From contig DATGFN010000015.1 of NCBI GenBank assembly GCA_035308965.1, positions 121,762 through 185,761 on the forward strand: 64,000 nucleotides of DNA. Reading direction: 5' to 3'. This DNA is from Terriglobia bacterium (GTDB taxonomy: Bacteria > Acidobacteriota > Terriglobia > UBA7540). This document shows positions 1-64,000 of the stretch, in pieces. Each line of letters starts with the position of its first letter. Positions within the stretch are counted from its first letter, which is position 1. The notes below the pieces were generated by a model that was not told where the DNA came from, did not search any database, and worked only from the letters and a program-made list of their open reading frames with translations. Position numbers and translations under genes: made by a program.

Positions 1-978
1 CTGGCCCGGACATTCCCGGACGCTGATGTCGATTGGGTGGTTGAGGCTCGATACGCCGTCCTGCTGGAAGGAAACCCTTGGGTGAAACGAGTGGTGAAGC
101 TGGACACGCTGGGGTGGCGCAGCAACCTTTCTTCATCCGCAGTAATCGAAAAGGTGGCAAGGGGTATAGCCCTGCTCCGCGAAACAACATACGACGCGGT
201 GCTGGATTTCCAGGGACTGATCAAATCCGCCATCATTTCCAAGGTCAGCCGTTCGCAGCGCAGGCTCGGATTTGCGGAGAATTGGCTGCGGGAGCCAGCG
301 GCGGGAATGTTTTATGACGAGAGCGTGGCGCCGCGTGACCGCCGGCACATTATCGAGATGAACTTTGCCCTGGCCGAGCACCTTGGCGCCCGCAATCCTG
401 GACCGGCTGAGTGGGAATTCCCTTTGCCCGGGAATCAATCCGATGATTCGTATATTGAGAAACAGCTTTCGGAAATCGATGCCAAAGATTTCCTGGTCAT
501 AAATCCGGGTGGAGGATGGCAGGCCAAGCGCTGGGCGCCCCGAAGGTATGCGGAAATCATTCGCCGTCTCGACGCCGAATGTAGTGGAAAAATTATCCTG
601 ACCGGATCGCCGGAAGAAGAAGCACTGGTCCGGGAAATTCTGAATCTTGCAAATTCAACAAGGGCGCACTACATACCTTCTACCCTCGTCCAACTTATCG
701 CTCTGGTCAGGCGTGCGCGGCTCTTCTTGAGCGGAGACACCGGCCCAATGCACCTGGCCGCCGCCGTACGCGCCCCTATCGTTGCCATATTTGGATCCAC
801 GGACCCTTTGAATACCCCTGAGCGCAATGGACCATTTAGTCCAGCGGACATTATGCTCTCCAATGGTCACCCGCTGTCATTTTCGCGCGAAATCAAGACG
901 CCCCATTACATCGAGGGTGTTTCCACAGAGGCTGTGTTCATGGCCGTTCGAGAACGTTTGGCGAGGGCGCATGCCTGA
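1..978 (+). CDS. ADP-heptose:LPS heptosyltransferase (glycosyltransferase family 9); 5' end lies outside the window
   Basis: The frame is open from nt 1 (LARTFPDADVDWVVEARYAV...). GT9 hallmarks are present: VINPGGGWQAKRWAP, GDTGPMHLAAAV and IVAIFGSTDP. TGA stop at 976-978. Confidence 0.8.
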   Translation: MARTFPDADVDWVVEARYAVLLEGNPWVKRVVKLDTLGWRSNLSSSAVIEKVARGIALLRETTYDAVLDFQGLIKSAIISKVSRSQRRLGFAENWLREPAAGMFYDESVAPRDRRHIIEMNFALAEHLGARNPGPAEWEFPLPGNQSDDSYIEKQLSEIDAKDFLVINPGGGWQAKRWAPRRYAEIIRRLDAECSGKIILTGSPEEEALVREILNLANSTRAHYIPSTLVQLIALVRRARLFLSGDTGPMHLAAAVRAPIVAIFGSTDPLNTPERNGPFSPADIMLSNGHPLSFSREIKTPHYIEGVSTEAVFMAVRERLARAHA

Positions 979-1534
979 CGCTTATGCAGCCTGGGCCGCA
1001 CGTTGGCGAGTGCCTCTGGGATTTGTGCTAGGTATTGCTTTTGTATTTCTGTCCCACCCGACGTCAAGTTTCTTACCCGCTGGCGCAATCATCGCTTTTC
1101 TGGGACTCTCGCTGCGGGCTTATGCCGCGGGCTATTTGGAAAAAAGCCGGGAGTTGGCGACCAGTGGGCCTTATCGCTATACGCGCAACCCTCTCTACCT
1201 CGGGAGTTTTTTTATAGGCCTGGGCTTCGCGGTTGCGGGCCGCTCTTGGGTCTTAGGACTGATCTTTGTCTGCTTCTTCATCCTGATTTATGGGCCGGTA
1301 ATGCGGCGCGAGGAGTTTTCTTTGCGGCGCCAATTTGGCGAGGCTTACGACCGCTACGCGAATAGCGTGGCGCTGTTTCTCCCAACTTTCATAATTTCAT
1401 CAAACGCGCCCAAGGACTCTGCCCTCCAGGATGGGTTCCGATGGGAACGGTACTGGAGGAACCACGAATATGAGGCAGCGCTAGGTTATCTCTGTGGATT
1501 GGTTTTTCTGGTGATAAAACTTCGAATGCGGTAA
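971..1534 (+). CDS. ICMT/PEMT-family membrane methyltransferase (isoprenylcysteine carboxyl methyltransferase-like)
   Basis: Carries the YRYTRNPLYLGSF motif typical of the ICMT/PEMT family and several TM helices. The ATG at 971 overlaps the upstream stop (ATGCCTGA), so the longer track ORF from 827 is an upstream extension. Confidence 0.6.
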   Translation: MPDAYAAWAARWRVPLGFVLGIAFVFLSHPTSSFLPAGAIIAFLGLSLRAYAAGYLEKSRELATSGPYRYTRNPLYLGSFFIGLGFAVAGRSWVLGLIFVCFFILIYGPVMRREEFSLRRQFGEAYDRYANSVALFLPTFIISSNAPKDSALQDGFRWERYWRNHEYEAALGYLCGLVFLVIKLRMR

Positions 1535-1584
1535 ATTATTGATGAAGCTGCCTTTCTGCTTCGCGCGCCGTCTAACCGAAAGCT

Positions 1585-2385
1585 ATGAATTTACGATTTT
1601 CCCGGATTGTTGGCGTCGGCATCGCCTTGCTCATTCTGGCTAATTCCAACCATGGCCGGGCACAGGCGCCCTCCCTACCTCCCTTCCCTCCCGGGGAAAC
1701 TCTAACCTACGACGTGGAGTGGTCAATCTTTACAGCCGGAAGCGTAGTGGCAAGGTTGGTCGACCCCGGACAGGGCGCCATGCCCTCGGAAATCAATACC
1801 ACCGCCCGTTCGCAAGGCTTCGCCTCCCTCTTGTTCAAGGTTCAAGATAGTTTCGATTCATTCTTCGAACCACGGACGCTTTGTTCCGGCCGGATCAGCA
1901 AGAAGATTAATGAGAACAGCCGTCACCGCGAGGTCGATATCGTCTTCAATGCTGAACGTGGCATTGCCTCGCGGGAAGAACGAGATTTGAATTCACCGAA
2001 TGCCCCGCCCAAACACGCGGAAACCAGGATTCCGGCCTGCGCCGAGGATATCGTCACTGCCTTCTATTTTCTCCGCCGTCATGACCTTCGCGTGGGGCAG
2101 GACGTTCACATGTCCCTGAATGATGGAGCCGAGTCCCACGATGTGACCGTCGAAGTTCAAGCGCTGGAGTCCATCCAGACTCCCCTCGGGAACCGGATGG
2201 CTTTTCGGCTGGAACCGAAAATCTTTGGAACGCTCTACAACAAGAAAGGGCGGCTTCTGGTTTGGATAAGCGACGACGACCAGCGCTTGCCTTTGCGGCT
2301 TAAGATGATCATATCGGTGGGCACGTTTACAGGGAATCTGCGATCGGTTACCACCGTTCCGGGAAACCGTGCGGCAACAAATTAG
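1585..2385 (+). CDS. secreted hypothetical protein (DUF3108-like)
   Basis: N-terminal signal peptide (MNLRFSRIVGVGIALLILANSNHGRAQA) on a 266-aa soluble domain. The LTYDVEWSIFTAGSV pattern resembles DUF3108. Confidence 0.4.
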   Translation: MNLRFSRIVGVGIALLILANSNHGRAQAPSLPPFPPGETLTYDVEWSIFTAGSVVARLVDPGQGAMPSEINTTARSQGFASLLFKVQDSFDSFFEPRTLCSGRISKKINENSRHREVDIVFNAERGIASREERDLNSPNAPPKHAETRIPACAEDIVTAFYFLRRHDLRVGQDVHMSLNDGAESHDVTVEVQALESIQTPLGNRMAFRLEPKIFGTLYNKKGRLLVWISDDDQRLPLRLKMIISVGTFTGNLRSVTTVPGNRAATN

Positions 2386-2532
2386 AATGGAAGAATTATT
2401 GAGCGGGTCGGGCACAAGGCTATCAACTTTTCCACCCACCGTACCGGCAATTATTATAATCTGAGGATCTGCGGAATAGGGGCGCCCCCCTTCAATTCTC
2501 CCGGGTTACCCCCCGACAACCGCGCCAAGGCC

Positions 2533-3480
2533 ATGCAACCCTCAACGCTTGTCGGGAAAATAGGGTACGCCAGCCATCAATGGCGGCATGTCCGCCAGGT
2601 TCTCGATGACTCGCTTTTGACCTTTCTGAAAGAGGATGCCCTGACTATATCGGCATCGATCGCCTACTTCGCCTTGCTCTCAATTTTCCCGATGCTGCTT
2701 CTCCTGGTGAGTCTTAGCGGAATCTATATCCGCCGTTTTGAACTGAACGGACAGCTCACCATGGTTCTTGAAAGTCTTCTGCCCATGCGGCCGGACTTCA
2801 TCATGAAGGAACTTATTCAAATTTCGAAAGGCTTTGGGCGGATTACTCTAATCTCCATCGCGCTCTTGTTTTGGAGCTCTTCCGGTGTGTTTCTACCCTT
2901 GGAGAGAGCGCTCGACCGGGCCTGGGAGGTGGAGAAAAGTCGCAGATGGTGGAAGAGTTATCTGGTGGCCTTTGAAATGGCCTTTCTCTTCGGTGCGTTC
3001 ATCCTTGTTTATGCCGGCGTGTTAAGTTTCAGCGTCTATCTCCAGGACAGTTCCTCTCACTGGGTGCAAATTCAAGCGATTCCGGTAGTGGTTGAATTCC
3101 TTTTCCGAGGCGGATTTGCCGTGCTCGCTTTCGGAATGACTCTGGGTGTATTCATTATCCTTTTCAAACGGCTTCCCAACCGTTATCTGCCCATCGGCAA
3201 GGTTCTTCCCGGGGCCTTTCTAACCGCGCTTTTTTGGGAAGGCGCGCGCACCTTGTTCACCTTATTCCTTCCCCGCTTCAATTACAGCCACATCTATGGG
3301 TCGGTGGGTGTGGTGGTAGCCCTCATGACATGGCTTTACGTTTCCTCGGTGGTCACGCTGTTTGGCGCGCATGTTTCACACAACTTGTACAAGACGTTGA
3401 AAGAGCCGGCGCCCACGGATGCGGCAACCGTACCTCCGCTAGTCGAATCCCACGTTCAATCCGCCAGTGAAGTCCGGTAG
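2533..3480 (+). CDS. YihY/BrkB family inner-membrane protein
   Basis: The IAYFALLSIFPMLLLLVSL motif and a 6-TM topology are typical of the YihY/virulence-factor BrkB family. Confidence 0.7.
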   Translation: MQPSTLVGKIGYASHQWRHVRQVLDDSLLTFLKEDALTISASIAYFALLSIFPMLLLLVSLSGIYIRRFELNGQLTMVLESLLPMRPDFIMKELIQISKGFGRITLISIALLFWSSSGVFLPLERALDRAWEVEKSRRWWKSYLVAFEMAFLFGAFILVYAGVLSFSVYLQDSSSHWVQIQAIPVVVEFLFRGGFAVLAFGMTLGVFIILFKRLPNRYLPIGKVLPGAFLTALFWEGARTLFTLFLPRFNYSHIYGSVGVVVALMTWLYVSSVVTLFGAHVSHNLYKTLKEPAPTDAATVPPLVESHVQSASEVR

Positions 3481-6143
3481 GGGTGAACGGAAATCGAGTC
3501 TCCCTGCATCTCAACGGTCACCGCGCCGTGAATGTCCGTCCCAAAGACTTGCGCGCCGCCCGTTCTGAGCCGCGCGAGCTCATCCAAGGCCTCCGGCTTC
3601 AATCCATCCCCCATTTCATCACTCACCAGGGCAACCCGCGGCGAAACACGATCCAGAAACCGGGAGGCGGGAGATGTTCGAAGTTGATAAATTCCAAGTC
3701 CTATTGTGTGGCTGGCGAGCGGCGCACCCGAAAGCAACAAGGCCTGTTCCATTTTTTCACTGATGCCCCCGGATAAAAGGACACTGGCCTCTCCACTCGA
3801 AACGCGAAGGACCATCGAGTTGTCGTGGGACTTGGAACGAGTCGAAGATTCCGGAACGAGATTTTGGGGCGGCCAAAGGATGGAGATGGATGATACTCCC
3901 CGTTCGAAGCGGTCCCCGGCTGCAACCTGCCGTGTCCTGATCCCGTGCTGCCGAACCTCCTCCAGCAAATCCCGGTAGGAGGCGGTGAGGGGATTATTTC
4001 CGTGCCAAAACTCTCCCACATCGAAATTGCGGACCACCGAGTCCAACCCATCGAGGCGTTCCTCACGAGAGTCGGTCAGGGCTAGAACGTCAATTCGGTC
4101 GATACCTCGCGACCATAAGTACGGTGAAACAATTTCTTCTCCCGGATCCCAACGCCGCCCATGAAAGGGCGCAGCATAGGGGCCCACGGCACGGCTGCCT
4201 CCGGCATCCAGCAATAGCGTGGTTCGATCGGGAAGCACCACAAAAATCGCGTCGCCCCCACCACAGTCGAGCGTGGTTACTTCAAGGACTCCGCTTGGAA
4301 TTCGAGGCGCAAAGGGATGAAGGGTAATTAACATGGCAAGACTCAGTTCTCCCCCGAGTGATGTCCAGAACAAACGCGGCTTGCGCCCCACGGTCAATGC
4401 CGCAAAAATGATGGATATCACAAAGCCCCACGCCACCCAGGTGGGAGGCTCCGGGACCCGGAACGATAACCAGGCCGGCAGTGAGGGCAAGTCAGTTAAG
4501 GCAAAAATTCCGCTCAAGATAAAATGCACCAATTTGGCCGGCCAGGCAGCAAGAAATGGCGAAATAGTACCCAGCAGAACCGTGGGTATGGCAACCGCCA
4601 GGAGAACCACCATGGCGGGAATCGCCATCGCGTTCAATCCAATTCCAGAAATTGCGACGCGATGGAATGTGATCGCCATGGGGAGCAACAAACCTATCTG
4701 AAGAATGGCGGAAAATAACAACATGCTTGCCGCCCACACCGCCAATCGGATGGGACCAGTTACCGCCAACGAAGCAATGGCCGGGTGGCGTTTGGCAAAA
4801 CCAATTCGTTCTTGCAGGCCCGAGATCAAACTCCGTAAATCGAGTCGAAATTGTGCCTGGCTTGGCGTAAATATAATGTCCAGCCCATCTTGGTCAATCC
4901 GCCCAAGCGCGCGCCGGTAGGGCTCCGTGGTCAACATGAGGACGGGAACGGCCAGGCCGGCAATCAGCAACGCCGCGGCGAAAGACAACTCAAACCCGGT
5001 TTCGAAAAGCCATTCCGGGCGGTAGAGCATCAGCACCAGTGCCGCGAACCCGATAGAGTTCAGAGCGCTGTGTTCGCGGTAGACGAGGCGGGCGACGAGA
5101 TAAACAAAAATCATTAGCAGGGCTCGCAGCGTGGGCGCCCGCTGTTCCACCAGCAATGCATATAGGAGCAGGAATGCCATGAGCAGCAGGGTTCTCCAAG
5201 TTTGTCCAAGACGAGTCCGGCGGAGGAGGAACGATGCGATCAGAGCCAGCAAACCAATGTGTAGACCGGCAATGACGAGCAAATGATAAAGCCCCGTCTT
5301 GCGGAAGTTTTCGATCGTATCGGAATCGAGCGACGCGCGTTCGCCCAGCAGCACGGCTTTCAAAACCGCGCCATCCCGCATCCCCACCGACCACGGCGGA
5401 TAAAGCGCATCAATGGATCCGGTCAAGCGCGCGTGGGCCTCCTCCAAAAGCCTGGAGATCCCCGGACGCTTGGTGTCTTTTATTTTTTCCACGCCAGGAG
5501 AACACTTGATGCTCCCCAGCCAGTAGACGTCTTCCATGGATTGCATCCAGTGGCAATAATCAAAGCTGCCGGGATTCTGATAAACTCGGGGCTTCTGCAC
5601 TCGAATCAAGGCCCGGATTGTGTCACCGCTCTGAAGATGAAGGGCGTTGAGGGCAGGCCAAGCCCCCGACCCTCCCGTGGCCTCCAAGCGCACGCGAATG
5701 GTACCCGTCCAGGGGCGGCGTACATTATGGTTCGCGGCGCTTATTACCTCAATAAACCTCGCGCCCAAATCGAATTGCAATCCGTACCGGGTACGAAATG
5801 GTCTTGAGACCAGAACACCTTCCATTCGCACCGGGTTGGCCAGATTGATCCCCGATGATTGGAGATAGCGAACATGGTTCGGCGGAAAGCGCGCTTCAAA
5901 CATCAACGAAGCGATGGCGCCCGCGACTGCAAATCCGAATAACGCGAACAAAAACGCGGGGACATGCTTTTCTACGTGCAAACACGCGAGGCCGAGAATC
6001 AAACAAATCCCGGCGGTGGCAAGGAGGCGAGAGACGATATAAATTATTTCAGTGGAAGAATTACCCTGCGGGTGGACTGAAAGGATTCCCAGTGCGAAAC
6101 AACCTGCCAAGACCAGCAAGGGACTTCGCATGGAGTGGGTCAT
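3456..6143 (-). CDS. comEC: DNA internalization competence protein ComEC/Rec2 (competence domain + metallo-beta-lactamase domain)
   Basis: 895-aa polytopic membrane protein with a central competence domain (LLVIAGLHIGLLA...) and a C-terminal MBL-fold region (VLALTDSREERLDG...). Confidence 0.8.
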   Translation of the reverse strand: MTHSMRSPLLVLAGCFALGILSVHPQGNSSTEIIYIVSRLLATAGICLILGLACLHVEKHVPAFLFALFGFAVAGAIASLMFEARFPPNHVRYLQSSGINLANPVRMEGVLVSRPFRTRYGLQFDLGARFIEVISAANHNVRRPWTGTIRVRLEATGGSGAWPALNALHLQSGDTIRALIRVQKPRVYQNPGSFDYCHWMQSMEDVYWLGSIKCSPGVEKIKDTKRPGISRLLEEAHARLTGSIDALYPPWSVGMRDGAVLKAVLLGERASLDSDTIENFRKTGLYHLLVIAGLHIGLLALIASFLLRRTRLGQTWRTLLLMAFLLLYALLVEQRAPTLRALLMIFVYLVARLVYREHSALNSIGFAALVLMLYRPEWLFETGFELSFAAALLIAGLAVPVLMLTTEPYRRALGRIDQDGLDIIFTPSQAQFRLDLRSLISGLQERIGFAKRHPAIASLAVTGPIRLAVWAASMLLFSAILQIGLLLPMAITFHRVAISGIGLNAMAIPAMVVLLAVAIPTVLLGTISPFLAAWPAKLVHFILSGIFALTDLPSLPAWLSFRVPEPPTWVAWGFVISIIFAALTVGRKPRLFWTSLGGELSLAMLITLHPFAPRIPSGVLEVTTLDCGGGDAIFVVLPDRTTLLLDAGGSRAVGPYAAPFHGRRWDPGEEIVSPYLWSRGIDRIDVLALTDSREERLDGLDSVVRNFDVGEFWHGNNPLTASYRDLLEEVRQHGIRTRQVAAGDRFERGVSSISILWPPQNLVPESSTRSKSHDNSMVLRVSSGEASVLLSGGISEKMEQALLLSGAPLASHTIGLGIYQLRTSPASRFLDRVSPRVALVSDEMGDGLKPEALDELARLRTGGAQVFGTDIHGAVTVEMQGDSISVHPYRTSLAD

Positions 6144-6315
6144 TCAATTCTTATTCCACCCGCCGGTGGGAAGCGGAATTACTCGCCAGTTTTGTTCAGT
6201 TAAGCAACGTGGCTACATTATTCAGATGATAAATGGAGAAATGTGGCGTCATGTTTGTGCGTCGCGCCAAGGACGGAGGCGGACCGTAGGAAGCATCGGA
6301 ACTTGACCCGGAATG

Positions 6316-7593
6316 CTAGGGCTTCTGCGCCGAAAGCCTGGCCACGCATTCAATGTGGTAAGTCTGCGGGAAAAAATCGAACATCTCGACCGAGTCCAAT
6401 GCGTAGCCGTGGGCTATGAGGAACCCAAGGTCACGGGCGAGAGTCGGCGGATGGCAACTGACATAGGTAATTCGCTGAGGACGTATTGCGCTGATGAGCT
6501 TCAGGGTGCTTGAGCCGACGCCAGCGCGCGGCGGATCAAGAACGACCAGGTCGGGTGCCGAGCGTGCGTACCGGCGCAAGAAATCAAAAACCGTATCCGC
6601 CACTGCGCGGACATTTTGAAGCAAATGCGCCTTCGCGTTCGCCGCCAGGTCGGCCGCCGCGGCTTGATTACCTTCCACAGCGACCACCTGCTCGAAATGC
6701 CGCGCCAACGGGAGTGACAACAGACCCACACCCGCGAAAAGATCGAGGGCGAGCCCGCCCCGCTCCGCCGCCGTGACGGATTTCACAAATTCCGGCAGCA
6801 GAAAGCGCGATGCCTGAAAAAACGATCCAGGGCTCACTCGATATTCAAAATCGCCCACACAATAATGCATGGCCGGTTCACCAAAGGTTCGCGGGCCGCT
6901 GCCGCCTTCGATGACCACGCTGGCCAAAGTCTTGCAGCGCTCCAGGCAATCTTTCGCCAAAGCTTCGCTCTCTTGTGCGCTGAAACTTCCGCGGAAGGTA
7001 ACTACTGCCCGCTGGTCACTATCGTCGGCGAGCAAGTCAATTTCGCGGCACGCCGTCAGCCGGCTGGACCACTCCGGCGGTCGAAGTTCGGCAACCATCG
7101 CATTGAGACAGGGCGAAAGAATGAGGCAGTTATCAATGGGGACAAGCTTGTGGGACTCGGCTTCAAAAAATCCCAACTCGACGCGCCCGCCGTCCGTGAA
7201 GGCTACTTTGAATTGGGCCTGGTTGCGGTAGTTCCACGGGCTTGCGGCATGGGAGGGAATTTCTGCGCTCCAAAAAATCTTCCCGATCCGCCGTAATGTT
7301 TCGCGCAGGATTTCGACCTTCGTCGCCGTCTGCATGTCGGAAGGAAAATGTTGGTACTGGCATCCTCCACAGCGTCCGAAGTATGGGCAAGGGGCGTCAA
7401 TACGCTCGGGCGCTGCGGCGAGAATCCGAAGAGGAAGGGCGTGCACCACCCCCTTGGCGGCACGAACTTCCTCAACCTCAAGTCTCTCGCCCGGCAGGGC
7501 ACGCGGTACAAAAATCACCCGGCCGAGGTGATGCCCGAGCGCGTCACCTCCGAAAACAAGTTTTTCCGCCGAGAATTCAAATGGCTGGCTCAT
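6316..7593 (-). CDS. rlmD: 23S rRNA (uracil-C5)-methyltransferase RlmD/RumA
   Basis: N-terminal TRAM domain, a Cys cluster (CPYFGRCGGCQYQH) and a class I SAM-methyltransferase core with the VLDPPRAG motif. Confidence 0.8.
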   Translation of the reverse strand: MSQPFEFSAEKLVFGGDALGHHLGRVIFVPRALPGERLEVEEVRAAKGVVHALPLRILAAAPERIDAPCPYFGRCGGCQYQHFPSDMQTATKVEILRETLRRIGKIFWSAEIPSHAASPWNYRNQAQFKVAFTDGGRVELGFFEAESHKLVPIDNCLILSPCLNAMVAELRPPEWSSRLTACREIDLLADDSDQRAVVTFRGSFSAQESEALAKDCLERCKTLASVVIEGGSGPRTFGEPAMHYCVGDFEYRVSPGSFFQASRFLLPEFVKSVTAAERGGLALDLFAGVGLLSLPLARHFEQVVAVEGNQAAAADLAANAKAHLLQNVRAVADTVFDFLRRYARSAPDLVVLDPPRAGVGSSTLKLISAIRPQRITYVSCHPPTLARDLGFLIAHGYALDSVEMFDFFPQTYHIECVARLSAQKP

Positions 7594-7620
7594 TCGCTTT
7601 TCAAATCAGAATCTTAGGCC

Positions 7621-8331
7621 TCACAAATAGAATAAGCTGAGTCGCGGCACGCCATAGTGTTCATATAACCGCTTCTTGAGAAATTGGCGCTCCAGGGATT
7701 CAATTTGTGGCGCGGTCATTTTCTGGCGATAACTCGCGAGGCCCCGGTCCACTTCCTTCCTCACCTCGGTCAGGAGATCTGTTGAGGCGGCACGAGTCAA
7801 AGCAGCCGTCAGTTTTTCTTCAAGGGCGGAGAGACGTTGTTCCAGATCTTCCAAATCCGCACCCATTTCATTTCGCCCCGCGATTTCATGAATCGCCTTT
7901 GCGACTTCCGCAAGGTCTCCCGCCAGCACTTGCTCTTTTCTCGTAAGACAGTCGGACGACGCCTTCCCGATCGCCACCGCGCTTTGATTGAGATAGGCGT
8001 TAATTTCCTCTGGCGCGAAAGGAGCCTTCTCGGAAACATGATGGGAAGAGCGCGCGCCGCTTTCCACCTGAGCAGCGTTTACCTCTTCAGCCGCCTGAAG
8101 CACAGCCTGGACACAGTAAGTCAGACCGTTAATTCTTCGGAACCGTTGGGGACGCTTGGCAAATTTCTGAAACGCGCGCTCGATGCCTGTCAGTGCGGCT
8201 TCCAGAGGGATACCGGCTTCCTTCCACGATTCGATGAGCGCCCAGTCCAGAGTGGAGAGAAGTGTGGGCGTGCCGCGACACCGGCGAAAACACTCCTCGA
8301 TTTCCGTGAAGTAGTTGAAGTAGTTTTCCAA
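7621..8331 (-). CDS. hypothetical protein with DnaD/DnaB_2-like N-terminal domain and C-terminal coiled coil
   Basis: The N-terminus (LSTLDWALIESWKEAGIPLEAALTGIERAF) matches the DnaD-domain signature LSPxExExIxxW...G. The C-terminal half is predicted coiled coil. Confidence 0.4.
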   Translation of the reverse strand: MENYFNYFTEIEECFRRCRGTPTLLSTLDWALIESWKEAGIPLEAALTGIERAFQKFAKRPQRFRRINGLTYCVQAVLQAAEEVNAAQVESGARSSHHVSEKAPFAPEEINAYLNQSAVAIGKASSDCLTRKEQVLAGDLAEVAKAIHEIAGRNEMGADLEDLEQRLSALEEKLTAALTRAASTDLLTEVRKEVDRGLASYRQKMTAPQIESLERQFLKKRLYEHYGVPRLSLFYL

Positions 8332-8363
8332 AGGGCTTTCAAGGGGTGAGAATAATGTGTTTC

Positions 8364-8468
8364 GGTATTTCAGTTTCTCAGTATTTCAGTGGGTCAGGTG
8401 ATCGGGCTACGGATAGTTCCGCCACTCGCGCGACTTAGAATTTCTTAACTGAGCAACTGAAATACTGA
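8364..8468. repeat. AT-rich intergenic palindrome (12-bp perfect inverted repeat CAGTATTTCAGT / ACTGAAATACTG with about 65-nt spacer)
   Basis: Read directly: tatttcagt occurs twice at 8366-8390 and its reverse complement at 8456-8467. It lies in the 160-bp gap below coaX. Confidence 0.6.
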
Positions 8469-8493
8469 CAACCTGAAGACCTTTCTTACCTTT

Positions 8494-9336
8494 TCACTTC
8501 TGACTCCTGTCCGTTGGCTGACGGACTGACTTCTGCCTTCTCTCTTCCATATTTCTCTCGTAAATAATCCGCAAGCCTTCCAGGGTCAAAGAAGCTTCAA
8601 CCGGGGGCTTGTATTTGGACGCGCCCGCCACTAGCGGGGCTTGTCCCCCTGTGGCAACCACTTTGGTTGCATTTCCCAAATCACGGCAGAGGCGGTCCAG
8701 GACGCCGTCCACCAGGCCCACGGCGCCATAGAACAGACCGGACTGCATGCTGCTGACGGTGTTGGTTCCGATCACGTGCTGAGGTTCGCGAATTTCGACG
8801 CGAGGCAGGCGGGCCGCCCTCTGGAAAAGCGCTTCCGCCGAGATCCCGATGCCGGGCGCGATGACTCCGCCCAGGTATTCACCTTTTTCCGACACCACGT
8901 CGAAAGTGATGGCCGTGCCAAAATCTACAATGACGCACGGACCTCCGTATTTCTCAAAGGCGGCCACGCTATTGGCAATGCGGTCCGCGCCCACTTCCAG
9001 AGGGTTGTCATAGTGGATCGCCATCCCCGTGCGGATCCCCGGCTCAAGGAAAAAGGCCTTGAGGCGAAAATATTTCACCGCCATCTCCTCCAGGAGAGTA
9101 TTGAGGGGCGGGACAACGCTCGCCACCATAATCGCGGATATTTGATCCGCTTGAATTCCTTCCAGAGAGAACAGGTTGCGAATCAGGATTCCGTATTCAT
9201 CGGCGGTTTGGGCGCGGTTGGTGGTCAATCGCCACTGGGCGAGCAGTTCCTTTTCCTCAAACACGCCGAGAACAGTATTGGTGTTTCCTACGTCGATTAC
9301 CAGGAGATTGGAGTTGGATTTTGGCATTTTAGTCAA
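8494..9336 (-). CDS. coaX: type III pantothenate kinase
   Basis: Contains LLVIDVGNTNTVLGVF and the acetate/sugar kinase fold motifs of CoaX/Bvg accessory factor. The conserved birA-coaX gene order is also present. Confidence 0.9.
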   Translation of the reverse strand: MTKMPKSNSNLLVIDVGNTNTVLGVFEEKELLAQWRLTTNRAQTADEYGILIRNLFSLEGIQADQISAIMVASVVPPLNTLLEEMAVKYFRLKAFFLEPGIRTGMAIHYDNPLEVGADRIANSVAAFEKYGGPCVIVDFGTAITFDVVSEKGEYLGGVIAPGIGISAEALFQRAARLPRVEIREPQHVIGTNTVSSMQSGLFYGAVGLVDGVLDRLCRDLGNATKVVATGGQAPLVAGASKYKPPVEASLTLEGLRIIYERNMEERRQKSVRQPTDRSQK

Positions 9337-9345
9337 AAGGTAAGC

Positions 9346-9462
9346 GGCAGGTAGAAGGTTGCATGTGGGCCAAAACTAGAAACCTTATCATCCAAAACTT
9401 CGAGCCATTTGGATTTCAAGTACGAATCTTGAAACCCGGCCCACATTCCACATGCCACCTGC
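9346..9462. repeat. imperfect long inverted repeat with AT-rich nested palindrome in coaX-birA intergenic region
   Basis: ggcaggt...gcatgtgggcc pairs with ggcccacat...acctgcc. The inner palindrome is tttcaag-tacgaat-cttgaaa. Confidence 0.5.
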
Positions 9463-9474
9463 CATCTTCCCCCC

Positions 9475-10467
9475 TCATTTTACTTCCAAAATTTCTCCTG
9501 AAACCAACGATTCCTCTTTTCCATCCTCGCGGCGGATGCGCAGCATCCCGCTCGGGTCCAAACCCGCCGTGACGGCCTGAAAATCCTCGCCGCTTGTCCG
9601 CACTCGGATCGTTTTCCCATCGGCGTAGGTCGAGGCTTTGGCCCAGGCGCGAAGAATCGGCGCGTTACCTTCGTTCTTCAGCAATTCGTAACTTCTCTCC
9701 AATTCTTTTAAGAGTCCAACCAGAATTTGCGCTCGGGAGTAACTTCTTCCGCCTTCGATGCGTAAAGACGTAGCCGTCGCCGTGAGTTCCGAGGGCATGG
9801 ATTTATTGTTCACATTCACGCCAATTCCCAACACCACATGGTGCAGGCGGCCCAACTCGGCGTTCATTTCCGTCAAAATCCCGCAAACCTTTTTACGGTT
9901 CACCAGCAAGTCGTTGGGCCAGCGAATGTCAACTTCAAGTCCGGTGGCGGCGGATAGCGCGCGATGGGCCGCCAAGCCCGCCATCAAAGTGAGCGCCGGA
10001 GCATCGGCGGGGGAAAGTTTCGGACGCAGGATGACCGAGGCGTAGATGCCGCTGGATTTTTCAGAAAACCACTTTCGTCCGAAGCGGCCTCGGCCCGCCG
10101 TTTGTTCTTCCGCCACCACCACGGTTCCCTCTGCAGCTCCCTCCACGGCCAGCGCCAGGGCGGTGTTATTGGTCGAGTCGATCCGGAAATAATGGATGAT
10201 CTTGTGGCCGATCTCGTTTTCGCCGAGCTCCGGTTGGATGAGGCTGGGCGCCAGGATGTCCGGCAGGGTGCGAAGCTGGTAGCCACTTGACGTGTGCCCC
10301 TGAATTTCAACGCCCAAAGCGCGGAGTTTTCCCACGTAATTCCACACGGTGGAACGGGTCACGCCGATCTGGGAGGCGATTTTGGGTCCGGGCAACACAA
10401 CGGTCGCATTCTTCACCAACACTGAAATCAGTTTGTCCATGCGGCGATCTGTGGCAGCCGTGCCCAT
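9475..10467 (-). CDS. birA: bifunctional biotin operon repressor / biotin--[acetyl-CoA-carboxylase] ligase BirA
   Basis: N-terminal HTH, the GRGRFGRKW motif and the BPL catalytic domain (ILTEMNAE...GIGVNVN). Confidence 0.85.
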   Translation of the reverse strand: MGTAATDRRMDKLISVLVKNATVVLPGPKIASQIGVTRSTVWNYVGKLRALGVEIQGHTSSGYQLRTLPDILAPSLIQPELGENEIGHKIIHYFRIDSTNNTALALAVEGAAEGTVVVAEEQTAGRGRFGRKWFSEKSSGIYASVILRPKLSPADAPALTLMAGLAAHRALSAATGLEVDIRWPNDLLVNRKKVCGILTEMNAELGRLHHVVLGIGVNVNNKSMPSELTATATSLRIEGGRSYSRAQILVGLLKELERSYELLKNEGNAPILRAWAKASTYADGKTIRVRTSGEDFQAVTAGLDPSGMLRIRREDGKEESLVSGEILEVK

Positions 10468-10506
10468 AGGATTTCATCGATAAATCTGCGGGGGAAATTG
10501 CAAGAG

Positions 10507-10595
10507 GGAAACTGGAAATTAGAAAATTGAAACTGGTACCAACAATTGGGGGATTACATCCATTTTCCAATTTCCAGTTTCTAATTTCCAGCTTC
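10507..10595. repeat. AT-rich nested hairpin repeat (GGAAATTAG-type units) between birA and valS
   Basis: Left arm ctggaaattagaaaattgaaactgg; right arm ccaatttccagtttctaatttccag. The 14-bp core tttctaatttccag is a perfect inverted match, and the loop is 29 nt. Confidence 0.65.
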
Positions 10596-10601
10596 CCGTT
10601 T

Positions 10602-13364
10602 CTATTTGTCTCCCAATCTTTCCAGGGCTTCTATAACTTTGCCTAGATGTTCAGTCAGTTCGGCATGTCGGCGCTCGACCCCGCGTACCACGTCGCGCGG
10701 CGCCCGGCTGACAAAGCCCTGATTATCCAACTGCTTTTTCGCCTGGCTGAGCGCCAGCTCCAGCTTTTCTTTTTCGCGCTCCAGCCGCAGGCGTTCGGCG
10801 GCGGGGTCCACCGTCTCTTGGTGCAAAATCCGAAGATCAAATGTGGCCGTGTGATGGACGCCGGCAGGCTCTCCTGTCATCCGTCCGCGGGTAAAATTCA
10901 TCGCCTGCAATCCCGCCAGCCGATGAATGGAATCCTGGTGAGCGCGAAACAGTTCCAGCACGCGCATGTCATCACAGGCCACCTGGGCGCTGGGTTTCTG
11001 TTTTTGCAGATTCAAATCGGCTTTGGCATTGCGCGCCGCGACAATTAACTCCTGCACGGTTTCAAACTGCTTTTCGGCAATGGGATCGGCCACTCGCTCG
11101 GTCACCAGATTAAAGGGCGCCAGGGAAATGGATTCCTCGCGAGGACGGCGGCCCAGCTCGTGCCAAAGCTCTTCGGTGATGAAGGGCATGAAGGGGTGGA
11201 GCAGGTGGAGGGCGCTTTCAAACACCCGCGTCAGGTTAATCCACGTTGCCAGGGTAGCGGGCTCGTCGCTGGATTTCGTGATCTCGGGCTTTACCCACTC
11301 CAGATACCAATCGCAAAACTCGTGCCAGAAAAAATGGTAGATCTTGTCCGCCGCTTCATGAAAGCGGTATTGGCCTAGGGCCTCGTTGATCTCATGAGTA
11401 GTCGTCCACAAACGCGAGAAAATCCAGTGGTCCGCCAGCGAAAGATGTTCCGGCGAAGCGGCGGGCTCAAATCCCATCCCCGGCATCGGCTTTAAGGCAT
11501 CGGCAATCTGATGCTGAACGTTTTCCGGAAGTTTGCGGAAATTCATCAGCACAAACCGGGCGGCATTCCAGATTTTATTGGCAAAGGCGCGGTAGGAATC
11601 AAACTTCTCCGGACTCACCACAATATCGGTGCCGGGCGCGGCGCTGATGGCCAGGGCAAAACGCACGGCGTCGGTTCCGTATTTCTCCGTCACTTCAAGC
11701 GGATCGATCACGTTGCCCTTGGTCTTGGACATCTTCTGGCGCTCTGCGTCCCGCACCAGGGCATGGATGTAGAGCTCGCGAAAGGGAACTTCGCCCATGA
11801 ATTTCAAGCCCATCATGATCATCCGCGCACCCCAGAAAAACAGGATGTCGAACCCCATGATCATCAGGTTCTGCGGATAAAAATAAGCCAGGTCCTGCGT
11901 TTTGTCCGGCCAACCGAGAGTGGCAAACGGCCACAAGGCGGAGCTGAACCATGTGTCGAGTACATCGGTTTCGGGGCGAAGCGATCCTGACCCGCACTTC
12001 GGGCAAACATGGGGAGTCTCGCAGGCCACAATCACGGAGTTGCAGGACAAGCAATACCACGCGGGGATGCGATGGCCCCACCAGAGCTGGCGCGAGATGC
12101 ACCAGTCGTGAATTTTGTCCATCCAGTCGAGATAGATTTTCCTGTACTGGTCGGGGACAACTTGAATTTTTCCCTCTTCCACCACCCGCACAGCAGGCTC
12201 CGCCAGGGGCTGCATTTTCATGAACCACTGGGTGGAAAGACGCGGCTCAACAATGGAATGGCAGCGCTGACAAATCCCAACGCTCAACGGGTAGTCCTCG
12301 ATTTTTTCCAGCAGCCCCTGCGCGGTGAGATCACGCACCACGGCCTGGCGCGCTTCAAACCGGTCGAGGCCGCGGTAAGGGCCGGCCTCCTCGGTCATGC
12401 GCCCGTCCTCGTCAATCACCTCGATGCGGGGCAATTTGTGGCGCTCGGCAATTTCATAATCATTGGGGTCGTGGGCGGGCGTCACTTTCACTGCGCCGGT
12501 CCCGAATTTCGGATCCACGAAGTCGTCCGCCACCACGGGAATGAATCGCTTGAGCAGAGGCAACTCGACGCGGGAATCCACCAACTCGCGGTAGCGCGGG
12601 TCGGAAGGGTTGACGGCCACCGCCGTATCGCCCAGCATGGTTTCAGGGCGGGTGGTGGCGACCGTGATGTGCCCCGGACGCTTTTCCAGCGGATAACGGA
12701 TAAACCAAAGCTTCCCCTGCCGCTCTTCGTGCACCACTTCCAGGTCAGAGACGGCGGTGCCGCAGCGAGGACACCAATTGACAATGTATTTACCGCGGTA
12801 AATCAGTCCCTCTTCAAACAGGCGCACGAATACTTCCACCACGGCGCAGGTGTAGGCGGGGTCCATGGTAAAGCGATCGCGAGTCCAATCGCAGGACGCG
12901 CCCATGCGCTTCATCTGTTCGCGAATGGTTCCGCCGTTCGCTTCTTTCCATTTCCAGCAGCGCTCGATAAATTTCTCCGGCCCCATTTCCCGTCGCCGGC
13001 GCTGCCCTTCGTGCTGCCAGGTCCTTTGGGTGGCGGGCCCAGGCTCAAGGTCAGGTAACGCCTCGCGGCCGAGTTCGCGCTCCACGATCATCTGGGTGGC
13101 GATGGAGGCGTGGTCGGTGCCCGGAAGCCAAAGCACGTTTTCGCCCTTCATGCGGTGCCAGCGCATCAAGATATCAATCTCACCGTGCTCCAGCATGTGC
13201 CCCATGTGGAGCGAGCCGGTAATGTTGGGAGGGGGAATGGTGAGGGCAAATCGTGGCCGCGTGGGATCATCGGAAGGACGATAGAGCTTCTGCTCAACCC
13301 ATTGGCGCGCCCATTGCGGCTCAATCGTTTCCGGCGAATATAATTTGGGGATTTCAGGTTCCAA
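10602..13364 (-). CDS. valS: valine--tRNA ligase
   Basis: HIGH motif (PPPNITGSLHMGHML), KMSKS motif (KMSKTKGN), 920 aa and a C-terminal coiled coil. Confidence 0.95.
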   Translation of the reverse strand: MEPEIPKLYSPETIEPQWARQWVEQKLYRPSDDPTRPRFALTIPPPNITGSLHMGHMLEHGEIDILMRWHRMKGENVLWLPGTDHASIATQMIVERELGREALPDLEPGPATQRTWQHEGQRRRREMGPEKFIERCWKWKEANGGTIREQMKRMGASCDWTRDRFTMDPAYTCAVVEVFVRLFEEGLIYRGKYIVNWCPRCGTAVSDLEVVHEERQGKLWFIRYPLEKRPGHITVATTRPETMLGDTAVAVNPSDPRYRELVDSRVELPLLKRFIPVVADDFVDPKFGTGAVKVTPAHDPNDYEIAERHKLPRIEVIDEDGRMTEEAGPYRGLDRFEARQAVVRDLTAQGLLEKIEDYPLSVGICQRCHSIVEPRLSTQWFMKMQPLAEPAVRVVEEGKIQVVPDQYRKIYLDWMDKIHDWCISRQLWWGHRIPAWYCLSCNSVIVACETPHVCPKCGSGSLRPETDVLDTWFSSALWPFATLGWPDKTQDLAYFYPQNLMIMGFDILFFWGARMIMMGLKFMGEVPFRELYIHALVRDAERQKMSKTKGNVIDPLEVTEKYGTDAVRFALAISAAPGTDIVVSPEKFDSYRAFANKIWNAARFVLMNFRKLPENVQHQIADALKPMPGMGFEPAASPEHLSLADHWIFSRLWTTTHEINEALGQYRFHEAADKIYHFFWHEFCDWYLEWVKPEITKSSDEPATLATWINLTRVFESALHLLHPFMPFITEELWHELGRRPREESISLAPFNLVTERVADPIAEKQFETVQELIVAARNAKADLNLQKQKPSAQVACDDMRVLELFRAHQDSIHRLAGLQAMNFTRGRMTGEPAGVHHTATFDLRILHQETVDPAAERLRLEREKEKLELALSQAKKQLDNQGFVSRAPRDVVRGVERRHAELTEHLGKVIEALERLGDK

Positions 13365-13515
13365 TGTTTGCTTTCCTCAACGGTAAACCCTGCCCGGAGC
13401 GGCAAACGTGGTTCATCCGCTCTAACGGCAGGGCCAGTATCGCTAATGAATTCAAATAACTATAGCCTTTGGCCCGAATTCAGTCAAATTTCGGGCGTCG
13501 TGTGGCGCGCCACGA

Positions 13516-14871
13516 TTAGTTCTTGTGGAGGGAAGGAGCGCTTAGCTCAGCGGTGATTTCGCTGGAGATGGGTTTGGCGATTTCCTCAATGGCTTTAGGA
13601 GAGAGTCGCGGAGACATCTTGGCAACAACCAGGTAAACGATGGAATAAACTTGTGACGGATCGAGGGTTTGGGGCAATCCTGCCTCAGGAGCGGGAGCTG
13701 CTACAGCTGCTGGCGTCTCTTCCGGGATAAGCCCGGCATCCTGCGACACAGCAGGGGGCGCCTCCTCAGCGGCGGCGGGTTCTGGCTCAACCGCATGGGG
13801 AGCGAGCCGGACGCTCCCGGCAGCGGCTTCGCTTAACGAAAAACTTTCGAGTGTCGTTGGTGAAACCGGAGCGGATTCTTCCACTTCACTCGGCCCGGCC
13901 GCAGGAGCCGCTTCCGGAGGAGCTTGAATGGACATCGCTTCCGCGGATTGCTCCTCAAGGATGGGCGGGGGCGCATGCTCCGGAGCAGGCGCGAGTTCGT
14001 CGCTCAAAACCGGTTGCGCGATGTCCGCCGGCGCGCGAAACATAATGGTGCGCTCGGTAACATGCTCGTGCGGATGTTCGTGTTCCTCATGGTGCTCAGG
14101 GGCGGCTTGCTCTTCAATCAGCACCGGTTCGGCGGGCGCTGGAGTTTCCGTAGCCTGGATTACGGGCATCTCGGCGATAAATTCCGCCGGAGCTGCTGAA
14201 GCGTGGGGGTCTTCCACCTCAATGATGGGCTCTTCGGTGATCTGAGGAGCTGCCTCTATCACATGGGAAGGCTCAGGCTGAATTTCGAATTCAGCCGATG
14301 GCGCGGGCTCAGCAGGTGCAGGTTCAGCCTGAATCTCTTCCAGCGCCTCGGCAAATGCCATTCCGCCGCCGAATTGCGAGAAGTCCGGGGTGGCTTCTTT
14401 GGGGGCAATCTCGGGCTCTTCATCCACAGGCTCATTTACAAAAGTGGGTGGAGCTGCGGGTTTCACTACGGGAACGGGCTCGGGTTTGGCTGCGGCAGCC
14501 TCGGCGATGGCGAGGTATTTGTTTACCGTGGAAATCAACTCATCACGGTCAAAAGGTTTCTTGATCCGGGCGTCGGCGCGGACGCGCGATCCCCTTTGCT
14601 CGTCCAAAACGTCGTCATCACTGAAAACGAGGATTACGGGCACATTGGCATATTCCTTTGAGCCTTTGACGAATTCGCAGACCTCATAGCCGTCCTTGCC
14701 CGGCATGGCAATGTCAGCCAGAATCACCATGGGAAGAACGGTGGGCAGCTTCTTAATTGCGGCTACGCCGTTCGACACGGTGACAACTTCCAAGCCCTCG
14801 CCCGTCAATACTCCGCTGGCTTTCTTTTGAACGGTTGGGCTGTCGTCCGCGATTAAAACCTTACGCGCCAC
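13516..14871 (-). CDS. response regulator (CheY-like receiver) with about 330-aa Pro/Ala/Glu-rich low-complexity C-terminal region
   Basis: The N-terminus (MARKVLIADDSPTVQ...ILADIAMPGKDGYEV...KKPF) is a receiver domain. The remainder is a PAE-rich tract ending in a short conserved tail. Confidence 0.75.
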   Translation of the reverse strand: MARKVLIADDSPTVQKKASGVLTGEGLEVVTVSNGVAAIKKLPTVLPMVILADIAMPGKDGYEVCEFVKGSKEYANVPVILVFSDDDVLDEQRGSRVRADARIKKPFDRDELISTVNKYLAIAEAAAAKPEPVPVVKPAAPPTFVNEPVDEEPEIAPKEATPDFSQFGGGMAFAEALEEIQAEPAPAEPAPSAEFEIQPEPSHVIEAAPQITEEPIIEVEDPHASAAPAEFIAEMPVIQATETPAPAEPVLIEEQAAPEHHEEHEHPHEHVTERTIMFRAPADIAQPVLSDELAPAPEHAPPPILEEQSAEAMSIQAPPEAAPAAGPSEVEESAPVSPTTLESFSLSEAAAGSVRLAPHAVEPEPAAAEEAPPAVSQDAGLIPEETPAAVAAPAPEAGLPQTLDPSQVYSIVYLVVAKMSPRLSPKAIEEIAKPISSEITAELSAPSLHKN

Positions 14872-14981
14872 TCATGGCCTCCTGTTTTGGGGTCAATGAT
14901 TCGCCGCCGTGAGAAATACCATTTCGGGACGCTGAAGTCAAGGCGCAATCGCAGTCGTCTCATTTCGCAGGCCTCCGGAGC

Positions 14982-15407
14982 TTAAGGATAAACCCGATAA
15001 AGGAGCCAGTAAACCATCACTCCGGTAATGGATACATAGAGCCAAGCCGGGAGTGTCCATCGCGCGATGCGCTTGTGCAGGTCGAATCGTTTTTTCCAGG
15101 CGCGATAAAGCGTGGTTAGGATCAGGGGAACAATCAACGCCGCCAAAATTGTGTGTGAACCTAGTAAAGTGAAATAAAAGGGGCGAATCAGGCCCTGCCC
15201 CATGAAACGTGTGACACCATGATGCGCGTGGTACCAGAGGTAGCAGACAAGAAATAGCGAGGACGTCCCAAACGCCGATAGCATGCAGATTTTATGAGCC
15301 AGGATGCGTTTATTGCGTATGAAGTAGTAACCGAGGGTCAGCAGGACGGCACTGGCGGCGTTCAGCGAGGCGTCGAGCGCCGGAAAATCAGAGAGGGGAA
15401 GGATCAC
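14982..15407 (-). CDS. DUF420 family membrane protein
   Basis: 4-TM protein of 141 aa with the pattern LNAASAVLLTLGYYFIRNKRILAHKICM. DUF420 proteins commonly accompany heme-copper oxidase genes. Confidence 0.55.
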   Translation of the reverse strand: MILPLSDFPALDASLNAASAVLLTLGYYFIRNKRILAHKICMLSAFGTSSLFLVCYLWYHAHHGVTRFMGQGLIRPFYFTLLGSHTILAALIVPLILTTLYRAWKKRFDLHKRIARWTLPAWLYVSITGVMVYWLLYRVYP

Positions 15408-15468
15408 GGGTTGAGTTTACAGTTGATAGCTGACTGTTGAAAGTTAAAAACAAAGGCGAATAGCCGCC

Positions 15469-16362
15469 TTAAGCTTTATGGGCAATCAGGAAAAGCCTGC
15501 CTGATCCGAGCTTGAACGGCTCCAGGTCAAACGAGCTAAATGCTTGGGTGCGTGAGAATCCGGCCTCCTCGAGCAGGTGACAGATCTCTCGATAGGTGTA
15601 AACGCGATCGGATGAAGTTTTCTTCTCCTCTTTCCCGTTTCGCACAAAAGTGTATTCGGTTTCCATGCGTCCGTGAACGTGGTCCCACCGGTTCTCTTCA
15701 AGAAAGAGGATGTCGCCCACACGCACCCACTCGCGTTCTCGGACAATGGGCAGCACCACTTCTGCCACCCGGCTGGCATCGAGGACGAACCGGCCTCCCG
15801 TATTGAGGGCGCGAAAAACGGATTTCAGAAAACCGGCATGCCCCGCGTCATCGAAGTATCCGAAGCTGCCTCCCATACAGAAGGCCGCGTCAAAATGCTC
15901 CGCCCAATCCATGCGGCGCATATCACCTTGTTTCCAACCAATATTCATGCCCTTCGCAGAAGCCTTGCGCCGGCCCTCTTCCAGAAATGCCGGGGCAAAA
16001 TCGAGTCCGGTCACCTGGAAGCCGCGCGACGCCATGGCGAGCGAGAGCCGCCCTTCACCGCAGGGAACATCCAATACCTTTGCGGAGGGGGCGAGGGCGA
16101 GTACCTTCTGAAGAAAGTCCGCCTCGGCCTGGGTTTGTTCTTCGGAAAAAACCTGGCGCCACATGTCCAGGGCAATTCCGTCGAAAAAACTCTCCCACCA
16201 TTCTTGGGACACAATCCACCCACTTTTGTCGACAGATTCCTTGCGGTCGGACGTGGTTAACTCGAGGCTTGGCCGGAAGGCACACTGGGCGGCTCGGCGG
16301 AGTCCGGTTTCTTCTTCGCGTGTTCCATCGCCCGCTTTAGCTCTCCCGTGAAAACGGACCAT
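15469..16362 (-). CDS. class I SAM-dependent methyltransferase
   Basis: Motif I VLDVPCGEGRLSLAMA...GLDF. The true start is probably downstream of the track start, because the track ORF overlaps the upstream small gene. Confidence 0.7.
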   Translation of the reverse strand: MVRFHGRAKAGDGTREEETGLRRAAQCAFRPSLELTTSDRKESVDKSGWIVSQEWWESFFDGIALDMWRQVFSEEQTQAEADFLQKVLALAPSAKVLDVPCGEGRLSLAMASRGFQVTGLDFAPAFLEEGRRKASAKGMNIGWKQGDMRRMDWAEHFDAAFCMGGSFGYFDDAGHAGFLKSVFRALNTGGRFVLDASRVAEVVLPIVREREWVRVGDILFLEENRWDHVHGRMETEYTFVRNGKEEKKTSSDRVYTYREICHLLEEAGFSRTQAFSSFDLEPFKLGSGRLFLIAHKA

Positions 16363-16580
16363 ACAACGTTTAACATAAACACGCCGCCAATGGTCAGGCT
16401 AATAATTGTCAGGGCGATGCCATCCAAAGTCAAAATTTGACCGGTCATGACGAGATAGGCGAAGACACCGAGCGAGATCAGCCCGGCAAGAAGGCAGAAG
16501 CCGAATAAGATGAGCGTCTCAAGCATGGAGGTTTGTTCCTTGCCCCGCGTAATGCCCTGAGGATCCTGAAAATCCGGCAT
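16257..16580 (-). CDS. small two-TM membrane protein (hypothetical)
   Basis: ORF with two predicted hydrophobic helices (LILFGFCLLAGLISLGVFAYLV and IALTIISLTIGGVFMLNVVW). Confidence 0.35.
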   Translation of the reverse strand: MPDFQDPQGITRGKEQTSMLETLILFGFCLLAGLISLGVFAYLVMTGQILTLDGIALTIISLTIGGVFMLNVVWSVFTGELKRAMEHAKKKPDSAEPPSVPSGQASS

Positions 16581-16625
16581 TGGTCAAACAGGAGTTCACA
16601 GTCTGCCGTTGAAGTCTGGTTGAGA

Positions 16626-17558
16626 TCAAAACAAAACCTTGTCCACGATCATGAGACCAAAAATCAACGGCAAATAAAATACGGATGCCAGGAGGAGGCG
16701 CCGTGCCAGCAACTTGGACCGTACCTTGGCCGTCAGAACGCCGCAATAAAGGAGGCCCAGCCCCAAGGGGAGCGCACCCATGAAATAAACCCAGCCCATC
16801 TGGCCCAGCCAGGTGGGGAGCAAGCTGATCGGCAAGAGAGCGAGCGAGGTCACGAGAATCTGCCGCGCGGCCTTTCGCCCTTGTGGGTCATCGGCCGGAA
16901 GCATGAAAAGTCCCGCCCGTTCGTAATCCTCGCGGTACATCCAGGCGATGGAAAGAAAATGCGGGAACTGCCATATAAAAAGGATGGCGTATAGCGTCCA
17001 AGCTTCAAGATTCAGGGTACCGCGCGCCGCCGCCCACCCAATCAATGGCGGCATGGCCCCCGGAAAAGCGCCCACCAGCGTGCAGTAGGTAGTTTTCCGT
17101 TTGAGTGGAGTATAAAGAAGAAGGTAGCTCGCAAGAGTAAGGAACGCCAGGGCACTGGCTAGAAAGTTGGCTGCCCACCAGAGGTATAAACAGCCGCCCA
17201 CTGAAAGGATAATTCCAAACCACAGGGCTTCCGAAGGCGAAAGTCTTCCCGCGGGCAAGGGTCGATTGGCGGTTCGCCGCATGCGGGCGTCAGACTGGCG
17301 TTCAAACCATTGGTTCAGGGTCGCCGTGCCACTTGCCACCAGTAGAGTGCCGGCAAGGGTGTGGAACAGGAGCAAATAATTCACCGGGCCGCGCCAACCA
17401 AGGTAGAAACCCGCAAGCGAGCTGGCTACAACCAGCGAATTCACCTCGGGCTTGGTGAGCGTCCAATAGTCCCCGAGTTTGCCGCGCCACCCGGCCCCGA
17501 CCGCGCGGGGCAGCGGATTGACTGCCGCGATCACCGAGTTGTCTACAACGCTGCCCAT
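16626..17558 (-). CDS. ctaB: protoheme IX farnesyltransferase (heme O synthase)
   Basis: UbiA-family motifs (NQWFERQSDARMRRTANRPLPAGR). Start assigned to the ATG at 17558, which lies 10 nt after the ctaA stop; the long N-terminal track extension overlaps ctaA. Confidence 0.85.
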   Translation of the reverse strand: MGSVVDNSVIAAVNPLPRAVGAGWRGKLGDYWTLTKPEVNSLVVASSLAGFYLGWRGPVNYLLLFHTLAGTLLVASGTATLNQWFERQSDARMRRTANRPLPAGRLSPSEALWFGIILSVGGCLYLWWAANFLASALAFLTLASYLLLYTPLKRKTTYCTLVGAFPGAMPPLIGWAAARGTLNLEAWTLYAILFIWQFPHFLSIAWMYREDYERAGLFMLPADDPQGRKAARQILVTSLALLPISLLPTWLGQMGWVYFMGALPLGLGLLYCGVLTAKVRSKLLARRLLLASVFYLPLIFGLMIVDKVLF

Positions 17559-17568
17559 TAATTTTCCT

Positions 17569-18513
17569 TCAAACCGCAACGTTTTCCCGCATCGAAGAGA
17601 GCTCCGGGGCCGCATCGGGCGCCGCGACAAACCGGTAAGTCTGATAGGTAAGCGCCAAACTGGCCGCCAGAACCAACGCGCCCACCGCAACGTGGGTGGT
17701 GGTGACCAGAACCACGGGCGGCAAGGGCTGGGGTGCGTTTTGATTTGTCCAAACTTCCCAATAGGAGCCAACGCCGAGGGCCACCTGCGCCACCAGCAAC
17801 CCGGTGAGCAGCCCAATGGGCCGCGTGAGATGGCGTTCGGTTCTAAATTCGATGAGCACCCGCACCAGCATCCAAACCACTGCGATAGTTACCAGGCCCG
17901 CTCCCACCACGTGAGGGATGATTCCAAACCCATGATGACGGAAAGCCGCGCCCATCATGAGCTGAAGAAAAATCAAAACCGTCGTAGCCGTGGCCAGCCG
18001 TCGAAGAGAAACCGTTGAGGTTTCTCTTGCCTTGGGCTCGTCCCAACCCCAGCCCGGTTGGGTAAATAATGCGAGGCTTACCATGATGCAGAAAAAAGCC
18101 TGGGCCAAACAGGCGTGAGCCACGGAAACATCCACGGGCAAAAAGAAAAGGACCGTGATGCCGCCCAAAATGGCTTGCGCAAAGATGGTGAGGACAGCAA
18201 TCGCGCCCAAGCGGCGCACCCATCGTCGCGGCTCATACCGCCAGAGACAGGCCGCGAGAATCAGGGTGAAAATCACCACCGTCCCCGCCACCATGCGATG
18301 TCCGTGCTCGAACTTGACGCCCCCCACCATGCGCGGCATGCGAAAGGTCCCAAACGAAGTCGGCCAGTCCGGAACGGAAAGGCCTGCATCATTGGACGTC
18401 ACCAGCGCCCCGGCGATAATCAAAATGAAAGTGGCGGCGGCAACAAACGTCGCGTAGCGGTGCAGCCATCTTTGCTGTAAGGTCTGTGCCATTTTCGAAG
18501 CTATGCATTCCAA
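17569..18513 (-). CDS. ctaA: heme A synthase (COX15/CtaA)
   Basis: 8-TM protein with a CtaA/COX15-like N-terminus (ATFVAAATFILIIAGALVTSNDAGLSVPDWP) and conserved His-bearing helices. Confidence 0.85.
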   Translation of the reverse strand: MECIASKMAQTLQQRWLHRYATFVAAATFILIIAGALVTSNDAGLSVPDWPTSFGTFRMPRMVGGVKFEHGHRMVAGTVVIFTLILAACLWRYEPRRWVRRLGAIAVLTIFAQAILGGITVLFFLPVDVSVAHACLAQAFFCIMVSLALFTQPGWGWDEPKARETSTVSLRRLATATTVLIFLQLMMGAAFRHHGFGIIPHVVGAGLVTIAVVWMLVRVLIEFRTERHLTRPIGLLTGLLVAQVALGVGSYWEVWTNQNAPQPLPPVVLVTTTHVAVGALVLAASLALTYQTYRFVAAPDAAPELSSMRENVAV

Positions 18514-18821
18514 GGCGCAACCGCGGCGTTCGGCGCATCGTGATTTGCCGGGTCTGGGTGAAACTCTGTCCCATCGTCAACGCCCGCGTTAAAGCTATTC
18601 CGCCGGCGGAATAGCACACCAAAAATCAAAATGAACATCAGGAGCGAAGGGAACATCATCACCAGCACACCCGTCCTCAGTGCCTGCAACATTCCCGGAG
18701 CTTGCGTAGCGGCGTTCTGGTAACATGCGGGGCAGGTCTGAGCCAATGCCACGCTGGAACTCGCAAGCGCGGCAAGACCCGCCGAAATTCGCAGCAACTT
18801 TGCCCGAATTGGATGCTGTAA

Positions 18822-18859
18822 ATCTGAAATTTGAAATTTCAGATTTGAAATTTGAAATC
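18822..18859. repeat. AT-rich palindrome TCTGAAATTTGAAATTTCAGA followed by GAAATTTG repeats
   Basis: Read directly. The longer track ORF 18501..18893 translates through this palindrome (SGFQISNLKFQISDLQ), so that N-terminus is not real. Confidence 0.6.
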
Positions 18860-18973
18860 CACTTTTCACGATCTGCCGTCCCCTACTTTCCACGTCATGT
18901 CTTCCACCTTCTCCGCACCAAGTCGCCGCTTTTTCTCAGTTCATCATTCATAATTCATCATTCATACTTTCTT

Positions 18974-19288
18974 TCAGTGCACCTTCATCGCCAGAATGCG
19001 AAGACTGTCTGGAAACACCACAAACAACATTCCCACCACAAACAGCAACGCCGGCATCAGGGTCAGGATCAGACTGCGGCGCTCATACCGGAGGTGCATG
19101 AAATAAGCGATGATGAGCGACGCTTTAATAAGCGAGAGGCCCATCAACAGGGCGAGCATCAGCTTCAGTTCCAATTGCTCATAGGCCAGGATGACTTCGA
19201 TTGCGGTCATCCCCAGCAGCGAAAACCAAACGGTGAAAGTCACCTTCTTGCTGATTTCATCGTGGGCATGTTCACTGGTTGCGCTCAT
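18974..19288 (-). CDS. cytochrome c oxidase subunit IV (prokaryotic CtaF/CoxD-like)
   Basis: 104-aa 3-TM protein containing AYFMHLRYE, resembling bacterial oxidase subunit IV. It sits immediately downstream of the subunit III genes. Confidence 0.6.
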   Translation of the reverse strand: MSATSEHAHDEISKKVTFTVWFSLLGMTAIEVILAYEQLELKLMLALLMGLSLIKASLIIAYFMHLRYERRSLILTLMPALLFVVGMLFVVFPDSLRILAMKVH

Positions 19289-19358
19289 TCGATCTCAAAC
19301 CTCCAATTTTAGCTGCGGCCGGCGCCTGTCCCTGGAAAGGGAGACCGCCTTCAGCCCA

Positions 19359-20000
19359 TCAAATTTTTGCCGACAGCAGATAGACCAGCGGGAAGATGAA
19401 CATCCAAACCAAATCGACAAAATGCCAATACAGTCCGGCGACTTCCACCACTTCATCGTTATATTTTCCCCGCGCCGTACCCAAGGCCACCACGGCAAGA
19501 TAGAAAACCCCGATGGTGACGTGGGTCATGTGCAGGCCGGTCAATCCGAAAAATGTTGCGCCAAACAACGGCGTGCCCCATGGATTTCCCCAGGGAGTCA
19601 CGCCCTGGTGAAACAATCCAAACCATTCCCGAAGGTGGAGGATGTCAAACAAGACTCCCCCCATCAGCGTCGCAAAGAGCCAACCTGCCGCGCGTTTGGG
19701 AATGCCCATCTTGGCGGCGCGCACGCCCAGCACCATGGTGACCGAACTGCTGAGCAGGACCAGGGTCATCACGGTGGCGTTGATGACGCTGGCTGATTCA
19801 AAGGGTCTCGGCCACGTTTCGGTCGAGGTGCGTGTATAACTATATGCAACCAGCAGTGCGGAGAAGGTGATGGCGTCGGAAACGATGAACAGCCACATTC
19901 CCAGCTTGTTCGAACCGATGGCGTACGGAGATCCGCCCCCGGACCAAATCGTTTCACGCCCCCCGGGAGTGGCGGTTAAATCCTGAGCATGGCTCGACAT
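19359..20000 (-). CDS. cytochrome c oxidase subunit III
   Basis: COX3-family helices (GMWLFIVSDAITFSALLVAYSY...LYWHFVDLVWMFIFPLVYL). Confidence 0.8.
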   Translation of the reverse strand: MSSHAQDLTATPGGRETIWSGGGSPYAIGSNKLGMWLFIVSDAITFSALLVAYSYTRTSTETWPRPFESASVINATVMTLVLLSSSVTMVLGVRAAKMGIPKRAAGWLFATLMGGVLFDILHLREWFGLFHQGVTPWGNPWGTPLFGATFFGLTGLHMTHVTIGVFYLAVVALGTARGKYNDEVVEVAGLYWHFVDLVWMFIFPLVYLLSAKI

Positions 20001-20001
20001 C

Positions 20002-20673
20002 CTATAACCTCACCGTAAGCAGAAGTAGGAGATAAATCCACAGCCCGTCCATAAAATGCCAATAGATGGCGGTCACATCCACCGCCACGCGCTTTTTCAG
20101 GCCAACTGCCAACTTCGGAGCCTTCCAGACAAGGTAGAAAAGCGCGCCCACACCACCCAGCAAGTGCAGTCCGTGCGCCGCCGTCAGCAGGTAAAAGAAC
20201 GAACTGCTGGGATTGGTGGAGAGATACACGCCATGCGACGCCAGTTCGCGCCAAGCGATCAGTTGACCGCCAATGAAAGCGATGCCGAGGATTGTGGTGA
20301 CATTGAGCCAAAGCTTGAAATCGCGGGCTCTGCCGGCGTCGAGCGCTCTGCGAGAAAATTCGAATGCCAGACTGCTGGCCAGCAGAAGGAGAGTATTGAA
20401 ATAAAGAATGCGCGGTAGCGCAATCGCTGTCCAGTCGGACGATGCGCCCTTGCGGACAACCATCGCGCTGGTGAAAGCCGCGAACAACATTACAATGGCG
20501 ACGAGCGCCATCCACATGCCGGTACGATAGGTACGCGCCGGCACGCTCCATTCCCGGTTTTCTCTTCCGCCATCCCTTCCGTACCCGCGCCCGCCGAAAC
20601 CATTCCCGCCGCCTCCCGTCGCATTGCTTCCCGGCGGAGTTGTAAGTCTGGGCGGAGTGAGAACAGTTGCCAT
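20002..20673 (-). CDS. second cytochrome c oxidase subunit III-family protein (paralog with Gly-rich N-terminal extension)
   Basis: Contains ...AIYWHFMDGLWIYLLLLL, a COX3 signature. It sits in tandem with the preceding COX3 gene, separated by 1 nt. Confidence 0.7.
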   Translation of the reverse strand: MATVLTPPRLTTPPGSNATGGGGNGFGGRGYGRDGGRENREWSVPARTYRTGMWMALVAIVMLFAAFTSAMVVRKGASSDWTAIALPRILYFNTLLLLASSLAFEFSRRALDAGRARDFKLWLNVTTILGIAFIGGQLIAWRELASHGVYLSTNPSSSFFYLLTAAHGLHLLGGVGALFYLVWKAPKLAVGLKKRVAVDVTAIYWHFMDGLWIYLLLLLTVRL

Positions 20674-20763
20674 ACTTAGTCCGATGCAACTCAGGATTCA
20701 AAATTCCAAATTCCAGAATCACTTAACCATCTTTATCTTACTGCCTTCTGCCTTCTGCCTTCT

Positions 20764-22545
20764 TCATTCAGCCGCTACTTTCTCCGGCGAATCCTGCATG
20801 ATGTAATCTTTCTCAGCGCCCGGGACGCCAAATTCATAGGCGCCGTGGTAGACCACCGGATGTTTTCCGGCAAAATTATCGAAGGGCGGCGGAGAGGGAA
20901 TAGTCCACTCGAGCGTCGTTGCTTCCCACGGATTCTCAGACGCCTTCTCACCTTTGAACATGCTCCAAAAAAGGTTGGCCACGAAAATGATCTGGGCGCC
21001 CGCGGTGATGAACGCCGCATAAGTCATGAACATGTGCAGGTCAATAATATGGGGTGTATTCAGGAAATTGACTTCCGTAAACTGGGAGTACCGCCGAATG
21101 TTCCCCGCCACGCCCAGGAAGTGCATGGGCATGAAGATGCAGTAGACGCCGACAAAAGTAATCCAGAAATGTAACTTACCCAGGGATTCGTTCAACATGC
21201 GGCCAAACATTTTGGGAAACCAGAAGAATGTTCCGGCAAACATTCCGAAAATGGCGGCCACGCCCATCACCAGGTGGAAGTGCCCAACCACAAAATAAGT
21301 GGCGTGAAGATTGATGTCCACAGGCGGCTGGGCGAGAAACAGCCCGCTGAGTCCGCCGCTGACGAATAGAGAAACGAATCCGATGGAGAACAGCATAGCG
21401 GTGGTCATGCGCAGCCTGCCGCCCCACAGCGTCCCCAGCCAGTTGAATGTCTTGATGGCACTCGGCACGCCGATCGCCATGGTCATCACGGAAAATGCAA
21501 AGCCGGAATAGGGGCTCATGCCGCTCAAGAACATGTGGTGGCCCCAAACCATGAAGCCCAGGAATCCGATGGCGGACATGGCGTAAATCATGGCCTTGTA
21601 GCCAAAGATCGGCTTGCGTGAAAACGTGGAGATAATGTGTGAGGTCACGCCCATGCCCGGCAGGATAGCAATGTAAACTTCCGGGTGACCGAAGAACCAG
21701 AACAAGTGCTGCCAAAGGAGCGGCGACCCGCCGCTATGTGGAATGATTCTATCGCTCACCACAAGGCCGGCAGGGATGAAGAAACTGGTGCCGCCTACGC
21801 GGTCGAGAAGCAGCAAAACGCCAGCGGCCAGCAGAACGGCAAATGAGAGCAGCGCCAGAATCGCGGTGATCAACCACGCCCAAATGGTAAGCGGCAGGCG
21901 CGTGAGCGTCAGTCCTTTTGCGCGCAAATCGAGTGTAGTGGCAATGAAATTCAGCGCGCCCAGCAACGAACCGACGCAAAAAATTGCGATGGAAACTATC
22001 CATAAAGTTTGGCCCAGACCTTCGCCCGGCCCCGCTGCCGATCCGATGGCGCTCAAGGGCGCATACCCTGTCCAGCCGGAAAGAGGCGGGCCGTCCTGGA
22101 TGAAGAAAGTTGAAAGAAGAACCACGAAGCCCACAAAAGTGGTCCAGAAGGAAAGCATGTTCAGCGTGGGGAAAGCCATGTCTTCAGCGCCCAACTGGAT
22201 GGGCAGGATGTAATTGCCAAACCCGCTTTGGGGCGCGGTGGTGAGCACGAAGAAAACCATCAATGTGCCGTGAAGGGTCATCAGGGAGAGGTAATATTCA
22301 GGCGTCATCACGCCGCCGGGAGCGCCGCTGGGAGAAAGCTTGTCAAGCAGCGGGATATGTGCGGCGGGCCACACCATGTGCAAGCGCATGAAAACTGAAA
22401 GCACGATGCCCACAAGAACCGACGCCAGGGCCAGGAAGTAATACTGTTTCCCGATCACCTTGTGGTCAAGGCTGAAGATGTATTTCCTTATGAAGCCGGT
22501 GGGCGCCGTGTGATGGTGAACGGCCTCCGCGTGCGCATCTGCCAT
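20764..22545 (-). CDS. ctaD: cytochrome c oxidase subunit I
   Basis: WFFGHPEVYI motif, 12 or more TM helices and 593 aa. Confidence 0.95.
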   Translation of the reverse strand: MADAHAEAVHHHTAPTGFIRKYIFSLDHKVIGKQYYFLALASVLVGIVLSVFMRLHMVWPAAHIPLLDKLSPSGAPGGVMTPEYYLSLMTLHGTLMVFFVLTTAPQSGFGNYILPIQLGAEDMAFPTLNMLSFWTTFVGFVVLLSTFFIQDGPPLSGWTGYAPLSAIGSAAGPGEGLGQTLWIVSIAIFCVGSLLGALNFIATTLDLRAKGLTLTRLPLTIWAWLITAILALLSFAVLLAAGVLLLLDRVGGTSFFIPAGLVVSDRIIPHSGGSPLLWQHLFWFFGHPEVYIAILPGMGVTSHIISTFSRKPIFGYKAMIYAMSAIGFLGFMVWGHHMFLSGMSPYSGFAFSVMTMAIGVPSAIKTFNWLGTLWGGRLRMTTAMLFSIGFVSLFVSGGLSGLFLAQPPVDINLHATYFVVGHFHLVMGVAAIFGMFAGTFFWFPKMFGRMLNESLGKLHFWITFVGVYCIFMPMHFLGVAGNIRRYSQFTEVNFLNTPHIIDLHMFMTYAAFITAGAQIIFVANLFWSMFKGEKASENPWEATTLEWTIPSPPPFDNFAGKHPVVYHGAYEFGVPGAEKDYIMQDSPEKVAAE

Positions 22546-22698
22546 CTGTATGTCTCCCTTGCGATAATTGCCGATTTCTGATTGACGATTGAAGATTTAA
22601 CGCCCGTTCGCCTTTTCAAACAGACTCATTTAAAGAATTGGCAGCGCAGCCACTTTGGATCCTAAAATCGTCAATCGACAATCGTAAATGGTCGATTC

Positions 22699-23535
22699 TT
22701 ACTGTGATGCCGCTTGATCCTGGAGCCACTTCTCGTAATCTTCTTCGGTCATCACTTTCAAGAATGCCCGCATTTTGTAATGTCCAAGCCCGCAAAGCTG
22801 AGTGCACACAATTTCATAGGTCCCATTGGGCAATTTCGGATCGCTGCTGTGATTGAGCGCGTCCGGGGTGGTGGTGAAATGAATGGGAATCTCAAGTCCT
22901 GGAACCAGATCCTGATGCACTCTCAGTTCGCGAACGAAGAAGGAGTGCCCCACGTCCTTGGAACGCAGTATCACTTCCACTTCCCTGTTCACGGGAATAC
23001 CCAGCGTGGCGGTCACAATATCGTCCTTGGCCGTGGCATCATGGTCGCGGTCTATGCCATAGAAGTTTCCCGTTGAGTCGTTGATCAGATTCACGTGGGT
23101 GGGGCCAAATTGTCCGTCGGGCCCGGGATAGCGGAAAGACCATGCAAATTGCTGCCCCTGCGCCTGAACCTTCAATGCCCCAGGCGCGGGACCGGTGAAA
23201 TGGATCGCCGCCCAGATGCGGTAGCCCATCAGATTCAGTCCGATAAACAGAATCGCCGCGGCCGTGGTCCACATGGTTTCCAGCGAATTGTTGCCGTGCG
23301 AGTAAGTGACCTTGCGGCCGTCGCCCTTATCGCGGTACTTGTAGACAAACCAGGCAAGGCCGAGTTGAGCGAGAACGAAAATGATTCCGCAAATGATGAG
23401 CGTCAAGACGAATTGGTTATCCACCGCCGCTCCGTGGGTGGAGATGGCGACGGGAAACCACCAGATTTTCGCCAGAAAGACGTACACGGAAACAACTGTG
23501 ATCAGGGCCACGACCAGCGCGAAGGCCAGCGCCAT
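22699..23535 (-). CDS. ctaC: cytochrome c oxidase subunit II (CuA; no fused cytochrome c domain)
   Basis: CuA site (CTQLCGLGHYKM), two N-terminal TM helices and no CXXCH. The RBS aaagaggagaa lies upstream of the start. Confidence 0.9.
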   Translation of the reverse strand: MALAFALVVALITVVSVYVFLAKIWWFPVAISTHGAAVDNQFVLTLIICGIIFVLAQLGLAWFVYKYRDKGDGRKVTYSHGNNSLETMWTTAAAILFIGLNLMGYRIWAAIHFTGPAPGALKVQAQGQQFAWSFRYPGPDGQFGPTHVNLINDSTGNFYGIDRDHDATAKDDIVTATLGIPVNREVEVILRSKDVGHSFFVRELRVHQDLVPGLEIPIHFTTTPDALNHSSDPKLPNGTYEIVCTQLCGLGHYKMRAFLKVMTEEDYEKWLQDQAASQ

Positions 23536-23714
23536 AAGTTCTCCTCTTTAGAGGTAGACAGCAAACAGTAGAGGGTATACAGGGACGATGAATCGTTCTA
23601 AAGATTCACCCTTCAGGCCCTGATTACAAACGCGCTCCCCAGCGCGGATCTCATCAGTCCCGTTTTTGTTTTTCCCTGGCTACAGTCTACTGTCTGCTAC
23701 CTACTTTACTTACC

Positions 23715-24497
23715 TCATCCCTTGAAACTGAAGTCGACCGACTTCGACTCCTTGGGAGCCACGGTTACTTTTTGTTCTTGTGTCCCAAAAGTGGCCGACC
23801 ACGCCTCGATGGTGTAGTCGCCCGGAGGAAGTCCCTTGATGGTGAATGTCCCATCGCTGCCCGAAACCGCAAACAAAGGATTCTTGGTCACGCCGATGTA
23901 AGCCTTCATCCAGGGGTGCTGGTTGCACTTTACCGGAATCATGATTTCCGCCCGCGCAAACGTCTTGTCCAGTGGAGCGGCGCCCGGCGCCTGGGATTCG
24001 TTCCATTCACGATTGTCTTTGGGTTGAGGATGGATGTTGTGCGTGGTGGCGTCACTGCTGATCACGTGCAGGGTCTGGTCCACTTGCACTCCTACCACGT
24101 GCGGCTTGTACATGCAGCCATTTTGGTCCAGCGTGACGGCATCGGATGGTTTGGGCCAGGCGTATTTGTCCGCGCCTTCTTTCACGTAAACAAAAACGTT
24201 GGGCAAGGTTCCATTGTCATTCACCTCGCCGTCTTCCACGTGAACGGGAGAGCTGTGCTTGCCCACGCAGACCGGGTCCTGATCCATCTTGATGACTGCC
24301 AGTTTCGGCTTGGCGCCGGTGAAAGTAATTTTACCCGTAACCGAACCCACGGTGGCTTGGTCCACCGGAGTCCCTGCCGGCGCCGCGGTTGTAGCGGCGG
24401 GCTGCTCGGTGTTTTCCGGCGCCTTCTCGCTGCTGCAACCAAACATCAAAATTGAAGTGGCGATAATCGAGAGCCATACCATCATTTTCTTGTTCAT
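23715..24497 (-). CDS. lipoprotein with possible type-1 copper motif (C-x2-H-x2-M) and C-terminal carboxypeptidase-regulatory-like beta-sandwich
   Basis: Lipobox (LMFGCSS); VKCNQHPWMKAY with an upstream His (HNIHPQ), resembling a cupredoxin ligand set; C-terminal SGSDGTFTIKGLPPGDYTIEA, a CarboxypepD_reg-like segment. Confidence 0.45.
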   Translation of the reverse strand: MNKKMMVWLSIIATSILMFGCSSEKAPENTEQPAATTAAPAGTPVDQATVGSVTGKITFTGAKPKLAVIKMDQDPVCVGKHSSPVHVEDGEVNDNGTLPNVFVYVKEGADKYAWPKPSDAVTLDQNGCMYKPHVVGVQVDQTLHVISSDATTHNIHPQPKDNREWNESQAPGAAPLDKTFARAEIMIPVKCNQHPWMKAYIGVTKNPLFAVSGSDGTFTIKGLPPGDYTIEAWSATFGTQEQKVTVAPKESKSVDFSFKG

Positions 24498-24548
24498 GTT
24501 TCAAAACCTTCCTATCAGATTAGATTTGTCCACAGCATTATTTCGCGA

Positions 24549-27500
24549 TTAATGAGATTTTACCAGCATTCCGATCAGCGTGGGCCGGGCATGGGCATCG
24601 GGGCCATCCCCTTTTTCAGTCTTCGTTTGTTTCATGCTGCTCGCGCTGAGTCCGGTGAGCTTGCGTTGTTCTTCAGGCGTAATCTCAAACATGTAACGGA
24701 CCAAAAGATCGGCCTGGTCGCCCTCATATCCCGTGAAAATGGGCGGGGTGGGGCCGGCAAAAACGTTGTGCCCGTCTTCCATTCTCTTGAACAGGCCGGA
24801 AGGCATGGCCGTGCCCGGACTGATCATCGCGGGGTCTAATATCCAGTGTTTGGTCCAATCCGGCTTTAGCCGTTCGGGCGCCAGCAAGAAATTGGGCGCG
24901 GTGGCAAATTTATCGTGATTGGCATCGCCGGTGGCATGGCACTTCAGGCAGGGCGCCGCGCGGCTGGTGAATAGCGCCCGCGCCATATCCAATTCCTTGG
25001 TGGTCAAGGGCTCGAGCTTGGGCGGAATGTATGGCATGGGCTGGCTGGACATGGCCTGGAAGAACCTCACCAGTTTGCGCACCTCGATGGGCGAGAAATA
25101 GAACGTCGGCATCCGTGTCTTCAGGTAGGGACGGACACCGTCCCGGTCCGTGTCCGTCTCGCTCATGGCGGGATTGGAAAGGAATTTGAGCAGCCATTCC
25201 GGATTTACGCGCGCACCCTCGGTGAGCAACTTGGGCGGAAGCTGATCCTTCCATTCCGGCGTTTGATAGCGCGGAATATCCATAAGCACGGAATCCTGCC
25301 CCACTTTGAACTGGTGGCACCCTTCGCAATTGTATTTCTTAACCAGCCACCACCCGTCCTGAACATCGCGGCGCTGGTCGGGGGGCAGATACCAATACCG
25401 TTGGGGGATTTCCGAGGTAACGCTGCCCATCAGGAAAGTGGTGAGTTCGTTGATTTGTTGTTTGGCCTCGGGCGCCAGATCCGGCAAACCTTTGGTGACT
25501 TTATCGCTCGCCGGCTCAAAGAAATCGGGCATGCGAGCCTGTTCGGCCTCGGTCTTGATCATGCCCTTGTCAAACATCTCCGGCTGGGAGAGCTTGTGCT
25601 CGAAGAAGCCCTTGTGGCTGTACCAGTCTTCGTTCTTGGCTTCGCGAATGTAAAGGGCGAAGTCGATCTGCTCGAGAGGCTTGCTGCCCTCGGCGGTCAG
25701 TTCGGTGCCGATTCTCCCTTCGTCCTCCATGCCTTCGATTTCGTGGCAGCCCGCACAACCATAGAACCGGATCGTTTTTTTGCCCTCTTCCTTGAGCTTG
25801 GGATCGTTCATGAACGGCGCCGCGGCATATTGGGCGTCCGGACGCTTCAGCGTCTCCAAGTAGCTGGCAATATCCCGCGCCTCCGGCCATGAAAGCCGCA
25901 GGTTGGGCATCACCGTCATCTGTTCCACCACCATCTCGTGGCCGTCGTTCGGGCACTTGGTGTGGTTCAAGTCAAAGGTGTAGGGCGGCAAGCCGTGCTT
26001 CTTGTAATCTTCATCGGTAATATCCCTCTTCTCAAAGGGACAATAGGGACGCGTGCGCTCGCGTGGGTTGTGGATCCAGCGTACCAGGAAATCGTAGTTG
26101 TCTTTCTCCCCCACCCTGGTCAGGTTGGCGGCAAACCAGCCACCCACCTGATTATTGCCTTCGCCCACCGAGTGGCAGCCCATGCAGCCGCGCGTCTCAA
26201 AACTCTCCTTGCCTTTCACCGGGTCACCCGGCGCCTGATGGGGAAGCGTTGTGTTAATGGCCGTCTGCCAGAGGTACGCCGAAATTTCCTGAATGTCCCC
26301 GTCGTCAAGACGGAATCGCGGCATCTTGGTGGTGGGGCGGAAGGCGTGGGGATTTTTGAGCCACACCGGAATCCATTCCGGGTGAATCTTGACACGAACT
26401 TCCTTTAAGTCAGGACCGACTTTCTTGCGACCCATCATGAGATATTTGGATTTCACCTCGAGCTGGTCCAACTGCATCGCGATTTGACTGGAGCCAACGC
26501 GCAAAGTGTCCGCGTGAGTATAGAACTTGCGCGCCGTATCGTTGTCGGGAGCGTGGTCGCCGCTGTCAATGTCGCGCTGCGCGTTTCGCAGATCATCGGC
26601 GCGTTGGGTCTCCATTTGCATGATCTGTTGTTGATTGGCGACTAGATCTTCAGGCTCCGAATCGTATCCCTGGAAGCGATGGCACCCGATGCACCCTTTC
26701 CACTGAAGAAGTTGCTTGCCGGAAGTCAATTCCTGAGCGTGATCCACCACCATGTCTGCCGCGTGGCACTGCTGGCAGCCCGCCTCCATGTTGCCTTTAT
26801 GATAGAGAGGCCAAAGCCAGTGCTCGTATTCTCCGTGGCCCATCTCCACACTGTCCACTTGCATTCCGTTGCCGTTGTGGCACGGCGTGCAGCCAAATTT
26901 ATCCGGATCGTGAATTCGCAGCAACTCCATGTCCGGATGGCTGGTGAACGCCGCCGACATGGGATTTTTTTCGCCGCCCATGTTCTGCCGCGTCAACAGG
27001 ACCGATTCACGAATGCCCACATGGCACGACTCGCAACGGTCGACGACTCCGGCATCGGGAATGTTGATCTGGTTGATATCGATCTTGGCCGTCTTCGCCT
27101 TGTTCAGGAGCCCTTTTAACTGCTCGGCGCTGAGACCATTCAAATGGTCGTGAAGGTAAGCCGCAAGTTTTTTCGACGCCGCGCCCTGGGGCTTCAGGAT
27201 GTCGCCTTCTTGCTGCTGAAGATTCCCTTTCTCGGTCTGGAGATTGGCAAACTCGTTTTCCAGTTCCTCAAATGTGAACGTCTTTCCGGCGTAGGCGGAC
27301 CCGCCGAGGGTGAACGGCCCCTTCTTGTATTCGTCCACGTCGTGTTCCAAGGACTTTCTTGTCGGCCCCTCGGGGGTATGCTCGGCCACGTAGATCATGG
27401 AGCCGACCCGGGCCCGCTGGTTGGTCAAGGTCCCCAGAACCGACGCAATTTTTGCGTCGATGGCCGCGGTCTGCTCATGAATCTGCTGCAATTGCGGCGC

Positions 27501-27779
27501 CGCCGCGTCTTGGGCGTCCTTGACTTCTTTTTGAAGCGCCTGATAGTCAGCGGAATTCTCAATATCTTTTTCGGCTTTTTCCTGGTCTGGGATTTCTTTG
27601 GTCAAAAGGGCGGCGTATAGCTTGGCGAATCGCTGCTCGTAATTCTTCCAGGGACGCAGGCCGAAGAACTCGTCGTAGAGCGACCATCCCAAACTCGAAA
27701 TCAGGAGGAAGGCGGCGATCACGAAATAGCCGGCCAGCGACCGGCCAACAATCGGGTCCTTCTCGGGGGCGTCAGGCAA
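24549..27779 (-). CDS. membrane-anchored c-type cytochrome, 1076 aa, with 8 CXXCH motifs (probable cytochrome c subunit of the bc complex)
   Basis: Eight CXXCH motifs: CESCH, CTPCH, CQQCH, CIGCH, CMGCH, CAGCH, CEGCH, CLKCH. N-terminal TM helix and a long coiled-coil-like segment. Located directly downstream of the Rieske and cytochrome b genes. Confidence 0.8.
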   Translation of the reverse strand: MPDAPEKDPIVGRSLAGYFVIAAFLLISSLGWSLYDEFFGLRPWKNYEQRFAKLYAALLTKEIPDQEKAEKDIENSADYQALQKEVKDAQDAAAPQLQQIHEQTAAIDAKIASVLGTLTNQRARVGSMIYVAEHTPEGPTRKSLEHDVDEYKKGPFTLGGSAYAGKTFTFEELENEFANLQTEKGNLQQQEGDILKPQGAASKKLAAYLHDHLNGLSAEQLKGLLNKAKTAKIDINQINIPDAGVVDRCESCHVGIRESVLLTRQNMGGEKNPMSAAFTSHPDMELLRIHDPDKFGCTPCHNGNGMQVDSVEMGHGEYEHWLWPLYHKGNMEAGCQQCHAADMVVDHAQELTSGKQLLQWKGCIGCHRFQGYDSEPEDLVANQQQIMQMETQRADDLRNAQRDIDSGDHAPDNDTARKFYTHADTLRVGSSQIAMQLDQLEVKSKYLMMGRKKVGPDLKEVRVKIHPEWIPVWLKNPHAFRPTTKMPRFRLDDGDIQEISAYLWQTAINTTLPHQAPGDPVKGKESFETRGCMGCHSVGEGNNQVGGWFAANLTRVGEKDNYDFLVRWIHNPRERTRPYCPFEKRDITDEDYKKHGLPPYTFDLNHTKCPNDGHEMVVEQMTVMPNLRLSWPEARDIASYLETLKRPDAQYAAAPFMNDPKLKEEGKKTIRFYGCAGCHEIEGMEDEGRIGTELTAEGSKPLEQIDFALYIREAKNEDWYSHKGFFEHKLSQPEMFDKGMIKTEAEQARMPDFFEPASDKVTKGLPDLAPEAKQQINELTTFLMGSVTSEIPQRYWYLPPDQRRDVQDGWWLVKKYNCEGCHQFKVGQDSVLMDIPRYQTPEWKDQLPPKLLTEGARVNPEWLLKFLSNPAMSETDTDRDGVRPYLKTRMPTFYFSPIEVRKLVRFFQAMSSQPMPYIPPKLEPLTTKELDMARALFTSRAAPCLKCHATGDANHDKFATAPNFLLAPERLKPDWTKHWILDPAMISPGTAMPSGLFKRMEDGHNVFAGPTPPIFTGYEGDQADLLVRYMFEITPEEQRKLTGLSASSMKQTKTEKGDGPDAHARPTLIGMLVKSH

Positions 27780-27894
27780 TGCGCTGCTCCTCGTAGCGCC
27801 GGGCTTCAGCCCGGCATCTTAATCATTTGTGATTTGTCTTGAACCCTGCCGCCCTGAAGGGCGGCGCTACAACATCACTGCAATGCGTTAATTC

Positions 27895-28836
27895 TTAAAC
27901 GTTGAACCACCACGTGACCCAGACGTACTTGATGCGAAACACCAGCCGCAAAATCATCTTGACGGGCAATAGCAGCATGGTGATCAGGAAAATTTGGAGT
28001 GTGATGTATTGAATCAGGCTCATGCGCTGGTAGATCTTCCGGTTGAATTCCGTCCACGTGATGGCCTTGTGAAATATGTATCCCGCTCCGGCAAAATAAA
28101 GGGCCATCACGACAGCGCCGAAAATGGCCTTGCCCGTCATGCTGGAAATGCCGAAAATGTCGGGCAAATCCCGGTTGACTTCATATATTACCCGGCTGGG
28201 GTCCCAGGTCTGTCCCGGCCAGAACCACATCCACCCGGGCCCCCGAATGAACGTCCCGACCAGCACCATCAAGACCCAGAGAAATAGGAATCCGAAGCAG
28301 AAGGTGGCAATGGAAAACCTGCGTTGCTTCCAGGTGTAGTAGCCGGAGCCCAGTGGATTGGTGTCCACGTAAGGGATAATCATCAGTCCCAGTACGATCA
28401 AGGTGGGCATTACCACGCCGGCAATCCAGGGATCGAAATACACCAGCATTTCCTGAAGCCCCAGGAAATACCAGGGCGCCTTGGCGGGATTCATGGTCAG
28501 GTTGGGATTCGCCAGTTCTTCCAGCGGCGCGTTGAGGGTGATGGACCAAATAAATAAAATGACGGTGACAATGATGGCGGCCAGAAATTCCATCCGCATC
28601 AGATACGGCCAGGTCTGGAGTTCCTTGGCCCAACCCGCCTTCCACGGATAGTTTTTCCGGTGGGCAGTCTTGGCCAGTTGAGGATCGCTCTCGAGTTGCG
28701 CAATCAGGCGGTCGTTGGCAAAAGCCTGACTGAAAGCCATCCAACAGAAAAAAGGGATAAGGAAGATGAGCGCGACAATAGGAATATTGTCAGGCGCCGA
28801 GCTGACTTCCCAAAGTTGATGCCAGTCAAAACCCAT
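27895..28836 (-). CDS. cytochrome b C-terminal domain protein (PetD/subunit IV-like, extended)
   Basis: PEWY-like motif (AKAPWYFLGLQEMLVYF) and multiple TM helices. Follows the cytochrome b N-terminal-domain gene. Confidence 0.75.
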   Translation of the reverse strand: MGFDWHQLWEVSSAPDNIPIVALIFLIPFFCWMAFSQAFANDRLIAQLESDPQLAKTAHRKNYPWKAGWAKELQTWPYLMRMEFLAAIIVTVILFIWSITLNAPLEELANPNLTMNPAKAPWYFLGLQEMLVYFDPWIAGVVMPTLIVLGLMIIPYVDTNPLGSGYYTWKQRRFSIATFCFGFLFLWVLMVLVGTFIRGPGWMWFWPGQTWDPSRVIYEVNRDLPDIFGISSMTGKAIFGAVVMALYFAGAGYIFHKAITWTEFNRKIYQRMSLIQYITLQIFLITMLLLPVKMILRLVFRIKYVWVTWWFNV

Positions 28837-28909
28837 TTATGACCTCAAAATAGATGGTTAGGTGGCATGTAGAATGTGGGCCCACCCACCACATGCGACT
28901 TGCTACCTA

Positions 28910-29818
28910 CTAAATCTTCCTCTCCGGCTTGATTTCCGATTCCAGCATGACGGGCGCGGGGCCGGAAATTCCGCCGTCTTTTCGCACCCGCCAGAAATGC
29001 ACGCCCATAAAGGTTCCCGCGATCAGCGGTATGGCAATGCAGTGCCAGATGTACGCGCGCAACAACGCATTGGCGTCCACAATCGAGCCGCCCAGCAGGG
29101 CGAAGCGGACGTCATTATATGGAGTCATCCCCAACTGACGGCCCAGCGGTCCCTGATAACCCAGGCCCGGAGTATTCTGCGCCATGGTCGTTCCCACCGT
29201 GACCGCCCAGAAGCCCAGTTGATCGTCGGGCAGAAGATATCCTGTGAAGGAAAGCAGCAGAGTCAGCACCAGCAGGACTACGCCCACGCACCAATTGAAT
29301 TCGCGCGGCTTCTTGTACGAGCCGGTAAGGAAGACGCGGAACATGTGCAACCACACGGCGATCACCATCAAGTGGGCGGCCCAGCGGTGCATATTGCGCA
29401 AAAGTTTTCCGAACGGGACATCGCTCATCAGGTAAATGATGTCGTTATACGCCTGCCCCTTGGTGGGGTGGTAATAGAACATCAGCAGGACGCCGGTGAT
29501 GGTGAGGACGATGAACAGATAAAAGGTGATGCCACCCATGCCCCAGGTGTAGTTGTAACGGACCGCATCGCGATTTACTTTGGCGGGATGAAGATGCAGG
29601 AAAACGTTGGAGAGCACGCCCAGGGCCCGGCTGCGCTCGCTCTCGTCATGCTTCACCCGAAAGATCGATTTGTAAAGTTGCGTCTTCTCCGGCTTCTTGA
29701 GAGCTTCGGCTTCTTCAATTGCCCTTTCCTTCAGGACCTTCGTATCCTGGAGAAGCTTCTCCACAAATCCGGGCGACGGTTTCTTTTCGGGAACCTCGGG
29801 ACTGGGACGATCAGCCAT
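28910..29818 (-). CDS. cytochrome b N-terminal domain protein (cytochrome b6-like, bis-heme)
   Basis: HRWAAHLMVIAVWLHMFRVFLTGSYKKPREFNW...HFWRVRKDGGISGP aligns with PetB-type cytochrome b6, including the four heme-ligand His residues. Confidence 0.85.
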   Translation of the reverse strand: MADRPSPEVPEKKPSPGFVEKLLQDTKVLKERAIEEAEALKKPEKTQLYKSIFRVKHDESERSRALGVLSNVFLHLHPAKVNRDAVRYNYTWGMGGITFYLFIVLTITGVLLMFYYHPTKGQAYNDIIYLMSDVPFGKLLRNMHRWAAHLMVIAVWLHMFRVFLTGSYKKPREFNWCVGVVLLVLTLLLSFTGYLLPDDQLGFWAVTVGTTMAQNTPGLGYQGPLGRQLGMTPYNDVRFALLGGSIVDANALLRAYIWHCIAIPLIAGTFMGVHFWRVRKDGGISGPAPVMLESEIKPERKI

Positions 29819-30015
29819 GAATCTCCTGAGTGCAGTGACGAGTGACGAGTGATGCGTGACAAGCTCTGACCGTTGACTTCGCCTGCTCGCAGATTGATGC
29901 TCTGCTCCCTACAGTTTGCCCCATTACCTTTCTTCCTCGCTCAGCCATCAGTGGTTCGTTTAGGTGTTTTCTTACTTCCTGCTCGCCACTCGTCATTAGT
30001 CACTTGTCACTGTTC

Positions 30016-30708
30016 TTACACCGGAATAAACGCGCCTGGATCGTTGAATTCGTCACGGCCGCCTTTGCTGCGATCCCACATGAAGAGAATGCTTTTATCG
30101 GCGATGATTTGGCCCTGGGCGTTCAATTCAACGTGCGCACGGTCCATGGGCCTCGGTGCAGGACCCTCAAAATTGATACCTTCCGGCGTGTAGCCGCTGC
30201 CGTGGCACGGACACTTGAACTTGTTTTCGGCCGGTTTCCAGTCCGGCGTGCAGCCGAGATGCGTGCACTTGGCGAAGATGGCAAAAATCTGGGTAGGTTC
30301 CCTCACCACGTAAATGCGGCACTCCTGTTTGAACCGGTCGCTGACGCCAAGGACATAATCGGACGGATAGCCAAGATTGCAAATGTTGCTGGGCTCAAAT
30401 AGGGCGCGCGGGAAAAAGAAGCGGAGGAACATCAGGAAATTCGCGCCCAGGAATGCCACAATGCAAGTCCAGGTCAGGCGACGGCGCAACTGGTTGGGAT
30501 CTGGCTCCTTGACTTCCTTCGCGGGAGCTGCCGCTGGCTTGGCCGCCGGCGGAGTGACGGCTTTGGCCGTCGCTGGAGCTTGAACCGCCGGCTTGGGAGT
30601 TGCGGGCGCCGCGGCGGATTTTTCCACCGGCTTCGCCACCCCAGTCCCCTGTGCCGGATCGGCCGGTTTTGAAGGAGCCGGGGCGTTCGGATCTTCTGGA
30701 TTCGACAT
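30016..30708 (-). CDS. Rieske [2Fe-2S] iron-sulfur protein with Pro/Ala-rich N-terminal tail
   Basis: Rieske boxes CTHLGCTPDW and CPCHGSGY, a TM helix and a low-complexity PA-rich N-terminus. Confidence 0.9.
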   Translation of the reverse strand: MSNPEDPNAPAPSKPADPAQGTGVAKPVEKSAAAPATPKPAVQAPATAKAVTPPAAKPAAAPAKEVKEPDPNQLRRRLTWTCIVAFLGANFLMFLRFFFPRALFEPSNICNLGYPSDYVLGVSDRFKQECRIYVVREPTQIFAIFAKCTHLGCTPDWKPAENKFKCPCHGSGYTPEGINFEGPAPRPMDRAHVELNAQGQIIADKSILFMWDRSKGGRDEFNDPGAFIPV

Positions 30709-30851
30709 TCTTTTTACCCTTCGTTTTTGCTATGTGCCCGTAGAGGAATTCTGCGACGCTAAATTATGAAATGAGAATTTATATGATGGCCGCTGAATCT
30801 GTCAAGACGATTTGATGAAGGGGGGATGCGTTGTTCCATAATGCTATTTGG

Positions 30852-30892
30852 AAAAAAGAGGGTTGTAGGGTCGGGGCTTGCCCCGGCCTTCT
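30852..30892 (-). terminator. possible hairpin downstream of the flotillin gene (GGCCGGGGCAAGCCCCGACC + distal U-run)
   Basis: 8-bp GC stem read on the minus strand. The U-tract is displaced by about 10 nt, which is not classical, so this call is weak. Confidence 0.2.
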
Positions 30893-30994
30893 GCAACAAA
30901 GTCAAAAAAAGGCCAGGGCAAGCTCGCTAATGCGGATTCCGCCTAGGCGACCCCGCCCTACGTGAATCCGTTTCTCGCAATGCTCTTTGCGAAA

Positions 30995-33007
30995 TTAAGA
31001 CTTCGCAGGATTGGTTGGTATTGAGATCCCTCCAGCCTGGTTCGCGAACACCTTTGTCAAAGTAGCCGCCAAACCTTCTACGGCGCCGCCCCCACCCATC
31101 ACCAGGATTTGCGGCATGAATTGCGCGCCCTTATCCGCAAGGACAGTAGCCACATTGACCAGCGCGGTGCTGGCGGACCCGATGGCGTCGTTCTGAGCTT
31201 TGAAGCCTTCCGCTTTGGCGAGCCCTTGGGCGCGGATCACGTCGGCCCCTGCCGTCCCGGTCTGTTTGATGAATTCGGATTCACCTCGCGCCTGTTGCAC
31301 ACGGGCGTCCGCATTGTTTTTGTTAATGTCGATACCAATCGACGATTTGGCCAGGTCGCGTTGCATGTCCGCCTTGCCCGTCGTCGCCTCGGTCGATACT
31401 CGTTGTTCCTGCGCCTTTTGCTGCATCTTGAAGGTTTCGATTTCCTGGTTGGCAATCTCGCGCTTGGTCAGCACGGCCACCAGTTCCTGGGGCAGGATGA
31501 CATCCTGAATATAGACGCCCTTGGTTTCAACCTCATATTCCGATAGTTGCTTTGAGATGTGCTCCAAAGCTTCTTCCTGCACAAGTTGACGGCTCTGGAT
31601 AAATTTCACCGCTTCCATCCCGCCCAATTTGTCGCGGAACAGATTGCCCACAGCGGCCTGCAAAACTTCGTTCACCAGGTTTAGCACGCTGCCCACCATG
31701 GAAATTACGCGGGGGGCTTTGGTGTCCGGAACGTGGATCAAAACCTGCAGATCGATTTCGAACACAAAGCCTTCCCGGCTTTTTGCCGTGATTGGTTCCA
31801 ACCTTTCGTCCAGACCATGCGCGCCGGTCACACCCTTGGCCCAATCGAGTTTAAGGATTGCCGTGGGCACAATTTCCGCCTGATAGATGCGCGGGTTGAT
31901 GGGATATTTTCCCGTGCGCAACGGTTCTTCCCAAATGCCGCGGTGCCCCGGCTTGACCAGGCTTCCAAATTTGAATTCAAGGCCGGAGGTATCCTCGGTG
32001 GGCAATCCCACATAGGATTTAATTACCGCCACCTGGCCCTGCTCGACTACCAGCATGGGGACTTGCTCAACCCGCACCAGAAATGGATTGAGGTTGTAAG
32101 CGCCATAGAGCAACGGGTCGTGTTGCAATCCAATCTTGCCGCCCTTATCCAGAAACGACTGGAAATCCTGGTAAGATTTGTGCTGATCGTTCTTGCTTCC
32201 GAGGATGGTCTCGATGAGTTGTGGATTCCCCACCGGTCCGGCGGCATTCCCTGCTTCCCGAGACCTCGCCTCGAGCGCTTCAATGTCCTTAAATCCGCCC
32301 AATCGGCTGGCAATGTCCCCGGCGGGTAGCGGGTCGCCGTCAAGCGTGGTGACCACGCCCACCATGTCGACCACGTGACCAAGATCCGTCGCGCGCGGCT
32401 CGATGCGGGTTACTTCAAGCTGCTTCTCCATCAATCCGAAGGCGGCGAAAGTGAGATTGCCTCCTTTAATCCGGTCTCGTAGTTCTTCTGAAACCGGGAT
32501 GCCATAAACCTGCGGTTTGGTAATCACCAGAAACCCAACCGGATGAATGGGGGCGAGAGTTCCCGGTGGCAAAACTGGACGCTGAACTCCCTTCTGGCCT
32601 TTGATCTTTTTTCCGCCAGGTCCATTCACGCCCTCCACGAACAGATGCAAATCGGTCAAGTTGCCAAATTCCGGAGCATAGACGGCAGACTTGGCGCCGA
32701 TAGGCAGGGGTTGGCCAATCTGGGCAATCACCAAGCCAATTTGGCCGGCCGGCACCTGCACCCACGGATGCTTGGTCACGGCATAGAACGGGAGAAACAT
32801 GAAGCGAAGGCCGGGCATCAACAATTCAGCCTGATACCCTGCCTCATAGTGAAAAGCAATAGGGTTGTCGTCCGGCAATCGCTTCCCGAATCGCTTGCGG
32901 ACAAGCCCGACCTGTGTCGGTCCGATGCTGTAAATGGATTTCCACAAAACGATCAGGGCAATGACAACCAGAATGGTCAACACGTAGTAAGAAATGGTGA
33001 GCAACAC
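30995..33007 (-). CDS. flotillin-like SPFH/band-7 family protein
   Basis: N-terminal TM helix, an SPFH domain and a long Ala/Gln-rich coiled-coil tail (EAQNDAIGSASTALVN...). 670 aa. Confidence 0.75.
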   Translation of the reverse strand: MLLTISYYVLTILVVIALIVLWKSIYSIGPTQVGLVRKRFGKRLPDDNPIAFHYEAGYQAELLMPGLRFMFLPFYAVTKHPWVQVPAGQIGLVIAQIGQPLPIGAKSAVYAPEFGNLTDLHLFVEGVNGPGGKKIKGQKGVQRPVLPPGTLAPIHPVGFLVITKPQVYGIPVSEELRDRIKGGNLTFAAFGLMEKQLEVTRIEPRATDLGHVVDMVGVVTTLDGDPLPAGDIASRLGGFKDIEALEARSREAGNAAGPVGNPQLIETILGSKNDQHKSYQDFQSFLDKGGKIGLQHDPLLYGAYNLNPFLVRVEQVPMLVVEQGQVAVIKSYVGLPTEDTSGLEFKFGSLVKPGHRGIWEEPLRTGKYPINPRIYQAEIVPTAILKLDWAKGVTGAHGLDERLEPITAKSREGFVFEIDLQVLIHVPDTKAPRVISMVGSVLNLVNEVLQAAVGNLFRDKLGGMEAVKFIQSRQLVQEEALEHISKQLSEYEVETKGVYIQDVILPQELVAVLTKREIANQEIETFKMQQKAQEQRVSTEATTGKADMQRDLAKSSIGIDINKNNADARVQQARGESEFIKQTGTAGADVIRAQGLAKAEGFKAQNDAIGSASTALVNVATVLADKGAQFMPQILVMGGGGAVEGLAATLTKVFANQAGGISIPTNPAKS

Positions 33008-33261
33008 GGTGCCTCCTCGCTATCCTCGCCTTGCATCATGATCTGGTGGGGATTGGCCTCTTTGAGGTAGATGATTGGTCAAGTGAGTCGGTGTATTTTA
33101 CTGGAATGACACCTGGGTAACAACAACTTCTATATTTCCAATGATCTGAACAGGCAAGGGGAAGTGAGGACTTACTGACCGGTCGGTAAAAGGGTTGAGA
33201 GCTTTGCGCGAATTAGGAATCGCCGAACTAAACTTTGCTTGATGTAGCTACGGAGGGAGGC

Positions 33262-33621
33262 CTATTTTGCCGACCGATGAAGAATGACGCGCACTTTTTC
33301 GAGTGTAATCATTCCCCCTCCCAGCATTTCGTCCAACTTGGGGAGAATTTTCTCGATGCGCTCGGAGTACTCAACTACTTCGACCACCATGGGCAAGTCC
33401 TGCGAGAGGCGGAGGATGGCGGTGGTGTGGAACGGATGCTGCCCGAGGCTGGAAGAGCCGTAACCCCCGACACCGCGAAGGACGGTCACGCCATAAAACT
33501 GCTCCTGCCGAAACAAGTCCACCAGGGCCTTGTACAGGGGCTTGCCTTCCCACTTATCGGATTCGCCAAAATGAATCCGCATCAAGGTGCGCTCACCTTC
33601 GAATCTTTGGTGCTCCATCAT
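33262..33621 (-). CDS. DUF190 domain protein (fluoride-responsive, CrcB-associated)
   Basis: RIHFGESDKWEGKPLYKALVDLFRQEQFYGVTVLRGVGGYG matches the DUF190 consensus. It is immediately downstream of crcB. Confidence 0.7.
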   Translation of the reverse strand: MMEHQRFEGERTLMRIHFGESDKWEGKPLYKALVDLFRQEQFYGVTVLRGVGGYGSSSLGQHPFHTTAILRLSQDLPMVVEVVEYSERIEKILPKLDEMLGGGMITLEKVRVILHRSAK

Positions 33622-33627
33622 TTCCTC

Positions 33628-34032
33628 CTACACTCGGTCCGCCAAGACCATGCCGATACGAAGCAATACCAGCCCGCCAATCACGCTGGCGGACACATAA
33701 GCTCCCGCTTTCATCCACTCGCCGTCTTGCAGCAAATGTACGGTTTCCCAGCCAAAGGTTGAGAAAGTAGTGAAGGCGCCGAAAAAGCCGATGGTGAGGG
33801 CTACGCGCCACTCGGGGGGAAAGGAAATGTGGTTGAGGGCATACTGTCCCACGCCCCCCAGGAGGAAGCAGCCCAAAAGGTTCACCACCAGAGTTCCGCT
33901 GGGAAATCCAGAGCCGGTGCGCGCCTGCACCAACCCCTGGAGGCCATAGCGCGCCAGCGTCCCGGCAATTCCAAAAATAATCAGCAAAGTAATTTGCAAT
34001 TTGTCCCTTCCTTCCGCATGCCCACCCAACAA
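33628..34032 (-). CDS. crcB: fluoride ion channel CrcB/Fluc
   Basis: GFFGAFTTFSTFGWE signature. The track start is TTG at 34032, inside the riboswitch terminator U-tract. A more likely start is the in-frame TTG near 33999, preceded by GGAAGGGA. Confidence 0.85.
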   Translation of the reverse strand: MLGGHAEGRDKLQITLLIIFGIAGTLARYGLQGLVQARTGSGFPSGTLVVNLLGCFLLGGVGQYALNHISFPPEWRVALTIGFFGAFTTFSTFGWETVHLLQDGEWMKAGAYVSASVIGGLVLLRIGMVLADRV

Positions 34033-34118
34033 AAAAACTCCTGGGCGCTCACCAGCGGCCAGGAGTTATCAGTCCGTCGGCTGACGGACGGTTATGGCGA
34101 ACTCCATCGCCTTGAAGC
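34027..34118 (-). promoter_or_regulatory. fluoride riboswitch (crcB RNA motif) with intrinsic-terminator expression platform
   Basis: Minus-strand RNA reads AGGCGAUGGAGUUCGCCAUAACCGUCC-GUCAGCCGAC-GGACUGAUAACUCCUGG. Conserved blocks are GGCGAUGG..UUCGCC, AAC(C)G.CC and CUGAUaaCUCCU, and they lie directly upstream of crcB. Confidence 0.8.
34031..34065 (-). terminator. intrinsic terminator (CUCCUGGCCGCUGGUGAGCGCCCAGGAG + U7) serving as the riboswitch OFF-state element
   Basis: 8-bp GC-rich stem followed by UUUUUUU on the minus strand. Its 5' half overlaps the riboswitch pseudoknot-forming CUCCU. Confidence 0.6.
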
Positions 34119-34229
34119 CCGCATTATACACAACACGACGCAGCCTTTAAAAATCATTCCTGGGGCGCGGCGCAAACTCTGGGCCGATTGAATTCCCACC
34201 ATGCGCTGCATTAAGATGGGGAGCATCTC

Positions 34230-35819
34230 ATGCGATCGCGGTTCAAGTCTCGAAGTGTTGTCTTGCCATGCGCCCTGGCCGCGATGGCGGTGGCAGCGTG
34301 GCCCGCTTGGGGCGCGCATCCATGCGCCGAGTGTCATGCAAAGGAAGTTGCCGGTTATGCCTCCACGCAAATGGCCCATTCGCTCGGCCGACCCGGGCGC
34401 GAGCCGCCCGCAAACTATTTCCATGAGCCCTCCAGGACGCAATTCACTATTCAAGCCAGCCACGGCCAGATGATTCAGGGCATGGAGCGCGGCGGAGTGA
34501 CGTCGGCATATCCTGTCGCCTACCAGATCGGCTCGGGCACGCACGCATTCGCCTACGTCATCCAACTTGGCGATCATCTTTTCCAGTCGCCCCTCGGGTA
34601 TTTTGCGGGTCGCGGCTGGGGCATGTCGCCGGGATACGAAAACGCGAAGGCGCCCGATTTTTTTCGGCCCGTCACCCCGGATTGTCTGGTGTGCCACGCA
34701 GGCAAAGCGCGGGCCATTCCGCAGTCCCTCAACAGCTACCAATCCCCGCCCTTTGAAGCTGAAGCCATTACCTGCGAGCGCTGCCACGGGCCGGTGGATG
34801 CTCACCTGCGCAATCCCGTGCCCGGCTCGATAGTTAATCCCGCTACCCTTCCGCCCCGGGCTCGTGACAGCATTTGCGAGCAGTGCCATTTGAGCGGCGA
34901 AGAGCGCATTCCCAATCCCGGAAAGCAAATCAGCGATTTCCGCCCCGGAAAGGATTTGGAAGAGGTTTACTCGGTTTATGTTTCCGAGAGTTCGCGTGAT
35001 CCCGCGCGCCCCGCCGCTCTTAAGGTTATAAGCCAGGTGCAGCAGCTCGCCTTGAGCACGTGTGCGCGCAAGAGCGGCGGCAAGCTGTGGTGCGGCACTT
35101 GTCACGACCCGCACTCGCAACCGTCCAACCCCCAGGCGTATTTTCGCGAGAAATGTCTTTCGTGCCACGGCTCGGGGCTGCTGAAGACACACGCAAGGCC
35201 CAATCTGGATTGCATTGGCTGCCACATGCCGCGACGCCCGGTGACGGACGGGGCACACACAGTTTTTACTGATCACCGGATTGCGCGCCGCCCTCCGCCC
35301 GCACGGAGCGCCGAAGCGGCCGAGGAAACATTCTCGCTGGTGGCGTGGCACGAGCCCGAGGCAACGCTGGCCCAGCGCAATCTGGCTCTCGCTGAGATTA
35401 AGGTGGGCGGGCGCAAAGAATCCTTTCCCCTGGTCAACCAGGGTTTTGAATTGCTGCGGGACTGTTGGGAAAATTTTCCCAATGACCCGCCCACGCTGAA
35501 GGGCGTTGGCGATGCTTTCCTGACGGCCGGCCAGGGCGCCGACGCCGCCATCGCGTTCGAGCGGGCGATTCAGATTGAACCCAATAATGCCGTCCTTTAT
35601 CTCCATGCCGGGCTGGCCTGGAAACAGGCCGGCGATCCATCGAGGGCGATCGAATACCTGGAGAAAGCGCTGCAACTCGACCCGCTGATGGAGCAGCCCT
35701 ATCGCGAACTCGGGCAGATATATTCGGAAGCCCAAAATCCCGAAAAGGCCAATGAAGTCTTTGGCCGCTTCATGAGAGCCTTTCAAAAAACCGAACGAAC
35801 AAAAACCCCTCCCCGTTGA
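34230..35819 (+). CDS. secreted c-type cytochrome with 7 CXXCH motifs and C-terminal TPR repeats
   Basis: Signal peptide followed by seven CXXCH motifs (CAECH, CLVCH, CERCH, CEQCH, CGTCH, CLSCH, CIGCH) and a TPR-like C-terminus (AIQIEPNNAVLYLHAGLAWKQAGD...). Confidence 0.8.
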   Translation: MRSRFKSRSVVLPCALAAMAVAAWPAWGAHPCAECHAKEVAGYASTQMAHSLGRPGREPPANYFHEPSRTQFTIQASHGQMIQGMERGGVTSAYPVAYQIGSGTHAFAYVIQLGDHLFQSPLGYFAGRGWGMSPGYENAKAPDFFRPVTPDCLVCHAGKARAIPQSLNSYQSPPFEAEAITCERCHGPVDAHLRNPVPGSIVNPATLPPRARDSICEQCHLSGEERIPNPGKQISDFRPGKDLEEVYSVYVSESSRDPARPAALKVISQVQQLALSTCARKSGGKLWCGTCHDPHSQPSNPQAYFREKCLSCHGSGLLKTHARPNLDCIGCHMPRRPVTDGAHTVFTDHRIARRPPPARSAEAAEETFSLVAWHEPEATLAQRNLALAEIKVGGRKESFPLVNQGFELLRDCWENFPNDPPTLKGVGDAFLTAGQGADAAIAFERAIQIEPNNAVLYLHAGLAWKQAGDPSRAIEYLEKALQLDPLMEQPYRELGQIYSEAQNPEKANEVFGRFMRAFQKTERTKTPPR

Positions 35820-35982
35820 CCGCAAACCGGCGCCGATTTGATTAACCAAGGATTTGCGAGTTCTTCGAGCCCCGCCTTAGGTGTGGGAAATTGTGATAAA
35901 GCCCCGGTTGCGATATCATGGGCCGGAAGTTTTTAGGAATAGTGATAAAACCGGATTCATCCATTTAATCTGAGGCTCAACC

Positions 35983-36786
35983 ATGAAGACCGATCGCATT
36001 TCTGTCGAGATGGCTATTGAAGTGGTAGGAACAGACTTGATGGGCAGGGCGTTCATGGCTGACGGCAAGACGATTCTTGTGGGGCGCCAGGGAGCGAACA
36101 TTAATCTGGCGCAAAAACTAGCGCCGCATCAGGAGATCAACCTCCGCTGTATTGAGACCTCCAAAGAAGCGGAAGCCCGGGTGGTGGGTCAAATCGGACA
36201 AACGGAGAATGACTACACCTATAGCATCGAATTTCTGGAAGCGGAGGCCAATCCCTGGGGCATTGAGTTTCCTCCCATTGCGGAAGGCGAAGACGCGGTG
36301 GGCCGCGTTGTACTGGAGTGCAGTGCCTGCCATATTCGCGAGTTGACCTACCTCAATGAGTCCCAGCTTGAGGTGCTGGAAACGAACAACAGTTTGGCCC
36401 GTTATTGCAAGCGCTGTGCCGATTACACGGTCTGGAAGAAATCAACCGTTGAGATAAGCTCCACGGAGGCGGCCGCACCGGCGCCCGCGCCTGCGCCGCC
36501 TGCCAAGAGAACTGAAAACCTGCGCCGCGAACACCGGCGCGAGGTTCGGGTGACCACCTGCATCCGCAGCAATGAGTATCACGATGATATCGTGATGAGC
36601 CGCAATGCCTCGCGCGGCGGCCTCTGCTTTGAGAGCACACGCATGTATTCCAAAGGGTGGAAAATCGAAGTCGCGATTCCTTACACCCGCGGCGGCGCCA
36701 ACATTTTTCTCTCCGCCCAGATTGTCCGTGTGCAACCTGCGCCATCCGGTGAGTTGAGCGTCTTTGGCGTAGCCTACACCCAGTGA
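35983..36786 (+). CDS. PilZ domain-containing protein (c-di-GMP binding candidate) with internal Cys4 zinc-ribbon
   Basis: C-terminal RREHRREVRV...SRNASRGGLCFES fits the PilZ RxxxR/(D/N)xSxxG motifs. CSACH...CKRCADY forms a Cys4 cluster. Confidence 0.5.
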   Translation: MKTDRISVEMAIEVVGTDLMGRAFMADGKTILVGRQGANINLAQKLAPHQEINLRCIETSKEAEARVVGQIGQTENDYTYSIEFLEAEANPWGIEFPPIAEGEDAVGRVVLECSACHIRELTYLNESQLEVLETNNSLARYCKRCADYTVWKKSTVEISSTEAAAPAPAPAPPAKRTENLRREHRREVRVTTCIRSNEYHDDIVMSRNASRGGLCFESTRMYSKGWKIEVAIPYTRGGANIFLSAQIVRVQPAPSGELSVFGVAYTQ

Positions 36787-36911
36787 GCGGAAGCCGCAGC
36801 TTATGATGAAGGGGTTTGTTTCCGGAAGTTTTGAAGCAGGCGGCATCGAAGCTCGCAATTGAGTGAAACCCTTCTTCTGAATTTGAAGTGTTCAAGCGGC
36901 CCGCCAAACCA

Positions 36912-39020
36912 TTACTGGCTCAACTGCGGAAAAGCAGTGATGCGCAACTTCGCGGCGCCATACGGAATCAAGCTGAGCGCCTCAATCGGTTCGCCACTCG
37001 ATAGCGGGCTCGCCGGCAATGGCCCTGCCGAGCCGTGCACCAGCTTCCAATCCGGAATTCTTCTGCCCTTGCCGCGCACCATGAGGGGGGTCCCTTCGGG
37101 GCTGAAGGGATATTCGCCCATCGGCTTCTCAATAACACGGAGAGCCGCTTCCGGTTTATCGCGATCGATGATCAGGCCGTAATTCCAGGGCGTGGTGGGC
37201 ACAATCGCCCAATCGGAGCCCGGCAACGCCGAGGGCTTGGACATCCCTTTTCCAATTTTCTGCCACTTCTCTCCAATCATCAGTGAGAACACCAAAGGGC
37301 CGCGCTCAACCACCACCGAGTTGTTGAACGCCGTGGAGGCGCGCACGCGCATGGGCAGCGTCACTACAACTTTATCTCCCTTCTTCCAGGTTCTTTCAAT
37401 GCGATGAAATTGTCCCGGGCGCACCCTCTCCGCGGATTTCCCATTCACGGTAATTTTTGCCCCGTCTGCCCAGGCGGGAATCCTGAGCAAGAGCGGGAAG
37501 TCAACGGAGGTAATTGGATTCACGGTCAGTTGTATTTCCCCTTTGAAGGGATACGCAGTCTCTTCTTCGATGGTAACGCGTACGCCGCTTCTCACCTGGC
37601 TTGTGACTTGGCTCGGTCCATAGGTCACGGCGACCAGGCCATGGTCCGGCGTGGCCATCCACATGCTCGCTACGAACTTCGGCCAACCTTGGTGCATGTT
37701 GGCGGTGCAGCACCCGAAGTTCGGTTCCACGCCGAAGACATTCGCCTCCGGCCCGTTGCTGGTCCAGTCGCGTTTTTCCAGCGAGCACATCACCTGGTTC
37801 GGCTGCTGGTCATACTGGTGGGCCCACATGTCTTTCGAGAATGTTCCGGGCAGGGCGTTGAAGGCGATTCTTTCCAGACGATCGGCGTAAGCGGGATCGC
37901 CCAGGATGCTGATCAGCTGTTCGAGCGAAAATTGTTCCTCCACCACCGAGCAGAGCTCAGTCCCTTGCGAAGGGTCGCGCCCGGCGAGGTGTTCATCACA
38001 ACTGAACATGCCATTGGGCAAAAGGTGATATTGGTCCAACTCGCTCAACTGATGAGCGGCGGCCTTGCGGTCCGAGTCGTCACCCGAAACCAGCGACCAG
38101 ACCGCCGAGGTCTTGATAGCCATCGCGTTGTTCACGCCGTGCGCGCTCAAAGATGCGTCATTATTGCCATCCGGTTTCTTGCGTATATCATCTTTCGTAA
38201 TTTTTGCCTTATAGGGAAAGTTTTCGAATTCGCCCCGCCAATCGTATCCTTGCGCTTTGAGTGTTCTCGCCAAATCAAGCAGACTTTCATCTCCGGTGTG
38301 GTTGTAAAGCCATAGCACGCTCACCACCTCATCAGCCCACCGGAAGCGGGCCCATTCGAATAGGGGGCGCTCGGCAAGATTCGCCGCCTGATAATGGAAA
38401 TAGCGCTGCATGAGTGGAACTACGCGTGGGTCGCCGGTAGCTTCCTGATACTGAGTGAGGGCTTTCAGCATCACCATATTGGGCCACCAGTCTTTATTCG
38501 TCTCCGGCCCAATCGAGCCGTCCGGCCGCTGATGGGTCAACGTCCATTCCATCCATTGCTTGGCCTTGGCGATCAGCTTGGGATCGCCCAGGAGGTAGGC
38601 CAGGGGAACCAGCCCGTCCGAATAATATGGGCCACGCTCCCAGCTCTCTCCGGTCCCGCCCAGCCAGCCGCTTTTCGGACCGACGTCTTCCCAAAAATCT
38701 CCCAGATGCCCGGTTAGTCCGTCTGCCTGGATTTGCAACTGACGGCGCAGCCAACCCCTGGGCTTGATAGAGGTGAGTGGAAGGGGAATTAAAGTATCGG
38801 GACGGAGGGGGGCGCGATTCTCGACCGGCGCTGTTGAAGCGCCTTCAGCAGTAACAACTGGATGATTTGGAATGGCGGACGCAACGTAACTGAGGACAAT
38901 CGGGGGCACGAATTTTACCGCGCGCTCGTAATCCGACTGGGTGCCTTGTGGGAAAACCAGAGATGGAAAGAAAAACATTGAAACAAAAAGCGCTGTGACG
39001 CAATTCTTGACTGGGTTCAT
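36912..39020 (-). CDS. glycoside hydrolase family 127 (DUF1680; beta-L-arabinofuranosidase-like), secreted
   Basis: Signal peptide and about 700 aa. Conserved Cys/Glu elements are present (ELCSVVEEQ, NFGCCTANMHQGWPKF), consistent with the Zn/Cys active site of GH127. Confidence 0.65.
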   Translation of the reverse strand: MNPVKNCVTALFVSMFFFPSLVFPQGTQSDYERAVKFVPPIVLSYVASAIPNHPVVTAEGASTAPVENRAPLRPDTLIPLPLTSIKPRGWLRRQLQIQADGLTGHLGDFWEDVGPKSGWLGGTGESWERGPYYSDGLVPLAYLLGDPKLIAKAKQWMEWTLTHQRPDGSIGPETNKDWWPNMVMLKALTQYQEATGDPRVVPLMQRYFHYQAANLAERPLFEWARFRWADEVVSVLWLYNHTGDESLLDLARTLKAQGYDWRGEFENFPYKAKITKDDIRKKPDGNNDASLSAHGVNNAMAIKTSAVWSLVSGDDSDRKAAAHQLSELDQYHLLPNGMFSCDEHLAGRDPSQGTELCSVVEEQFSLEQLISILGDPAYADRLERIAFNALPGTFSKDMWAHQYDQQPNQVMCSLEKRDWTSNGPEANVFGVEPNFGCCTANMHQGWPKFVASMWMATPDHGLVAVTYGPSQVTSQVRSGVRVTIEEETAYPFKGEIQLTVNPITSVDFPLLLRIPAWADGAKITVNGKSAERVRPGQFHRIERTWKKGDKVVVTLPMRVRASTAFNNSVVVERGPLVFSLMIGEKWQKIGKGMSKPSALPGSDWAIVPTTPWNYGLIIDRDKPEAALRVIEKPMGEYPFSPEGTPLMVRGKGRRIPDWKLVHGSAGPLPASPLSSGEPIEALSLIPYGAAKLRITAFPQLSQ

Positions 39021-40468
39021 TAATTTCCCGCCTTATTGGTCCCTTTTGAATTGCCAACTCCAAAGTCAGCCACTCCCACGCGTATGATAGTGTCTCTCGA
39101 TCGCTCCTGGGTGGCGGGCTTCTCCGGCCACACTCCATATACGCGCCCGCCCAGCGCTGCGATGCCCGTATAGTCGCCCATAAAAATGCCGCCCGGTTCA
39201 AAAGCTTCTTGAGTCCAGGCATAATTGGTGAAAGTTTTCCCTCCATCTGTCGAACGCGCCAACACCACTTTCGCTTTCCGGTTTCCCGGATCGTCGCGGC
39301 GGTCGTAAAAGATTACGTCCGCGTCGCCGCTGGTTGGATCAACGGCCAACCAGTGGAAGAAATGGTCTGCCCCGTTGTGAACCGCGTCGGAATTCACCCG
39401 CGCTTCTCGCGTCCAGGTGCGCCCGCGATCGATTGAGGTCGAACAGAAAACATCAACCTCCCCGTTCCGGTAGTCGCTCCATGTGACATAGAGCTTGCCC
39501 TTGCGCGGATCCATCGCCAGCACTGGAAATCCATTGGCTCGGGCCACGTCATCCACGTGGAACATGATGGGCGCGACCGGAATGATATTTTGAGGCGTCG
39601 AGAAATTGAGGCCGCCGTCGCGCGAAGAGGTGAAGACGATATGATCGCCTAAAGCCCAGACGGCATACAGAGTGCCGTCCGGCCCCACAACGCCGGAGAA
39701 GCCTTCCGCCGCGCCGTTATCGTCACGAGGCAGGCCACGTTTCTCGTCGATTTCAATGGGCGCTGACCAGGTCTTTCCATCATCGGTTGAGCGGGAGAGT
39801 AAGATTTGTGAATCCTCGATCGTCCACCGAGTCCAGCCCACATATAAATTGCCCGCGTGAGGTCCGCGGGAATTATCCGCGACAATATAAGGTTTGTCTT
39901 CGAAGGGCATGCCGGGCTTGGTTTCGTGCTCGATAATGGGGATGTGTTGCGATTCCCACGTCTTGCCACCATCCTGGGAGCGGCGCACGAATAACCCACT
40001 GCGCGAAGCGTTGTGAGCCCAATAATTGAACGTGCCCAATTTGTCAAACGCCATGTAACAGAGAATCGCGTGCCCTTGCTTGTCATAAGTCACGGAGACG
40101 TCGCCGGAAACCCGATAGTTCGAAGGTTCGGTTCCTGCGGCTATGTCCCAATGCTGACCTGCATCGAAAGAGTATGCGATGTGCGCATTATCCTGGTATG
40201 CGACGGCGACCTGTTGGGGATTGTGGGGGTTGATTGCGATGGAAGGTTCTGTGAACCAGCCGGGCTTGGGGGTGATGTCCATCACGCGGGCGCCCGGTGG
40301 AGTGGGCAGATTCTGCCCCGGAACAATTGAAGTGAGATTTGAGAGCATCCCAAGAAAACAGATGAAACCCAATACCACCCGCCGCCTGGGGTGCCGCGAG
40401 AAAGACTCTTGTTGTCGCTCGTGCAAGGTCATCGATCTGACTCCTTCCGTTCTCCGCCTTTGAGCCAA
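39020..40468 (-). CDS. BNR/Asp-box repeat protein (sialidase/GH33-like beta-propeller), secreted
   Basis: Five S-x-D-x-G-x-T-W/F Asp-box repeats (SQDGGKTW, STDDGKTW, SRDGGLNF, SIDRGRTW, STDGGKTF). Its stop overlaps the GH127 start by 1 nt. Confidence 0.75.
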   Translation of the reverse strand: MAQRRRTEGVRSMTLHERQQESFSRHPRRRVVLGFICFLGMLSNLTSIVPGQNLPTPPGARVMDITPKPGWFTEPSIAINPHNPQQVAVAYQDNAHIAYSFDAGQHWDIAAGTEPSNYRVSGDVSVTYDKQGHAILCYMAFDKLGTFNYWAHNASRSGLFVRRSQDGGKTWESQHIPIIEHETKPGMPFEDKPYIVADNSRGPHAGNLYVGWTRWTIEDSQILLSRSTDDGKTWSAPIEIDEKRGLPRDDNGAAEGFSGVVGPDGTLYAVWALGDHIVFTSSRDGGLNFSTPQNIIPVAPIMFHVDDVARANGFPVLAMDPRKGKLYVTWSDYRNGEVDVFCSTSIDRGRTWTREARVNSDAVHNGADHFFHWLAVDPTSGDADVIFYDRRDDPGNRKAKVVLARSTDGGKTFTNYAWTQEAFEPGGIFMGDYTGIAALGGRVYGVWPEKPATQERSRDTIIRVGVADFGVGNSKGTNKAGN

Positions 40469-40645
40469 GGGAGATCTTGCGCTGTTCGCGATGGTTTAAG
40501 TTCTAGGGGTGCTCCATCCCAAAGTCAAAGTCCATGTTTAAACCAGATTTCCGTCATAATGGAATCTTGAACCCCAAATAGTATGCTCAAATTGTGCTTG
40601 CCGAATACACTTCTTAATTTTGGTTAGAGTCCGAATTTGCATGAT

Positions 40646-40730
40646 TGGGAGCGCGGGCCGGGACCCCACGCAATGCTGTGGGGCTCGCCCGCAATCGCTT
40701 GATCATAAAAGAGCGGGCGAGACGCCCGCG
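40646..40730. repeat. GC-rich nested inverted-repeat structure (11-bp outer stem enclosing 6-bp and 9-bp hairpins)
   Basis: gggagcgcggg at 40646-56 pairs with cccgcgctccc at 40716-26. Inner hairpins are ccccac/gtgggg and ctcgcccgc/gcgggcgag. Read directly; it lies 27 bp outside the island's left terminal repeat. Confidence 0.5.
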
Positions 40731-40756
40731 CTCCCGGCCATCCAAATCCGGAAACT

Positions 40757-40791
40757 ACCGAAAATTCGGTAATGGGGTCTTATAGCTTGAA
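40757..40791. repeat. left terminal inverted repeat of the island
   Basis: ccgaaaattcggtaatGGGGTCTTATAGCTTGAA. Confidence 0.6.
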
Positions 40792-40839
40792 TAAGGTTTT
40801 ACTTCTTGCCATGATTAGAATGAGATGGCATCTAGAATG

Positions 40840-41016
40840 CTAGGGCTTTGGGCCTTTTCTGAACCCCTCTCCCAAATAGACGACTACAATTACCCAGACC
40901 ACTCCGCCGAGGACAGTAGAAATCCACCCACCGTGATCGATGAATGTGCTCTTAAAAGCGAATCTAGTAATCCCCGAGAGTATGAGCCACCAAAGTAAAC
41001 GATAATCCTCGTTCGT
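40840..41016 (-). CDS. small two-TM membrane protein (island cargo)
   Basis: MTNEDYRLLWWLILSGITRF...GGVVWVIVVVYLG. It starts 8 nt after the upstream gene's stop; the longer track ORF overlaps that gene. Confidence 0.3.
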   Translation of the reverse strand, partial: TNEDYRLLWWLILSGITRFAFKSTFIDHGGWISTVLGGVVWVIVVVYLGEGFRKGPKP

Positions 41017-41024
41017 CATCGGTC

Positions 41025-41486
41025 TTAAGGATGTTTCTTCCAAATTGAGACTAGTCCGATCAGGGCACCGATGATGCCTATTAGGGAAGCTAAAAAAGCG
41101 CCTAGCACCCCGATAACTTTCAGACGAAACTCCCAAATCTTTCGGCGCTCATCTTGAATTGCATGATAGAGCTTGAACTCAGAATGGTCGTCAAGGAATC
41201 TATTGCCCCATTGGTCATCGTGCCACTCCAAGCCCTCTACCCTGAGATGCAGTTTGCGCGCCCGCTTTGCCAGCTTGTTGGAGATTAGAGAATAAATAGC
41301 TCCGTCGTATTCGCTCATTTCAAATTCACGAGAGGCAAGGATCGCCTGTCGGGAATTCCAGTCCTTTGCAGCAGCTAAATCAGAATCAAAGGCCCTCTTA
41401 AGAACCGCTGCCTGTAGTGTGATAGCCCAGATTGGAAAGAATCTCTTAAAGCGTCCCAAGAGACGTAACTTTTTTGGCAAATCCAT
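41025..41486 (-). CDS. hypothetical protein with soluble N-domain and C-terminal TM anchor (island cargo)
   Basis: 153 aa with a C-terminal hydrophobic helix (VIGVLGAFLASLIGIIGALIGLVSIW). No recognisable family. Confidence 0.35.
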   Translation of the reverse strand: MDLPKKLRLLGRFKRFFPIWAITLQAAVLKRAFDSDLAAAKDWNSRQAILASREFEMSEYDGAIYSLISNKLAKRARKLHLRVEGLEWHDDQWGNRFLDDHSEFKLYHAIQDERRKIWEFRLKVIGVLGAFLASLIGIIGALIGLVSIWKKHP

Positions 41487-41541
41487 AATTTCACCGTATG
41501 TATTTCAGTTTACACTTGAACGTCTTGCTCTTCGGGTTATA

Positions 41542-41733
41542 ATGGCAGCGATGGAGCGGATATACAATTGTATTGCGTGCCACAAGGCGTTCAAGGTGAC
41601 GGGAATTAAGGAGCGCTCAGACGAGCCAGAGAAGCCGGACGTGCCGCTGAATGTTGTATGTCCATTTTGCGAAACCGCCAATGTAATTACTTGGCCCCAA
41701 GGGTCGAAGTACATTGTTGGTTTGCCGGGCTAA
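41542..41733 (+). CDS. small Cys4 zinc-ribbon protein (island cargo)
   Basis: MAAMERIYNCIACHKAF...VVCPFCETANV gives a CxxC...CxxC arrangement in 63 aa. Its stop is 2 nt before the next gene's ATG. Confidence 0.4.
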   Translation: MAAMERIYNCIACHKAFKVTGIKERSDEPEKPDVPLNVVCPFCETANVITWPQGSKYIVGLPG

Positions 41734-41735
41734 TT

Positions 41736-42047
41736 ATGCCACTTAACAAGGGCCAAGAGGTACAGATAATCAAGCCTGCCATTTACGGCACGGTTGGTGG
41801 ATTACGTGATCCCGACGAGAAGGATGAAATATACATCGTCACAATTAGCCAACAGACGGTCTATTGCCGACCTTCTGATGTAGAGGCTGTACAAGGCAGC
41901 CCAAAGCCGCAACCAACGATTGATTCAGAGTGGGCGAGATTGCTCGAAGCAGCAATCAAGTGGCGCGAGGACCCCCAGAATCCAGATCGAGAGAAAGAGT
42001 TGCGGGATTCAATGGAGAGAGTTGGTATTCTTCGCGGACCTATCTGA
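41736..42047 (+). CDS. hypothetical protein (island cargo)
   Basis: 103-aa ORF that appears translationally coupled to the zinc-ribbon ORF. No recognisable motif. Confidence 0.35.
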   Translation: MPLNKGQEVQIIKPAIYGTVGGLRDPDEKDEIYIVTISQQTVYCRPSDVEAVQGSPKPQPTIDSEWARLLEAAIKWREDPQNPDREKELRDSMERVGILRGPI

Positions 42048-42109
42048 AATGTTTCCTGGTGTCGTTTGACCCATCTATTTAATCTTCTCGGAGGAGAAGG
42101 GAACCAGCG

Positions 42110-42256
42110 ATGCTCCAGCTTAAACAAGAACTCGACAGTCTTAATCGCCTTTACGTGCAACGCATGATTGATAATTCTCAAAACGAGGAAAACCTACAGA
42201 GGTTGCGGGACGCGATTAACTCTATCGAACTACGAATAAAGAACGGTTCGGTGTAA
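42110..42256 (+). CDS. small coiled-coil protein of 48 aa (not in ORF track)
   Basis: Strong RBS ggaggagaagggaa lies 6 nt before the ATG at 42110. The protein MLQLKQELDSLNRLYVQRMIDNSQNEENLQRLRDAINSIELRIKNGSV is heptad-like. Confidence 0.3.
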   Translation: MLQLKQELDSLNRLYVQRMIDNSQNEENLQRLRDAINSIELRIKNGSV

Positions 42257-42418
42257 CCGCTCGGCGCCCTAACCCGCATTTTGAGACCCGCCTTCCCTGC
42301 GCGTCTCTCCCTCGGGCCGTGGCTAAAATCCACGATAAGGGAGAGGACTTAGAAATGTCAACAAAAAAAGGTCGCTTGCTTAACATCGATGCTACGAACA
42401 AACACGCAACAACTCTGT

Positions 42419-42634
42419 TTACGATTTCCCGAGGGCTTCGAGAATCTCCTTCACCGTATCGACTTGCAAAGCCACGGGGTCGATCTGGACGCCCAAAATC
42501 GTACGGCAAGAAGGGCACAGATAGCTTATCCCATTCCAACGGCCATTCAGTATCTTCTCAATGCTGATGGCTTCAACCTCGACGTGGGGTATCACGTCCT
42601 GGCAGTTTGGACACTTTCCAGTTGGAAAAGTCAT
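42419..42634 (-). CDS. small Cys4 zinc-ribbon protein (island cargo)
   Basis: GKCPNCQDV...YLCPSCRTIL gives CxxC...CxxC in 71 aa. Confidence 0.35.
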   Translation of the reverse strand: MTFPTGKCPNCQDVIPHVEVEAISIEKILNGRWNGISYLCPSCRTILGVQIDPVALQVDTVKEILEALGKS

Positions 42635-42697
42635 GAATATCTCCTTATGTGACGGGCGGGGATTGTATCGCTTACCCTCGCCCGTTGGAAGATAATT

Positions 42698-43663
42698 TCA
42701 TGCGGCCAGGGATACGGCTTGGCCCACTGATAGGAGTTCTTCAATCTCCCAAACGTGGTCTGTAACTCCTGCGGCCATTGCGGGCGTCACACGCAATGAG
42801 CCGTGGACGCGCACGAAATTGTAGTGGCTGAAATAAATCCACAGGGCCGCCGTTAGATTCTCGATCCGCTTTGAAAAGGCGTTAGTGAGCCTAGTCAACC
42901 GCCGCATGAATGTCCGACAGTTAAGGTTATTACGCTCTGCGTAACTCGTACTGATGTTTTCTAGCTCGGGCCGGCCCGAAACGGGTCTTGGTCGTGCCCC
43001 CGTAAGCTCCATGTACCCCTCATGCTCCGCATAACTCTTAATCAACATCCCGTAATCGGCTTCGGAGCCGAATGCCCGCTCCACTCCCCAAATATAGCTG
43101 CGTAGGCCGTCCGTGCTGATGTGCGGTCGCACTGCCAGACGTGAAGCTAGGTCTGTCATAAGTTGTTGTGCCGCTCTCAGGCCACGGTCGGGACTCACTA
43201 CAAAGTTGGGAACCAGCTTAGTGTCCGCATCGGTGACGAGGAATACCCAAGTATCCCCAAGGTGGTGGCCGTTGTGCTTATCCTCAAAGGTGCAGTTCTG
43301 TTCTTTCTTTCCGGTAAAGCACCATATCTCGTCGGCCTGGTAGTAGCGTGAGTGCAGATTCACGATTCGTTCATCCATGACGCGCTGGCATCGCTCGGCG
43401 GCGTGGAGCATGATGCGGGTAACGGTTTTCTTCTCCACGCCTACCAGCCGGGATGTGGCGCGGATCGAGACGCCTTCCACAAGGCAGTTGACGATCTGGA
43501 CGATTTTCTCCGGCGCGAGTTTCAGGCCGGAATAGCCGGTGAAGCGGCGTTCGGAAAAGAAGCGGTCACAATTCATGCAACGGTAAATCGTGTTGCAGGC
43601 GTGTCCGTTTGTTTGATGAGTTTTATAGCTTTCTAACTGACAGAACGGGCAATGAATTTGCAT
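42698..43663 (-). CDS. IS1-family (IS1/IS1595 superfamily) transposase, fused InsA-InsB type
   Basis: N-terminal zinc finger (CPFCQ...YRCMNCDRFF) and a DDE region with an IS1-like TDG..Y block (HISTDGLRSYIW). The C-terminus reads YNFVRVHGSLRVTPAMAAGVTDHVWEIEEL. Short inverted repeats flank it (tgacgggcgggg near 42650, ccccgccgtca near 43753). Confidence 0.65.
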   Translation of the reverse strand: MQIHCPFCQLESYKTHQTNGHACNTIYRCMNCDRFFSERRFTGYSGLKLAPEKIVQIVNCLVEGVSIRATSRLVGVEKKTVTRIMLHAAERCQRVMDERIVNLHSRYYQADEIWCFTGKKEQNCTFEDKHNGHHLGDTWVFLVTDADTKLVPNFVVSPDRGLRAAQQLMTDLASRLAVRPHISTDGLRSYIWGVERAFGSEADYGMLIKSYAEHEGYMELTGARPRPVSGRPELENISTSYAERNNLNCRTFMRRLTRLTNAFSKRIENLTAALWIYFSHYNFVRVHGSLRVTPAMAAGVTDHVWEIEELLSVGQAVSLAA

Positions 43664-43910
43664 GGGCTTCTCCTTGACTTTCGTCGCGGGAAGCCCAACA
43701 ATTTGGTTTGAGAGTCTAGGTGCGGGCTTCGTCCGCGCTTGGATTTAGCCCCGCCGTCAGTTAGCGCTGGCGACGGGGTTCTTGCTTTAAGCCTCCTTTC
43801 TTTGGTGGTTCTCTCGCTTTCTTCATACCGCCAACCATACATTACCGCTCAAGTATAAGTCAAGTCTTTTTTGCTTGCATTTTCTTGTACGGTCAAGTAT
43901 CATGTGAATT

Positions 43911-44087
43911 ATGAAGAAGCGGAAGAATCCGCACGCTCAAGCGTTAGGTCGCCTTGGCGGGCTCAAAGGCGGAAAGGCACGCGCCAAACTTCTTAGCCCC
44001 GAGAGGCGAACAGAGATCGCAAGGAACGCGGTCTTGGCACGATGGGGAAAGGTTAATAAAGATAGTGGTCGTCATGAAGCTTCCTGA
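43911..44087 (+). CDS. small basic protein of 58 aa with KGG-type motif (not in ORF track)
   Basis: MKKRKNPHAQALGRLGGLKGGKARAKLLSPERRTEIARNAVLARWGKV... Convergent with, and overlapping by about 35 nt, the 3' end of the HslV-like gene. Confidence 0.4.
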   Translation: MKKRKNPHAQALGRLGGLKGGKARAKLLSPERRTEIARNAVLARWGKVNKDSGRHEAS

Positions 44088-44841
44088 GTTCAGCCCGCAT
44101 CCTGGTCCATTTTCTTACGGTTTCCTTAAGCATGTCACCAAGGACATGCTCTGACTCGAATTCATCTAACTCCGCTGGAAGCATGAAGTCTTTAAAGTCT
44201 GCCGTGAAAGCATCAAAGTATTCTTCTACCTTCTTAATGTAGTGTTGCCTGAATCGAACCCTTCTGCCGTCGATTTGAATCCCAATAACTTCGGTGTCCC
44301 CTCCACAGTTTTGATCAAACTTTTTGGCTTGATGTATTCCGTACATGGCAAAGCACTCAGCTTCGATATGTGAGATCATCGGTGAGAAAATACCAGTGGC
44401 AAAGGCATTCGCCACTGGCGACCCTATCCCAATAAACTCGTAGGAGTGGACTTGGAGCGTAGTTCCTCGGGTGGTTTTTAGAAGCCGCATCTTCTTTTCT
44501 TTGGGTTCGCAAGCGGCAATTAAGAGGTCGTATTCAGGTTTGTCTTCCGCTTTACCGGGATGCTTGAACACATGCTTCCTATGGAATTTAAGGTTCTCGT
44601 CCTCGACAACTCTGGCAAGGTCGTCCAATGACGCAGCCCCCGGCAGGGAGCTATCAATCTTTTGGGCGATTGTTTTGATGAAGTCGCTGTCCCCTGCGCC
44701 GGCAATACTAACGGTTATCGAATCTCGATGATCCAGGTCGAAGAGTTTAGTTTTGTAGATTGGAATCCCGCCTGTAATGTGCAGGGTGTCGGCTGCCAGA
44801 ACGACACTCTCTTCCTGAAGGACGCCAGCGGCGATGGTCAT
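44053..44841 (-). CDS. HslV/proteasome beta-like Ntn-hydrolase peptidase with about 80-aa C-terminal helical extension (island cargo)
   Basis: Assuming the ATG at 44841 (RBS GGGAAAGG upstream), the mature N-terminus is TIAAGVLQEESVVLAADT, matching the HslV TTIV...V(V/I)AgD pattern with Thr1. IAGAGDSDF matches the AGxAGxxADaF block, and IGIGSPVANAF matches the GSGG.yA block. Confidence 0.55.
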   Translation of the reverse strand: MTIAAGVLQEESVVLAADTLHITGGIPIYKTKLFDLDHRDSITVSIAGAGDSDFIKTIAQKIDSSLPGAASLDDLARVVEDENLKFHRKHVFKHPGKAEDKPEYDLLIAACEPKEKKMRLLKTTRGTTLQVHSYEFIGIGSPVANAFATGIFSPMISHIEAECFAMYGIHQAKKFDQNCGGDTEVIGIQIDGRRVRFRQHYIKKVEEYFDAFTADFKDFMLPAELDEFESEHVLGDMLKETVRKWTRMRAELRKLHDDHYLY

Positions 44842-44993
44842 TTTCGCCTTTCCCTGCCTCTTGGGTGATGGACGGGGAGGATACTTCGGCCATCCGTGGA
44901 AGTCAAAGGTTCGTCGTCGAATTGGAATCGTCTGGATCGTCGCCATAAGGGTGTTATTCTCGGTCAGGGTTGGCTAAAATTCCTATTTTGAGT

Positions 44994-45027
44994 TTCAAGC
45001 TATAAGACCCCACGACCGAAAATTCCT
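44994..45027. repeat. right terminal inverted repeat of the island
   Basis: TTCAAGCTATAAGACCCCacgaccgaaaattcc. Confidence 0.6.
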
Positions 45028-45161
45028 CTAACTTGTGGATGTATACAACTTGGGATACGATGGCGCTTTAGCCTACTCAAGCATCGGCATGCGCCATTTG
45101 ATCACTGCCCTTGGCAGATTATTTCGTCCTCTGAAAGGAGCCATGGAATCCAGTGGGATTA

Positions 45162-46082
45162 ATGCGCAGTTTTTTCCTGGCCTGCTCACAAAGTAAATCA
45201 TTGCGCGAGCGCGCAACACGCTACGGCTTTGTGCGCCGCGCCGTTTCACGATTCATGCCCGGTGAATCCGTTTCCGATGCCCTGGCAGCCGCAGTTACAC
45301 TTCGCGACCAGTCGATCGGGACGGTTTTTACCCTTCTCGGTGAAAACATTTCCGATTCGGCAGAGGCTGGCCGCGTTACTGACCACTATGTGGACGTATT
45401 GCGGCGCATCCGCGAAATGGGGTTGGGAACAGAAGTTTCCGTCAAGCTTACACAATTGGGCCTGGACCTGGGTCCTGATCTCTGCTATGCCAACGTCAAA
45501 AAGATCATTGAAGCCGCGGGTTCGGAAAGCGTTGTCTGGCTCGACATGGAAGCCAGCAACTATGTTGACGCCACGCTTGAATTGTATCGCCGCGCCCGCC
45601 ATGACTTTCCGAATGTCGGAGTCTGCCTTCAGGCTTACCTCTATCGGACCGCGGATGACGTAGCCGGCCTGATACCCCTCGGGCCTGCCATCCGCCTGGT
45701 GAAAGGCGCGTATAAAGAGCCCCCCAAGATCGCCTTCCCTCACAAGAAAGACGTCGACGAGAACTACTTCGCCATTGCGAAACAGATGCTCTCGGAGGAT
45801 GCGCGTTCGCGCGGAATGCGCGCCGCGTTTGCCACTCACGATTGTAAACTGATCCGGAGGATCGTCGAGTACGCAGAGGCATTGAAGCTTGGCAAAGACG
45901 GATTTGAATTCCAAATGCTTTACGGGATTCAGCGGGAAGAACAGAACAGGCTGGCCCGCGAAGGGTGGAAATCCATAGTACTGGTTTCTTACGGGAGCTA
46001 TTGGTTTCCATGGTATATGAGGCGGCTGGCGGAACGTCCGGCTAACATCTGGTTTGTGGTGCGCAACCTCTTCGCCACATAG
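45162..46082 (+). CDS. proline dehydrogenase (monofunctional PRODH)
   Basis: The N-terminus (FLACSQSKSL...AVSRFMPGESVSDALAA) aligns with the bacterial PutB/PRODH start. LVKGAYKEP and a TIM-barrel layout are present. Start taken at the ATG at 45162. Confidence 0.8.
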   Translation: MRSFFLACSQSKSLRERATRYGFVRRAVSRFMPGESVSDALAAAVTLRDQSIGTVFTLLGENISDSAEAGRVTDHYVDVLRRIREMGLGTEVSVKLTQLGLDLGPDLCYANVKKIIEAAGSESVVWLDMEASNYVDATLELYRRARHDFPNVGVCLQAYLYRTADDVAGLIPLGPAIRLVKGAYKEPPKIAFPHKKDVDENYFAIAKQMLSEDARSRGMRAAFATHDCKLIRRIVEYAEALKLGKDGFEFQMLYGIQREEQNRLAREGWKSIVLVSYGSYWFPWYMRRLAERPANIWFVVRNLFAT

Positions 46083-46172
46083 ATTCGTCGGCAGAGGGCA
46101 GAGAATGTTCATGCACCTGCGGGGCTACTTCATCCAGCAGTCCAAATAATCGTTCTTGAGGAGGCATCATCC

Positions 46173-48119
46173 ATGCGCTCATCGCGTCGCGTGACTCGAA
46201 GGCAGTTTGTGACCAGCGCCGGTGCGGTGACGGGAGCGCTGTTCATGCACGCCCCCGGGGCAGCAGGCCAGGATCCTGTCGTTGACGCGTTTCCAGTTAA
46301 GGGGAAAACCGAAAGCCGGGAGCGAATCTCCTGGCAAGTGGAGCCGTTTTCCTTAAAACAGGTGCGCTTGCTGGATAGTCCTTTTAAGGACGCCATGGAG
46401 ATAAACAATAAGTGGCTGGTTTCGCTTCCCTCCGAGCGGCTTCTCCATTCCTTTCGCATCACAGCAGGATTGTCTTCATCAGCGGAGCCGCTGGGCGGTT
46501 GGGAAAAGCCCGATTGCGAGCTGAGAGGTCATTTTGCCGGCGGCCATTTTCTTTCCGGCTGTGCGCTGGCACATGCGGCTACGGGCGACGAGGAAATCAA
46601 ATCCAAGGCCAACAACCTGGTGGCCGAATTGGCGAAGTGCCAGGAGTCGTTGAAAAGCGGGTACCTGAGCGCGTTTCCCGAAGAGGAATTCGACCGTCTG
46701 CGCGAACAGAGGCGGGTTTGGGCGCCCTATTACACCTATCACAAGATTTTCGCCGGACTGCTCGACATGTACGTCTACTGCGGCAATCAGCAGGCTCTGG
46801 ACATGGCGGAAAAAATGGCAGGCTGGGTGGACCATTGGTTGGAGAGTATCAGCGACGAACACTTGCAGCGAATCCTGCAAACCGAATACGGCGGCATGAT
46901 GGAGGGCCTTTGCAACCTGGCTGCCGTGACGGGCAAGCGGCAGTATCTGCATCTGGCCGGCCGGTTCGAAAAGAAAATGTTTTTTGATCCCCTCGCCGCT
47001 CATCGCGATGAGCTGAAGGGCATCCATGCGAATACCCACATTCCCCAGGTCATCGGCGCGGCCCGGCTCTACGAGCTCACCGGCAACACACGCTACCGTG
47101 ACATTGCTTCATATTTCTGGAATGAAGTGACCAGTGAGCGCGCTTACTGTACCGGCGGCACGAGCAACGGGGAATCATGGAACACGGATCCCGGCAAACT
47201 GGCGGATCAACTGGGAAAGCACACCGAGGAATGTTGCTGCGCCTACAATATGCTGAAACTTACTCGCCACATCTTCGGCTGGAGCGCGGACGCACGCGCC
47301 ATGGATTATTACTAGCGAACGCTTTACAACCATCGCCTGGGCACACAGGACGCGACAGGACTCAAGAGTTACTACTTGCCCCTCGGCTCGGGCTTCTGGA
47401 AATACTATAACTCGCCGCTGGATTCGTTCTGGTGCTGCACGGGCACGGGCGTGGAGGAATTCGCCAAATTCGCGGACTCTATTTATTTTCACGATGACGG
47501 CGGGATTTTCGTAAACCTCTTCATTCCCTCCGAGCTTAATTGGGCGGAAAAGGGCGTCCACCTGCGCCAGGAAACCAAATTCCCCGAACATGAAGGAACG
47601 AGTCTGACCATACACAGTGACCGCCCCGTGGAGATGACACTCAACATCAGGGTGCCTTACTGGGCCACGCGCGGCGGCGCGGTTAAACTGAATGGCGCTG
47701 CGCTGCCGGCTTTTTCCAGTCCATCGAGCTATCTTTCTATCTATCGAACCTGGAAGGATGGCGACAAAGTTGAAGTGAGCCTGCCCATGAGCCTTCACAT
47801 TCACCCCATGCCGGACGATCCCACCCTCCAGGCCATGATGTATGGCCCTTTGGTGCTGGCCGCGCGTTTGGGTGACAAAGGCTTGACCGATGCGTTGACC
47901 TATCCGAAGTATGACACCGCTCCGGCCGGCGAGCAGATTCCGGTGTCAGCCGTCATCAACCCATCAAAAGTTGCCACCGGCTGGGCGGAACCGGTGGCCG
48001 GCACACCTCTCAATTTCCGTACCACCGGACAGGATGAGGCCATGAACTTCATCCCGCTATACAAGGTGTCAGGAGAGCGCTATGCCGTCTATTTGAAGGT
48101 AGGCGCCAAGGCGCTTTAA
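46173..48119 (+). pseudogene. GH127 (DUF1680) glycoside hydrolase gene interrupted by an in-frame TAG at 47313-47315
   Basis: Tat-type signal (RRQFVTSAGAVTGAL). The two track ORFs 46173..47315 and 47376..48119 share one frame. Sequence reads ...AMDYY-TAG-RTLYNHRLG, where GH127 proteins have a conserved YERxLYN block, so a single GAG to TAG change explains the stop. Confidence 0.6.
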
Positions 48120-48276
48120 AAAATTTCTTCATTTTAGACCGCGTCAATTCCTGTGGAGGGAGACCAGCTGAGGCCGCTTTCCAAAGTGATCTTTATGGTG
48201 CGGTCAGGGCGCGCACTACAATTAAAGGTTAAGAAGTCTATGACAGCACTAAGTAAATGCGACGGCCCCAATCCAA

Positions 48277-50550
48277 TTATGGGAAGTTGATGTCGAGAGC
48301 ATAAACGTCCGAGTGGCTTAGAATCAGCGACGCCAGAGGGGAGCCATCCGGCGCCACGCCGGTCAAAACGTAGTTTCGGACATCCTCCCGCAAAATCTGT
48401 TCAAATGTCGCAATTCGTTCAACCTTCAGGTCGCTGAGCCGCACTCGAAAGATGGGCTGGCTGACGCCTTCCGAGACGTCCTGTGAATACGCGTACTTGC
48501 TGTCCCGCGACCAGAAAACCGGAGCGCGGAGCACTGTGCCGCGGGCGAACTCAGACCATTGCCGCGAATGAGAGTCAAAGACCATGAGGCTCCTGTCATC
48601 CCGGGTTTGGGCAACCAGGTAACGTCCGTCCGGCGACCACGCCGAGGCCTTAAGCGCCTCTGCCCCAGGGAAAACGGAAAGCCGCCTGGTGTTTAGATCA
48701 AGCTGGTAGGTGCCGAAGTTTTTTTCCTCAACCATGCTCGCTGATGCCGGCACCGGCGCGCTGAAAAACAAAGAGTCTCCGCGGGGAGACCAGTCGGGGT
48801 AGAGGCTATCTAAGGCGGTCACAGGTTCGGGCGAGCCGCCTTCGGATGAGACCAGGAAGATCCTTCGCTGATTTCCCGGAACAGTTCCGACAAAGGCAAT
48901 CTGCTTTCCATCGGGAGACCAGCGGGGAGCATCTGCAACCATAGGAGGAAAAGTGAGCTGCTGCCGCTCGCTGCCGTCCGCCTTACTCCGCCAGAGGATA
49001 GCCTCCTGGGTTGTGGTGACAATGTAAGCTACCCTTTGACCATCTTTGGAAAAGCTGACGTCGAGCGCCCTGACCCCGGGAAGGTAGGGAATAAACTGCT
49101 TTAACCGCGCGTCAAAGCGCGCCAATTCGCGAACCTCTTTGTCACCCGTGTAGAAGATCCTGGTTTTGGTGGCTAATAAACTTAAAAGGCTGGTGTCTGT
49201 TGGGGTGAGCCGAACCGGAGCTTGCGGCGACCGCAAAAAGAAATTATGTTTTTCAGAAATTGACCAGATACTAGCCACGCCGGCACGGGTGGAGCGAAAC
49301 AGGAAGTATTTCCCGTCCGGCGTCCAATCGCCGCCTGATTCTCCGTCGGCGTAATGGGTTGGAGCCTCTCCCCAGCCGGGAAGGAGACGATGAAGATCGC
49401 TGCCCGCCGCGGAGACTTCCCAAAGCGATAAGGTTGGCATTGCGGAGCCCCATGCGGTAAAGCGTACAGTCTGTCCGTCAGGCGACCAACGCGGAAGCCA
49501 TCCAGTGCCGGCATCGCTTACCAGCTTTCGGGAATCTGAGCCGTCAGGTTTAACCTCGTAAAGGTCAGAACCGGAGAAGTACACAATTTTCTGCCCGTCG
49601 GGGGACCAAGCCGGGTCGCGACCGATTACACCCCCCAAGCGGCGCGGCGACCCACCTGTCGTGCGCAGCGTCCAGAGGCTCTGCTCCCCTTCTCCGCCGG
49701 CAAAGCTGCCCACCAAAAGCTCAGAATGGTCGGGGGAAATGCCATAGAGAGCCGTATTGGGAAACGGCGTAGGCACTGGGACGGGCTCGCCTCCGTCGAC
49801 AGGGATCGTGGCAAGCGTGTAACGGCCCCCTCTGTTTTCAGAAAAGTAAAGCCGCGTCCCGTCCGTCACTAATCGAGAGGTCGCAGACACCCGGCCGAAG
49901 TGGGTAATCTGCGTGATCTTGAGAACGGTAGGTTGCGGTAACGGAGAAAACCAAACCCAGCCCGCCAGCACCGCAAGAACTACAGGCGCCAGAAATATGG
50001 CCCGTCGCCACGGCTCCGTACCAGTGCCAACTTGGAGATCTCGAGCCGAAGACGGGACAGGGCCAGGTTGCGGGTTAATGGCCGGAATGAAAACCGAGGA
50101 TCGCGTGTCACTGGGGGACGCAACTGAAATGGGAGCTGATGATGACTCCTCGATGACCACATGCGTCCGTTCGCTTATTCTCTGAACGAGGATATTACCG
50201 GCTTGCTTTTGCGGTAATGAATCTTGGGGAGATTCTACTTGCACCCTCGCGGCCAACTGATATCCGCGGCCCGGAACTGTCACGATGTAGTTTGATCTGT
50301 CCCCCATCGCCTTGCGTAGCCAGGAGATGTGCTGGGCCAGGTTGCCTTCCTCCACAAAGGTATCCGGCCAAACCGCCTTGAGTAATTCATCCTTGGTCAC
50401 CACCCGGCCTGGATTGATGACGAGATAAGTGAGAACCTCAAAAGCCTTGGGCGAGACCAAAATGGGCTTGCCGCTCCGCAGAAAAGCACGCGCTGAAGGC
50501 CTCAACTCGAACTCGTCAAATCGATATAATCCCTCGAAGGACAGTGACAT
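48277..50550 (-). CDS. CadC/OmpR-type winged-helix transcriptional regulator fused to TM helix and periplasmic TolB-like beta-propeller
   Basis: N-terminal trans_reg_C domain (FRFDEFELRPSARAF...LTYLVINPGRVVTKDELL), one TM helix and repeated WSPDG TolB-type blades. Confidence 0.8.
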   Translation of the reverse strand: MSLSFEGLYRFDEFELRPSARAFLRSGKPILVSPKAFEVLTYLVINPGRVVTKDELLKAVWPDTFVEEGNLAQHISWLRKAMGDRSNYIVTVPGRGYQLAARVQVESPQDSLPQKQAGNILVQRISERTHVVIEESSSAPISVASPSDTRSSVFIPAINPQPGPVPSSARDLQVGTGTEPWRRAIFLAPVVLAVLAGWVWFSPLPQPTVLKITQITHFGRVSATSRLVTDGTRLYFSENRGGRYTLATIPVDGGEPVPVPTPFPNTALYGISPDHSELLVGSFAGGEGEQSLWTLRTTGGSPRRLGGVIGRDPAWSPDGQKIVYFSGSDLYEVKPDGSDSRKLVSDAGTGWLPRWSPDGQTVRFTAWGSAMPTLSLWEVSAAGSDLHRLLPGWGEAPTHYADGESGGDWTPDGKYFLFRSTRAGVASIWSISEKHNFFLRSPQAPVRLTPTDTSLLSLLATKTRIFYTGDKEVRELARFDARLKQFIPYLPGVRALDVSFSKDGQRVAYIVTTTQEAILWRSKADGSERQQLTFPPMVADAPRWSPDGKQIAFVGTVPGNQRRIFLVSSEGGSPEPVTALDSLYPDWSPRGDSLFFSAPVPASASMVEEKNFGTYQLDLNTRRLSVFPGAEALKASAWSPDGRYLVAQTRDDRSLMVFDSHSRQWSEFARGTVLRAPVFWSRDSKYAYSQDVSEGVSQPIFRVRLSDLKVERIATFEQILREDVRNYVLTGVAPDGSPLASLILSHSDVYALDINFP

Positions 50551-51054
50551 AACACTCGTTAATATTTATTCATAAGAATTAAGCGCACATTCAAGACAAC
50601 GAATCTCGCGGTGTGCTCTATTGTCGCCCATGCCGGTAGTGGAGCAGGTGATCGGGATGTTGAAGGGCCTGTTCATTAAATCGCGTGCCCAAATTATACC
50701 AGCAACGGAAGAGGTCGGCGAAGAAACTGTGGGGCAATCTGTTGTGCATCGGCGCGTCGAGATCACAGTGCAACGGGAAACAATTTCGATCCTGGTGCCG
50801 GGCCCGCCCGCAAGTGAGGCAAAGCGTATGGGCCGTGGAGAAAGAGGGTCAGGGGTGAATTGCAAGGACGAGGAACCGCAATCTGTGCAACTACCGAGTG
50901 GCAAGGCGCCCGGTTCTTAGCGGTCTGCATCACGAATACCGACTGGAGAATGAGACAGCACGAAAAGTGGGTGGAGGTTTAGAAGGGTGAGATTTATTAC
51001 GAAGGATAAGGAAAACTCAAAACGGCGACACGGCACCACCCAGGAGAAAGGCCT

Positions 51055-52647
51055 ATGAATCAATTCACTTGGAAAACAGTGATCGTTCTTCACGGCAAAT
51101 CTGCCGCCGCAATGGTTTGCGTTCTGCTTGCATTTACTCTTGCGAGCTGCCAGCGCAATCAGTCTGGCTCCGGTCCGGGGAGTTCGCCTGGCAAGTCTGC
51201 GCAGATCGATGCCGGCGAGGGCGTGTCAGTGGGCGGCGGCAATAGCTTTGCCCACGTGACTTATAAACCCGAAGTAAAAATCCTGGAAGCTGCGCAAGTC
51301 GATTCGTCATTACAGGGCATCAGCAGCGACGGGCACGCCTTCGTATTTAAAAATGCCGATGCGCAGATTCGCGCGTTGAAGGGCGGCGATTTGTTCTTCA
51401 TCAAGAACGAATTGGTGCGCAAGGTGCTCGCGGTTCAGACTGACGGCGACCAGACGGTTCTTTTCACCGATGCGGCAACCATCACCGACGTGGTCCAGGA
51501 CGGCGATATCCAGATTGATGCCCCCCTCAGCTTTCATGGCGCCGGGCAAACTTCCGAATTTCTGCCTCATGCCCCAAGCTTGATGGACATCTTTGAGGAG
51601 CCTGCCTTTGCCCAGTCAGGCGCCGACATCGCCAGGAGCCAGGGGACACAGGACGCCGCACAGAAGGCCGCGGGCAATATCGTCGGCTCGGTTTTTTCCG
51701 GATGGACAGTTACGAAGTACACGTTCATTCCGGGGGCCAACGAACTTGATTTCAGCCTGGTGATGACCAAGAGCAAAGAAGGCTTTGTGGCCAAGGTGGC
51801 CATGACCGGCTTTGTTACCAACTTCGACTTTGTCTCCACTCTCGGCGTGCACAATGGCTCGGGCAGCAAGATGTTCGCGGGTGTAAAGAAGATGACGGGA
51901 AAACTTCAATTCGATTGGGAAATTGGCAAGGGTTCGCCCGGCGTGTGGGCGGTTGAAGATCGCATCAAGCTTCCTGGAGGGATTAATATCGCGCTCGGTC
52001 CGCTCCTGGGAGGGATGCCGCTTACCCTGGATGTAAGTTCGGCCTTGCTCATCCATCCCGCTCTCACGGGCGGCAATGAATATAGCAAGGGTGGATTCAC
52101 CGTCAACTGGACGGGTGGCGGAAATTTCCAGTCTCAGCGCGGCGGGGCTGTCGGCGGCGATAGCACAATCCAACTGCAATTTGGGGTCACCGAAGACACC
52201 AACATCTCTCCCATTGCGCCCAACGGGATGGTGATTTCCTATTGCGCCCCGCGCATCGAATTGCGCATGTCCGCTTTCGGAAAATATGCCAAAGACTTGT
52301 CGGAATTCGCCAGCGGCATCGATAAAATCGCGTCGGCAGCGGCGGCCCTGCTTCCTTCGAGCTTGACCCAGGCCATGAGCCAGTCACCCTTGGGCAAAGT
52401 TACCGCCTCCACCATTCTCGCTTCCAATGCAGATGTATTCGTACAGTTTGTCACCACCGAAGGAGTAACTCACTCGGCGAATCAGACGCCCTTCCCCTGT
52501 TCCAAGCAGGAAATCAAACTCCTCGCCCAGGGGGGCGGGGATGCCGATCTCATGGGTCTCACCAAAGGCGCGTCCACAACCAAGGACCTGTTCACCAAGA
52601 CATTCACGCGGTGGGATCCCGCATCTGATTTCTGCAAGAAGATCTGA
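51055..52647 (+). CDS. large lipoprotein, hypothetical
   Basis: Lipobox LASC after an N-terminal hydrophobic segment. 530 aa, Gly/Thr-rich and likely beta-rich; no recognisable family. Confidence 0.5.
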   Translation: MNQFTWKTVIVLHGKSAAAMVCVLLAFTLASCQRNQSGSGPGSSPGKSAQIDAGEGVSVGGGNSFAHVTYKPEVKILEAAQVDSSLQGISSDGHAFVFKNADAQIRALKGGDLFFIKNELVRKVLAVQTDGDQTVLFTDAATITDVVQDGDIQIDAPLSFHGAGQTSEFLPHAPSLMDIFEEPAFAQSGADIARSQGTQDAAQKAAGNIVGSVFSGWTVTKYTFIPGANELDFSLVMTKSKEGFVAKVAMTGFVTNFDFVSTLGVHNGSGSKMFAGVKKMTGKLQFDWEIGKGSPGVWAVEDRIKLPGGINIALGPLLGGMPLTLDVSSALLIHPALTGGNEYSKGGFTVNWTGGGNFQSQRGGAVGGDSTIQLQFGVTEDTNISPIAPNGMVISYCAPRIELRMSAFGKYAKDLSEFASGIDKIASAAAALLPSSLTQAMSQSPLGKVTASTILASNADVFVQFVTTEGVTHSANQTPFPCSKQEIKLLAQGGGDADLMGLTKGASTTKDLFTKTFTRWDPASDFCKKI

Positions 52648-52770
52648 GGACCGCCTCGCGGTTCAAATGACGATGAGTAGGACCGCAACCACTACCGGCC
52701 CGCTGGGCGCTACCAGTTTCCGTGGGGGCGGGTTTCAATTGCAGCTTCCTTGGGGTGAAAATCTGAAGAG

Positions 52771-54522
52771 GTGAAATGTCCGATGGCTCAATTCTGCACA
52801 AAATGTGGCGGCCTTCTAAGTGAAGGAATGAAATTCTGCCCCGCCTGCGGAGCTAATTCTAGTGAGCCTACGGCTCATGGTGCCCAATCGCCTTCGGCGC
52901 AAGCTCCGATGGCGCGCGTAGCGCAACCTCCGGCCGTGGCGGCGCCTCGTCCGGCTCCCGTCATGCCCGCGGCGACGCCGGCGGCCCGGTCGGGCCACCC
53001 ATTCCTGAAAATTGTTGTGGCCGTGCTCGGGGTTATTTTTATCCTCGGGTTGTTGACTGTCGGAGCGGGCGTCTACTTTTATTACTATCACGTCAAACCA
53101 AAAGTCGCCGAGATTGAAAATACAGTTCGCTCCCTCCCCGTTCCCACCGGTACACCGCAATCGTCCGATCATCCGGCATCTCCCGGAGGTGGCACATCAA
53201 GCTCTGGTGCGGGTTCGAGCCCCGATGCGAAGGGCTCTGACACTTCCGCACCACCTGACCTTGGCCAGGCGCTCCAACAACTTGGTCTGGGTGGAAAAGG
53301 TCTCCCCGGCCAGTCCGCTGCCGCCGCGAAGCCCGATCCGCACTTTCCCCAAAGCTCGCCGGGCGACCCATCGAATTACTCCGGCCAGCTCACTTTTCAG
53401 CGCGGCATGACCATAACATCAAGCATCTCTGACCAATTCTATGGCGACTATGAGGTGCTCGATTCGATTACCTCTGTCTCTGAAAAGGGAACGGCCATGC
53501 GTTATTCGGCGGAGTTGCCCGACAAATCTCAGGCACCAACTCCCTCTTCCCTTCCCGCAGTGAGGACAGTGCATGAGCTGCACAATACTTCTCAGCAGGA
53601 CTTGATGCACGCAACCGGTGTGATGACATTTTTTGGAGATAAATTTCCCGAGTCGATGCCTGGAACCACGCAGGGTGTTCTTTCCCAAGATGCCTTCCAT
53701 GCGCTCAAGTCGGGAAGCGGCATTGACCTTACTTTCCCCGATGAATCTCTCGCTGCTCGTCTGGTAATGGGGCTGGCCTCGATGACCAATGGGATACCAA
53801 TGGGCGCCAGTCCCGGGGGGCTTCAAGGGTCTCTTGGCCAGAATGATTTCTGGTCGAAATTGCAGAAATACACCTGTCATGCTGTGCGAATAGAGGTTGC
53901 CGACGCCGCTTTCCCAGTGCTGCTCAACGGCCTGCGCGTGACTTTGCCTGCGATCCACATGTCTTGCCCACATGATGGAGTTTCCGGATTTGAGTATGTA
54001 TTTGACGATGACCAGATGCCGCTCCGCCTCGCGACGTCGGAAGGGCAAATCACTCAAATCAATTTCCCCCAGCCTAAGCCCAGGAAGGAAGAGGATGGAG
54101 GAGGCGGTGGTAGCGGAGGCACTGGCGCCGGAGGTGGAGGCGCTGGTGGCGGACAGTCAATCGAGCAGGCGCTGAAAAAAGAGGGGCGGGTTGATGTCTA
54201 TGGAATTTACTTTGACTTTGCCAGCGATAAGCTACGGCCGGAGTCTGCCCCGGTGCTGGCCGAGATTGCCTCCGCCCTCAAGGACAATCCCACCTGGAAA
54301 CTCCAGGTCAACGGCCATACGGACAACATTGGCGGCGACGCCTACAATCTTGACCTATCAAACCGGCGCGCCGCCTCCGTCAAGCAGGCCTTGGTTACGC
54401 AATACCATATTGACCCCGCGCTCCTGGATCCCAAGGGATTTGGAGCCACCCAACCCAAAGAGCCAAATGACACTGCACAAGGCCGCGCCCGCAATCGTAG
54501 GGTGGAGTTGATACGGGAGTAG
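52771..54522 (+). CDS. OmpA-family protein with N-terminal zinc-ribbon, TM helix, long Pro/Ser/Gly linker and C-terminal OmpA-like peptidoglycan-binding domain
   Basis: CTKCGG...CPACGA forms a Zn ribbon. The C-terminus matches OmpA_C (NGHTDNIGGDAYNLDLSNRRAASV...NRRVEL). Confidence 0.8.
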   Translation: MKCPMAQFCTKCGGLLSEGMKFCPACGANSSEPTAHGAQSPSAQAPMARVAQPPAVAAPRPAPVMPAATPAARSGHPFLKIVVAVLGVIFILGLLTVGAGVYFYYYHVKPKVAEIENTVRSLPVPTGTPQSSDHPASPGGGTSSSGAGSSPDAKGSDTSAPPDLGQALQQLGLGGKGLPGQSAAAAKPDPHFPQSSPGDPSNYSGQLTFQRGMTITSSISDQFYGDYEVLDSITSVSEKGTAMRYSAELPDKSQAPTPSSLPAVRTVHELHNTSQQDLMHATGVMTFFGDKFPESMPGTTQGVLSQDAFHALKSGSGIDLTFPDESLAARLVMGLASMTNGIPMGASPGGLQGSLGQNDFWSKLQKYTCHAVRIEVADAAFPVLLNGLRVTLPAIHMSCPHDGVSGFEYVFDDDQMPLRLATSEGQITQINFPQPKPRKEEDGGGGGSGGTGAGGGGAGGGQSIEQALKKEGRVDVYGIYFDFASDKLRPESAPVLAEIASALKDNPTWKLQVNGHTDNIGGDAYNLDLSNRRAASVKQALVTQYHIDPALLDPKGFGATQPKEPNDTAQGRARNRRVELIRE

Positions 54523-54592
54523 CTGCAAATACTCCTGTGCGGATTCGTAAGCATTTGTGGCCGACACTGATCGTGCGTTTGAGATTTCTTAT

Positions 54593-54904
54593 ATGAAAAT
54601 TGCAATCGGATCCCAAATCGCCGCGCTCGCATTAGGAAGCCTGGCGGTGATCTGGGGTGTTTTTACTTCGTTTTCGACCTTTTCCGGACCTGGCGGTGAT
54701 TGGTCCGGCCTGGGCTTGTTGGGAGGGTTGGTGGTGAACGTGCCCATCGGCCTCCTCACTCTCCTGGTTGCATTATTCGTAAGGAAAGGTTCCCGACGCC
54801 TGCGTTGGATCTGCATCGTCACTTCGCTCGTGGCCCTGATCATTCCCATCGTCGCAATACTTATTTGGAACCCCATGGAGCGACGCTTTATTTGGATGAA
54901 ATGA
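54593..54904 (+). CDS. small three-TM membrane protein (hypothetical)
   Basis: ATG at 54593 (MKIAIGSQIAALALG...). Hydrophobic throughout. Confidence 0.35.
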   Translation: MKIAIGSQIAALALGSLAVIWGVFTSFSTFSGPGGDWSGLGLLGGLVVNVPIGLLTLLVALFVRKGSRRLRWICIVTSLVALIIPIVAILIWNPMERRFIWMK

Positions 54905-55026
54905 AGCCACGACTTGTACGACCGCCGCTGGCGCGGCCGGGGTCAAAATGTCAGGTCAAGTAAAACCCGTTTGAGCGAGACGATCGAAAAGCGGGCTCGC
55001 AACCGGCAAGAGGAGAAAATCAGGCA

Positions 55027-56055
55027 ATGATTTCAAAACGCGGTAAGAACTTGGCCGCGATCGCTCTCTTGCTTGGGAGTTATTCAATCTGCAGCGCCCA
55101 GTCGCACGATCCGAAAAACCCCACGCCATTGGGGCCCGGCGTCAACAAGGGCAACGTCGACAACAAGGAAAATGGCCCGAATTATTACTACTTCTACGCA
55201 GGCCCGGGACACGTGGATTTGCATTATTCCTTCAAGGAAATGGGCGTCTTCGGGAATCCGATGCGGCAGTCGCTTAGTTTCGATCTTTATGGTGAGAGCA
55301 ACAACTTGATCATTCACAGCGCCATCGTTTCAGTGGAGAAGATGGAAAAGTTGTCCCAGCCCGGCGATTTAGGGTCACGGCATAAGCTGGTCCTTCGCGT
55401 CATTTCTCCGGAAACAACGCTCCGCTTGGGGGGCTATTACGAAATCGAAGTTACGGGGGCCGCGACGTTTGAAGGAAAAGCAACGGGCGCCAACACCAAA
55501 CCCGTAGACACGCAGCTCTATCATCCTTCCGGACCGTTAACGAAGCCGACTAATGATGGCAAGGGCGGGGAGTCCTCCGGCGGAGGAGTTTCGCTTTATA
55601 CCCCGCAAGGCTCTCTCTATCAGCCTGGAGTTTCTCTCTATACGCCGGTCGGCGCATTGACGAATGTGCAAGAAAGTCCCAAGCAATTGCGGCTGACGTT
55701 GGCCGCCGACATTCTGTTCGACTTTGACAAGGCAACTATACGTCCGGACGCCAAGGAGGCGCTCGACCGGGTTGCGGAGATCATCCGCTCCAAGAGCCGG
55801 GGAATCGTGAGCATCGAGGGTTTTACGGACTCCAAGGGCGCTGCGGATTACAACTTGCGCCTGTCCAACGCGCGCGCGGAATCGGTGGAGACATGGATGA
55901 TCGAGAATGAAGACTTGCATAGGGCGGGATTCACCACGCGGGGATTTGGGGCAACCCGGTTTGTCGCGCTCAATTCGAAACCGGATGGCAAGGATGATCC
56001 GGCAGGACGGCAGAAGAATCGCCGCGTCGAAATCATTATTCAGAAACAAGATTGA
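55027..56055 (+). CDS. OmpA-family lipoprotein/outer-membrane protein
   Basis: Signal peptide and a C-terminal OmpA_C domain (ILFDFDKATIRPDAKEALDRVAE...GFTDSKGAADYNLRLSNARAESV...NRRVEII). Confidence 0.8.
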   Translation: MISKRGKNLAAIALLLGSYSICSAQSHDPKNPTPLGPGVNKGNVDNKENGPNYYYFYAGPGHVDLHYSFKEMGVFGNPMRQSLSFDLYGESNNLIIHSAIVSVEKMEKLSQPGDLGSRHKLVLRVISPETTLRLGGYYEIEVTGAATFEGKATGANTKPVDTQLYHPSGPLTKPTNDGKGGESSGGGVSLYTPQGSLYQPGVSLYTPVGALTNVQESPKQLRLTLAADILFDFDKATIRPDAKEALDRVAEIIRSKSRGIVSIEGFTDSKGAADYNLRLSNARAESVETWMIENEDLHRAGFTTRGFGATRFVALNSKPDGKDDPAGRQKNRRVEIIIQKQD

Positions 56056-56098
56056 CGGCCCGAACCCATCGATGAAACTCTCAACAAAAGGAGCAATC

Positions 56099-56707
56099 AT
56101 GTTCTTCAAGAAAAACAGAGAAGCTGCAATTTTGCGAGTACTTGCCGGTGCGCTGGGAATATTCCTAGCGGCAGGCGCCGGAACTTTAGCTAAAGGCCGC
56201 TCTCCCGCATTGTTACCTGCGTGGATGTCCGGAGCTGCGGATCCGGGAGTTGATTCCGGCTGCCAGGCTGCACTGGACGCGGGCAACAAACTCTACACCA
56301 CCCCGTACCACATGTATGGGGCGGAAACCGTGAACGGAAAACCCGTGAACACCGAAGGGATTTTTGCCGGTGGCGCCCTATACGTTCTTGTCAACGGCAA
56401 GTGGTCCCTCAGCCCCGTTTCGCCGGAGGAAATGTTGAAGATGATGAAGGCGAAGGACCAGGGAAAGGAGAAAAATGGCAAGAACGGTGTGTGTCATTAT
56501 GTGCGCGATGAGTCAGTGAGTGGCGAAAGCGCGGCGCTCTACAGCACGCACGAAGAAGACGCAAAGGGAAAGACCGATGTCCAGAGCTGGGTTTCCAAGG
56601 GCAAAGGACTCCTCTTACGCCAGGAGACCGATGTCGACATGGGCGGAACAAAAGTCCACATCTCCTCCCGATTTGAATACAGCAACATACACGCGCCGAA
56701 ACTCTGA
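56099..56707 (+). CDS. secreted hypothetical protein
   Basis: Strong RBS aaaggag lies 7 nt before the ATG at 56099. A signal peptide (ILRVLAGALGIFLAAGAG) follows. The track ORF from 55907 overlaps the preceding gene. Confidence 0.45.
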   Translation: MFFKKNREAAILRVLAGALGIFLAAGAGTLAKGRSPALLPAWMSGAADPGVDSGCQAALDAGNKLYTTPYHMYGAETVNGKPVNTEGIFAGGALYVLVNGKWSLSPVSPEEMLKMMKAKDQGKEKNGKNGVCHYVRDESVSGESAALYSTHEEDAKGKTDVQSWVSKGKGLLLRQETDVDMGGTKVHISSRFEYSNIHAPKL

Positions 56708-56800
56708 AGAAACGGCTTCTTTTTGCTGACTCCAAAAAGGACAGGGGCATTTATCTTTCCGGTTATTCAGACTTCTACACTCCTGAAAAGATGAGGGTCT

Positions 56801-56834
56801 TGGTACGCCCGGAGAGATTCGAACTCCCGACCCC
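56801..56834 (-). other. tRNA 3'-end fragment (T-arm + acceptor 3' strand + ACCA), probable integrative-element attachment-site remnant
   Basis: Minus strand reads GGGGTC-GGGAG-TTCGAAT-CTCTC-CGGGCGT-A-CCA, a canonical T-stem/T-loop. No complementary 5' acceptor strand lies 70-90 nt upstream, so this is not a full tRNA. Confidence 0.5.
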
Positions 56835-57150
56835 TTGCTTCGTAGTTCAAAGAACATTGTATGCGGCAAACTGCAGGAATGGGAAGGAATACTGTTTCGC
56901 TCCTGTGTTCATGCGGGTCCAAGCGTACCTGAGATGATTTAGCGCAGCTTCTGCCGAATTCAGCAGATAGGCGCACACTGTGGAGAGTTAAGGGGGGTTA
57001 CGTCACAAAGCATGTCACAAAAATCGGCGATTCGTCAGCACCAGTTTCAACCTTGGAGGGGATGGACCTCTTGCAAGTGGCCGTACCGCCGAGGACTCCC
57101 ACCTGATTGATGCAATGGGTCATAAAGGATTTCTGGCCGGTCGCATAAGT

Positions 57151-57166
57151 TACTGCACATGTGCAG
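57151..57166. promoter_or_regulatory. 16-bp perfect palindrome ACTGCACATGTGCAGT upstream of an excisionase-type gene (candidate operator or recombination core)
   Basis: Read directly. It lies 78 bp upstream of the ATG at 57244 of the excisionase-family HTH gene. Confidence 0.4.
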
Positions 57167-57243
57167 TAGCTCCTGCAAGTCCCCTGTGGTACGAATGGTT
57201 GTGCCTGAATCAGGAAGTACGGAATTTTTCCATGTAGAGATCA

Positions 57244-57654
57244 ATGAATCCAAAACCTAATGAGATTCGATCGAGGGCGCGCCTAATATTGGCGGCCGAC
57301 AAATGGCGCCAATTAACGCAGCTATTACAAGAGGATGTCCCTAATTTGATTACGGAGGTAGAACGCCTGGAAGGGGAATTGGGCGAAATGAGCCGCGGAG
57401 CTCGAAGTAATCGATATGCGCCACCGGGGAGTGACGAATCTTCATATTGTGATCGCAGCAACAAGGAATTGTTAACCGTGAGGGACTTTGCGGGCCTGTT
57501 GGGCGTCACAGTAGCGTGCGTCCGGTCCTGGAGGCTCAAGCGAAAGATTAGCGCGGTCAAGTTGGGCCGCATAATTCGGATGCCACGGACTGAAGTCCAG
57601 CGGCTTATTGACGAGGGTATGAGTCCTGCGCGGCCCTTCCAGCAAGAGTTCTAA
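57244..57654 (+). CDS. excisionase-family helix-turn-helix DNA-binding protein
   Basis: The C-terminus (LLTVRDFAGLLGVTVACVRSWRLKRKISAVKLGRIIRMPRTEVQRLI) fits the excisionase-family HTH pattern. Confidence 0.6.
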   Translation: MNPKPNEIRSRARLILAADKWRQLTQLLQEDVPNLITEVERLEGELGEMSRGARSNRYAPPGSDESSYCDRSNKELLTVRDFAGLLGVTVACVRSWRLKRKISAVKLGRIIRMPRTEVQRLIDEGMSPARPFQQEF

Positions 57655-58435
57655 TGTCCAAGGGAACTACTCTTCAGTCCCGAAATCTCGGGCGCCGCGT
57701 TCAGAAATAAATTGGGACATGAAGTACCCAATGTCCAGTTGGCTGTATGGAGAATTCAACCAAACGCGCCCCAGATACGGTTTCTTGAGCGCATCCTCGG
57801 AGTGAAGTAATTTGCGGCCTTGACGGTTTTGTGCCCAAATTCACTACTGGCTGGGTCCAGGTCGATCTCTCCGATCTTCAGGAGATTTGTGGTTACTTTC
57901 TAATTGTCCTTTTCAGCCTGTTCGCGCCAAGCAGAGAGTTTTTCCTTAAATGCTTCCTTCGGGAGTTCGGCAAGGTTCTGCGCCCGAGAACTAAGGTCCT
58001 TGGAGATCCCAACCTGGGCTAAGGTCGGAATCTTTTCGGGCGGTCGTCGCACACGGCTGCCCGAAGGATCCTGCCCTTTTAACTGACCCCGAGTCCCCTT
58101 TGCCTTCGGCGATTCCTTTAGAAGCTCACCTAGCCTTCTTCCGGCTTAAATCCTGATAGCCGCAGCATCTATTTCGAGTTTTTTGTTTTTCGCCTCGCTT
58201 GCGTGGGCAAACAACCCCTCGGCTTTGTTGCGAATCATTTTGGTTTAATCGGCCAACTTTGCAAAAGCTATGGCTCGACAAACTGCATCATAACAAGCAA
58301 GAGGAGTCATAATTCCTCGCATTATTCGGCATTTGCGGCTTCCGTTCTTAGTTGGTGCTCCTTGCATCGCATAATTCATCTGGCGAGAATTTAGGCTTGA
58401 GAGCGGCTTATAAATGTGCTAAAAGTATTAGCGCA

Positions 58436-58669
58436 ATGCAGACCTACTCAACCAAACAGGCAGCAGCCCTCGCCGGGATTCATTGGGTGACGCTACACCG
58501 CTGGCTGAGGGACAAGAAGGTTAGGCCTTCCATCGCCATTCCGATAGATGGCCGAACGCTTTGGCGCTGGACTGCGGCTGATGTGAAGAGGGTTCGCAAA
58601 TACAAGACTGCCCACTATCGCAAAGGCAGAGGTCGCAAGAAGGCTCAAAAGAAAAGCGGCAACCGTTGA
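58436..58669 (+). CDS. AlpA/excisionase-type HTH protein (Xis-like)
   Basis: YSTKQAAALAGIHWVTLHRWLRDKKV...GRTLWRWTAADVKRV. It is small and basic, and sits immediately upstream of the recombinase. Confidence 0.55.
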   Translation: MQTYSTKQAAALAGIHWVTLHRWLRDKKVRPSIAIPIDGRTLWRWTAADVKRVRKYKTAHYRKGRGRKKAQKKSGNR

Positions 58670-58723
58670 AGCGTGAACTTCAACGGCTGCCTAACCACAC
58701 CCAAGCCACAGGGGGGCTTGAAT

Positions 58724-59386
58724 ATGGCTGTCAGAATCGTACCGCAAGCTGTACCATCTTCCAAAACCAGAAAAGAAATCTCGCGAGCTGCAATTTACGC
58801 CCGGGTCTCGACTTCAAACAACGGCCAGTCCCCAGAAATGCAATTGCGCGAACTTCGTGAGTTCTGCGAGCGCCGGGGCTGGTCGGTCGCCAAGAAGTAC
58901 GTGGATGTCGGAATTTCCGGTAGCAAGGAAGATCGAGTCGAACTGAACTGCCTCATGGCTGATGCACATCGCAGGCGATTTGATACGGTCATTGTTTGGA
59001 AATTTGACCGCTTCGCCCGGTCTGTTTCTCACTTGCTTCGCGCCCTCGAAACTTTCAAGGCCCTTGGGATCGAATTCGTCTCCCTCTCGGAACAAATGGA
59101 CACCAGCACGCCTGCCGGCAAGATGGTCTTCACTGTCCTCGGTGCCGTGGCGGAACTCGAACGCAGCTTGATTTGAGAAAGAGTCCGCGCCGGAACCCGT
59201 CACGCTCGCTTGAAAGGAAAGAAACTCGGACGACCGCGGGTCGCCGTGGACACTATCAGCGTGGCAGCTCTGCGCGCTCAGGGGCAAAGCTGGAAAGAAA
59301 TCTCCACGAAGTTAGGAATCGGCAGAGGGGACGCGCAGCGAGCCGCCGGCAGAATGGCGCAGGGCTGCGAAGCAACAACTCAATAA
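58724..59386 (+). pseudogene. serine recombinase (resolvase/invertase family) with in-frame TGA at 59174-59176
   Basis: Catalytic N-terminus (AAIYARVSTSNNGQS...) followed by ...AELERSLI-TGA-ERVRAG.... Resolvases are conserved as ERSLIRERxxAG, so a single CGA to TGA change explains the stop. A C-terminal HTH follows (SWKEISTKLGIGRGD). Confidence 0.65.
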
Positions 59387-59599
59387 GCGCTTAAGCAAAG
59401 GCAGATTCTTGAGCGGCGCGACTAGAGCCTCATAAGAGATGGGGCCAATTTGGATATTCCTGATGACTCGGGCCGTCTTTCCTGCAGCGAGATGGATAAG
59501 CTGTGGTTACACTAGGGCGGCCACAAGGGTCGCCCCTACGATGGCATTTCTTCACGGCTTCAGGCGCCGGTCCGTTCCAGAATAGCGCCGAGCAAGGCC

Positions 59600-59947
59600 T
59601 CACCGCGTGGCTGCGTCGTAGCCCAGAATTTTTACCGCGAAAAGAAAAGTGCCGTCCTGGGATTCGGGTGTTTCAACACGGACAACTTCGCCTTTACAAC
59701 CCACTTCGAGCCCGGCTCTTCCAGCGACGGAAGCGGGCAGCGAGTAGTTCATGTGAATCGGTGTGTGAACTTTCATGGTTTGTTCTGCACGAAAGAGGAT
59801 GCCGCCGGAACTGATATTCGACGCGGTTCCCAGGCACCAGGCGGTCTGTTCTGGCTGACGAAACCTCAAAAGCATTTCCAGTGGGACACGCCCTGAGCGG
59901 CGAGCCTCGCGGCGTTTAAGTTTAAAAAGCTGCCTCAATTTATTCAT
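59600..59947 (-). CDS. PilZ domain protein
   Basis: RREARRSGRVPLEM...GTASNISSGGILF fits the PilZ RxxxR and D/NxSxxG motifs. Confidence 0.6.
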   Translation of the reverse strand: MNKLRQLFKLKRREARRSGRVPLEMLLRFRQPEQTAWCLGTASNISSGGILFRAEQTMKVHTPIHMNYSLPASVAGRAGLEVGCKGEVVRVETPESQDGTFLFAVKILGYDAATR

Positions 59948-60062
59948 CGAGCATCCTCCTCTGGAGATTCGTGGGAAGCTGATCAGGAAAGACGACGGAC
60001 CCGTCGGCCGACGGGTCCGCGCTACGCTTGCTGGTCGGCTTCGGTTTTGTGGTCACCCCTCA

Positions 60063-62111
60063 TTAAGGTGCGGCGACAGTCAGGCTATAGACACGGGTAC
60101 TGGTATTGCCGTTGGAATCTGTGGCCTGAAGGGAGAACGTATAGGTCCCAGCGGGAGCAGTGACGGTTCCGGTGATGTAACACACATTGGCGCTCGCGGG
60201 GCTAAGAGCCAGGCCGGCAGGAAGCGTGCTGCCCGAGGGGACGCTCCACGTGACAGGCGGGAAACCGCCCGTAGCGAGGAAATCCGTGCTATATGCCGCC
60301 CCCGATGTTGCACCTGGAAGAACACCGCTATTGTAGGAAGCGAGATACAACGGCGGTATGACAGAGACCGAAAAGGTGTAGGAGACCACGTGCGAAGCCG
60401 AGTCACCCACTTGGACTGGGAACGGAAAGGTGCCGCTTGAGGTCGGGGTTCCGGAAATCACTCCGGCAGCAGAGAGCGTCAACCCGGGGGGCAGCGACAC
60501 GCCCTCGTAAGTCCAAGTGTAAGGAGGGGTCGCGCCCGACGCCGTCAACGTCGAACTGTAAGGCGTCCCTTGGTGGGGCGACGGAGGGCTAGTCGTGCTT
60601 ATTGTAAGCCCTCCGGTGGACGGTGGAGCGACGACGGCCAGAGTATAGGCCTTGGTAGCGATATGCCCGGCGGTATCTGTGGCCTGAAGGGAGAACGTAT
60701 AGTTCCCGGGGGCAGCGGTTACCATTCCAACGCCTGCCGAGAGTCTACAAGTATTGGCACTCGAGGCGCTCACATTCAGGCCGGTCGGTAGTGCGCTGCC
60801 CGAGGCCACGCTGCACGAGAGTGGCGTGAACCCACCCGTAGCGAGGATATCGATGCTGTATGCACTTCCCTGTATTTCTGAGCCTGGAATAACACCGTTT
60901 GAGTAGGATGCGAAGGCCAATGTCCCTGGTACTGTGGCTGTAAAGGTGTAGGAGGCCGTGCGCGAAGCCGAATCAGTCACTTGGACTGGGAACGGAAAGG
61001 AGCCGCTCGCGGTCGGGGTTCCGGAAATCACCCCCGCAGCAGAGAGCGTCAAGCCGGGAGGCAGCGACACGCCCATGAAGGACCAGGTGTAAGGCGCAGT
61101 CCCACCCGTCGCCGCCAGGGTCGCGCTGTAGGCCTGACCGGGATAGCCGGGCCCAATTGAAGTGGTCGTGATGCCCAGCGGAGCCGCCGACGAAATCGAA
61201 TAATTGTAGGTGGCCGAATGCGACGCCGAGTCACTCACTTGGGCTGTGAACGAATAAGAACCGCTCGCCGTCGGCGTCCCGGAAATCGCTCCGGTACTCG
61301 AGAGCGTAAGGCCGGTAGGCAGCGTCCCACTGCTCAGGGTCCAACTGTAAGGCGAGGTCCCGCCCGTCGCGGCCAGGGTCGCGCTGTAAGCTGTCCCGGT
61401 GGTGCCGGCGGGAACCGAAGTGGTCGAAATCGCCAGCGGTGGGGTGGGCGGGGCTCCCATCGCAATCGAGGTCGAATAGGTGTAGCTGGCCGAGTTTGAG
61501 GCCGAATCTTTCACCGCGCCTACAAAAGAATAAGAGCCGCTGGTGGTAGGGGTTCCTGAAATCGCCCCGGCAGCAGAGAGGGTCAGGCCGGCCGGCAGCG
61601 CCCCGCTGCTCACGGACCACGTGTAAGGCGCAGTTCCACCTGTTGCCGTCAGGTTGGCGCTGTATGCTGTCCCGGTGGTGCCGATGGGAACTGAAGTGGT
61701 TGAAATCGCCAGCGGGCTGGCGGTCGTGTTGGTTGTGGTGGTCGTCGAAGACGTGGTCGCAGGCGCAAGTATGGTAAACGTTACCGAATTCGTTGTGACA
61801 TATGTTGTAGAGGTTTTGGTGACGGTACTCGGATACCTTACTGCGATGGATACTGTGCCGGCGGTGGCAAGCAACGTGGCCGGCACCGTAACCGACAGCT
61901 GCGTACTGCTGACGCCGACTGTGGATTGAGCGACGCCGTTCCACAGCACCATCGACCCGCTTCCAAAGCTTCCATTGACCGTCAAAGTGATGCTCCCGCT
62001 CCCGGCGGTCGCGCTGGTGGGCGAGATGGAGATGGTGGTGGCACTAAAAGCCGAAGACGCCAGAACCAGCACCATGACGAGAGTTGCGATTCCCAGCTTA
62101 AATCGTGACAT
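60063..62111 (-). CDS. secreted cell-surface protein composed of at least five tandem putative-Ig (He_PIG-like) domains
   Basis: RBS AAAGGGAGGGG lies before the ATG at 62111. After the signal peptide there are repeated units of about 90 aa (ISTTSVP.GTTGTAYSA.L.ATGGT.PYTW..S.G.LP.GLTLS..G.ISGTPT.SGS.). Confidence 0.7.
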   Translation of the reverse strand: MSRFKLGIATLVMVLVLASSAFSATTISISPTSATAGSGSITLTVNGSFGSGSMVLWNGVAQSTVGVSSTQLSVTVPATLLATAGTVSIAVRYPSTVTKTSTTYVTTNSVTFTILAPATTSSTTTTTNTTASPLAISTTSVPIGTTGTAYSANLTATGGTAPYTWSVSSGALPAGLTLSAAGAISGTPTTSGSYSFVGAVKDSASNSASYTYSTSIAMGAPPTPPLAISTTSVPAGTTGTAYSATLAATGGTSPYSWTLSSGTLPTGLTLSSTGAISGTPTASGSYSFTAQVSDSASHSATYNYSISSAAPLGITTTSIGPGYPGQAYSATLAATGGTAPYTWSFMGVSLPPGLTLSAAGVISGTPTASGSFPFPVQVTDSASRTASYTFTATVPGTLAFASYSNGVIPGSEIQGSAYSIDILATGGFTPLSCSVASGSALPTGLNVSASSANTCRLSAGVGMVTAAPGNYTFSLQATDTAGHIATKAYTLAVVAPPSTGGLTISTTSPPSPHQGTPYSSTLTASGATPPYTWTYEGVSLPPGLTLSAAGVISGTPTSSGTFPFPVQVGDSASHVVSYTFSVSVIPPLYLASYNSGVLPGATSGAAYSTDFLATGGFPPVTWSVPSGSTLPAGLALSPASANVCYITGTVTAPAGTYTFSLQATDSNGNTSTRVYSLTVAAP

Positions 62112-62441
62112 AACCCCTCCCTTTAAGGTCGAATGCGGGCCGGAATTTGCCGCGCTCCTGCATGACCTCTTCACTACAGTTTTGAATTAGGGTCAGCCCT
62201 ATACCGGCCCTTGTTGGAATAAACGCAAACGGCGGGCGAAAAACCGCAAGGTTTGAAAAAATATTTTGCAGGGGCGCGGCTGGAGTGTTGGAGCGTCGCT
62301 CTATGCGCGTCGTTTTCTTTAAGACGGTCGCAGACTGCCTCTACCGTCAAAAGTCCGGCCATGGGAGCCCAAAAGATTCAAAAAACTTCCCTGAAATGAA
62401 CGTGGTAAGATACCCGCCAGCGCAAAACCAACGAGGATTTA

Positions 62442-63026
62442 ATGGCAGGGCTGTCCGGAAGCGATGTATCCCAGCTTTTGCTGGCTTGGAACGGAGGAGA
62501 CGACCGCGCGCTGGAAAAGCTCATGCCCATCGTGTACGACGAGCTGCGCCGGATGGCCCACCAGTACATGGCTCTCCAGCAGCCGGGCCACACCCTGCAG
62601 AGCACCGCGCTGGTGAATGAGGTTTATCTGCGTCTGGTGGATTCTGCCAATGCCAGTTGGCAAAATCGAATTCATTTCTTTGCAGTGTGCGCCCGGGCGA
62701 TGCGGCAGATTCTGGTGGATTGGGCGCGGTCCCGCCAGGCGCAGAAGCGAGGCGGCGAAGTCCGGCCGCTTCAGCTGGACGAACCCTTGGCCGTCACCGA
62801 GGCGCAGGATGTGGACCTGATCGCTTTGGACCAGGCCTTAAATTCCCTGGCCGCCATGGATCCCCGCCGCAGCCGGGTGGTGGAACTGCACTTCTTCGGG
62901 GGCCTCGACCTGGAGGAAACGGCCGAGGTGATGAAGGTTTCCAGCGATACGGTGCTGCGCGACTGGAAGCTGGCCAAGAGTTGGCTGCGCTGTGAGATGA
63001 GCGGAGAAAAGTTGGATGGATCCTGA
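62442..63026 (+). CDS. ECF-type RNA polymerase sigma-70 factor (TIGR02999-like)
   Basis: Sigma-2 and sigma-4 regions ([28 protein letters not shown]...; C-terminal [28 protein letters not shown]). Confidence 0.85.
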
Positions 63027-64000
63027 GCGTTGGCAGAAAATCGCCGAGATCTACCAGGCCGCGCTTGACGAGGAACCAGGCCGCAGAGCTGCTTTCCTGG
63101 AGCAAGCCTGCGGCGGGGATGACGCCCTGCGGCGGGCCGTGGAAAAGCTGCTGGCACAGAACGAGAAAGACGATGACTTCCTGGAAGTGGCGGCGCTGGA
63201 CGTGGCGGCCAAGGGGGTGGCTCAGGATCAGGCCCGCCATCCTGAGGCGCCGGTGCAACCTGACGTCCTGGTGGGCAGTACGATCTCGCATTACCGTGTC
63301 CTCCAAAAGCTGGGTGGCGGGGGCATGGGGGTCGTTTACAAGGCGAAGGACACGCGCCTGGGCCGCGAAGTGGCTCTGAAGTTTCTGCCCAGCGTCACAA
63401 GTATTGGTTCGTCAGGAAACGCGCAAGATCCCGCCCACAGCCCACTGAGTGCGGCGGCCCTGCATGATTCACAAGCGCGCGAGCGCTTCCAGCGCGAAGC
63501 GCGCGCCGCCTCGGCACTCAACCATCCCAACATCTGTACGGTTCACGACATTGACGAGTTTGAGGGCTACCCCCTCATCGCCATGGAGCTTCTGGAAGGC
63601 CGCACCCTGAAAGAACTACTGGTAGGGGCGGGCCTCGCCCCCGCCCATGGTCGTCCACAAGGGGCGCCCCTGGCGATTGAAAACCTCCTCGATCTCTCGA
63701 TCCAAATTGCCGACGCTCTGGACGCGGCCCACAGCAAGGGCATCATTCACCGGGACATCAAACCGGCCAACATTTTCGTCACCAGCCGCGGCGTGCCCAA
63801 GGTTTTGGATTTTGGCCTGGCGAAAATACAGGAATTAGGAATTAGGAGTTCGGAATTAGTGGCCGACCCGTCATTGTCCAGGAGCGAAGAGAAAACGTCC
63901 GATCCCCCCCTAATTCCTAATTCCGAATTCCTAATCCCTGGTTCACATCTCACCACCCCAGGCAGCGCCGTGGGCACTGTGGCCTACATGTCGCCGGAGC
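63016..64000 (+). CDS. Ser/Thr protein kinase; 3' end outside window; ORF overlaps the sigma-factor gene by 11 nt
   Basis: ATG at 63016 (ATGGATCCTGA overlap). Kinase motifs are present: [13 protein letters not shown]...[20 protein letters not shown], ...GTVAYMSPE. The track ORF is absent because no stop falls inside the window. Confidence 0.8.
63831..63937. repeat. AT-rich palindromic repeat (GGAATTAG units, about 27-bp arms) inserted in-frame inside the kinase activation-loop coding region
   Basis: Left arm ggaattaggaattaggagttcggaattag and right arm ctaattcctaattccgaattcctaatcc. 107 nt of about 35% GC inside a gene of about 65% GC. The reading frame stays open through it. Confidence 0.6.

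Follow-up and report, generated by a model that had tools for sequence, protein, structure and literature searches.

Short tandemly repeated repetitive (STRR) sequences of cyanobacteria form hairpins of 7-bp repeats between hupS and hupL whose function is unknown (PMC2670836), and transcript stability or translational coupling has been proposed for STRRs (PMC2670836, PMC4692102). Their units include TTGTCAG, CTACTGA and TAGGGGT (PMC2408588). Two papers that cite Mrazek 2007 describe heptamers as over-represented as long simple-sequence repeats in many prokaryotes, with polymerase slippage as the proposed origin (PMC4679880, PMC4692102). Here, we describe heptamer arrays in a 64,000-nucleotide stretch (the window) of an Acidobacteriota (Terriglobia) contig from a soil acidobacterium. 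The arrays are resident features of certain untranslated segments, namely the spacers between cistrons in the valS-birA-coaX string and in the bc-complex/cytochrome-oxidase operon, and most of them consist of an inverted pair around a unique spacer, with a unit of its own in each gap.

Results

A 7-nt period is the common denominator of the gap elements

The window matches JGI 3300005538 Ga0070731_10000042 at 100% identity, as it does a Logan contig from an independent assembly, so the repeats are not an assembly artefact. A first-pass annotation had singled out five AT-rich gaps, correctly so, since their GC content is 0.39-0.49 compared with ~0.56 for the window. We scanned the window for lag-matching segments (at least 16 of 21 matches). 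Lag 7 yielded 13 segments and lag 14 yielded five, while lags 4, 8 and 12 gave one, one and two, respectively, and all remaining lags none; 100 dinucleotide shuffles of the window gave a mean of 0.06 lag-7 segments. When the window was taken together with 80 Terriglobia loci (1.55 Mb), 67 segments were found at lag 7, compared with 0-9 at lags divisible by neither 3 nor 7. The common denominator of the gap elements is thus a 7-nt period and no common sequence motif. Adjacent arrays are usually inverted copies of one unit, and both unit and spacer are particular to each locus.

The sense-strand RNA of each gap was also folded and scored (z) against 200 dinucleotide shuffles. Together, the folding and lag-7 tests support the earlier claim that a class of palindromic elements recurs non-randomly in intergenic gaps. 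The claim that at least five gaps contain long inverted repeats stood in part: three fold strongly (z -4.4 to -5.6) and one modestly (z -2.2), but the fifth (20691-20724) is a direct repeat with z +1.2, and five further members had been missed (18933-18973, 20732-20774, 22562-22694, 23554-23704 and 29824-30015). Similarly, GAAATT/AATTTC-type units fit three of the five gaps, but 9346-9463 uses GGCAGGT/GCATGTG and 8362-8477 an 8-9-nt TATTTCAGT unit. The annotation had allowed that the motifs might share no consensus beyond low complexity; no primary-sequence consensus was found, but the 7-nt period, the inverted architecture and the polarity described below are shared and exceed low complexity.

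Three successive gaps of the valS-birA-coaX string carry hairpins

Hairpins had been reported in two consecutive gaps of this string; the gaps are indeed consecutive, but there are three, all with their element on the minus strand. The inverted repeat of the valS to birA gap (10492-10597) starts 5 nt past the valS stop codon. Its 31-nt arms (10506-10536 and 10567-10597; units CTGGAAA/TTAGAAA/TTGGAAA) are 87% complementary with a perfect core of 14 bp (z -5.6). Homologous arms are present in the related locus L087, where the 3' arm has 7 units, and the same gap of L007 and L020 holds an unrelated TAGGGAG hairpin. In the birA to coaX gap, an inverted repeat at 9346-9463 has 26-nt arms (9346-9371 and 9438-9463; units GGCAGGT/GGCATGT/GGAATGT) that are 81% complementary (z -5.1). 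Two small inner hairpins occupy its spacer, one of its arms has a unit in common with 28860-28882, and its homologues in L087 and L089 are decayed (z ~0). The third inverted repeat (8362-8477; arms 8362-8397 and 8448-8477) fills the gap between coaX and a gene of 236 aa. Its unit of ~8 nt (TATTTCAGT / ACTGAAATA) is seen at lag 8, and its 29-nt arms are 86% complementary (z -4.4) with a perfect core of 12 bp. The TCAG-type arm lies 5' and the CTGA-type arm 3', and L089 has a homologous hairpin with additional units in the 3' arm.

Arrays also lie in gaps of the cytochrome oxidase and bc-complex genes

From the methyltransferase gap onwards, the elements are again assigned to the minus strand. 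A weakly heptad-periodic stretch (AGTTGAN) in the methyltransferase to DUF420 gap (15413-15449; 14 of 21 matches, z -1.2) is a marginal member and comes after a small terminator-like hairpin (15453-15470). The palindromic array 5' of a small membrane-protein gene (18817-18861; AAATCTG AAATTTG AAATTTC AGATTTG AAATTTG) is kept in L087-L090 with altered unit number. Its 40-nt palindrome (18820-18860, z -2.2) is modest relative to chance, equally good folds being obtained in 7 of 200 shuffles. As the annotation had proposed, the call of ORF 18501-18893 probably translates this array by mistake: in homologues, conservation of the protein begins only at the signal-peptide-like segment LARIAVGLAAL...AQTCPACYQ. 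The called N-termini of several homologues are translated array (FQISNLKFQISD) and differ by +/-7 residues, equal to +/-3 heptamers, and other homologues have later called starts.

Directly 3' of the COX4 stop codon, a direct array without inverted partner (18933-18973; sense TGAATGA TGAATTA TGAATGA TGAAC; z +0.4) is kept in L088, L089 and L090. Just 5' of the COX3 start codon lies a direct array of AAATTCC on the plus strand, GGAATTT in sense (20687-20723), beside a perfect direct (CTGCCTT)x3 on the plus strand, sense AGAAGGC, that runs from the COX1 stop codon on (20732-20774); the z of +1.2 given above is that of the whole gap. In relatives, the gap matching 20732-20774 has a complementary AGAAGTC / CTGACTTC array pair.

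Three inverted repeats complete the series. That of the COX2 to COX1 gap (22562-22694; units CGATTGA/CGATTGT; z -1.7) covers the gap from 5 nt past the stop codon to 16 nt short of the ATG, and its stem excludes only the GGGAG Shine-Dalgarno sequence; the L089 version is homologous but decayed, and in L088 this gap carries another unit (GAAGTCA). In the CarboxypepD_reg to COX2 gap (23554-23704; units GTAGACA/GCAAACA/GTATACA; z -6.0), the stem is followed by AGAGGAG and the ATG, the spacer contains a GC-rich terminator-like hairpin (23631-23646), and z is -3.2 for its L088 and L089 homologues. The Rieske to cytochrome b gap carries an inverted pair of AGTGACG arrays (29824-29864 and 29981-30015) that covers the interval from stop codon to Shine-Dalgarno sequence (29824-30015; z -1.9).

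One element lies in frame within a kinase gene

On the plus strand, a heptamer inverted repeat of GGAATTA units with 16-bp perfect arms (63823-63944; z -3.5) lies in frame within a Ser/Thr kinase gene. The likeness between this insert and the gap elements had been noted before, and the insert does belong to the same class. It occupies the activation loop, directly after DFGLAK; the 1072-aa ORF is intact and the Pkinase domain is split. Kinase homologues have other inserts at the same activation loop, derived from palindromic elements, and no target-site duplication is visible in the sequence around the copy at 63823-63944.

A REP-like doublet headed by GTAG (GTAGCGCC...; 27793-27870) is unrelated to the heptamer elements. 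L088 and L089 lack this doublet, which marks it as an insertion and shows that such mobile elements do exist in this genome.

The architecture and its polarity recur across Terriglobia

The same architecture recurs across Terriglobia, often in matching gaps of syntenic relatives. There are 95 unit types among 147 arrays, and 127 of these arrays lie outside predicted coding sequences, although 89% of the DNA is predicted to be coding. Co-directional gaps have twice the array density of convergent or divergent gaps. Arrays usually fill the whole interval between the preceding stop codon, or the transcription start, and the Shine-Dalgarno sequence or start codon, their arms coming to within a few nt of the stop and start codons on either side. 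In relatives, they also fill the valS 5' leader.

CTGA is enriched five-fold in the units and is included in 35% of those from Terriglobia; just one of the elements in the window belongs to this type. An inverted TCAG partner lies upstream of about a third of the arrays. Of 64 neighbouring arrays, 24 are reverse complements at the unit level (2.8% expected) and only 4 are direct copies. The TCAG arm is 5' and the CTGA arm 3' in 13 of 13 pairs and by 41:4 in independent metagenome contigs, and the AG-type arm is 5' in 27 of 30 pairs. This TCAG 5' / CTGA 3' chirality is a strong rule that is not obviously predicted by a purely neutral, strand-symmetric process. Arrays also tend to end exactly at start codons without a Shine-Dalgarno sequence (coaX in 7 genomes, valS in ~12), and the valS-leader arms are conserved over many Terriglobales, with unrelated spacers. 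The CTGA enrichment, the abutment on such starts and the conserved leader arms hint at selection or a sequence-specific process.

Arrays are inherited in place

Syntenic relatives share ~90% amino-acid identity, with an identity of 0.58-0.63 at four-fold sites. In the same gaps, they have homologous arrays with drifting units and with unit numbers that differ between the two arms, which indicates vertical inheritance and not insertion. One gap has a replaced unit, and copy number among homologues varies by +/-3 units. Mismatches within arrays are not clustered by position, the unit variants of the two arms show mirror order hardly beyond chance expectation, and identity between relatives is 0.69 in arms, 0.59 in spacers and 0.72 in array-free gaps; decay thus looks neutral. 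Searches of the window, of an additional 20 kb of the source contig and of related loci totalling 1.5 Mb found a second copy for none of the spacers and for only one of the arms of the window's elements. One 17-nt array fragment is common to two non-orthologous gaps.

Discussion

The elements are neither a mobile sequence family nor intrinsic terminators, and they do not represent one conserved motif. Our preferred explanation, to which we assign a probability of about 55%, is that they are locally generated heptanucleotide simple-sequence-repeat arrays of the STRR kind, produced by slippage and inverted duplication and tolerated as transcript hairpins. Replication slippage would generate the 7-nt arrays, heptamers being the favoured long repeat in many bacteria, and inverted duplication or templated correction of quasi-palindromes may make the second arm; the arrays would afterwards drift, gain or lose units and decay in place. 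Pairing of the arms would fold the extra 70-150 nt away as one long stem-loop of the transcript and so render the insert harmless. Intercistronic REPs can stabilise upstream mRNA segments, as in malE-malF of E. coli. At most, the heptamer hairpins might act as an exonuclease barrier, an insulator between cistrons or a 5'-terminal stabiliser, and a role as RNA processing signals, as put forward in the first-pass annotation, or as stability signals is possible.

Among array gaps of the window's clade, 13 of 17 fold better on the sense than on the antisense strand (13:3), compared with 4 of 8 control gaps, which leans towards RNA-level relevance. It is conceivable, if rather unlikely, that the arrays are selected cis-acting RNA elements, serving as a stop-to-start stem (translational coupling), as a stem that caps the mRNA 5' end or as Shine-Dalgarno-independent sites for the ribosome or OB-fold proteins (S1, cold-shock protein) on CTGA arrays gated by the inverted partner. 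The extent of the arms from stop codon or transcription start to start codon would fit such a role, as would the conservation of valS-leader arms but not loops. Of 40 near-start arrays, 22 end between -8 and +5 nt relative to the earliest possible start codon, and 6 have Shine-Dalgarno-like motifs, compared with a background of 30%. Sense CTGA arrays precede starts by 9 vs 1 (unpaired, in co-directional gaps) and by 21 vs 10 in metagenome contigs; TAACTGA repeats are placed likewise, and cold-shock proteins have been proposed to bind one heptamer each (PMC4679880). However, hairpin strength is not conserved, with z ranging from -5 to 0 across relatives and differing between orthologous gaps (-4.7 vs 0.2 and 0.0; -2.1 vs +1.7). 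A G-U wobble signature test of the wider set also gave no clear overall sense/antisense bias (~18 vs 13; valS leaders 7 vs 9), the stems of the window's cox operon do not sequester the ribosome-binding site, since a normal Shine-Dalgarno sequence lies beyond them, and many related genomes have no arrays at all.

Action at the DNA level, through binding of a nucleoid or other protein, cruciforms or replication-related sites, appears quite improbable. Bacterial DnaG prefers CTG or CTA, and the CTG/CTA-rich 3' arms could, for example, be clustered primase starts. The chirality is strand-symmetric and set by the palindrome centre, not by the direction of transcription. Complementarity is Watson-Crick-symmetric with no consistent G-U signature, and spacers turn over far faster than arms, as expected of palindrome tips unstable in DNA. 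On the other side, repetition every 7 bp does not keep step with the helix and would put successive units on different faces of B-DNA, which should disfavour cooperative duplex binding and makes the previously suggested binding of a nucleoid protein unlikely; the units are too diverse for a single sequence-specific protein, and no candidate protein emerged.

That the hairpins are terminators or attenuators, either intrinsic without a U-tract or bidirectional, is very improbable. Like Rho-independent terminators, they include strong stem-loops straight after stop codons, and two spacers have a small GC-rich hairpin followed by a sense T-rich tail (23631-23646 and 22641-22653). As the annotation already recognised, they are not classical Rho-independent terminators. 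Their outer stems are built of repeats over 25-45 bp, enclose loops of 28-135 nt and have no U-tract, and they lie mostly within operons and 5' leaders. The region holds no excess of terminator-like sites (27 vs 22.1 +/- 4.0), the elements are commonest in co-directional gaps of apparent operons (bc complex and cytochrome oxidase subunits) and half as dense in convergent gaps, and in relatives arrays are found in the 5' leader of valS, past the promoter and before the ATG.

The REP/MITE-like family first suggested, here taken as non-autonomous REP/REPIN- or MITE-like elements spread by a transposase in trans, is barely credible: the extragenic inverted repeats, the kinase copy and its counterparts in homologues, the inserted GTAG-headed doublet and the shared 17-nt fragment are outweighed by spacers without a second copy and arms with almost none in ~84 kb of this genome and related loci, by a separate unit at each locus, by homologous sequence in the same gaps of syntenic relatives and by the absence of a visible target-site duplication at the kinase copy.

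Taken as locally generated heptamer arrays, the Terriglobia elements can be set beside several known systems. REP, BIME and REPIN sequences are likewise extragenic inverted doublets with predicted ssDNA or mRNA hairpins (PMC3116915), but REPINs are many near-identical 20-40-nt palindromes tied to a RAYT transposase, whereas the heptamer hairpins share no repeated consensus and are passed on at fixed positions. The GGGAATC / GGGGAYT repeats of Xanthomonas and Nostoc (PMC4692102) are also intergenic heptamers that vary in length and sequence among close relatives between the same genes, and some are inverted pairs able to form stem-loops, as here; however, they are G-rich and G-quadruplex-capable with one unit family per genome, while the Terriglobia units are mostly not G-tract. 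The TAACTGA repeats of marine Beggiatoaceae, some cyanobacteria and Bacteroidetes (MacGregor 2015, PMC4679880) similarly contain CTGA, are intergenic and in sense, and end at or near start codons, as the Terriglobia arrays abut those of coaX and valS. In Beggiatoaceae, one fixed unit is nearly always direct, with a single inverted case (PMC4679880), whereas in Terriglobia three non-core positions vary by locus. STRRs of heterocystous cyanobacteria are likewise tandem 7-nt intergenic units, often hairpin-capable between co-transcribed genes, but comprise few genome-wide unit families of tens to hundreds of copies, in contrast to the 95 types in 147 arrays of the Terriglobia, which belong to another phylum, the Acidobacteriota. 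In the literature searched, the inverted-pair architecture and the TCAG...CTGA chirality were not found described for STRRs. Several cyanobacterial units (TTGTCAG, CTACTGA and TAGGGGT) resemble those of Terriglobia, and by analogy the heptamer hairpins are close kin of the cyanobacterial STRRs and the Beggiatoaceae TAACTGA repeats.

Heptamer arrays in the gaps of the valS and respiratory gene strings

The window DNA matched a 245-kb JGI contig from a soil metagenome, and also a Logan contig assembled independently, at 100% identity, and its ValS shared 73-75% identity with the best species representatives (uncultured Terriglobia, Acidobacteriota). The minus strand carries nearly all genes between about 3.4 and 33 kb. 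Using Pfam, we identified the string valS, birA, coaX and, upstream of it, a respiratory cluster encoding Rieske, split cytochrome b, multihaem cytochrome c, CarboxypepD_reg, COX2, COX1, two COX3, COX4, a small membrane protein, CtaA, CtaB, a methyltransferase and DUF420. A conserved sigma-70-type promoter (TTGACT-17-TATAGT) lies upstream of valS at 13459-13487 on the minus strand.

The first-pass annotation had described recurring AT-rich nested palindromes in at least five gaps between 8364 and 20724. The five gaps were indeed AT-rich (GC 39-49% versus 56% for the window). We compared the folding energy of each gap, as sense-strand RNA, with that of dinucleotide shuffles (z, negative when more stable than chance). 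Three gaps proved to be strong hairpins: 8362-8477 (29-nt arms, 86% complementary, z -4.4), 9346-9463 (26-nt arms, 81% complementary, z -5.1) and 10492-10597 (31-nt arms, 87% complementary, z -5.6); none of 200 shuffles folded as well as any of them. The fourth, at 18820-18860, is a palindrome (z -2.2), but the fifth, around 20691-20724, is not an inverted repeat and consists of two different direct repeats side by side (z +1.2). In addition, we found equivalent elements at 22562-22694, 23554-23704 and 29824-30015 and direct arrays at 18933-18973 and 20732-20774, all absent from the earlier list.

A consensus common to the gaps was not found at the level of sequence; what the gaps have in common is a 7-nt period. 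The units change from gap to gap (CTGGAAA, GGCAGGT, AAATTTG, TGAATGA, AGAAGGC, CGATTGA, GTAGACA, AGTGACG and GGAATTA), and 8362-8477, with a period of 8 nt, is the sole exception among the window elements. When we scanned the window with a sliding 21-nt window (at least 16 self-matches, lags 2 to 15), lag 7 gave 13 segments, lags 4, 8 and 12 gave one, one and two, lag 14 gave five and all other lags gave none, and dinucleotide-preserving shuffles gave on average 0.06 lag-7 segments. Every window element lies in a gap except the GGAATTA element, which is in frame within a kinase gene. In the window and the additional source-contig sequence (64-84 kb), each array has its own unit, save the pair 9438-9460 and 28860-28882, the only unit shared by two loci within the window. 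The second member of this pair belongs to a short palindrome at 28862-28899, which lies between the split cytochrome b genes; its unit (GGCATGT/GGGCC) is common to the birA-coaX arm at 9438-9460 (23 nt, 96% identity), and it folds no better than its shuffles (z -0.7).

Neighbouring arrays often form inverted pairs and abut gene boundaries

We extended the scan to a comparative set of the window and 80 valS-centred Terriglobia loci (1.55 Mb) at a threshold of at least 17 matches in 21. Lag 7 gave 67 segments, compared with 0-9 for other lags once multiples of 3 and 7 were set aside, and the arrays were patchy across genomes. Although predicted coding sequence makes up 89% of this DNA, 127 of 147 arrays lay outside it, at a density per kb of gap of 0.93 between co-directional genes versus 0.42-0.44 in divergent or convergent gaps. 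Neighbouring arrays were reverse complements at the unit level in 24 of 64 cases (2.8% expected) and direct copies in four. The inverted pairs typically span the gap: the 5' arm begins at the stop codon of the preceding gene or within a few nucleotides of it, and the 3' arm reaches the downstream start codon or Shine-Dalgarno sequence. Furthermore, a CTGA-type sense unit ends at the start codon of coaX in seven loci, where (GCTGANN)n stops exactly at the ATG, and next to that of valS in about 12; the only window element of this type, 8362-8477, ends 30 nt before the next start.

Together with coaX, the valS leader is the clearest case. The promoter TTTGACC-N17-TGTAAGATC is common to 38 Terriglobales loci, and the interval from its -10 box to the ATG is bimodal, 23-35 nt in 15 loci and 72-136 nt in 23. 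At least 12 of the 23 long leaders are a heptamer hairpin running from just past the -10 box to 4 nt before the ATG, with conserved arms (AGCACTCAGCATTCAG...) and unrelated spacers. In some genomes (loci L031 and L066), the -35 element of valS is itself the last unit of a CTACTGA array.

Elements are inherited in place and vary in unit number and pairing strength

The first-pass annotation had also suspected that the small ORF at 18501-18893 was extended artificially by translation through a palindromic array, and this is very probably right; the JGI call is 18501-18869. As tblastn detected no homologue of this ORF among the valS-centred loci, we searched protein databases with it and retrieved four contigs with the window's gene order (L087-L090). 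These share about 90% amino-acid identity with the window and 0.58-0.63 identity at four-fold degenerate sites. Compared gap by gap, the same seven gaps hold heptamer elements. The orthologous arms are recognisably homologous and drifted, and unit numbers vary between genomes and between the arms of one hairpin: counts differ between the window and L087/L089 and, among the valS-centred loci, between L007 and L020, and homologues of the array upstream of the small ORF differ by up to three units in either direction. Unit number thus varies between close relatives in comparisons between species. In the COX2-COX1 gap of L088, the unit is GAAGTCA in place of CGATTGA. At the strain level, exact-protein look-ups retrieved only the source contig and one identical assembly, and a metagenome scan with (CTGCCTT)3 flanks gave no match, the source sequence itself being also unmatched.

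Hairpin strength is not conserved among orthologous gaps. The birA-coaX hairpin has a z of -4.7 in the window versus 0.2 and 0.0 in relatives, the COX2-COX1 hairpin ranges over -2.1, -2.6 and +1.7 across genomes, and the COX1-COX3 gap scores +1.2 in the window and -2.6 in L088. Identity to orthologues was 0.69 for arms, 0.59 for spacers and 0.72 for array-free gaps. In two gaps with three sequences each, the covariation terms were -0.43 and +4.11 kcal/mol, with many pairs broken. A mirror-image order of unit variants between arms, as recent inverted duplication or strict register would leave, was barely detectable (Wilcoxon p 0.006; combined per-pair p 0.42). An array fragment of 17-20 nt (GAATTTTGAATCCTGAG in sense) recurs almost unchanged at 20690-20712 of the window and in a non-orthologous gap of L088, between COX4 and a hypothetical gene (about 9930-9950), which suggests exchange between arrays or recurrent origin.

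Taken together, these results show elements with a heptad period and an inverted, intergenic arrangement; each is specific to its locus and inherited in place, and both unit number and pairing strength are unstable. The pattern is one of repeats born, homogenised and decaying in place, unlike that of a tightly constrained RNA or a transposing element. We favour, at a probability of roughly 0.55, an origin by slippage and inverted duplication, with the products tolerated as folded stem-loops in the transcript. The elements would arise by replication slippage of 7-nt units together with inverted duplication or template-directed repair of quasi-palindromes. With the two arms paired, the extra 70-150 nt of untranslated RNA would fold into one long stem-loop, and the insert would therefore be tolerated. 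At most, it might block exonucleases or insulate one cistron from the next, or serve as a stem at the 5' end.

Positive selection for translation or stability is the alternative that survives best, although we regard it as unlikely. Arrays that abut start codons, the conserved arms of the valS leaders and the polarity of the arms all speak for it, as does an advantage of sense-strand over antisense folding of 13:3 in the closest clade; a search for a G-U wobble or sense-strand bias, which would mark RNA-level selection, was mixed overall (about 18:13 and 7:9, besides the 13:3). Against it stands the lack of conserved pairing strength.

The two arms follow a chirality rule

CTGA or TCAG occurs in 52 of 147 unit consensuses, compared with 10 expected. 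Where arrays form inverted pairs, TCAG-type units make up the 5' arm and CTGA-type units the 3' arm in 13 of 13 cases (roughly 7-8 independent loci). More generally, AG (CAG, TAG) favours the 5' arm and CT the 3' arm, a rule obeyed by 27 of 30 informative pairs, and strongly purine-skewed units have the purine arm 5' in 12 of 12. An independent metagenome scan for (CTGA-N3)x3-CTGA yielded 146 arrays on 120 contigs (28-70% GC). A phased TCAG partner within 300 nt lay upstream only in 41 of these and downstream only in four, and the TCAG arm was on the left in 24 of 26 inverted pairs assigned by unit consensus; the AG-left rule was weaker in non-CTGA pairs (12:6). Unpaired CTGA arrays showed a weaker bias in the same direction, lying in sense before starts by 9:1 among the Terriglobia loci and by 21:10 among the metagenome contigs.

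The chirality is symmetric between strands, so transcription direction alone is insufficient as an explanation, and the 41:4 polarity in taxonomically mixed contigs implies some directional rule beyond this lineage. Several simple rules for the units were also considered. Stop codons in three frames were considered as the purpose of the units, and stop-bearing units are in excess (97 of 147 versus 73.9 ± 4.7); the 5' arm, however, has TAG and the 3' arm TGA, which does not fit any single stop-codon rule. Avoidance of Rho by a purine-rich 5' arm fits the strongly skewed units, but the TCAG family has the opposite composition. A conserved core with variable positions, a pattern that would hint at a heptad-binding protein, is not supported because mismatches are spread evenly over the seven unit positions.

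A bolder reading, which we put forward only as a doubtful proposal, is that the hairpins are not mere slippage debris and belong to a widespread class of constrained chirality, (TCAG-N3)n...(CTGA-N3)n, whose CTGA arm lies against start codons; this class would unite the acidobacterial arrays with cyanobacterial STRRs and Beggiatoaceae TAACTGA repeats. A factor with heptad spacing would recognise it on single-stranded nucleic acid, for instance the ribosome, a protein of the OB-fold or cold-shock type, or a replication enzyme (primase, for example), and the class might serve Shine-Dalgarno-independent translation control or hairpin management. The rule itself (TCAG 5', CTGA 3') is simple and testable, and any mechanism has to explain it.

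Terminators, mobile elements and other palindromes

DNA-level roles, terminators and mobility share the remaining probability. That the hairpins are not classical Rho-independent terminators, as already noted in the first pass, held up: a consensus scan found no outer hairpin, no T-run follows the 3' arms, and only two small inner hairpins loosely fit the consensus. The outer stems lack U-tracts, enclose loops of 28-135 nt and are commonest inside operons and 5' leaders. At the gathering threshold, Rfam matched only one feature of the window, a fluoride riboswitch (RF01734; 34053-34120, minus strand; 44.7 bits, E 4e-9) preceding a small ORF of the same strand at 33628-34032. When 8000-31000 was scanned permissively, nothing came up beyond sub-threshold resemblances to eukaryotic miRNA precursors, on 10495-10609.

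The suggestion of a REP/MITE-like family was not supported by the sequence covered. When every element was searched by blastn against the window, the additional source-contig sequence and all loci, no extra spacer copies were found and arms matched only via a shared unit. A MITE is further contradicted by hairpins with homologous arms in the same gaps of L087-L090 and by the kinase copy, which has no flanking target-site duplication. Pfam lists for about 84 kb of the source genome contained no RAYT (IS200-like Y1 transposase) gene.

A different kind of element lies at 27793-27870, a GC-rich inverted doublet (GTAGCGCC...GGCGCTAC; GTAGCGCCGGGCTTCAGCCCGGCA...TGCCGCCCTGAAGGGCGGCGCTAC) with a GTAG head and a z of -4.6. 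The doublet is inserted immediately ahead of the cytochrome c gene's Shine-Dalgarno sequence and adds about 80 nt; the orthologous gap in L088 and L089 is 33 nt and lacks it, and similar arms occur in two valS-centred loci (L002, L020). In its GTAG head and inverted doublet, it resembles REP/REPIN sequences, unlike the heptamer hairpins, and it is probably mobile and of another class. Another dispersed inverted repeat, GTCATyCTGAGCG...CGAAGrATC paired with GATTCTTCG...CGCTCAGAATGAC, lies inside heptamer-hairpin spacers of several genomes (L004, 15655-15946; L006, 14988-15255; L011, downstream of valS).

The GGAATTA element (63823-63944, plus strand) is in frame within the activation loop of a Ser/Thr kinase and leaves the 1072-codon ORF intact. 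The gene, at 63016-64000 of the window and continuing at 10575-13793 of the locus L083, has two in-frame palindromic inserts, this heptamer inverted repeat and a GC-rich REP-like element that encodes a peptide of 18 residues. In homologues, these inserts are replaced in the same three loops by other peptides of element origin (GLAPARPAQGPAL, RHGGVKPPL and MLRSAQHDI), and SAQHDI is also the translation of the GTCATyCTGAGCG-type repeat. In the kinase and its homologues, the same surface loops thus contain several different intergenic palindromic elements, translated in frame, and these loops seem repeatedly to capture or tolerate such DNA in Terriglobia.

Two further features of the window are of other kinds. 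A very stable GC-rich hairpin with 43-nt arms at 40616-40766 (z -6.9 for 40600-40780) sits in a gap of 556 nt, where a stretch of lower GC begins or ends (40-45 kb, GC 0.48-0.53). The reverse complement of about 56790-56845 resembles the 3' part of a tRNA (…GGGGTCGGGAGTTCGAATCTCTCCGGGCGTACCA), with no complete tRNA called; Resolvase and HTH_17 genes lie nearby (58-59 kb), and it may be the remnant attachment site of an integrated element.

Comparison with known heptamer repeats

Heptanucleotide repeats are the most frequent long simple-sequence repeat in many bacteria. Published accounts of them concern cyanobacteria, Xanthomonas and giant sulfur bacteria, and the literature we searched contained no earlier description of such arrays in Acidobacteria. 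Here, soil Acidobacteriota prove to be rich in such repeats, which take the form of hairpins filling untranslated spacers in housekeeping and respiratory operons, and syntenic relatives give it a clear natural history of in-place inheritance, unit drift, arm expansion and contraction, and hairpin decay. The arrays mislead gene callers, through extended ORF starts and in-frame copies in kinase loops, and may be mistaken for MITEs, terminators or small-RNA genes.

In Calothrix, STRR1-3 comprise few unit sequences, each present at many loci of one genome. PMC4692102 also covers these, and describes GGGAATC repeats of Xanthomonas that occupy the same intergenic positions with variable length and are sometimes inverted. 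Heptamers are reported to be the over-represented long simple-sequence repeat in many prokaryotes, and polymerase slippage has been proposed as the cause of their excess (Mrazek et al. 2007, as cited by PMC4679880 and PMC4692102). The cyanobacterial STRRs are 7-bp repeats able to form hairpins between co-transcribed genes, for example hupS and hupL; a role in stability or translational coupling has been suggested for them (PMC2670836). In Beggiatoaceae, some cyanobacteria and Bacteroidetes, TAACTGA repeats are placed in sense and stop about 1 nt short of start codons (PMC4679880). The acidobacterial arrays fit with heptamer repeats of the STRR, GGGAATC and TAACTGA kind and, like the STRRs, consist of tandem 7-nt units in intergenic DNA.

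Follow-up and report, generated by a model that had tools for sequence, protein, structure and literature searches.

An acidobacterial cluster placing an octaheme cytochrome c and a cupredoxin lipoprotein between b6f-like Rieske/cytochrome b and aa3 oxidase genes, a probable quinol-to-oxygen chain

Rieske/cytochrome b complexes of the APWY clade (Kao and Hunte 2014, PMC4122944), probably the 'subfamily G' of Dibrova et al. (PMC5600118), have a split b6-like cytochrome b, an APWY Qo motif, a high-potential-type Rieske signature and a large hexa- or octaheme cytochrome c that replaces cytochrome c1 or f. The clade takes in the Geobacter ExtO/P/Q module and the Kuenenia stuttgartiensis Kustd1480-1485 complex, and octaheme subunits adjoin split-b Rieske/cytochrome b operons in Nitrospina, Kuenenia and Methylomirabilis (PMC3578206, PMC12954380). 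Kao and Hunte proposed that such complexes run in reverse, from a high-potential donor to quinone reduction (PMC4122944). The haloarchaeal halocyanin-Rieske/split-cytochrome-b cluster includes the gene of a type-1 copper protein, which has been proposed to connect the complex with a heme-copper oxidase (Baymann et al. 2012, PMC3509893). The actinobacterial bcc-aa3 supercomplex and the acidobacterial 'bc1-A1 caa3 superoperon' combine the genes of complex III with those of an A1-type oxidase, and expression of bc-oxidase 'superoperons' has been observed in Acidobacteria grown in culture (Trojan et al. 2021, PMC8407424).

In a window of 64,000 nucleotides (the whole stretch of DNA that was analysed) from a soil acidobacterium, respiratory chain genes leading from quinol to oxygen form a minus-strand cluster at positions 14982-30708. 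They run from Rieske, a b6-like cytochrome b and its extended subunit-IV-like partner through an octaheme cytochrome c, a lipoprotein, CoxII, an A1-type CoxI, two CoxIII, CoxIV and a small CxxC membrane protein to CtaA, CtaB, a methyltransferase and DUF420/CtaM (Table 1). We consider it likely that this cluster is a complete aerobic branch from membrane quinol to O2 with no need of a soluble cytochrome c, which the octaheme membrane cytochrome and the lipid-anchored blue-copper protein appear to replace. A preliminary description had recognised a minus-strand bc and aa3 cluster, and every gene it named was found again in its place. Its list, however, had left out a conserved 130-aa open reading frame between CoxIV and CtaA, and the gaps of 0-150 nt that it gave proved too narrow, as the actual range extends from a 13-nt overlap to 263 nt, with four gaps above 150 nt (197, 179, 153 and 263 nt). 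All expected cofactor sites are intact, namely the Rieske boxes, four b-heme histidines, APWY, eight CXXCH, CuA and, in CoxI, GHPEVY. No c-type cytochrome other than the octaheme protein is encoded in the cluster.

Table 1. Features of the cluster, in window positions, listed from the putative promoter downstream.
Feature	Length (aa)	Position	Strand	Remarks
Promoter-like site TTGACA-18-TAAATT		30776..30805	-	10/12 consensus matches alone
Rieske [2Fe-2S] subunit	230	30016..30708	-	boxes CTHLGC...CPCHGSGY
Cytochrome b N-terminal half, b6-like	302	28910..29818	-	Pfam Cytochrome_B 6e-40; 4 transmembrane helices
Cytochrome b C-terminal half, extended subunit-IV-like	313	27895..28836	-	Cytochrom_B_C; Qo motif APWY
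Membrane-anchored octaheme cytochrome c	1076	24549..27779	-	CXXCH at 249, 297, 335, 363, 532, 675, 818, 944
Lipoprotein	260	23715..24497	-	invariant Cys21; C191-NQ-H-PW-M197
Cytochrome oxidase subunit II (CoxII)	278	22699..23535	-	CuA site DVGHSF...CTQLCGLGHYKM
Heme-copper oxidase subunit I (CoxI)	593	20764..22545	-	GHPEVY, A1-type signature
CoxIII paralog a	223	20002..20673	-	
CoxIII paralog b	213	19359..20000	-	1-nt gap from paralog a
Prokaryotic CoxIV	104	18974..19288	-	
Small conserved membrane protein	<=130, start uncertain	18501..18893	-	signal-like segment, CPAC, C-terminal transmembrane helix
CtaA, heme A synthase		17569..18513	-	
CtaB, heme O synthase (UbiA family)		16626..17558	-	likely start ATG 17558
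Class I SAM methyltransferase		15469..16362	-	
DUF420 protein, CtaM family		14982..15407	-	

Cytochrome b is indeed split, as had been described, into N- and C-terminal halves encoded by separate genes, each with its own Pfam match. The heme ligands of the N-terminal half (H144/H158 and H259/H274) have b6-type spacing, which is 15 residues for the helix-D histidines, and its best PDB matches, the nearest relatives of solved structure, were cytochrome b6 (5e-43). Its TWGMGG motif means that the heme-cn cysteine is absent, whereas most of the APWY clade has WCMGG; cytochrome b belongs to the APWY clade, but as a member without this cysteine. Matches to the NCBIfam models ExtP (264.7 bits against a cut-off of 290) and ExtQ both fell under the equivalog cut-offs. 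Subunit IV is enlarged in both Kuenenia, where five transmembrane helices were modelled, and the cluster, where about six are predicted. The Rieske protein has a Pro/Ala-rich N-terminus with an RRR twin-arginine-like motif and one transmembrane helix, and the Ser and Tyr of its box CPCHGSGY are residues associated with high potential. In contrast to the known APWY systems, the cluster has no NAD(P) oxidoreductase or HAO-like subunit, and the genes of an aa3 oxidase and a cupredoxin accompany it. The probable acceptor, a cupredoxin with plastocyanin- or amicyanin-type ligands, is a further likeness to cytochrome b6f, but cytochrome f, heme cn and the small Pet subunits are missing, subunit IV has about double the length, a lipid tether is probable for the cupredoxin, and the electrons would go to an oxidase in place of a photosystem.

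The octaheme cytochrome c has one N-terminal transmembrane helix within its first 40 or so residues (hydropathy peak 10-28, model helix 16-38). A three-heme, c7-like module that matches Pfam Cytochrome_C7 (CXXCH 249, 297 and 335; invariant His281, His290 and His315) is followed by five class-I-like modules (CXXCH 363, 532, 675, 818 and 944), with invariant Met-Pro partners at 486, 624, 750, 890 and 992; [GP]PxL-type motifs, like the Met-Pro motifs, come after CXXCH numbers 4 to 8. These invariant residues suggest three bis-His and five His/Met hemes. The three putative bis-His hemes, which would normally have low potentials, are not an easy fit for a route that runs only downhill from a Rieske cluster of high potential. 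Heme geometry is not given by the structure model, which is of low confidence (pLDDT 66, pTM 0.43). Long predicted helices at 44-230 and 375-451, the second a hairpin inserted within the first class-I-like module, account for the 'coiled-coil segment' reported earlier; they recall, by description alone, the long alpha-helices of Kustd1485 that wrap its complex (PMC12954380). The eight covalent-heme motifs of the preliminary description are conserved in orthologs, being kept in 117 of 118 full-length homologs (identity at least 55%) and in about 95% of distant cluster representatives (at least 800 aa, 30-48% identity) of a family with thousands of members. The protein had been called atypical for bc1 complexes, which is correct with respect to canonical bc1, but octaheme subunits beside split-b operons had already been noted, and an octaheme cytochrome is normal for the APWY clade and thus no oddity.

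Modelling of the lipoprotein revealed the cupredoxin fold that had been suspected. After the invariant Cys21 and a flexible linker (residues 22-48), an amicyanin-like domain (about 100-204) interrupts a transthyretin-like (CarboxypepD_reg) beta-sandwich that is made up of strand 51-60 and residues 205-259. Its ligands H153, C191, H194 and M197 fall in register with His53, Cys92, His95 and Met98 of amicyanin, and all four are invariant across the 57-sequence lipoprotein alignment. The copper motif is intact in four of the five homologs from distant contexts, the copy in locus L018 having Glu in place of Met. Ser-Ser at positions +2/+3 is a counterpoint to the proposed chain, as it might direct the lipoprotein to the outer membrane. 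No description of a conserved cupredoxin partner of an octaheme cytochrome was found in the searchable literature. In the Sulfolobus SoxM supercomplex, sulfocyanin, a type-1 copper protein, reportedly accompanies Rieske/cytochrome b as the proposed link to the oxidase. Chloroflexus auracyanin is said to be a membrane-tethered blue-copper lipoprotein and has been proposed as the electron carrier between a multiheme quinol oxidoreductase and a terminal acceptor; that oxidoreductase is alternative complex III (ACIII), unrelated to Rieske/cytochrome b complexes. The haloarchaeal and SoxM systems are without any c-type cytochrome, whereas the present cluster adds an octaheme one, nests its cupredoxin inside a transthyretin-like domain and belongs to a bacterial host.

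CoxII has its CuA site and no CXXCH, in agreement with the earlier statement that it lacks a fused cytochrome c. The two CoxIII paralogs are about 30% identical; the duplication is of the coxOP kind, which Hausmann et al. (10.1101/197269) listed with 'no adjacent complex III'. The superoperon of Trojan et al. reads ctaCDEF-petC-petA-petB-ctaG; its cytochrome b is undivided and its cytochrome c subunit is of the usual kind. The present cluster runs in the opposite order, divides cytochrome b between two genes, has an octaheme cytochrome c, and adds a cupredoxin and a second CoxIII. The small CPAC membrane protein gave no family match and may be an assembly or thiol/copper factor; its analogue in locus L014 is a 76-aa CPTC protein. 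CtaB probably starts at the ATG 10 nt past the CtaA stop. CtaM is needed to assemble active aa3 oxidase in Firmicutes, according to a passage in PMC8239418 that cites Hammer 2016 and von Wachenfeldt 2021.

In the proposed chain, a b6f-like complex would be formed by the Rieske protein, a four-helix cytochrome b that holds two b hemes but lacks heme cn, and the subunit-IV-like partner of about six helices. Its APWY-type Qo site would oxidise quinol, which is presumably menaquinol. The high-potential electron would pass from the Rieske cluster to the membrane-anchored octaheme cytochrome, a stand-in for cytochrome c1 or f with three probable bis-His and five probable His/Met class-I-type hemes, and reach CuA of the A1-type aa3 oxidase directly or, more likely, through the tethered amicyanin-like lipoprotein. 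The oxidase (CoxII, CoxI, two CoxIII and CoxIV) would reduce O2 and pump protons, while CtaA, CtaB, DUF420/CtaM and perhaps the small CxxC protein would serve heme A synthesis and oxidase assembly. As in bcc-aa3 and the Trojan superoperon, no soluble cytochrome c would be needed, and a supercomplex would probably form. The genes of the octaheme cytochrome and the cupredoxin always come directly after those of the two cytochrome b halves, as would suit proteins that take high-potential electrons off the bc-type complex, and the heme A biosynthesis and CtaM genes at the end of the cluster support a chain from quinol to O2. That one or both proteins wire the bc complex to CuA, as first suggested, is supported by the conservation of heme motifs and copper ligands and by linkage.

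The cluster design recurs in other genomes. The related set comprised 13 Acidobacteriota-type genome loci, several of them end-truncated, and six distant loci in five distinct contexts, which include Planctomycetota and Chlorobiota MAGs. Wherever flanking DNA was available, the order Rieske, cytochrome b N-half, C-half, octaheme cytochrome c and cupredoxin was unchanged; that 19 independent loci, drawn from at least three phyla (Acidobacteriota, Planctomycetota and Chlorobiota), share the gene order puts the cluster far beyond chance. An aa3 oxidase comes next in most loci. In four, CtaA/CtaB follow and the cox genes are not adjacent, and one locus has a cbb3-type oxidase, so the module is not dedicated to this aa3 oxidase.

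These loci also bear on the possibility, which we regard as unlikely, that the lipoprotein is a CuA/CuB copper chaperone or assembly factor (cf. PCuAC, Sco) or a structural subunit, and that the octaheme cytochrome feeds CuA directly. The last class-I-like domain of the latter could act like the fused cytochrome c of caa3 oxidases, in the window the lipoprotein gene immediately precedes CoxII, and cupredoxin-like folds also occur in copper chaperones such as PCuAC. Yet the cupredoxin gene stays with the bc module where the cox genes lie elsewhere (L007, L008, L010 and L011), and planctomycete versions of the locus have a separate SCO1 gene. M71, H81 and H133, invariant within Acidobacteriota, could make a second metal site, but they are not conserved in Planctomycetota and Chlorobiota homologs, which keep the type-1 ligands; moreover, the full His-Cys-His-Met set in amicyanin register is a hallmark of an electron-transfer type-1 site, whereas PCuAC has His/Met only.

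A reading of the module as an electron branch point, or as a device for reverse flow, is also improbable in our judgement. On this reading, electrons from a donor in the periplasm or outside the cell (for instance Fe(II) or some other substrate of high potential) would enter through the multiheme cytochrome or the cupredoxin and split, downhill to the aa3 oxidase and uphill through Rieske/cytochrome b in reverse to quinone reduction. Rusticyanin with the PetI bc1 complex of Acidithiobacillus is the precedent, and the rus and pet operons show a similar combination of cupredoxin, aa3 and bc genes (PMC8239418, PMC2754497). The reverse direction suggested for the APWY clade (PMC4122944) is a counterpoint to the forward chain, the three-heme module could be an entry port, and the paradox noted in Haloarchaea (PMC3509893), a high-potential-type Rieske signature where menaquinone is the expected quinone, is met here again. 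However, no outer-membrane cytochrome, porin or substrate-oxidising enzyme was found in or adjoining the cluster, in the window or the 19 related loci; the cluster occurs in widespread soil Terriglobia, in planctomycetes and in Kapaibacteria-like bacteria, which are not known as lithotrophs; and the cluster looks self-sufficient from quinol to O2.

That the bc-type and cox genes are mere neighbours, independently transcribed and used and joined to several partners by soluble carriers encoded elsewhere, is very unlikely: the separation of the lipoprotein gene from CoxII by 179 nt, a further gap of 153 nt, a weak terminator-like hairpin at 23646-23631, and lineages with non-adjacent cox genes or a cbb3 type instead would fit it, but the module recurs beside a heme-copper oxidase, or at least CtaA/CtaB, in three phyla, neither CoxII nor the cluster offers another electron donor, and terminator-like sites in the region are not much above shuffled expectation (35 against 23.9, sd 5.4). 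The chain genes may be co-transcribed, and a candidate operon promoter lies about 70 nt upstream of the Rieske start, within the 286-nt gap after an upstream SPFH gene. One transcript running through the methyltransferase gene is doubtful; this gene is bracketed by promoter-like and terminator-like sites and recurs among the related loci in L004 only, which places it outside the conserved unit, probably as an insertion.

The open reading frame (ORF) listing and translation, together with Pfam and NCBIfam scans, defined the cluster as about sixteen consecutive minus-strand genes, fifteen of them named, in agreement with the bc-plus-oxidase gene run proposed in the preliminary description. All plus-strand ORFs of the interval lie inside minus-strand genes and have no support. 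The genes listed in that description were recovered, and a 130-aa ORF that it had missed was added; the intergenic distances, which it had put at 0-150 nt, reach 263 nt, with a 13-nt overlap at the other extreme. The Rieske gene is preceded, at a distance of about 70 nt, by a sigma-70-like site with a good match, and the terminator scan of the cluster found no convincing internal terminator. The closest genome loci come from MAGs of Terriglobia (Acidobacteriota), whose octaheme cytochromes are 83-90% identical to the window protein at the amino-acid level, and an identical octaheme cytochrome was found on a 271.6-kb JGI metagenome contig.

Features of the cluster, its surroundings and related loci
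Feature	Locus	Position	Strand	Description
Whole cluster	window	30708 to 14982	minus	Rieske gene to DUF420
Gene order, first part	window		minus	Rieske, cytochrome b N-half, C-half, 1076-aa cytochrome c, 260-aa lipoprotein
Gene order, second part	window		minus	CoxII, CoxI, CoxIII-a, CoxIII-b, CoxIV, 130-aa ORF
Gene order, last part	window		minus	CtaA, CtaB, SAM methyltransferase, DUF420
130-aa ORF	window	18501-18893	minus	Signal-like segment, CPAC motif, C-terminal transmembrane helix; kept in five related loci
Receiver-domain protein	window	13516-14871	minus	Response-regulator receiver domain, then ~330 Pro/Ala/Glu-rich low-complexity residues
SPFH/Band-7 protein	window	30995-33007	minus	670 aa, immediately upstream of the cluster
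119-aa ORF	window	33262-33621	minus	
CrcB/FluC-like protein	window	33628-34032	minus	134-aa membrane protein
Fluoride riboswitch	window	34053-34120	minus	Rfam RF01734, 44.7 bits, E 4e-9
529-aa protein	window	34230-35819	plus	Secreted; at least seven CXXCH, C-terminal TPR-like region
Small CxxC protein	L014 (Chlorobiota MAG)	13043-13273		Similar to the 130-aa ORF product
CoxII	L014 (Chlorobiota MAG)	14208-15422		404 aa, C-terminal OmpA-family domain, an unusual fusion
Rieske protein	L018 (marine metagenome contig)	5450-6589		Fused to a Flavodoxin_1 domain
cbb3-type oxidase	L018 (marine metagenome contig)	14581-19660		COX1-like protein and FixO-containing 780-aa protein, after the module

The first three genes point to a complex of the Rieske/cytochrome b (bc1/b6f) superfamily, since both Rieske boxes, the four b-heme histidines and the Qo motif are all present. 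More specifically, the Rieske protein carries both cluster-binding boxes (CTHLGC...CPCHGSGY, residues 148-175; Pfam Rieske 32.2 bits, cut-off 20.3), and the Ser and Tyr of CPCHGSGY are associated with higher cluster potentials (PMC4122944, PMC3509893). The N-terminal half of cytochrome b (Pfam Cytochrome_B, 6.4e-40) has four predicted helices and, on helices B and D, the histidine pairs H144/H158 and H259/H274 for two b hemes, and its best PDB matches are to cytochrome b6 (5e-43). The C-terminal half has 313 aa, about six hydropathy peaks and the Qo motif APWY at residues 120-123, which reads KAPWY in all related loci having the gene. A split cytochrome b and the b6-type spacing of the helix-D histidines H259 and H274, 15 positions apart (14 intervening residues), are shared with cytochrome b6f (the "green clade"). 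Unlike b6f, however, the window complex has a C-terminal half larger than the three-helix subunit IV, a 1076-aa octaheme protein instead of cytochrome f, and no cysteine in the CxGG motif that would bind heme cn (ci). This position reads TWGMGG in the window and in every related locus having the gene except the short contig L019 (TWCMGG), suggesting that covalent heme cn is absent from the window complex.

Based on the Qo motif, we provisionally placed the complex in the APWY clade, the Rieske/cytochrome b group of Kao and Hunte (PMC4122944). KAPWY, the split cytochrome b and a Rieske signature of mid-to-high potential, seen in the Ser and Tyr of CPCHGS-G-Y, are features of this clade, in which WCMGG is "mostly" present, in contrast to WGMGG in the window. 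By these motifs, the window locus belongs to a cysteine-less subgroup of the APWY clade that is associated with oxidase genes. The NCBIfam equivalog cut-offs of the Geobacter selenite/tellurite operon families were not reached (ExtP 264.7 against 290 bits, ExtQ 44.4 against 150, ExtS 38.8 against 100), and on these scores the window proteins are related but not equivalent to ExtP, ExtQ and ExtS.

A word-indexed search with the 1076-aa cytochrome returned 2869 homologs at E <= 1e-5, and exactly eight CXXCH motifs were counted in 117 of the 118 full-length proteins among the best 120 of these. When 1.84 billion cluster representatives were searched exhaustively with HMMER, 5008 clusters reached E <= 0.001, of which 741 also reached E <= 1e-30; among the matches listed (30-48% identity, 820-1800 aa), about 95% of representatives of at least 800 aa have exactly eight motifs. 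The eight motifs noted in the preliminary description are thus conserved in close and distant homologs. Its view of the protein as atypical for bc1 complexes applies to canonical bc1 alone, and the protein is no oddity, as similar ones are reported for other bacteria: an "atypical octaheme cytochrome c" lies beside a split-b Rieske operon in Nitrospina, Kuenenia and Methylomirabilis (PMC3578206), and in Kuenenia the large multiheme cytochrome Kustd1485, with long helices wrapping the complex, adjoins a five-helix subunit IV (PMC12954380). Multiheme subunits are likewise already known in kind in the APWY clade, which is probably the same as subfamily G.

In an alignment of 49 sequences, all 16 heme cysteines and the eight CXXCH histidines are invariant, and the same holds for five Met-Pro pairs (M486, M624, M750, M890 and M992), each of which has one of the CXXCH motifs 4-8 and a [G/P]PxL-like motif before it. 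Such a pattern is that of class-I cytochromes c, and His/Met ligation is predicted for these five hemes. Three more histidines invariant in this alignment (H281, H290 and H315) lie among CXXCH numbers 1-3, over which Pfam detects a c7- or c3-like module, and suggest bis-His ligation of these three hemes. The retention of the CXXCH motifs and of candidate distal ligands argues for a multiheme c-type cytochrome. Confidence in the AlphaFold2 model is low (pLDDT 66, pTM 0.43), and Foldseek against the PDB returned coiled-coil noise only (E > 0.1); we therefore kept to the secondary structure of the model, in which a transmembrane helix at the N-terminus and long helices over residues 44-230 are consistently predicted, together with a helical hairpin (375-451) that interrupts the first class-I-like unit.

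In the 260-aa lipoprotein, Pfam found only a C-terminal CarboxypepD_reg domain, and PDB sequence searches returned nothing relevant; many homologs carry the JGI label "plastocyanin". The structural model shows a predicted Greek-key cupredoxin fold, nested inside a sandwich, as the first sandwich strand (51-60) comes before the cupredoxin and all other sandwich strands (205-259) come after it. H153, C191, H194 and M197 are invariant in the alignment, and hhalign placed them on His53, Cys92, His95 and Met98 of amicyanin, pairing THNIH with PHNVH and CNQHPWM with CTPHPFM. These residues would form a type-1 copper ligand set His...Cys-His-Met in register with known proteins, as expected from the cupredoxin-like character first attributed to this lipoprotein. 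Homologs from Planctomycetota and Chlorobiota retain the ligand set, while the L018 homolog, from a marine metagenome contig, has C-x2-H-x2-E, with Glu for the axial Met. An invariant Cys21 fits a tethered lipoprotein, and so does the low-complexity linker of 27 residues after it, for which the model predicts disorder. C77 (four of six sequences compared) and C128 (five of six) may form a disulfide; the pair is missing from the most divergent homologs, those of L018 and L019. A second metal site, M71/H81/H133, was rejected as a defining feature, its residues not being conserved outside Acidobacteriota.

The oxidase genes encode a putative A1-type heme-copper aa3 oxidase, as judged from the GHPEV glutamate, the CuA site and the presence of CtaA and CtaB. 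CoxI has the A1-type helix-VI signature FGHPEVY, and CoxII has a full CuA site (DVGHSF...CTQLCGLGHYKM) and the electron-entry tryptophan context FAWSF. With 278 aa and no CXXCH, CoxII indeed carries no fused cytochrome c, unlike caa3-type oxidases, and it falls below the TIGR02866 cut-off (128 against 147.7). The two CoxIII genes are paralogs, about 30% identical, and both align with the COX3 profile over its C-terminal two-thirds. This pair corresponds to the coxOP type of Hausmann et al., which is listed as having no adjacent complex III (10.1101/197269). The superoperon of cultured Acidobacteria reported by Trojan et al. (PMC8407424) differs from the window in having the order ctaCDEF-petC-petA-petB-ctaG and an unsplit cytochrome b. 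Complex III-IV superoperons are thus already known in kind; the window cluster is a third type, so far unanalysed.

Two further genes of the cluster were considered. The small CxxC protein of the 130-aa ORF, for which the Pfam and NCBIfam scans gave no family match, recurs within Acidobacteriota clusters, its CxxC motif being CPAC in the window and CPTC, CAMC or CPYC in other loci; it may serve as a factor in assembly or redox reactions. The SAM methyltransferase occurs only in the window and in L004 among the related loci and is flanked by promoter-like and terminator-like sites, and we therefore treated it as an insertion; its absence from the other related loci led us to reject the idea of a dedicated menaquinone or heme methylase at the core of the system.

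The Rieske protein, the two cytochrome b halves, the octaheme cytochrome and the cupredoxin are in constant order, as far as the contigs extend, in 13 genome loci (MAGs of Terriglobia, "gp13", Acidiferrales and Acidobacteriaceae). This module is followed by the same oxidase and assembly genes as in the window in eight of them, and directly by CtaA, CtaB and DUF420 in four. In the Chlorobiota MAG CP065014, the order is Rieske, the two cytochrome b halves, octaheme cytochrome, small CPTC protein, cupredoxin homolog, CoxII and CoxI. In a Planctomycetota MAG, the same module precedes CoxII, CoxI, CtaA, CtaB, CoxIII, an ABC transporter, SCO1 and DUF420, an arrangement repeated in an ENA metagenome contig, CoxIV included. 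TWGMGG, KAPWY and the Rieske boxes are common to all oxidase-linked loci. In L018, a cbb3-type oxidase comes after the module; L019 encodes the module with the heme-cn cysteine and a non-lipidated cupredoxin with the loop C-x3-H-x2-M. This synteny across distant loci suggests that the cupredoxin travels with the Rieske/cytochrome b/octaheme genes and not with the oxidase. A full acidobacterial-type Rieske/cytochrome b/octaheme/cupredoxin/CtaA/CtaB/DUF420 cluster was seen in DATKNR010000020.1, labelled "Patescibacteria group bacterium"; this contig is probably mis-binned, an aerobic respiratory chain being unlikely in a true Patescibacteria genome.

We propose that quinol would be oxidised at the APWY Qo site, that the first electron would pass from the Rieske cluster through the chain of c hemes in the octaheme subunit and reach CuA, while the second would recycle via the two b hemes, and that the aa3 oxidase would reduce O2. 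We consider this overall quinol-to-O2 chain likely. Within it, the last step to CuA would most likely run, by analogy, via the tethered type-1 copper protein, which we favour as the direct donor over the last heme domain, the less probable of the two. Analogues for such a step are b6f with plastocyanin, SoxM with sulfocyanin, and auracyanin; cupredoxins substituting for cytochrome c are thus already known in kind. A further analogue is the haloarchaeal halocyanin-Rieske/cytochrome b cluster (PMC3509893). The adjacency of the genes makes a III-IV supercomplex a candidate.

Among the alternatives, all less probable, the module could operate in reverse or as a branch point. Kao and Hunte suggested reverse operation for APWY complexes, no member of the clade having been characterised in vitro or in vivo (PMC4122944); the oxidase-linked cupredoxin subgroup offers this clade a physiologically transparent case, from quinol to O2. 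A copper-chaperone role for the lipoprotein would suit a putative copper-binding protein encoded beside a CuA oxidase, and has to be set against its place in the module and its amicyanin-like ligands. That the bc and cox genes are merely adjacent is hard to match with their recurrence side by side in Acidobacteriota, Planctomycetota and Chlorobiota, even if four loci pass directly from module to assembly genes.

Returning to the forward chain, a wider reading is possible, which we advance tentatively and judge as a whole. The five components of the module would be a distinct quinol oxidoreductase, conserved in Acidobacteriota, Planctomycetota and Chlorobiota at the least; electrons would leave it by a dedicated route, the tethered blue-copper protein, for whichever heme-copper oxidase the cell has, aa3 or cbb3, and soluble cytochrome c would be dispensable for respiration; a second gate, to other periplasmic partners, would be provided by the three bis-His hemes; and the cysteine-less, heme-cn-free complex with its high-potential Rieske centre would work forwards in menaquinone organisms. 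If true, this would contradict the proposal of reverse-acting APWY complexes and call into question the rule that Rieske potential is matched to the type of quinone.

In the literature covered, we found no description of the conserved fifth gene, with its cupredoxin nested in a transthyretin-like domain, nor of a heme-cn-less, oxidase-linked subgroup in at least three phyla. Ordinary as genome annotation, the cluster is a good entry to a respiratory complex that is very widespread but uncharacterised. Few soil bacteria are as abundant as Terriglobia, and how they respire aerobically at low O2 is being actively investigated (PMC8407424). The subgroup suits the questions of how APWY complexes work and whether they do so forwards, what the eight hemes are for, and how menaquinol can be handled by a Rieske centre of high potential, and it would give a concrete bacterial example in which copper takes the place of soluble cytochrome c in linking complex III to complex IV.

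Several features flank the cluster. The receiver-domain protein lies directly downstream of DUF420, and in the same place in L002. The SPFH/Band-7 protein occupies the same position in L004, with 91% identity; a link to the organisation of the respiratory complex is speculative. The 529-aa protein is a putative second multiheme cytochrome near the respiratory cluster. The riboswitch, directly upstream of the CrcB/FluC-like gene and the 119-aa ORF, forms with them a standard fluoride-resistance unit.

Follow-up and report, generated by a model that had tools for sequence, protein, structure and literature searches.

A low-GC island of 4250 bp (40768-45017) in the analysed stretch of DNA (64,000 nucleotides; hereafter, the window) is very probably a single autonomous IS1-family insertion sequence (IS) with passenger genes, i.e., a 'transporter IS' (tIS), judging from the sequence of its ends and of its transposase. 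In this Terriglobia (Acidobacteriota) genome, its insertion site lies in the intergenic region that separates a BNR-repeat gene from a proline dehydrogenase gene. The element has a GC content of 50.1% against 56.2% (z = -5.1 against 205 equal-sized windows), and this low GC was taken as a sign of its foreign origin. A preliminary description of this DNA had called it the only AT-rich block. It is indeed the lowest-GC 4.25-kb stretch within the window, but at 50.1% vs 56.2% GC it is AT-rich only in relative terms, and a second, milder GC dip was observed at 55-59 kb. The same description had recognized a transposon-like element delimited by inverted repeats and with uncharacterised cargo inside, which was confirmed by the exact ends and a target-site duplication (Table 1).

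Table 1 Positions of the repeats and genes of the element within the window.
Feature	Position	Strand	Remarks
Target-site duplication GAAAATTC, left copy, 8 bp	40760-40767	.	bases read directly; direct repeat
Terminal inverted repeat GGTAATGGGGTCTTATAGCTTGAA	40768-40791	+	end distal to transposase start
18-mer GGGGTCTTATAGCTTGAA	40774-40791	+
59-aa ORF	40840-41019	-	two hydrophobic helices (by eye); not called by JGI
153-aa protein	41025-41486	-	C-terminal hydrophobic helix; called by JGI, ENA, and NCBI
Promoter-like site TTGAAC-16-TATAAT	41516-41543		by the 63-aa mini-protein gene
63-aa Cys4 (CxxC...CxxC) zinc-ribbon mini-protein	41542-41733	+	opens three-gene run; weak Pfam zinc-finger matches
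103-aa protein	41736-42047	+	starts 2 nt past preceding stop (coupled)
48-aa helical (coiled-coil-like) ORF	42110-42256	+	called by JGI and ENA; no significant family match
71-aa Cys4 zinc-ribbon mini-protein	42419-42634	-	directly downstream of transposase gene; weak zinc-ribbon matches
IS1-family DDE transposase, 321 aa, single ORF	42698-43663	-	NCBIfam IS1 E = 1e-15
Small basic protein, 58 aa	43911-44087	+	PHROG 2384 E = 5e-6
Proteasome-beta/Anbu/HslV-like N-terminal-nucleophile peptidase, 262 aa	44053-44841	-	PDB profile, AlphaFold2, Foldseek
Terminal inverted repeat, reverse complement GGTCGTGGGGTCTTATAGCTTGAA	44994-45017	-	end beside peptidase gene
18-mer GGGGTCTTATAGCTTGAA, reverse complement	44994-45011	-
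Target-site duplication GAAAATTC, right copy, 8 bp	45018-45025	.	bases read directly; direct repeat

The 18-mer had been noted once per strand, ~4.2 kb apart, and a search allowing up to two mismatches returned just these two sites in the 64 kb, while none of 100 shuffles contained it. A repeat search extended the match to a 32-nt inverted repeat (88% complementary, 40760-40791 / 44994-45025), in line with the ~32-bp similarity claimed earlier. What had been read as its near-palindromic tip is not inverted, as base-by-base reading split the match into a 24-bp terminal inverted repeat (22/24 identical, with mismatches at two positions) and an 8-bp direct repeat. The latter, GAAAATTC, is perfect on both sides and flanks the whole 4250-bp unit as a target-site duplication; it was mistaken for further inverted repeat because it is nearly self-complementary. 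The ends of the element begin with GGTnnTG, as do those of E. coli IS1A (GGTAATGACTCC... / GGTGATGCTGCC...). A large imperfect hairpin is located directly outside the left end.

The intact transposase has an InsA-like zinc finger and HTH at the N-terminus, fused to an InsB-like DDE domain whose D111, D185, and E243 are invariant across 32 relatives. Its proposed IS1-like nature was borne out: NCBI annotates it as 'IS1 family transposase', the NCBIfam IS1 model was the better match (E = 1e-15 vs 2e-6 for IS1595), and hhalign matched residues 1-90 to E. coli InsA (probability 95.9) and residues 109-274 to E. coli InsB (probability 96.6), with the D, D, and E residues aligned. Since the protein falls under the curated cut-offs of the IS1 models (PF03400, 20.2 vs 24.1 bits; NF033558, 58 vs 100 bits), its family placement leans on these profile comparisons and on the relatives, 30/32 of which matched PF03400 and 6 the InsA C-terminal HTH. 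From IS1 biology, the protein, with a putative DNA-binding part (zinc finger/HTH) and a putative catalytic part (DDE), is predicted to bind the two 24-bp repeats (GGT(nn)TGGGGTCTTATAGCTTGAA), to cut at their GG ends, and to join the cut ends to a target opened with an 8-bp stagger. The whole interior would co-move, including the peptidase, the small basic protein, the two zinc-ribbon mini-proteins, the coupled three-gene run, and the two membrane proteins, and the cut-and-join chemistry would not require this cargo.

The related elements (35 delimited elements from metagenomes, with further elements added to 38 in all) each have a one-transposase layout. Of these 38, all delimited in full and 2.1-5.2 kb long, 37 have GGTAGTG-type ends and perfect 8-bp duplications; among the 35 from metagenomes, the ends read GGT(A/G)(A/G)TG in all, and the 8-bp duplications were perfect and mutually unrelated in 34. 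The repeat type co-varies with the transposase lineage. The window element and L004, whose transposases are 79% identical, both have GGTnnTGGGGTCTTATAGCTTGA ends, and relatives with a transposase identity of ≤49% have GGTAGTGGGTCAGTTTGAA-type ends. When the repeat was looked for elsewhere, the same type was found around related transposases at other sites, in three sister elements (transposases 78-81% identical) with perfect 8-bp duplications, i.e., L004 (5206 bp, CACTAACC), L114 (4128 bp, CATCATCT), and L116 (4769 bp, CCAGTCAG), the cargo of which differs from that of the window element. Two other relatives, L046 and L073, align at 93% identity across 82% of their length, with the cargo in the aligned part, and have different duplications, indicating that the cargo moves together with the IS. 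Toxin-antitoxin and anti-phage genes (HEC-09, SoFic, AbiD, and Gp49/XRE) are abundant in the cargo across the clade. All four contigs with this transposase represent the same locus, i.e., a single copy of the exact element is on record, and no empty insertion site was found, so it is the repeats and the duplication that speak for the mobility of this particular copy.

The preliminary description had favored a non-autonomous or composite transposon, in which a small IS1-type IS with its own short inverted repeats is nested and the outer repeats are served by another transposase. The mid-element position of the transposase gene (1.35 kb to one side, 1.9 kb to the other) and the size of a classical IS1 (just ~0.77 kb) would fit such an arrangement, but we consider it very improbable. 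No inverted repeat was found around the transposase gene alone, which argues against a nested IS and for an element that is neither composite nor non-autonomous. Moreover, the window has a single transposase gene and lacks a second copy of the IS, the outer repeats carry IS1-type GGTnnTG tips and are the own ends of this transposase lineage, the sister transposases have the same repeat type around unrelated cargo, and the one-transposase layout is common to the 38 related elements. Even less credible is that the island is no transposon at all, its inverted repeat being due to chance or of the REP type, or the whole being a phage/integrase island. Its single copy in the window and the hairpin outside its left end could be read in this way; however, the 18-mer pair did not arise in any shuffle, the repeat occurs at no other site in the window, which speaks against a REP family, searches of the window revealed no tRNA, integrase, or phage genes, and no relatives were found on viral contigs. 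The perfect duplication and the family of look-alike elements also stand against it.

Compared with known systems, the element resembles E. coli IS1 (IS1A of K-12, insA/insB), the IS1 prototype, in that the transposases are homologous over both the InsA-like and InsB-like parts and the terminal repeats are of ~23-24 bp and start with GGTnATG/GGTnnTG. The 8-bp target duplication is also as in IS1, for which duplications are 8-9 bp (ISfinder). In contrast, E. coli IS1 is 768 bp with insA/insB only, whereas the window element is 4250 bp and has additional ORFs to either side of its transposase gene, about nine in all, and E. coli IS1 requires a -1 frameshift for InsAB', whereas the window element has one continuous transposase ORF. 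One IS1 subgroup in ISfinder (ISMhu11) reaches up to ~4.6 kb. Passenger-carrying IS are established as a class of their own, the tIS (PMC7986276; concept in PMC9330008), which includes several IS families, notably IS1595, an IS1 relative (Siguier, Gagnevin & Chandler 2009, as cited in PMC7986276). As in tIS, an IS-type transposase and its own repeats enclose non-transposition genes and the duplication flanks the whole unit, but the transposase is IS1-type and not IS1595 by the NCBIfam values given above. The literature searched made no mention of the Acidobacteriota clade, of its small basic accessory gene, or of its defence-rich cargo. Tn7-like transposons carry defence cargo. Tn3-family unit transposons with toxin-antitoxin passengers are discussed in PMC9330008. 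In both groups, as in the window's clade, such passengers are integral to the moving unit, but the window element has another transposase family and mechanism, with no resolvase/res site and no TnsABC-type machinery, and the elements of its clade are much smaller (2-5 kb) with IS-type ends.

The peptidase is the largest passenger, and its HslV-like nature was confirmed. Its 297-aa ORF is over-extended, with the real start at M36 (MTIAAG...), which places Thr1 next to the initiator Met, an arrangement shared with HslV, and the conserved Asp17, Lys31-33 (Lys ~33), and G-x-G/CGG motif are shared with proteasome beta/Anbu/HslV (MEROPS T1). Although Pfam gave no significant match (the proteasome matches were sub-threshold), the protein matched PHROG 1040 'peptidase HslV family' and, by profile, PDB proteasome subunits (E = 5e-8). 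The AlphaFold2 model (pLDDT 95.8) predicts the same fold, with archaeal 20S beta (TM ~0.84 on target) and Anbu (TM 0.70-0.71 on query) as the best Foldseek matches. It differs from the solved proteasome-type structures in sequence (13-23% identity), in a C-terminal helical extension of ~60 additional residues, and, by eye, in a Cys of the CGG motif where the proteasome has a Ser169-type residue, and the element has no AAA+ partner gene. Uncharacterised 'proteasome homologs' have been described in 22 subfamilies (Fuchs, Alva & Lupas 2021, PMC8665760); the window peptidase is carried on an IS, and a term search of that paper found no mention of transposase, transposon, or insertion sequence.

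The small basic protein (motif GRLGGLKGGKARA...IARxAxxARW) corresponds, in shorter form, to an accessory gene that most related elements have, with homologues in 24/36 that are usually ~80 aa and the first gene inside one end, the slot where IS1 has insA. It has no Pfam or PDB matches, and a KGG-type identity, as proposed before, was not supported (best Pfam KGG E = 0.9, in 1/16 relatives). The two Cys4 mini-proteins, the coupled hypothetical pair (41542-42047), the 48-aa ORF, and the pair of membrane proteins were all found as listed earlier. Of the membrane pair, the 153-aa protein is a singleton at 90% identity without a match in Pfam, NCBIfam, PADLOC, or PHROG (the 103-aa protein likewise had no family match in these), and the 59-aa ORF, trimmed from 98 aa to an internal ATG at 41019, starts 5 nt past the stop of the 153-aa gene, has no family match, and is absent as an exact sequence from the protein collection. 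A 70-aa plus-strand ORF overlapping the 71-aa mini-protein is probably not real.

By analogy with the sister elements, the most likely, if tentative, reading is that the cargo comprises small accessory, defence-type or addiction-type modules. It is likewise possible, though somewhat less likely than not, that it comprises anti-phage defence or toxin-antitoxin modules spread by the IS; the peptidase, the two membrane proteins, and the zinc-ribbon/103-aa/48-aa run would be the candidates. Such genes abound among the 85 cargo ORFs (≥100 aa) of 35 related elements, as detected by Pfam (HTH_3 x10, NYN x8, Gp49 x5, Abi_2 x2, Fic, SocA/Panacea, SieB, HicB, and HigB) and PADLOC (HEC-09 x8, E = 4e-83; SoFic, 1e-99; PD-T4-5 x2; PD-Lambda-2_B, AbiD, PDC-S04, and PDC-S24), and the window cargo genes are small, densely packed, GC-poor, and singletons at 90% identity. 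The case is nevertheless one of guilt by association: the defence or toxin-antitoxin character proposed earlier has indirect support from the relatives, whereas none of the window proteins themselves matched PADLOC or the toxin/antitoxin families of Pfam and NCBIfam. Indeed, the window cargo had no significant Pfam/NCBIfam match of any kind (zinc-ribbon and proteasome matches were sub-threshold), the cargo of the closest sister elements had no PADLOC match either, and the neighbors of peptidase homologues outside IS yielded an HNH nuclease and nothing more.

A role of the peptidase and small basic protein in serving the element itself, e.g., in transposase control or as a stabilising addiction module, appears unlikely. 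At 13 of 15 loci examined, peptidase relatives were located within or next to an IS1 or IS1595 element or its remnant, though this sample may be biased, as the loci are those of the query's nearest relatives out of a wider family of ~2000 clusters and could descend from a single IS-borne ancestor. The gene order peptidase(+) / small basic protein(-) / transposase(+) is seen again in L085-L087 (28/57/40% identity), and L096 retains a decayed remnant of it; the small basic protein typically occupies the place that insA has in IS1. On the other hand, the peptidase is absent from most clade elements (L004-L083; tblastn, E < 0.01), the three sister elements lack both genes, the position and orientation of the peptidase relative to the transposase vary among loci, and some homologues (L093 and L094) have no IS nearby. 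One distant peptidase candidate was spotted by eye among the clade elements. The peptidase recurs as cargo of IS1/IS1595 elements and is met repeatedly on related elements in soil Acidobacteriota.

The low-GC island is one autonomous IS1-family insertion sequence that carries passenger genes between its own ends, i.e., a transporter IS (tIS). As reported in the preliminary description, each strand of the 64-kb window carries the 18-mer GGGGTCTTATAGCTTGAA a single time (40774-40791, + and 44994-45011, -). No further match was detected in the window with up to two mismatches allowed, and the pair was obtained in 0 of 100 dinucleotide-preserving shuffles. A repeat search extended the pair to 32 nt with 88% complementarity (40760-40791 / 44994-45025). 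Read base by base, this 32-nt "repeat" consists of two distinct parts, the inner 24-nt terminal inverted repeats (TIRs; 22/24 positions identical) and an outer 8-nt direct repeat. The latter is almost self-reverse-complementary and had therefore been taken for a near-palindromic tip of the inverted repeats; it is the target-site duplication that the same description had proposed to look for, present as a perfect 8-bp copy on both sides. The duplication encloses the entire 4250 bp, passengers included. The boundaries first proposed (40757-45027) were thus nearly exact, but that span includes the duplication, and the element proper covers 40768-45017. With the flanks joined through a single duplication copy (40700-40767 + 45026-45100), the empty site would read ...CTACCGAAAATTCCTCTAAC... 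The enclosed sequence has a GC content of 50.1% versus 56.2% in the rest of the window, the lowest among all equal-sized windows (z = -5.1), as expected from the low-GC island described, and the ORFs listed for it were present.

Features of the window element, its surroundings and related loci (window coordinates unless a contig is named; genes 1 to 6 are in the order met in transposase orientation)
Feature	Position (strand)	Strand relative to transposase	Details
Target-site duplication	40760-40767 and 45018-45025		GAAAATTC, perfect 8-bp direct repeat
Left TIR	40768-40791		GGTAATGGGGTCTTATAGCTTGAA, inner 24 nt of the 32-nt pair
Right TIR	reverse complement of 44994-45017		GGTCGTGGGGTCTTATAGCTTGAA, inner 24 nt of the 32-nt pair
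1, peptidase	44053-44841 (-)	+	262 aa; follows the end repeat
2, small basic protein	43911-44087 (+)	-	58 aa; tail to tail with the peptidase gene
3, transposase	42698-43663 (-)	+	321 aa
4, zinc ribbon		+	71 aa; after the transposase
5, three-gene run		-	48-aa, 103-aa and 63-aa zinc-ribbon genes; 2-nt and 62-nt spacers; 41542-42256
6, membrane proteins		+	153 aa and 59 aa, 5 nt apart; then the end repeat
Repeat-core look-alike	43620-43631		GTTTTATAGCTT
Imperfect inverted repeat	40616-40766		43-nt arms, 79% complementary, 65-nt loop
Fluoride riboswitch	34053-34120 (-)		Rfam RF01734, 44.7 bits (gathering score 34)
Second GC dip	56000-59000		GC 0.515-0.527, then 0.58-0.62 at 60-64 kb
Recombinase-like ORF	58673-59176 (+)		167 aa, ...YARVSTS...
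Sister element	contig L004		5206 bp; duplication CACTAACC
Sister element	contig L114		4128 bp; duplication CATCATCT
Sister element	contig L116		4769 bp; duplication CCAGTCAG
Sister element, one end	contig L005, from 1383		end GGTAGTGGGGTATTTTGGCTTGA
Element with peptidase homologue	contig L089, 7886-11015		28-bp perfect end repeats AACGGGATTATATACTTGACGAAGGTGT
Element with peptidase homologue	contig L090, 7894-10892		
Distant peptidase homologue	contig L096, 5001-6206		
Distant peptidase homologue	contig L104, 5001-7169		
Cargo ORF	contig L011, 3488-4162 (+)		224 aa, MTAIATAF...ADGRRT..., GIGGH motif

Several other features were recorded in the window. The imperfect inverted repeat immediately left of the element has no other copy in the window. 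Within it lies a terminator-like GC hairpin, the right arm of the repeat extends into the target-site duplication, and one short-read assembly ends inside the repeat (~40723). The GTTTTATAGCTT site within the 5' end of the transposase gene shares 11 of 12 bases with the repeat core GTCTTATAGCTT; this likeness is probably due to chance, and an internal transposase-binding site is conceivable. The fluoride riboswitch is the only Rfam family of the window, with none within the island. The second GC dip holds an ORF that resembles, by eye, the N-terminal catalytic domain of serine recombinases, and may mark the border of a further mobile element.

On sequence comparison, the single uninterrupted ORF of 321 aa is an IS1-family transposase. 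It matched the NCBIfam IS1 model (E = 1e-15, 58 bits, below the 100-bit cut-off) and Pfam PF03400 (20.2 bits, below the 24.1 cut-off), and PF03400 was matched by 30 of its 32 relatives, six of the 32 also matching PF12759 (HTH_Tnp_IS1, the InsA C-terminal HTH). The clade profile aligned with E. coli InsA over residues 1-90 (hhalign probability 95.9, E = 5e-9) and with E. coli InsB over residues 109-274 (probability 96.6, E = 5e-10). The InsB alignment pairs QADEIW with EMDEQW, TDG with TDG and ERNNLNCR with ERHNLNLR, and has the three catalytic acidic residues in register. As both alignments fall in a single ORF, the protein is a fusion, in one ORF, of the two parts that frameshifting brings together in classical IS1. 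C5, C8, C29, C32, D111, D185 and E243 are invariant across the 32 relatives, and both the DDE (D, D, E) transposase and the InsA-like zinc finger plus HTH of the family were recognized.

The ends have the same affiliation. The TIR tips (GGTAATG... and GGTCGTG...) show the GGTnnTG start and the ~20-25 bp length of IS1 ends, a start shared with E. coli IS1A (ends GGTAATGACTCC... and GGTGATGCTGCC..., with tips GGTAATG... and GGTGATG...). Target-site duplications of IS1 are 8-9 bp long, and the one here is 8 bp. The InsA-like part of the transposase would bind the 24-bp ends, and the enzyme would cut the target with an 8-bp stagger. Classical IS1 measures ~0.74-1.2 kb and carries only insA and insB, with InsAB' produced via a -1 frameshift. 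In contrast, the window element has 4250 bp, one transposase ORF and about nine extra ORFs, and is a single-ORF passenger-carrying variant. It thus belongs to an ordinary kind of object, the passenger-carrying form of the IS1 family; IS with passenger genes are termed tIS (PMC7986276; PMC9330008). Here the passengers lie between the IS's own ends and move along with it, as indicated by the whole-unit duplication and by a pair of related elements (on contigs L046 and L073) described below.

The island had been interpreted as a non-autonomous or composite transposon with a nested IS, and neither reading held. A composite transposon is ruled out by the single transposase gene in the window, and the repeats are 24-bp ends rather than IS copies. 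A non-autonomous (MITE-like) element, also bounded by short inverted repeats, does not fit the intact cognate transposase inside or the co-variation of repeat type with transposase lineage. The inverted repeats thought to surround a nested IS were not found around the transposase gene alone. Apart from chance-level matches, the window has no further occurrence of the TIR or of the GGTnnTGGGGTC tip, so the repeat is confined there to the element ends and is not of the REP-like kind that had been named as a possible refutation.

An origin outside transposition was likewise rejected. A tRNA/integrase island is opposed by the absence of any tRNA gene in the window and of an integrase among the genes found. 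For a phage origin, nine matches to the repeat core were detected in viral contigs, but they had neither the GGTnn tip nor any transposase and were regarded as chance matches, and no relatives of the peptidase were found in viral contigs. When the exact transposase and the adjacent proline dehydrogenase were looked up to find a second copy or an empty site, only the same locus came back. The mobility of the tIS in the window is read from its ends and its duplication, and we infer that it may still be active.

The window comes from a metagenome-assembled genome of the Terriglobia (Acidobacteriota). To place the element among its relatives, we scanned metagenome contigs for related transposases and obtained 80 loci, in 35 of which both ends could be located. 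All 35 delimited relatives start with GGT(A/G)(A/G)TG, and 34 have a perfect 8-bp direct repeat on either side, with sequences that are unrelated between elements; perfect 8-bp duplications were also detected at the elements in contigs L114, L116, L088 and L091. The delimited relatives are 2.1-5.2 kb long versus ~0.95 kb for the transposase gene. Repeat type tracks transposase lineage: the window element and that of L004, with transposases 79% identical, both have GGTnnTGGGGTCTTATAGCTTGA, whereas transposases of ≤49% identity are associated with ends of GGTAGTGGGTCAGTTTGAA, GGTAGTGGTGCAGTTTGAA or GGTAGTGACTCATTTTGA type. The elements of L004, L114 and L116 are complete sisters with the window's repeat type, located at other sites with their own 8-bp duplications. 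The DNA-level likeness among sister elements is confined to the transposase region, and the cargo is different in each. The elements of L046 and L073 share 93% identity across 82% of their length, a stretch that takes in the cargo, yet have different duplications, which is direct evidence that cargo travels with the IS in this family. A further sister on L005 (transposase 79% identical) abuts the 3' end of a 471-aa ORF and has a different 295-aa gene at the position of the window's peptidase; the contig stops before the second repeat.

The passenger genes of the window are poorly represented in databases. Promoter-like sites (consensus matches only) were noted upstream of the three-gene run and of the genes for the peptidase and the transposase. 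No significant Pfam or NCBIfam match was obtained for the window cargo proteins, including any toxin or antitoxin family, and a type II toxin-antitoxin pair was thus not recognized; ten window proteins had no match in PADLOC-DB 2.0 at E ≤ 0.1. Among eight cargo proteins looked up, six were on record solely from this genome at 90% identity, and the other two, the 58-aa basic protein and the 59-aa membrane ORF, had no identical sequence in the protein collection. The closest sister elements also carry unannotated genes only, with no PADLOC match.

The related elements have a more informative cargo. In the 35 related elements we surveyed 85 ORFs of ≥100 aa other than the transposase genes, and the Pfam matches included HTH_3 (10), NYN (8), Gp49 (5), DUF3467 (4), Abi_2 (2) and ParA-like (2), with single matches to Fic, SocA/Panacea, SieB, HicB, HigB, MT-A70 and M78. 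The PADLOC matches were HEC-09 (8, best E = 4e-83), SoFic (1e-99) and PD-T4-5 (2), with single matches to PD-Lambda-2_B, AbiD, PDC-S04 and PDC-S24. Cargo of toxin-antitoxin type was represented by Gp49/HTH, HicB and HigB. Toxin-antitoxin and anti-phage genes are thus frequent passengers of these small IS1-type elements. A NYN-domain gene matching the HEC-09 candidate was detected on eight IS1-type elements (L037, L044, L048, L055, L064, L065, L068, L080 and others); their different 8-bp duplications indicate a single-gene defence candidate spread by these IS. The earlier suggestion of a defence or toxin-antitoxin-like cargo thus has no database match in the window itself but receives indirect support from the cargo profile of the clade, and the window's cargo may serve defence, addiction or element maintenance. 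In the literature searched, we found neither an Acidobacteriota clade of cargo-swapping IS1-type elements nor a paper that connects anti-phage defence with the passenger genes of IS1 elements, and a search for ISMhu11 returned no paper.

The gene described as an HslV-like peptidase proved to be proteasome-related. Its start was placed at the second Met (MTIAAG...), matching the JGI call. Among PDB entries, a five-sequence profile matched beta and alpha subunits of proteasomes (best E = 5e-8), and PHROGs gave "peptidase HslV family" (E = 3e-5). The AlphaFold2 model built from a 60-sequence alignment had a pLDDT of 95.8 and a pTM of 0.91 (a 5-sequence model with pLDDT 58.6 was set aside). Foldseek aligned it to the archaeal 20S beta subunits 1j2q_H and 1pma (E = 3e-12), and also to Anbu (5nyw), which spans the greater part of the query and reaches into the C-terminal helices. 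The predicted structure has the alpha-beta-beta-alpha N-terminal-nucleophile fold of the MEROPS T1 superfamily. T2, D18 and K32 do not vary in a set of five sequences; with 60 sequences this still holds for D18, and conservation is 90% or higher for T2 and K32. These residues match Thr1/Asp17/Lys33 of the superfamily, and G-x-G and CGG motifs are conserved as well. The conserved residues make up the superfamily catalytic set; the Met would be removed and the protein would be catalytic. The window peptidase did not match Pfam PF00227 at E ≤ 0.1, nor hence at its gathering threshold, and matches in its relatives were weak or faint only. No AAA+ gene, the kind of partner that HslV has in HslU, was found within the element. 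The family comprises 1982 clusters at E ≤ 1e-10 in a 50%-identity library. A survey of proteasome homologues described 22 uncharacterised subfamilies (PMC8665760); searched for the terms transposase, transposon and insertion sequence, its text gave none.

Homologues of the small basic protein were detected in 24 of 36 elements, usually as a protein of ~80 aa encoded by the first gene inside one end, on the strand of the transposase. In the window it is cut down to the conserved C-terminal motif and inverted. Because the usual position is where IS1 has insA, a DNA-binding accessory role is suggested by analogy. The label of KGG-type mini-protein was not upheld: the best match to Pfam KGG (PF10685) was E = 0.9 in one of 16 relatives, with none for the window protein. 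No other Pfam or PDB match was found, the 16-sequence profile included, and PHROGs placed the protein in a family of unknown function.

We then profiled the genomic context of the peptidase, using a three-sequence profile for the locus search. Among 15 distinct loci, which are the nearest relatives of the query and may share one IS-borne ancestor, the gene was inside or adjoining an IS1-type or IS1595-type element in 11 (window, P0122, P0124, L084, L085-L087, L088, L091, L092, L095, L089 and L090). The peptidase-bearing elements of L088 and L091 have complete ends and duplications. The order and orientation of peptidase, basic protein and transposase in L085-L087 are those of the window (28, 57 and 40% identity), and the peptidase is positioned differently in L084, L088 and L091. 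This variable position argues for a favored passenger rather than a fixed part of the machinery. Near the other homologues, a decayed transposase remnant and a basic-protein remnant were found at L096, only the basic protein at L104, and no IS at L093 and L094; PADLOC gave only a weak HNH nuclease match for the neighbors of homologues outside IS.

Some of these loci have features of their own. In the Ca. Angelobacter and Terriglobia MAG contigs L089 and L090, the peptidase homologues lie just inside one end of ~3-kb elements whose transposase was judged by eye to be of IS1595 type (DETYVGG motif). The inner part of the L089 end repeat resembles the window's repeat, and no clean duplication was seen. 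The more distant homologues of L096 and L104 type are widespread in metagenomes from peat and wood; the index of the contig collection lists them in 103 and 53 blocks, respectively. Both keep the basic-protein remnant, L096 also a 23-aa transposase remnant, with no intact IS; they look like fossil elements in which the peptidase has outlived the transposase. The cargo ORF of L011, on an IS1-type element, looks by eye like a more distant N-terminal-nucleophile/proteasome-like protein.

A speculative reading, which we consider improbable, is that IS1/IS1595 elements in Acidobacteriota have the peptidase, perhaps in combination with the small basic protein, as a dedicated passenger with a function of its own. 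As such a passenger the peptidase could be a new single-gene defence/addiction module that these IS spread, or a transposase-controlling protease. If true, this would be the first functional link between a proteasome homologue and a transposon, and the membrane pair and the run of zinc-ribbon, 103-aa and 48-aa genes would be further unrecognised defence-type modules. A structural model of high confidence and a genomic context are now available as starting points for the peptidase family.

For this genome, a 4.25-kb island of "hypothetical proteins" is resolved as one mobile element with exact boundaries. The comparison uncovers, in soil Acidobacteriota, a large clade of IS1-type elements that are 2-5 kb rather than <1 kb in size and swap cargo freely. 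The frequency of anti-phage and toxin-antitoxin genes in this cargo indicates that very small transposons can act as vehicles for defence genes, and the unannotated cargo of the clade, the window's peptidase included, provides a short and clearly bounded set of candidate genes in which new functions in defence or addiction may be sought.
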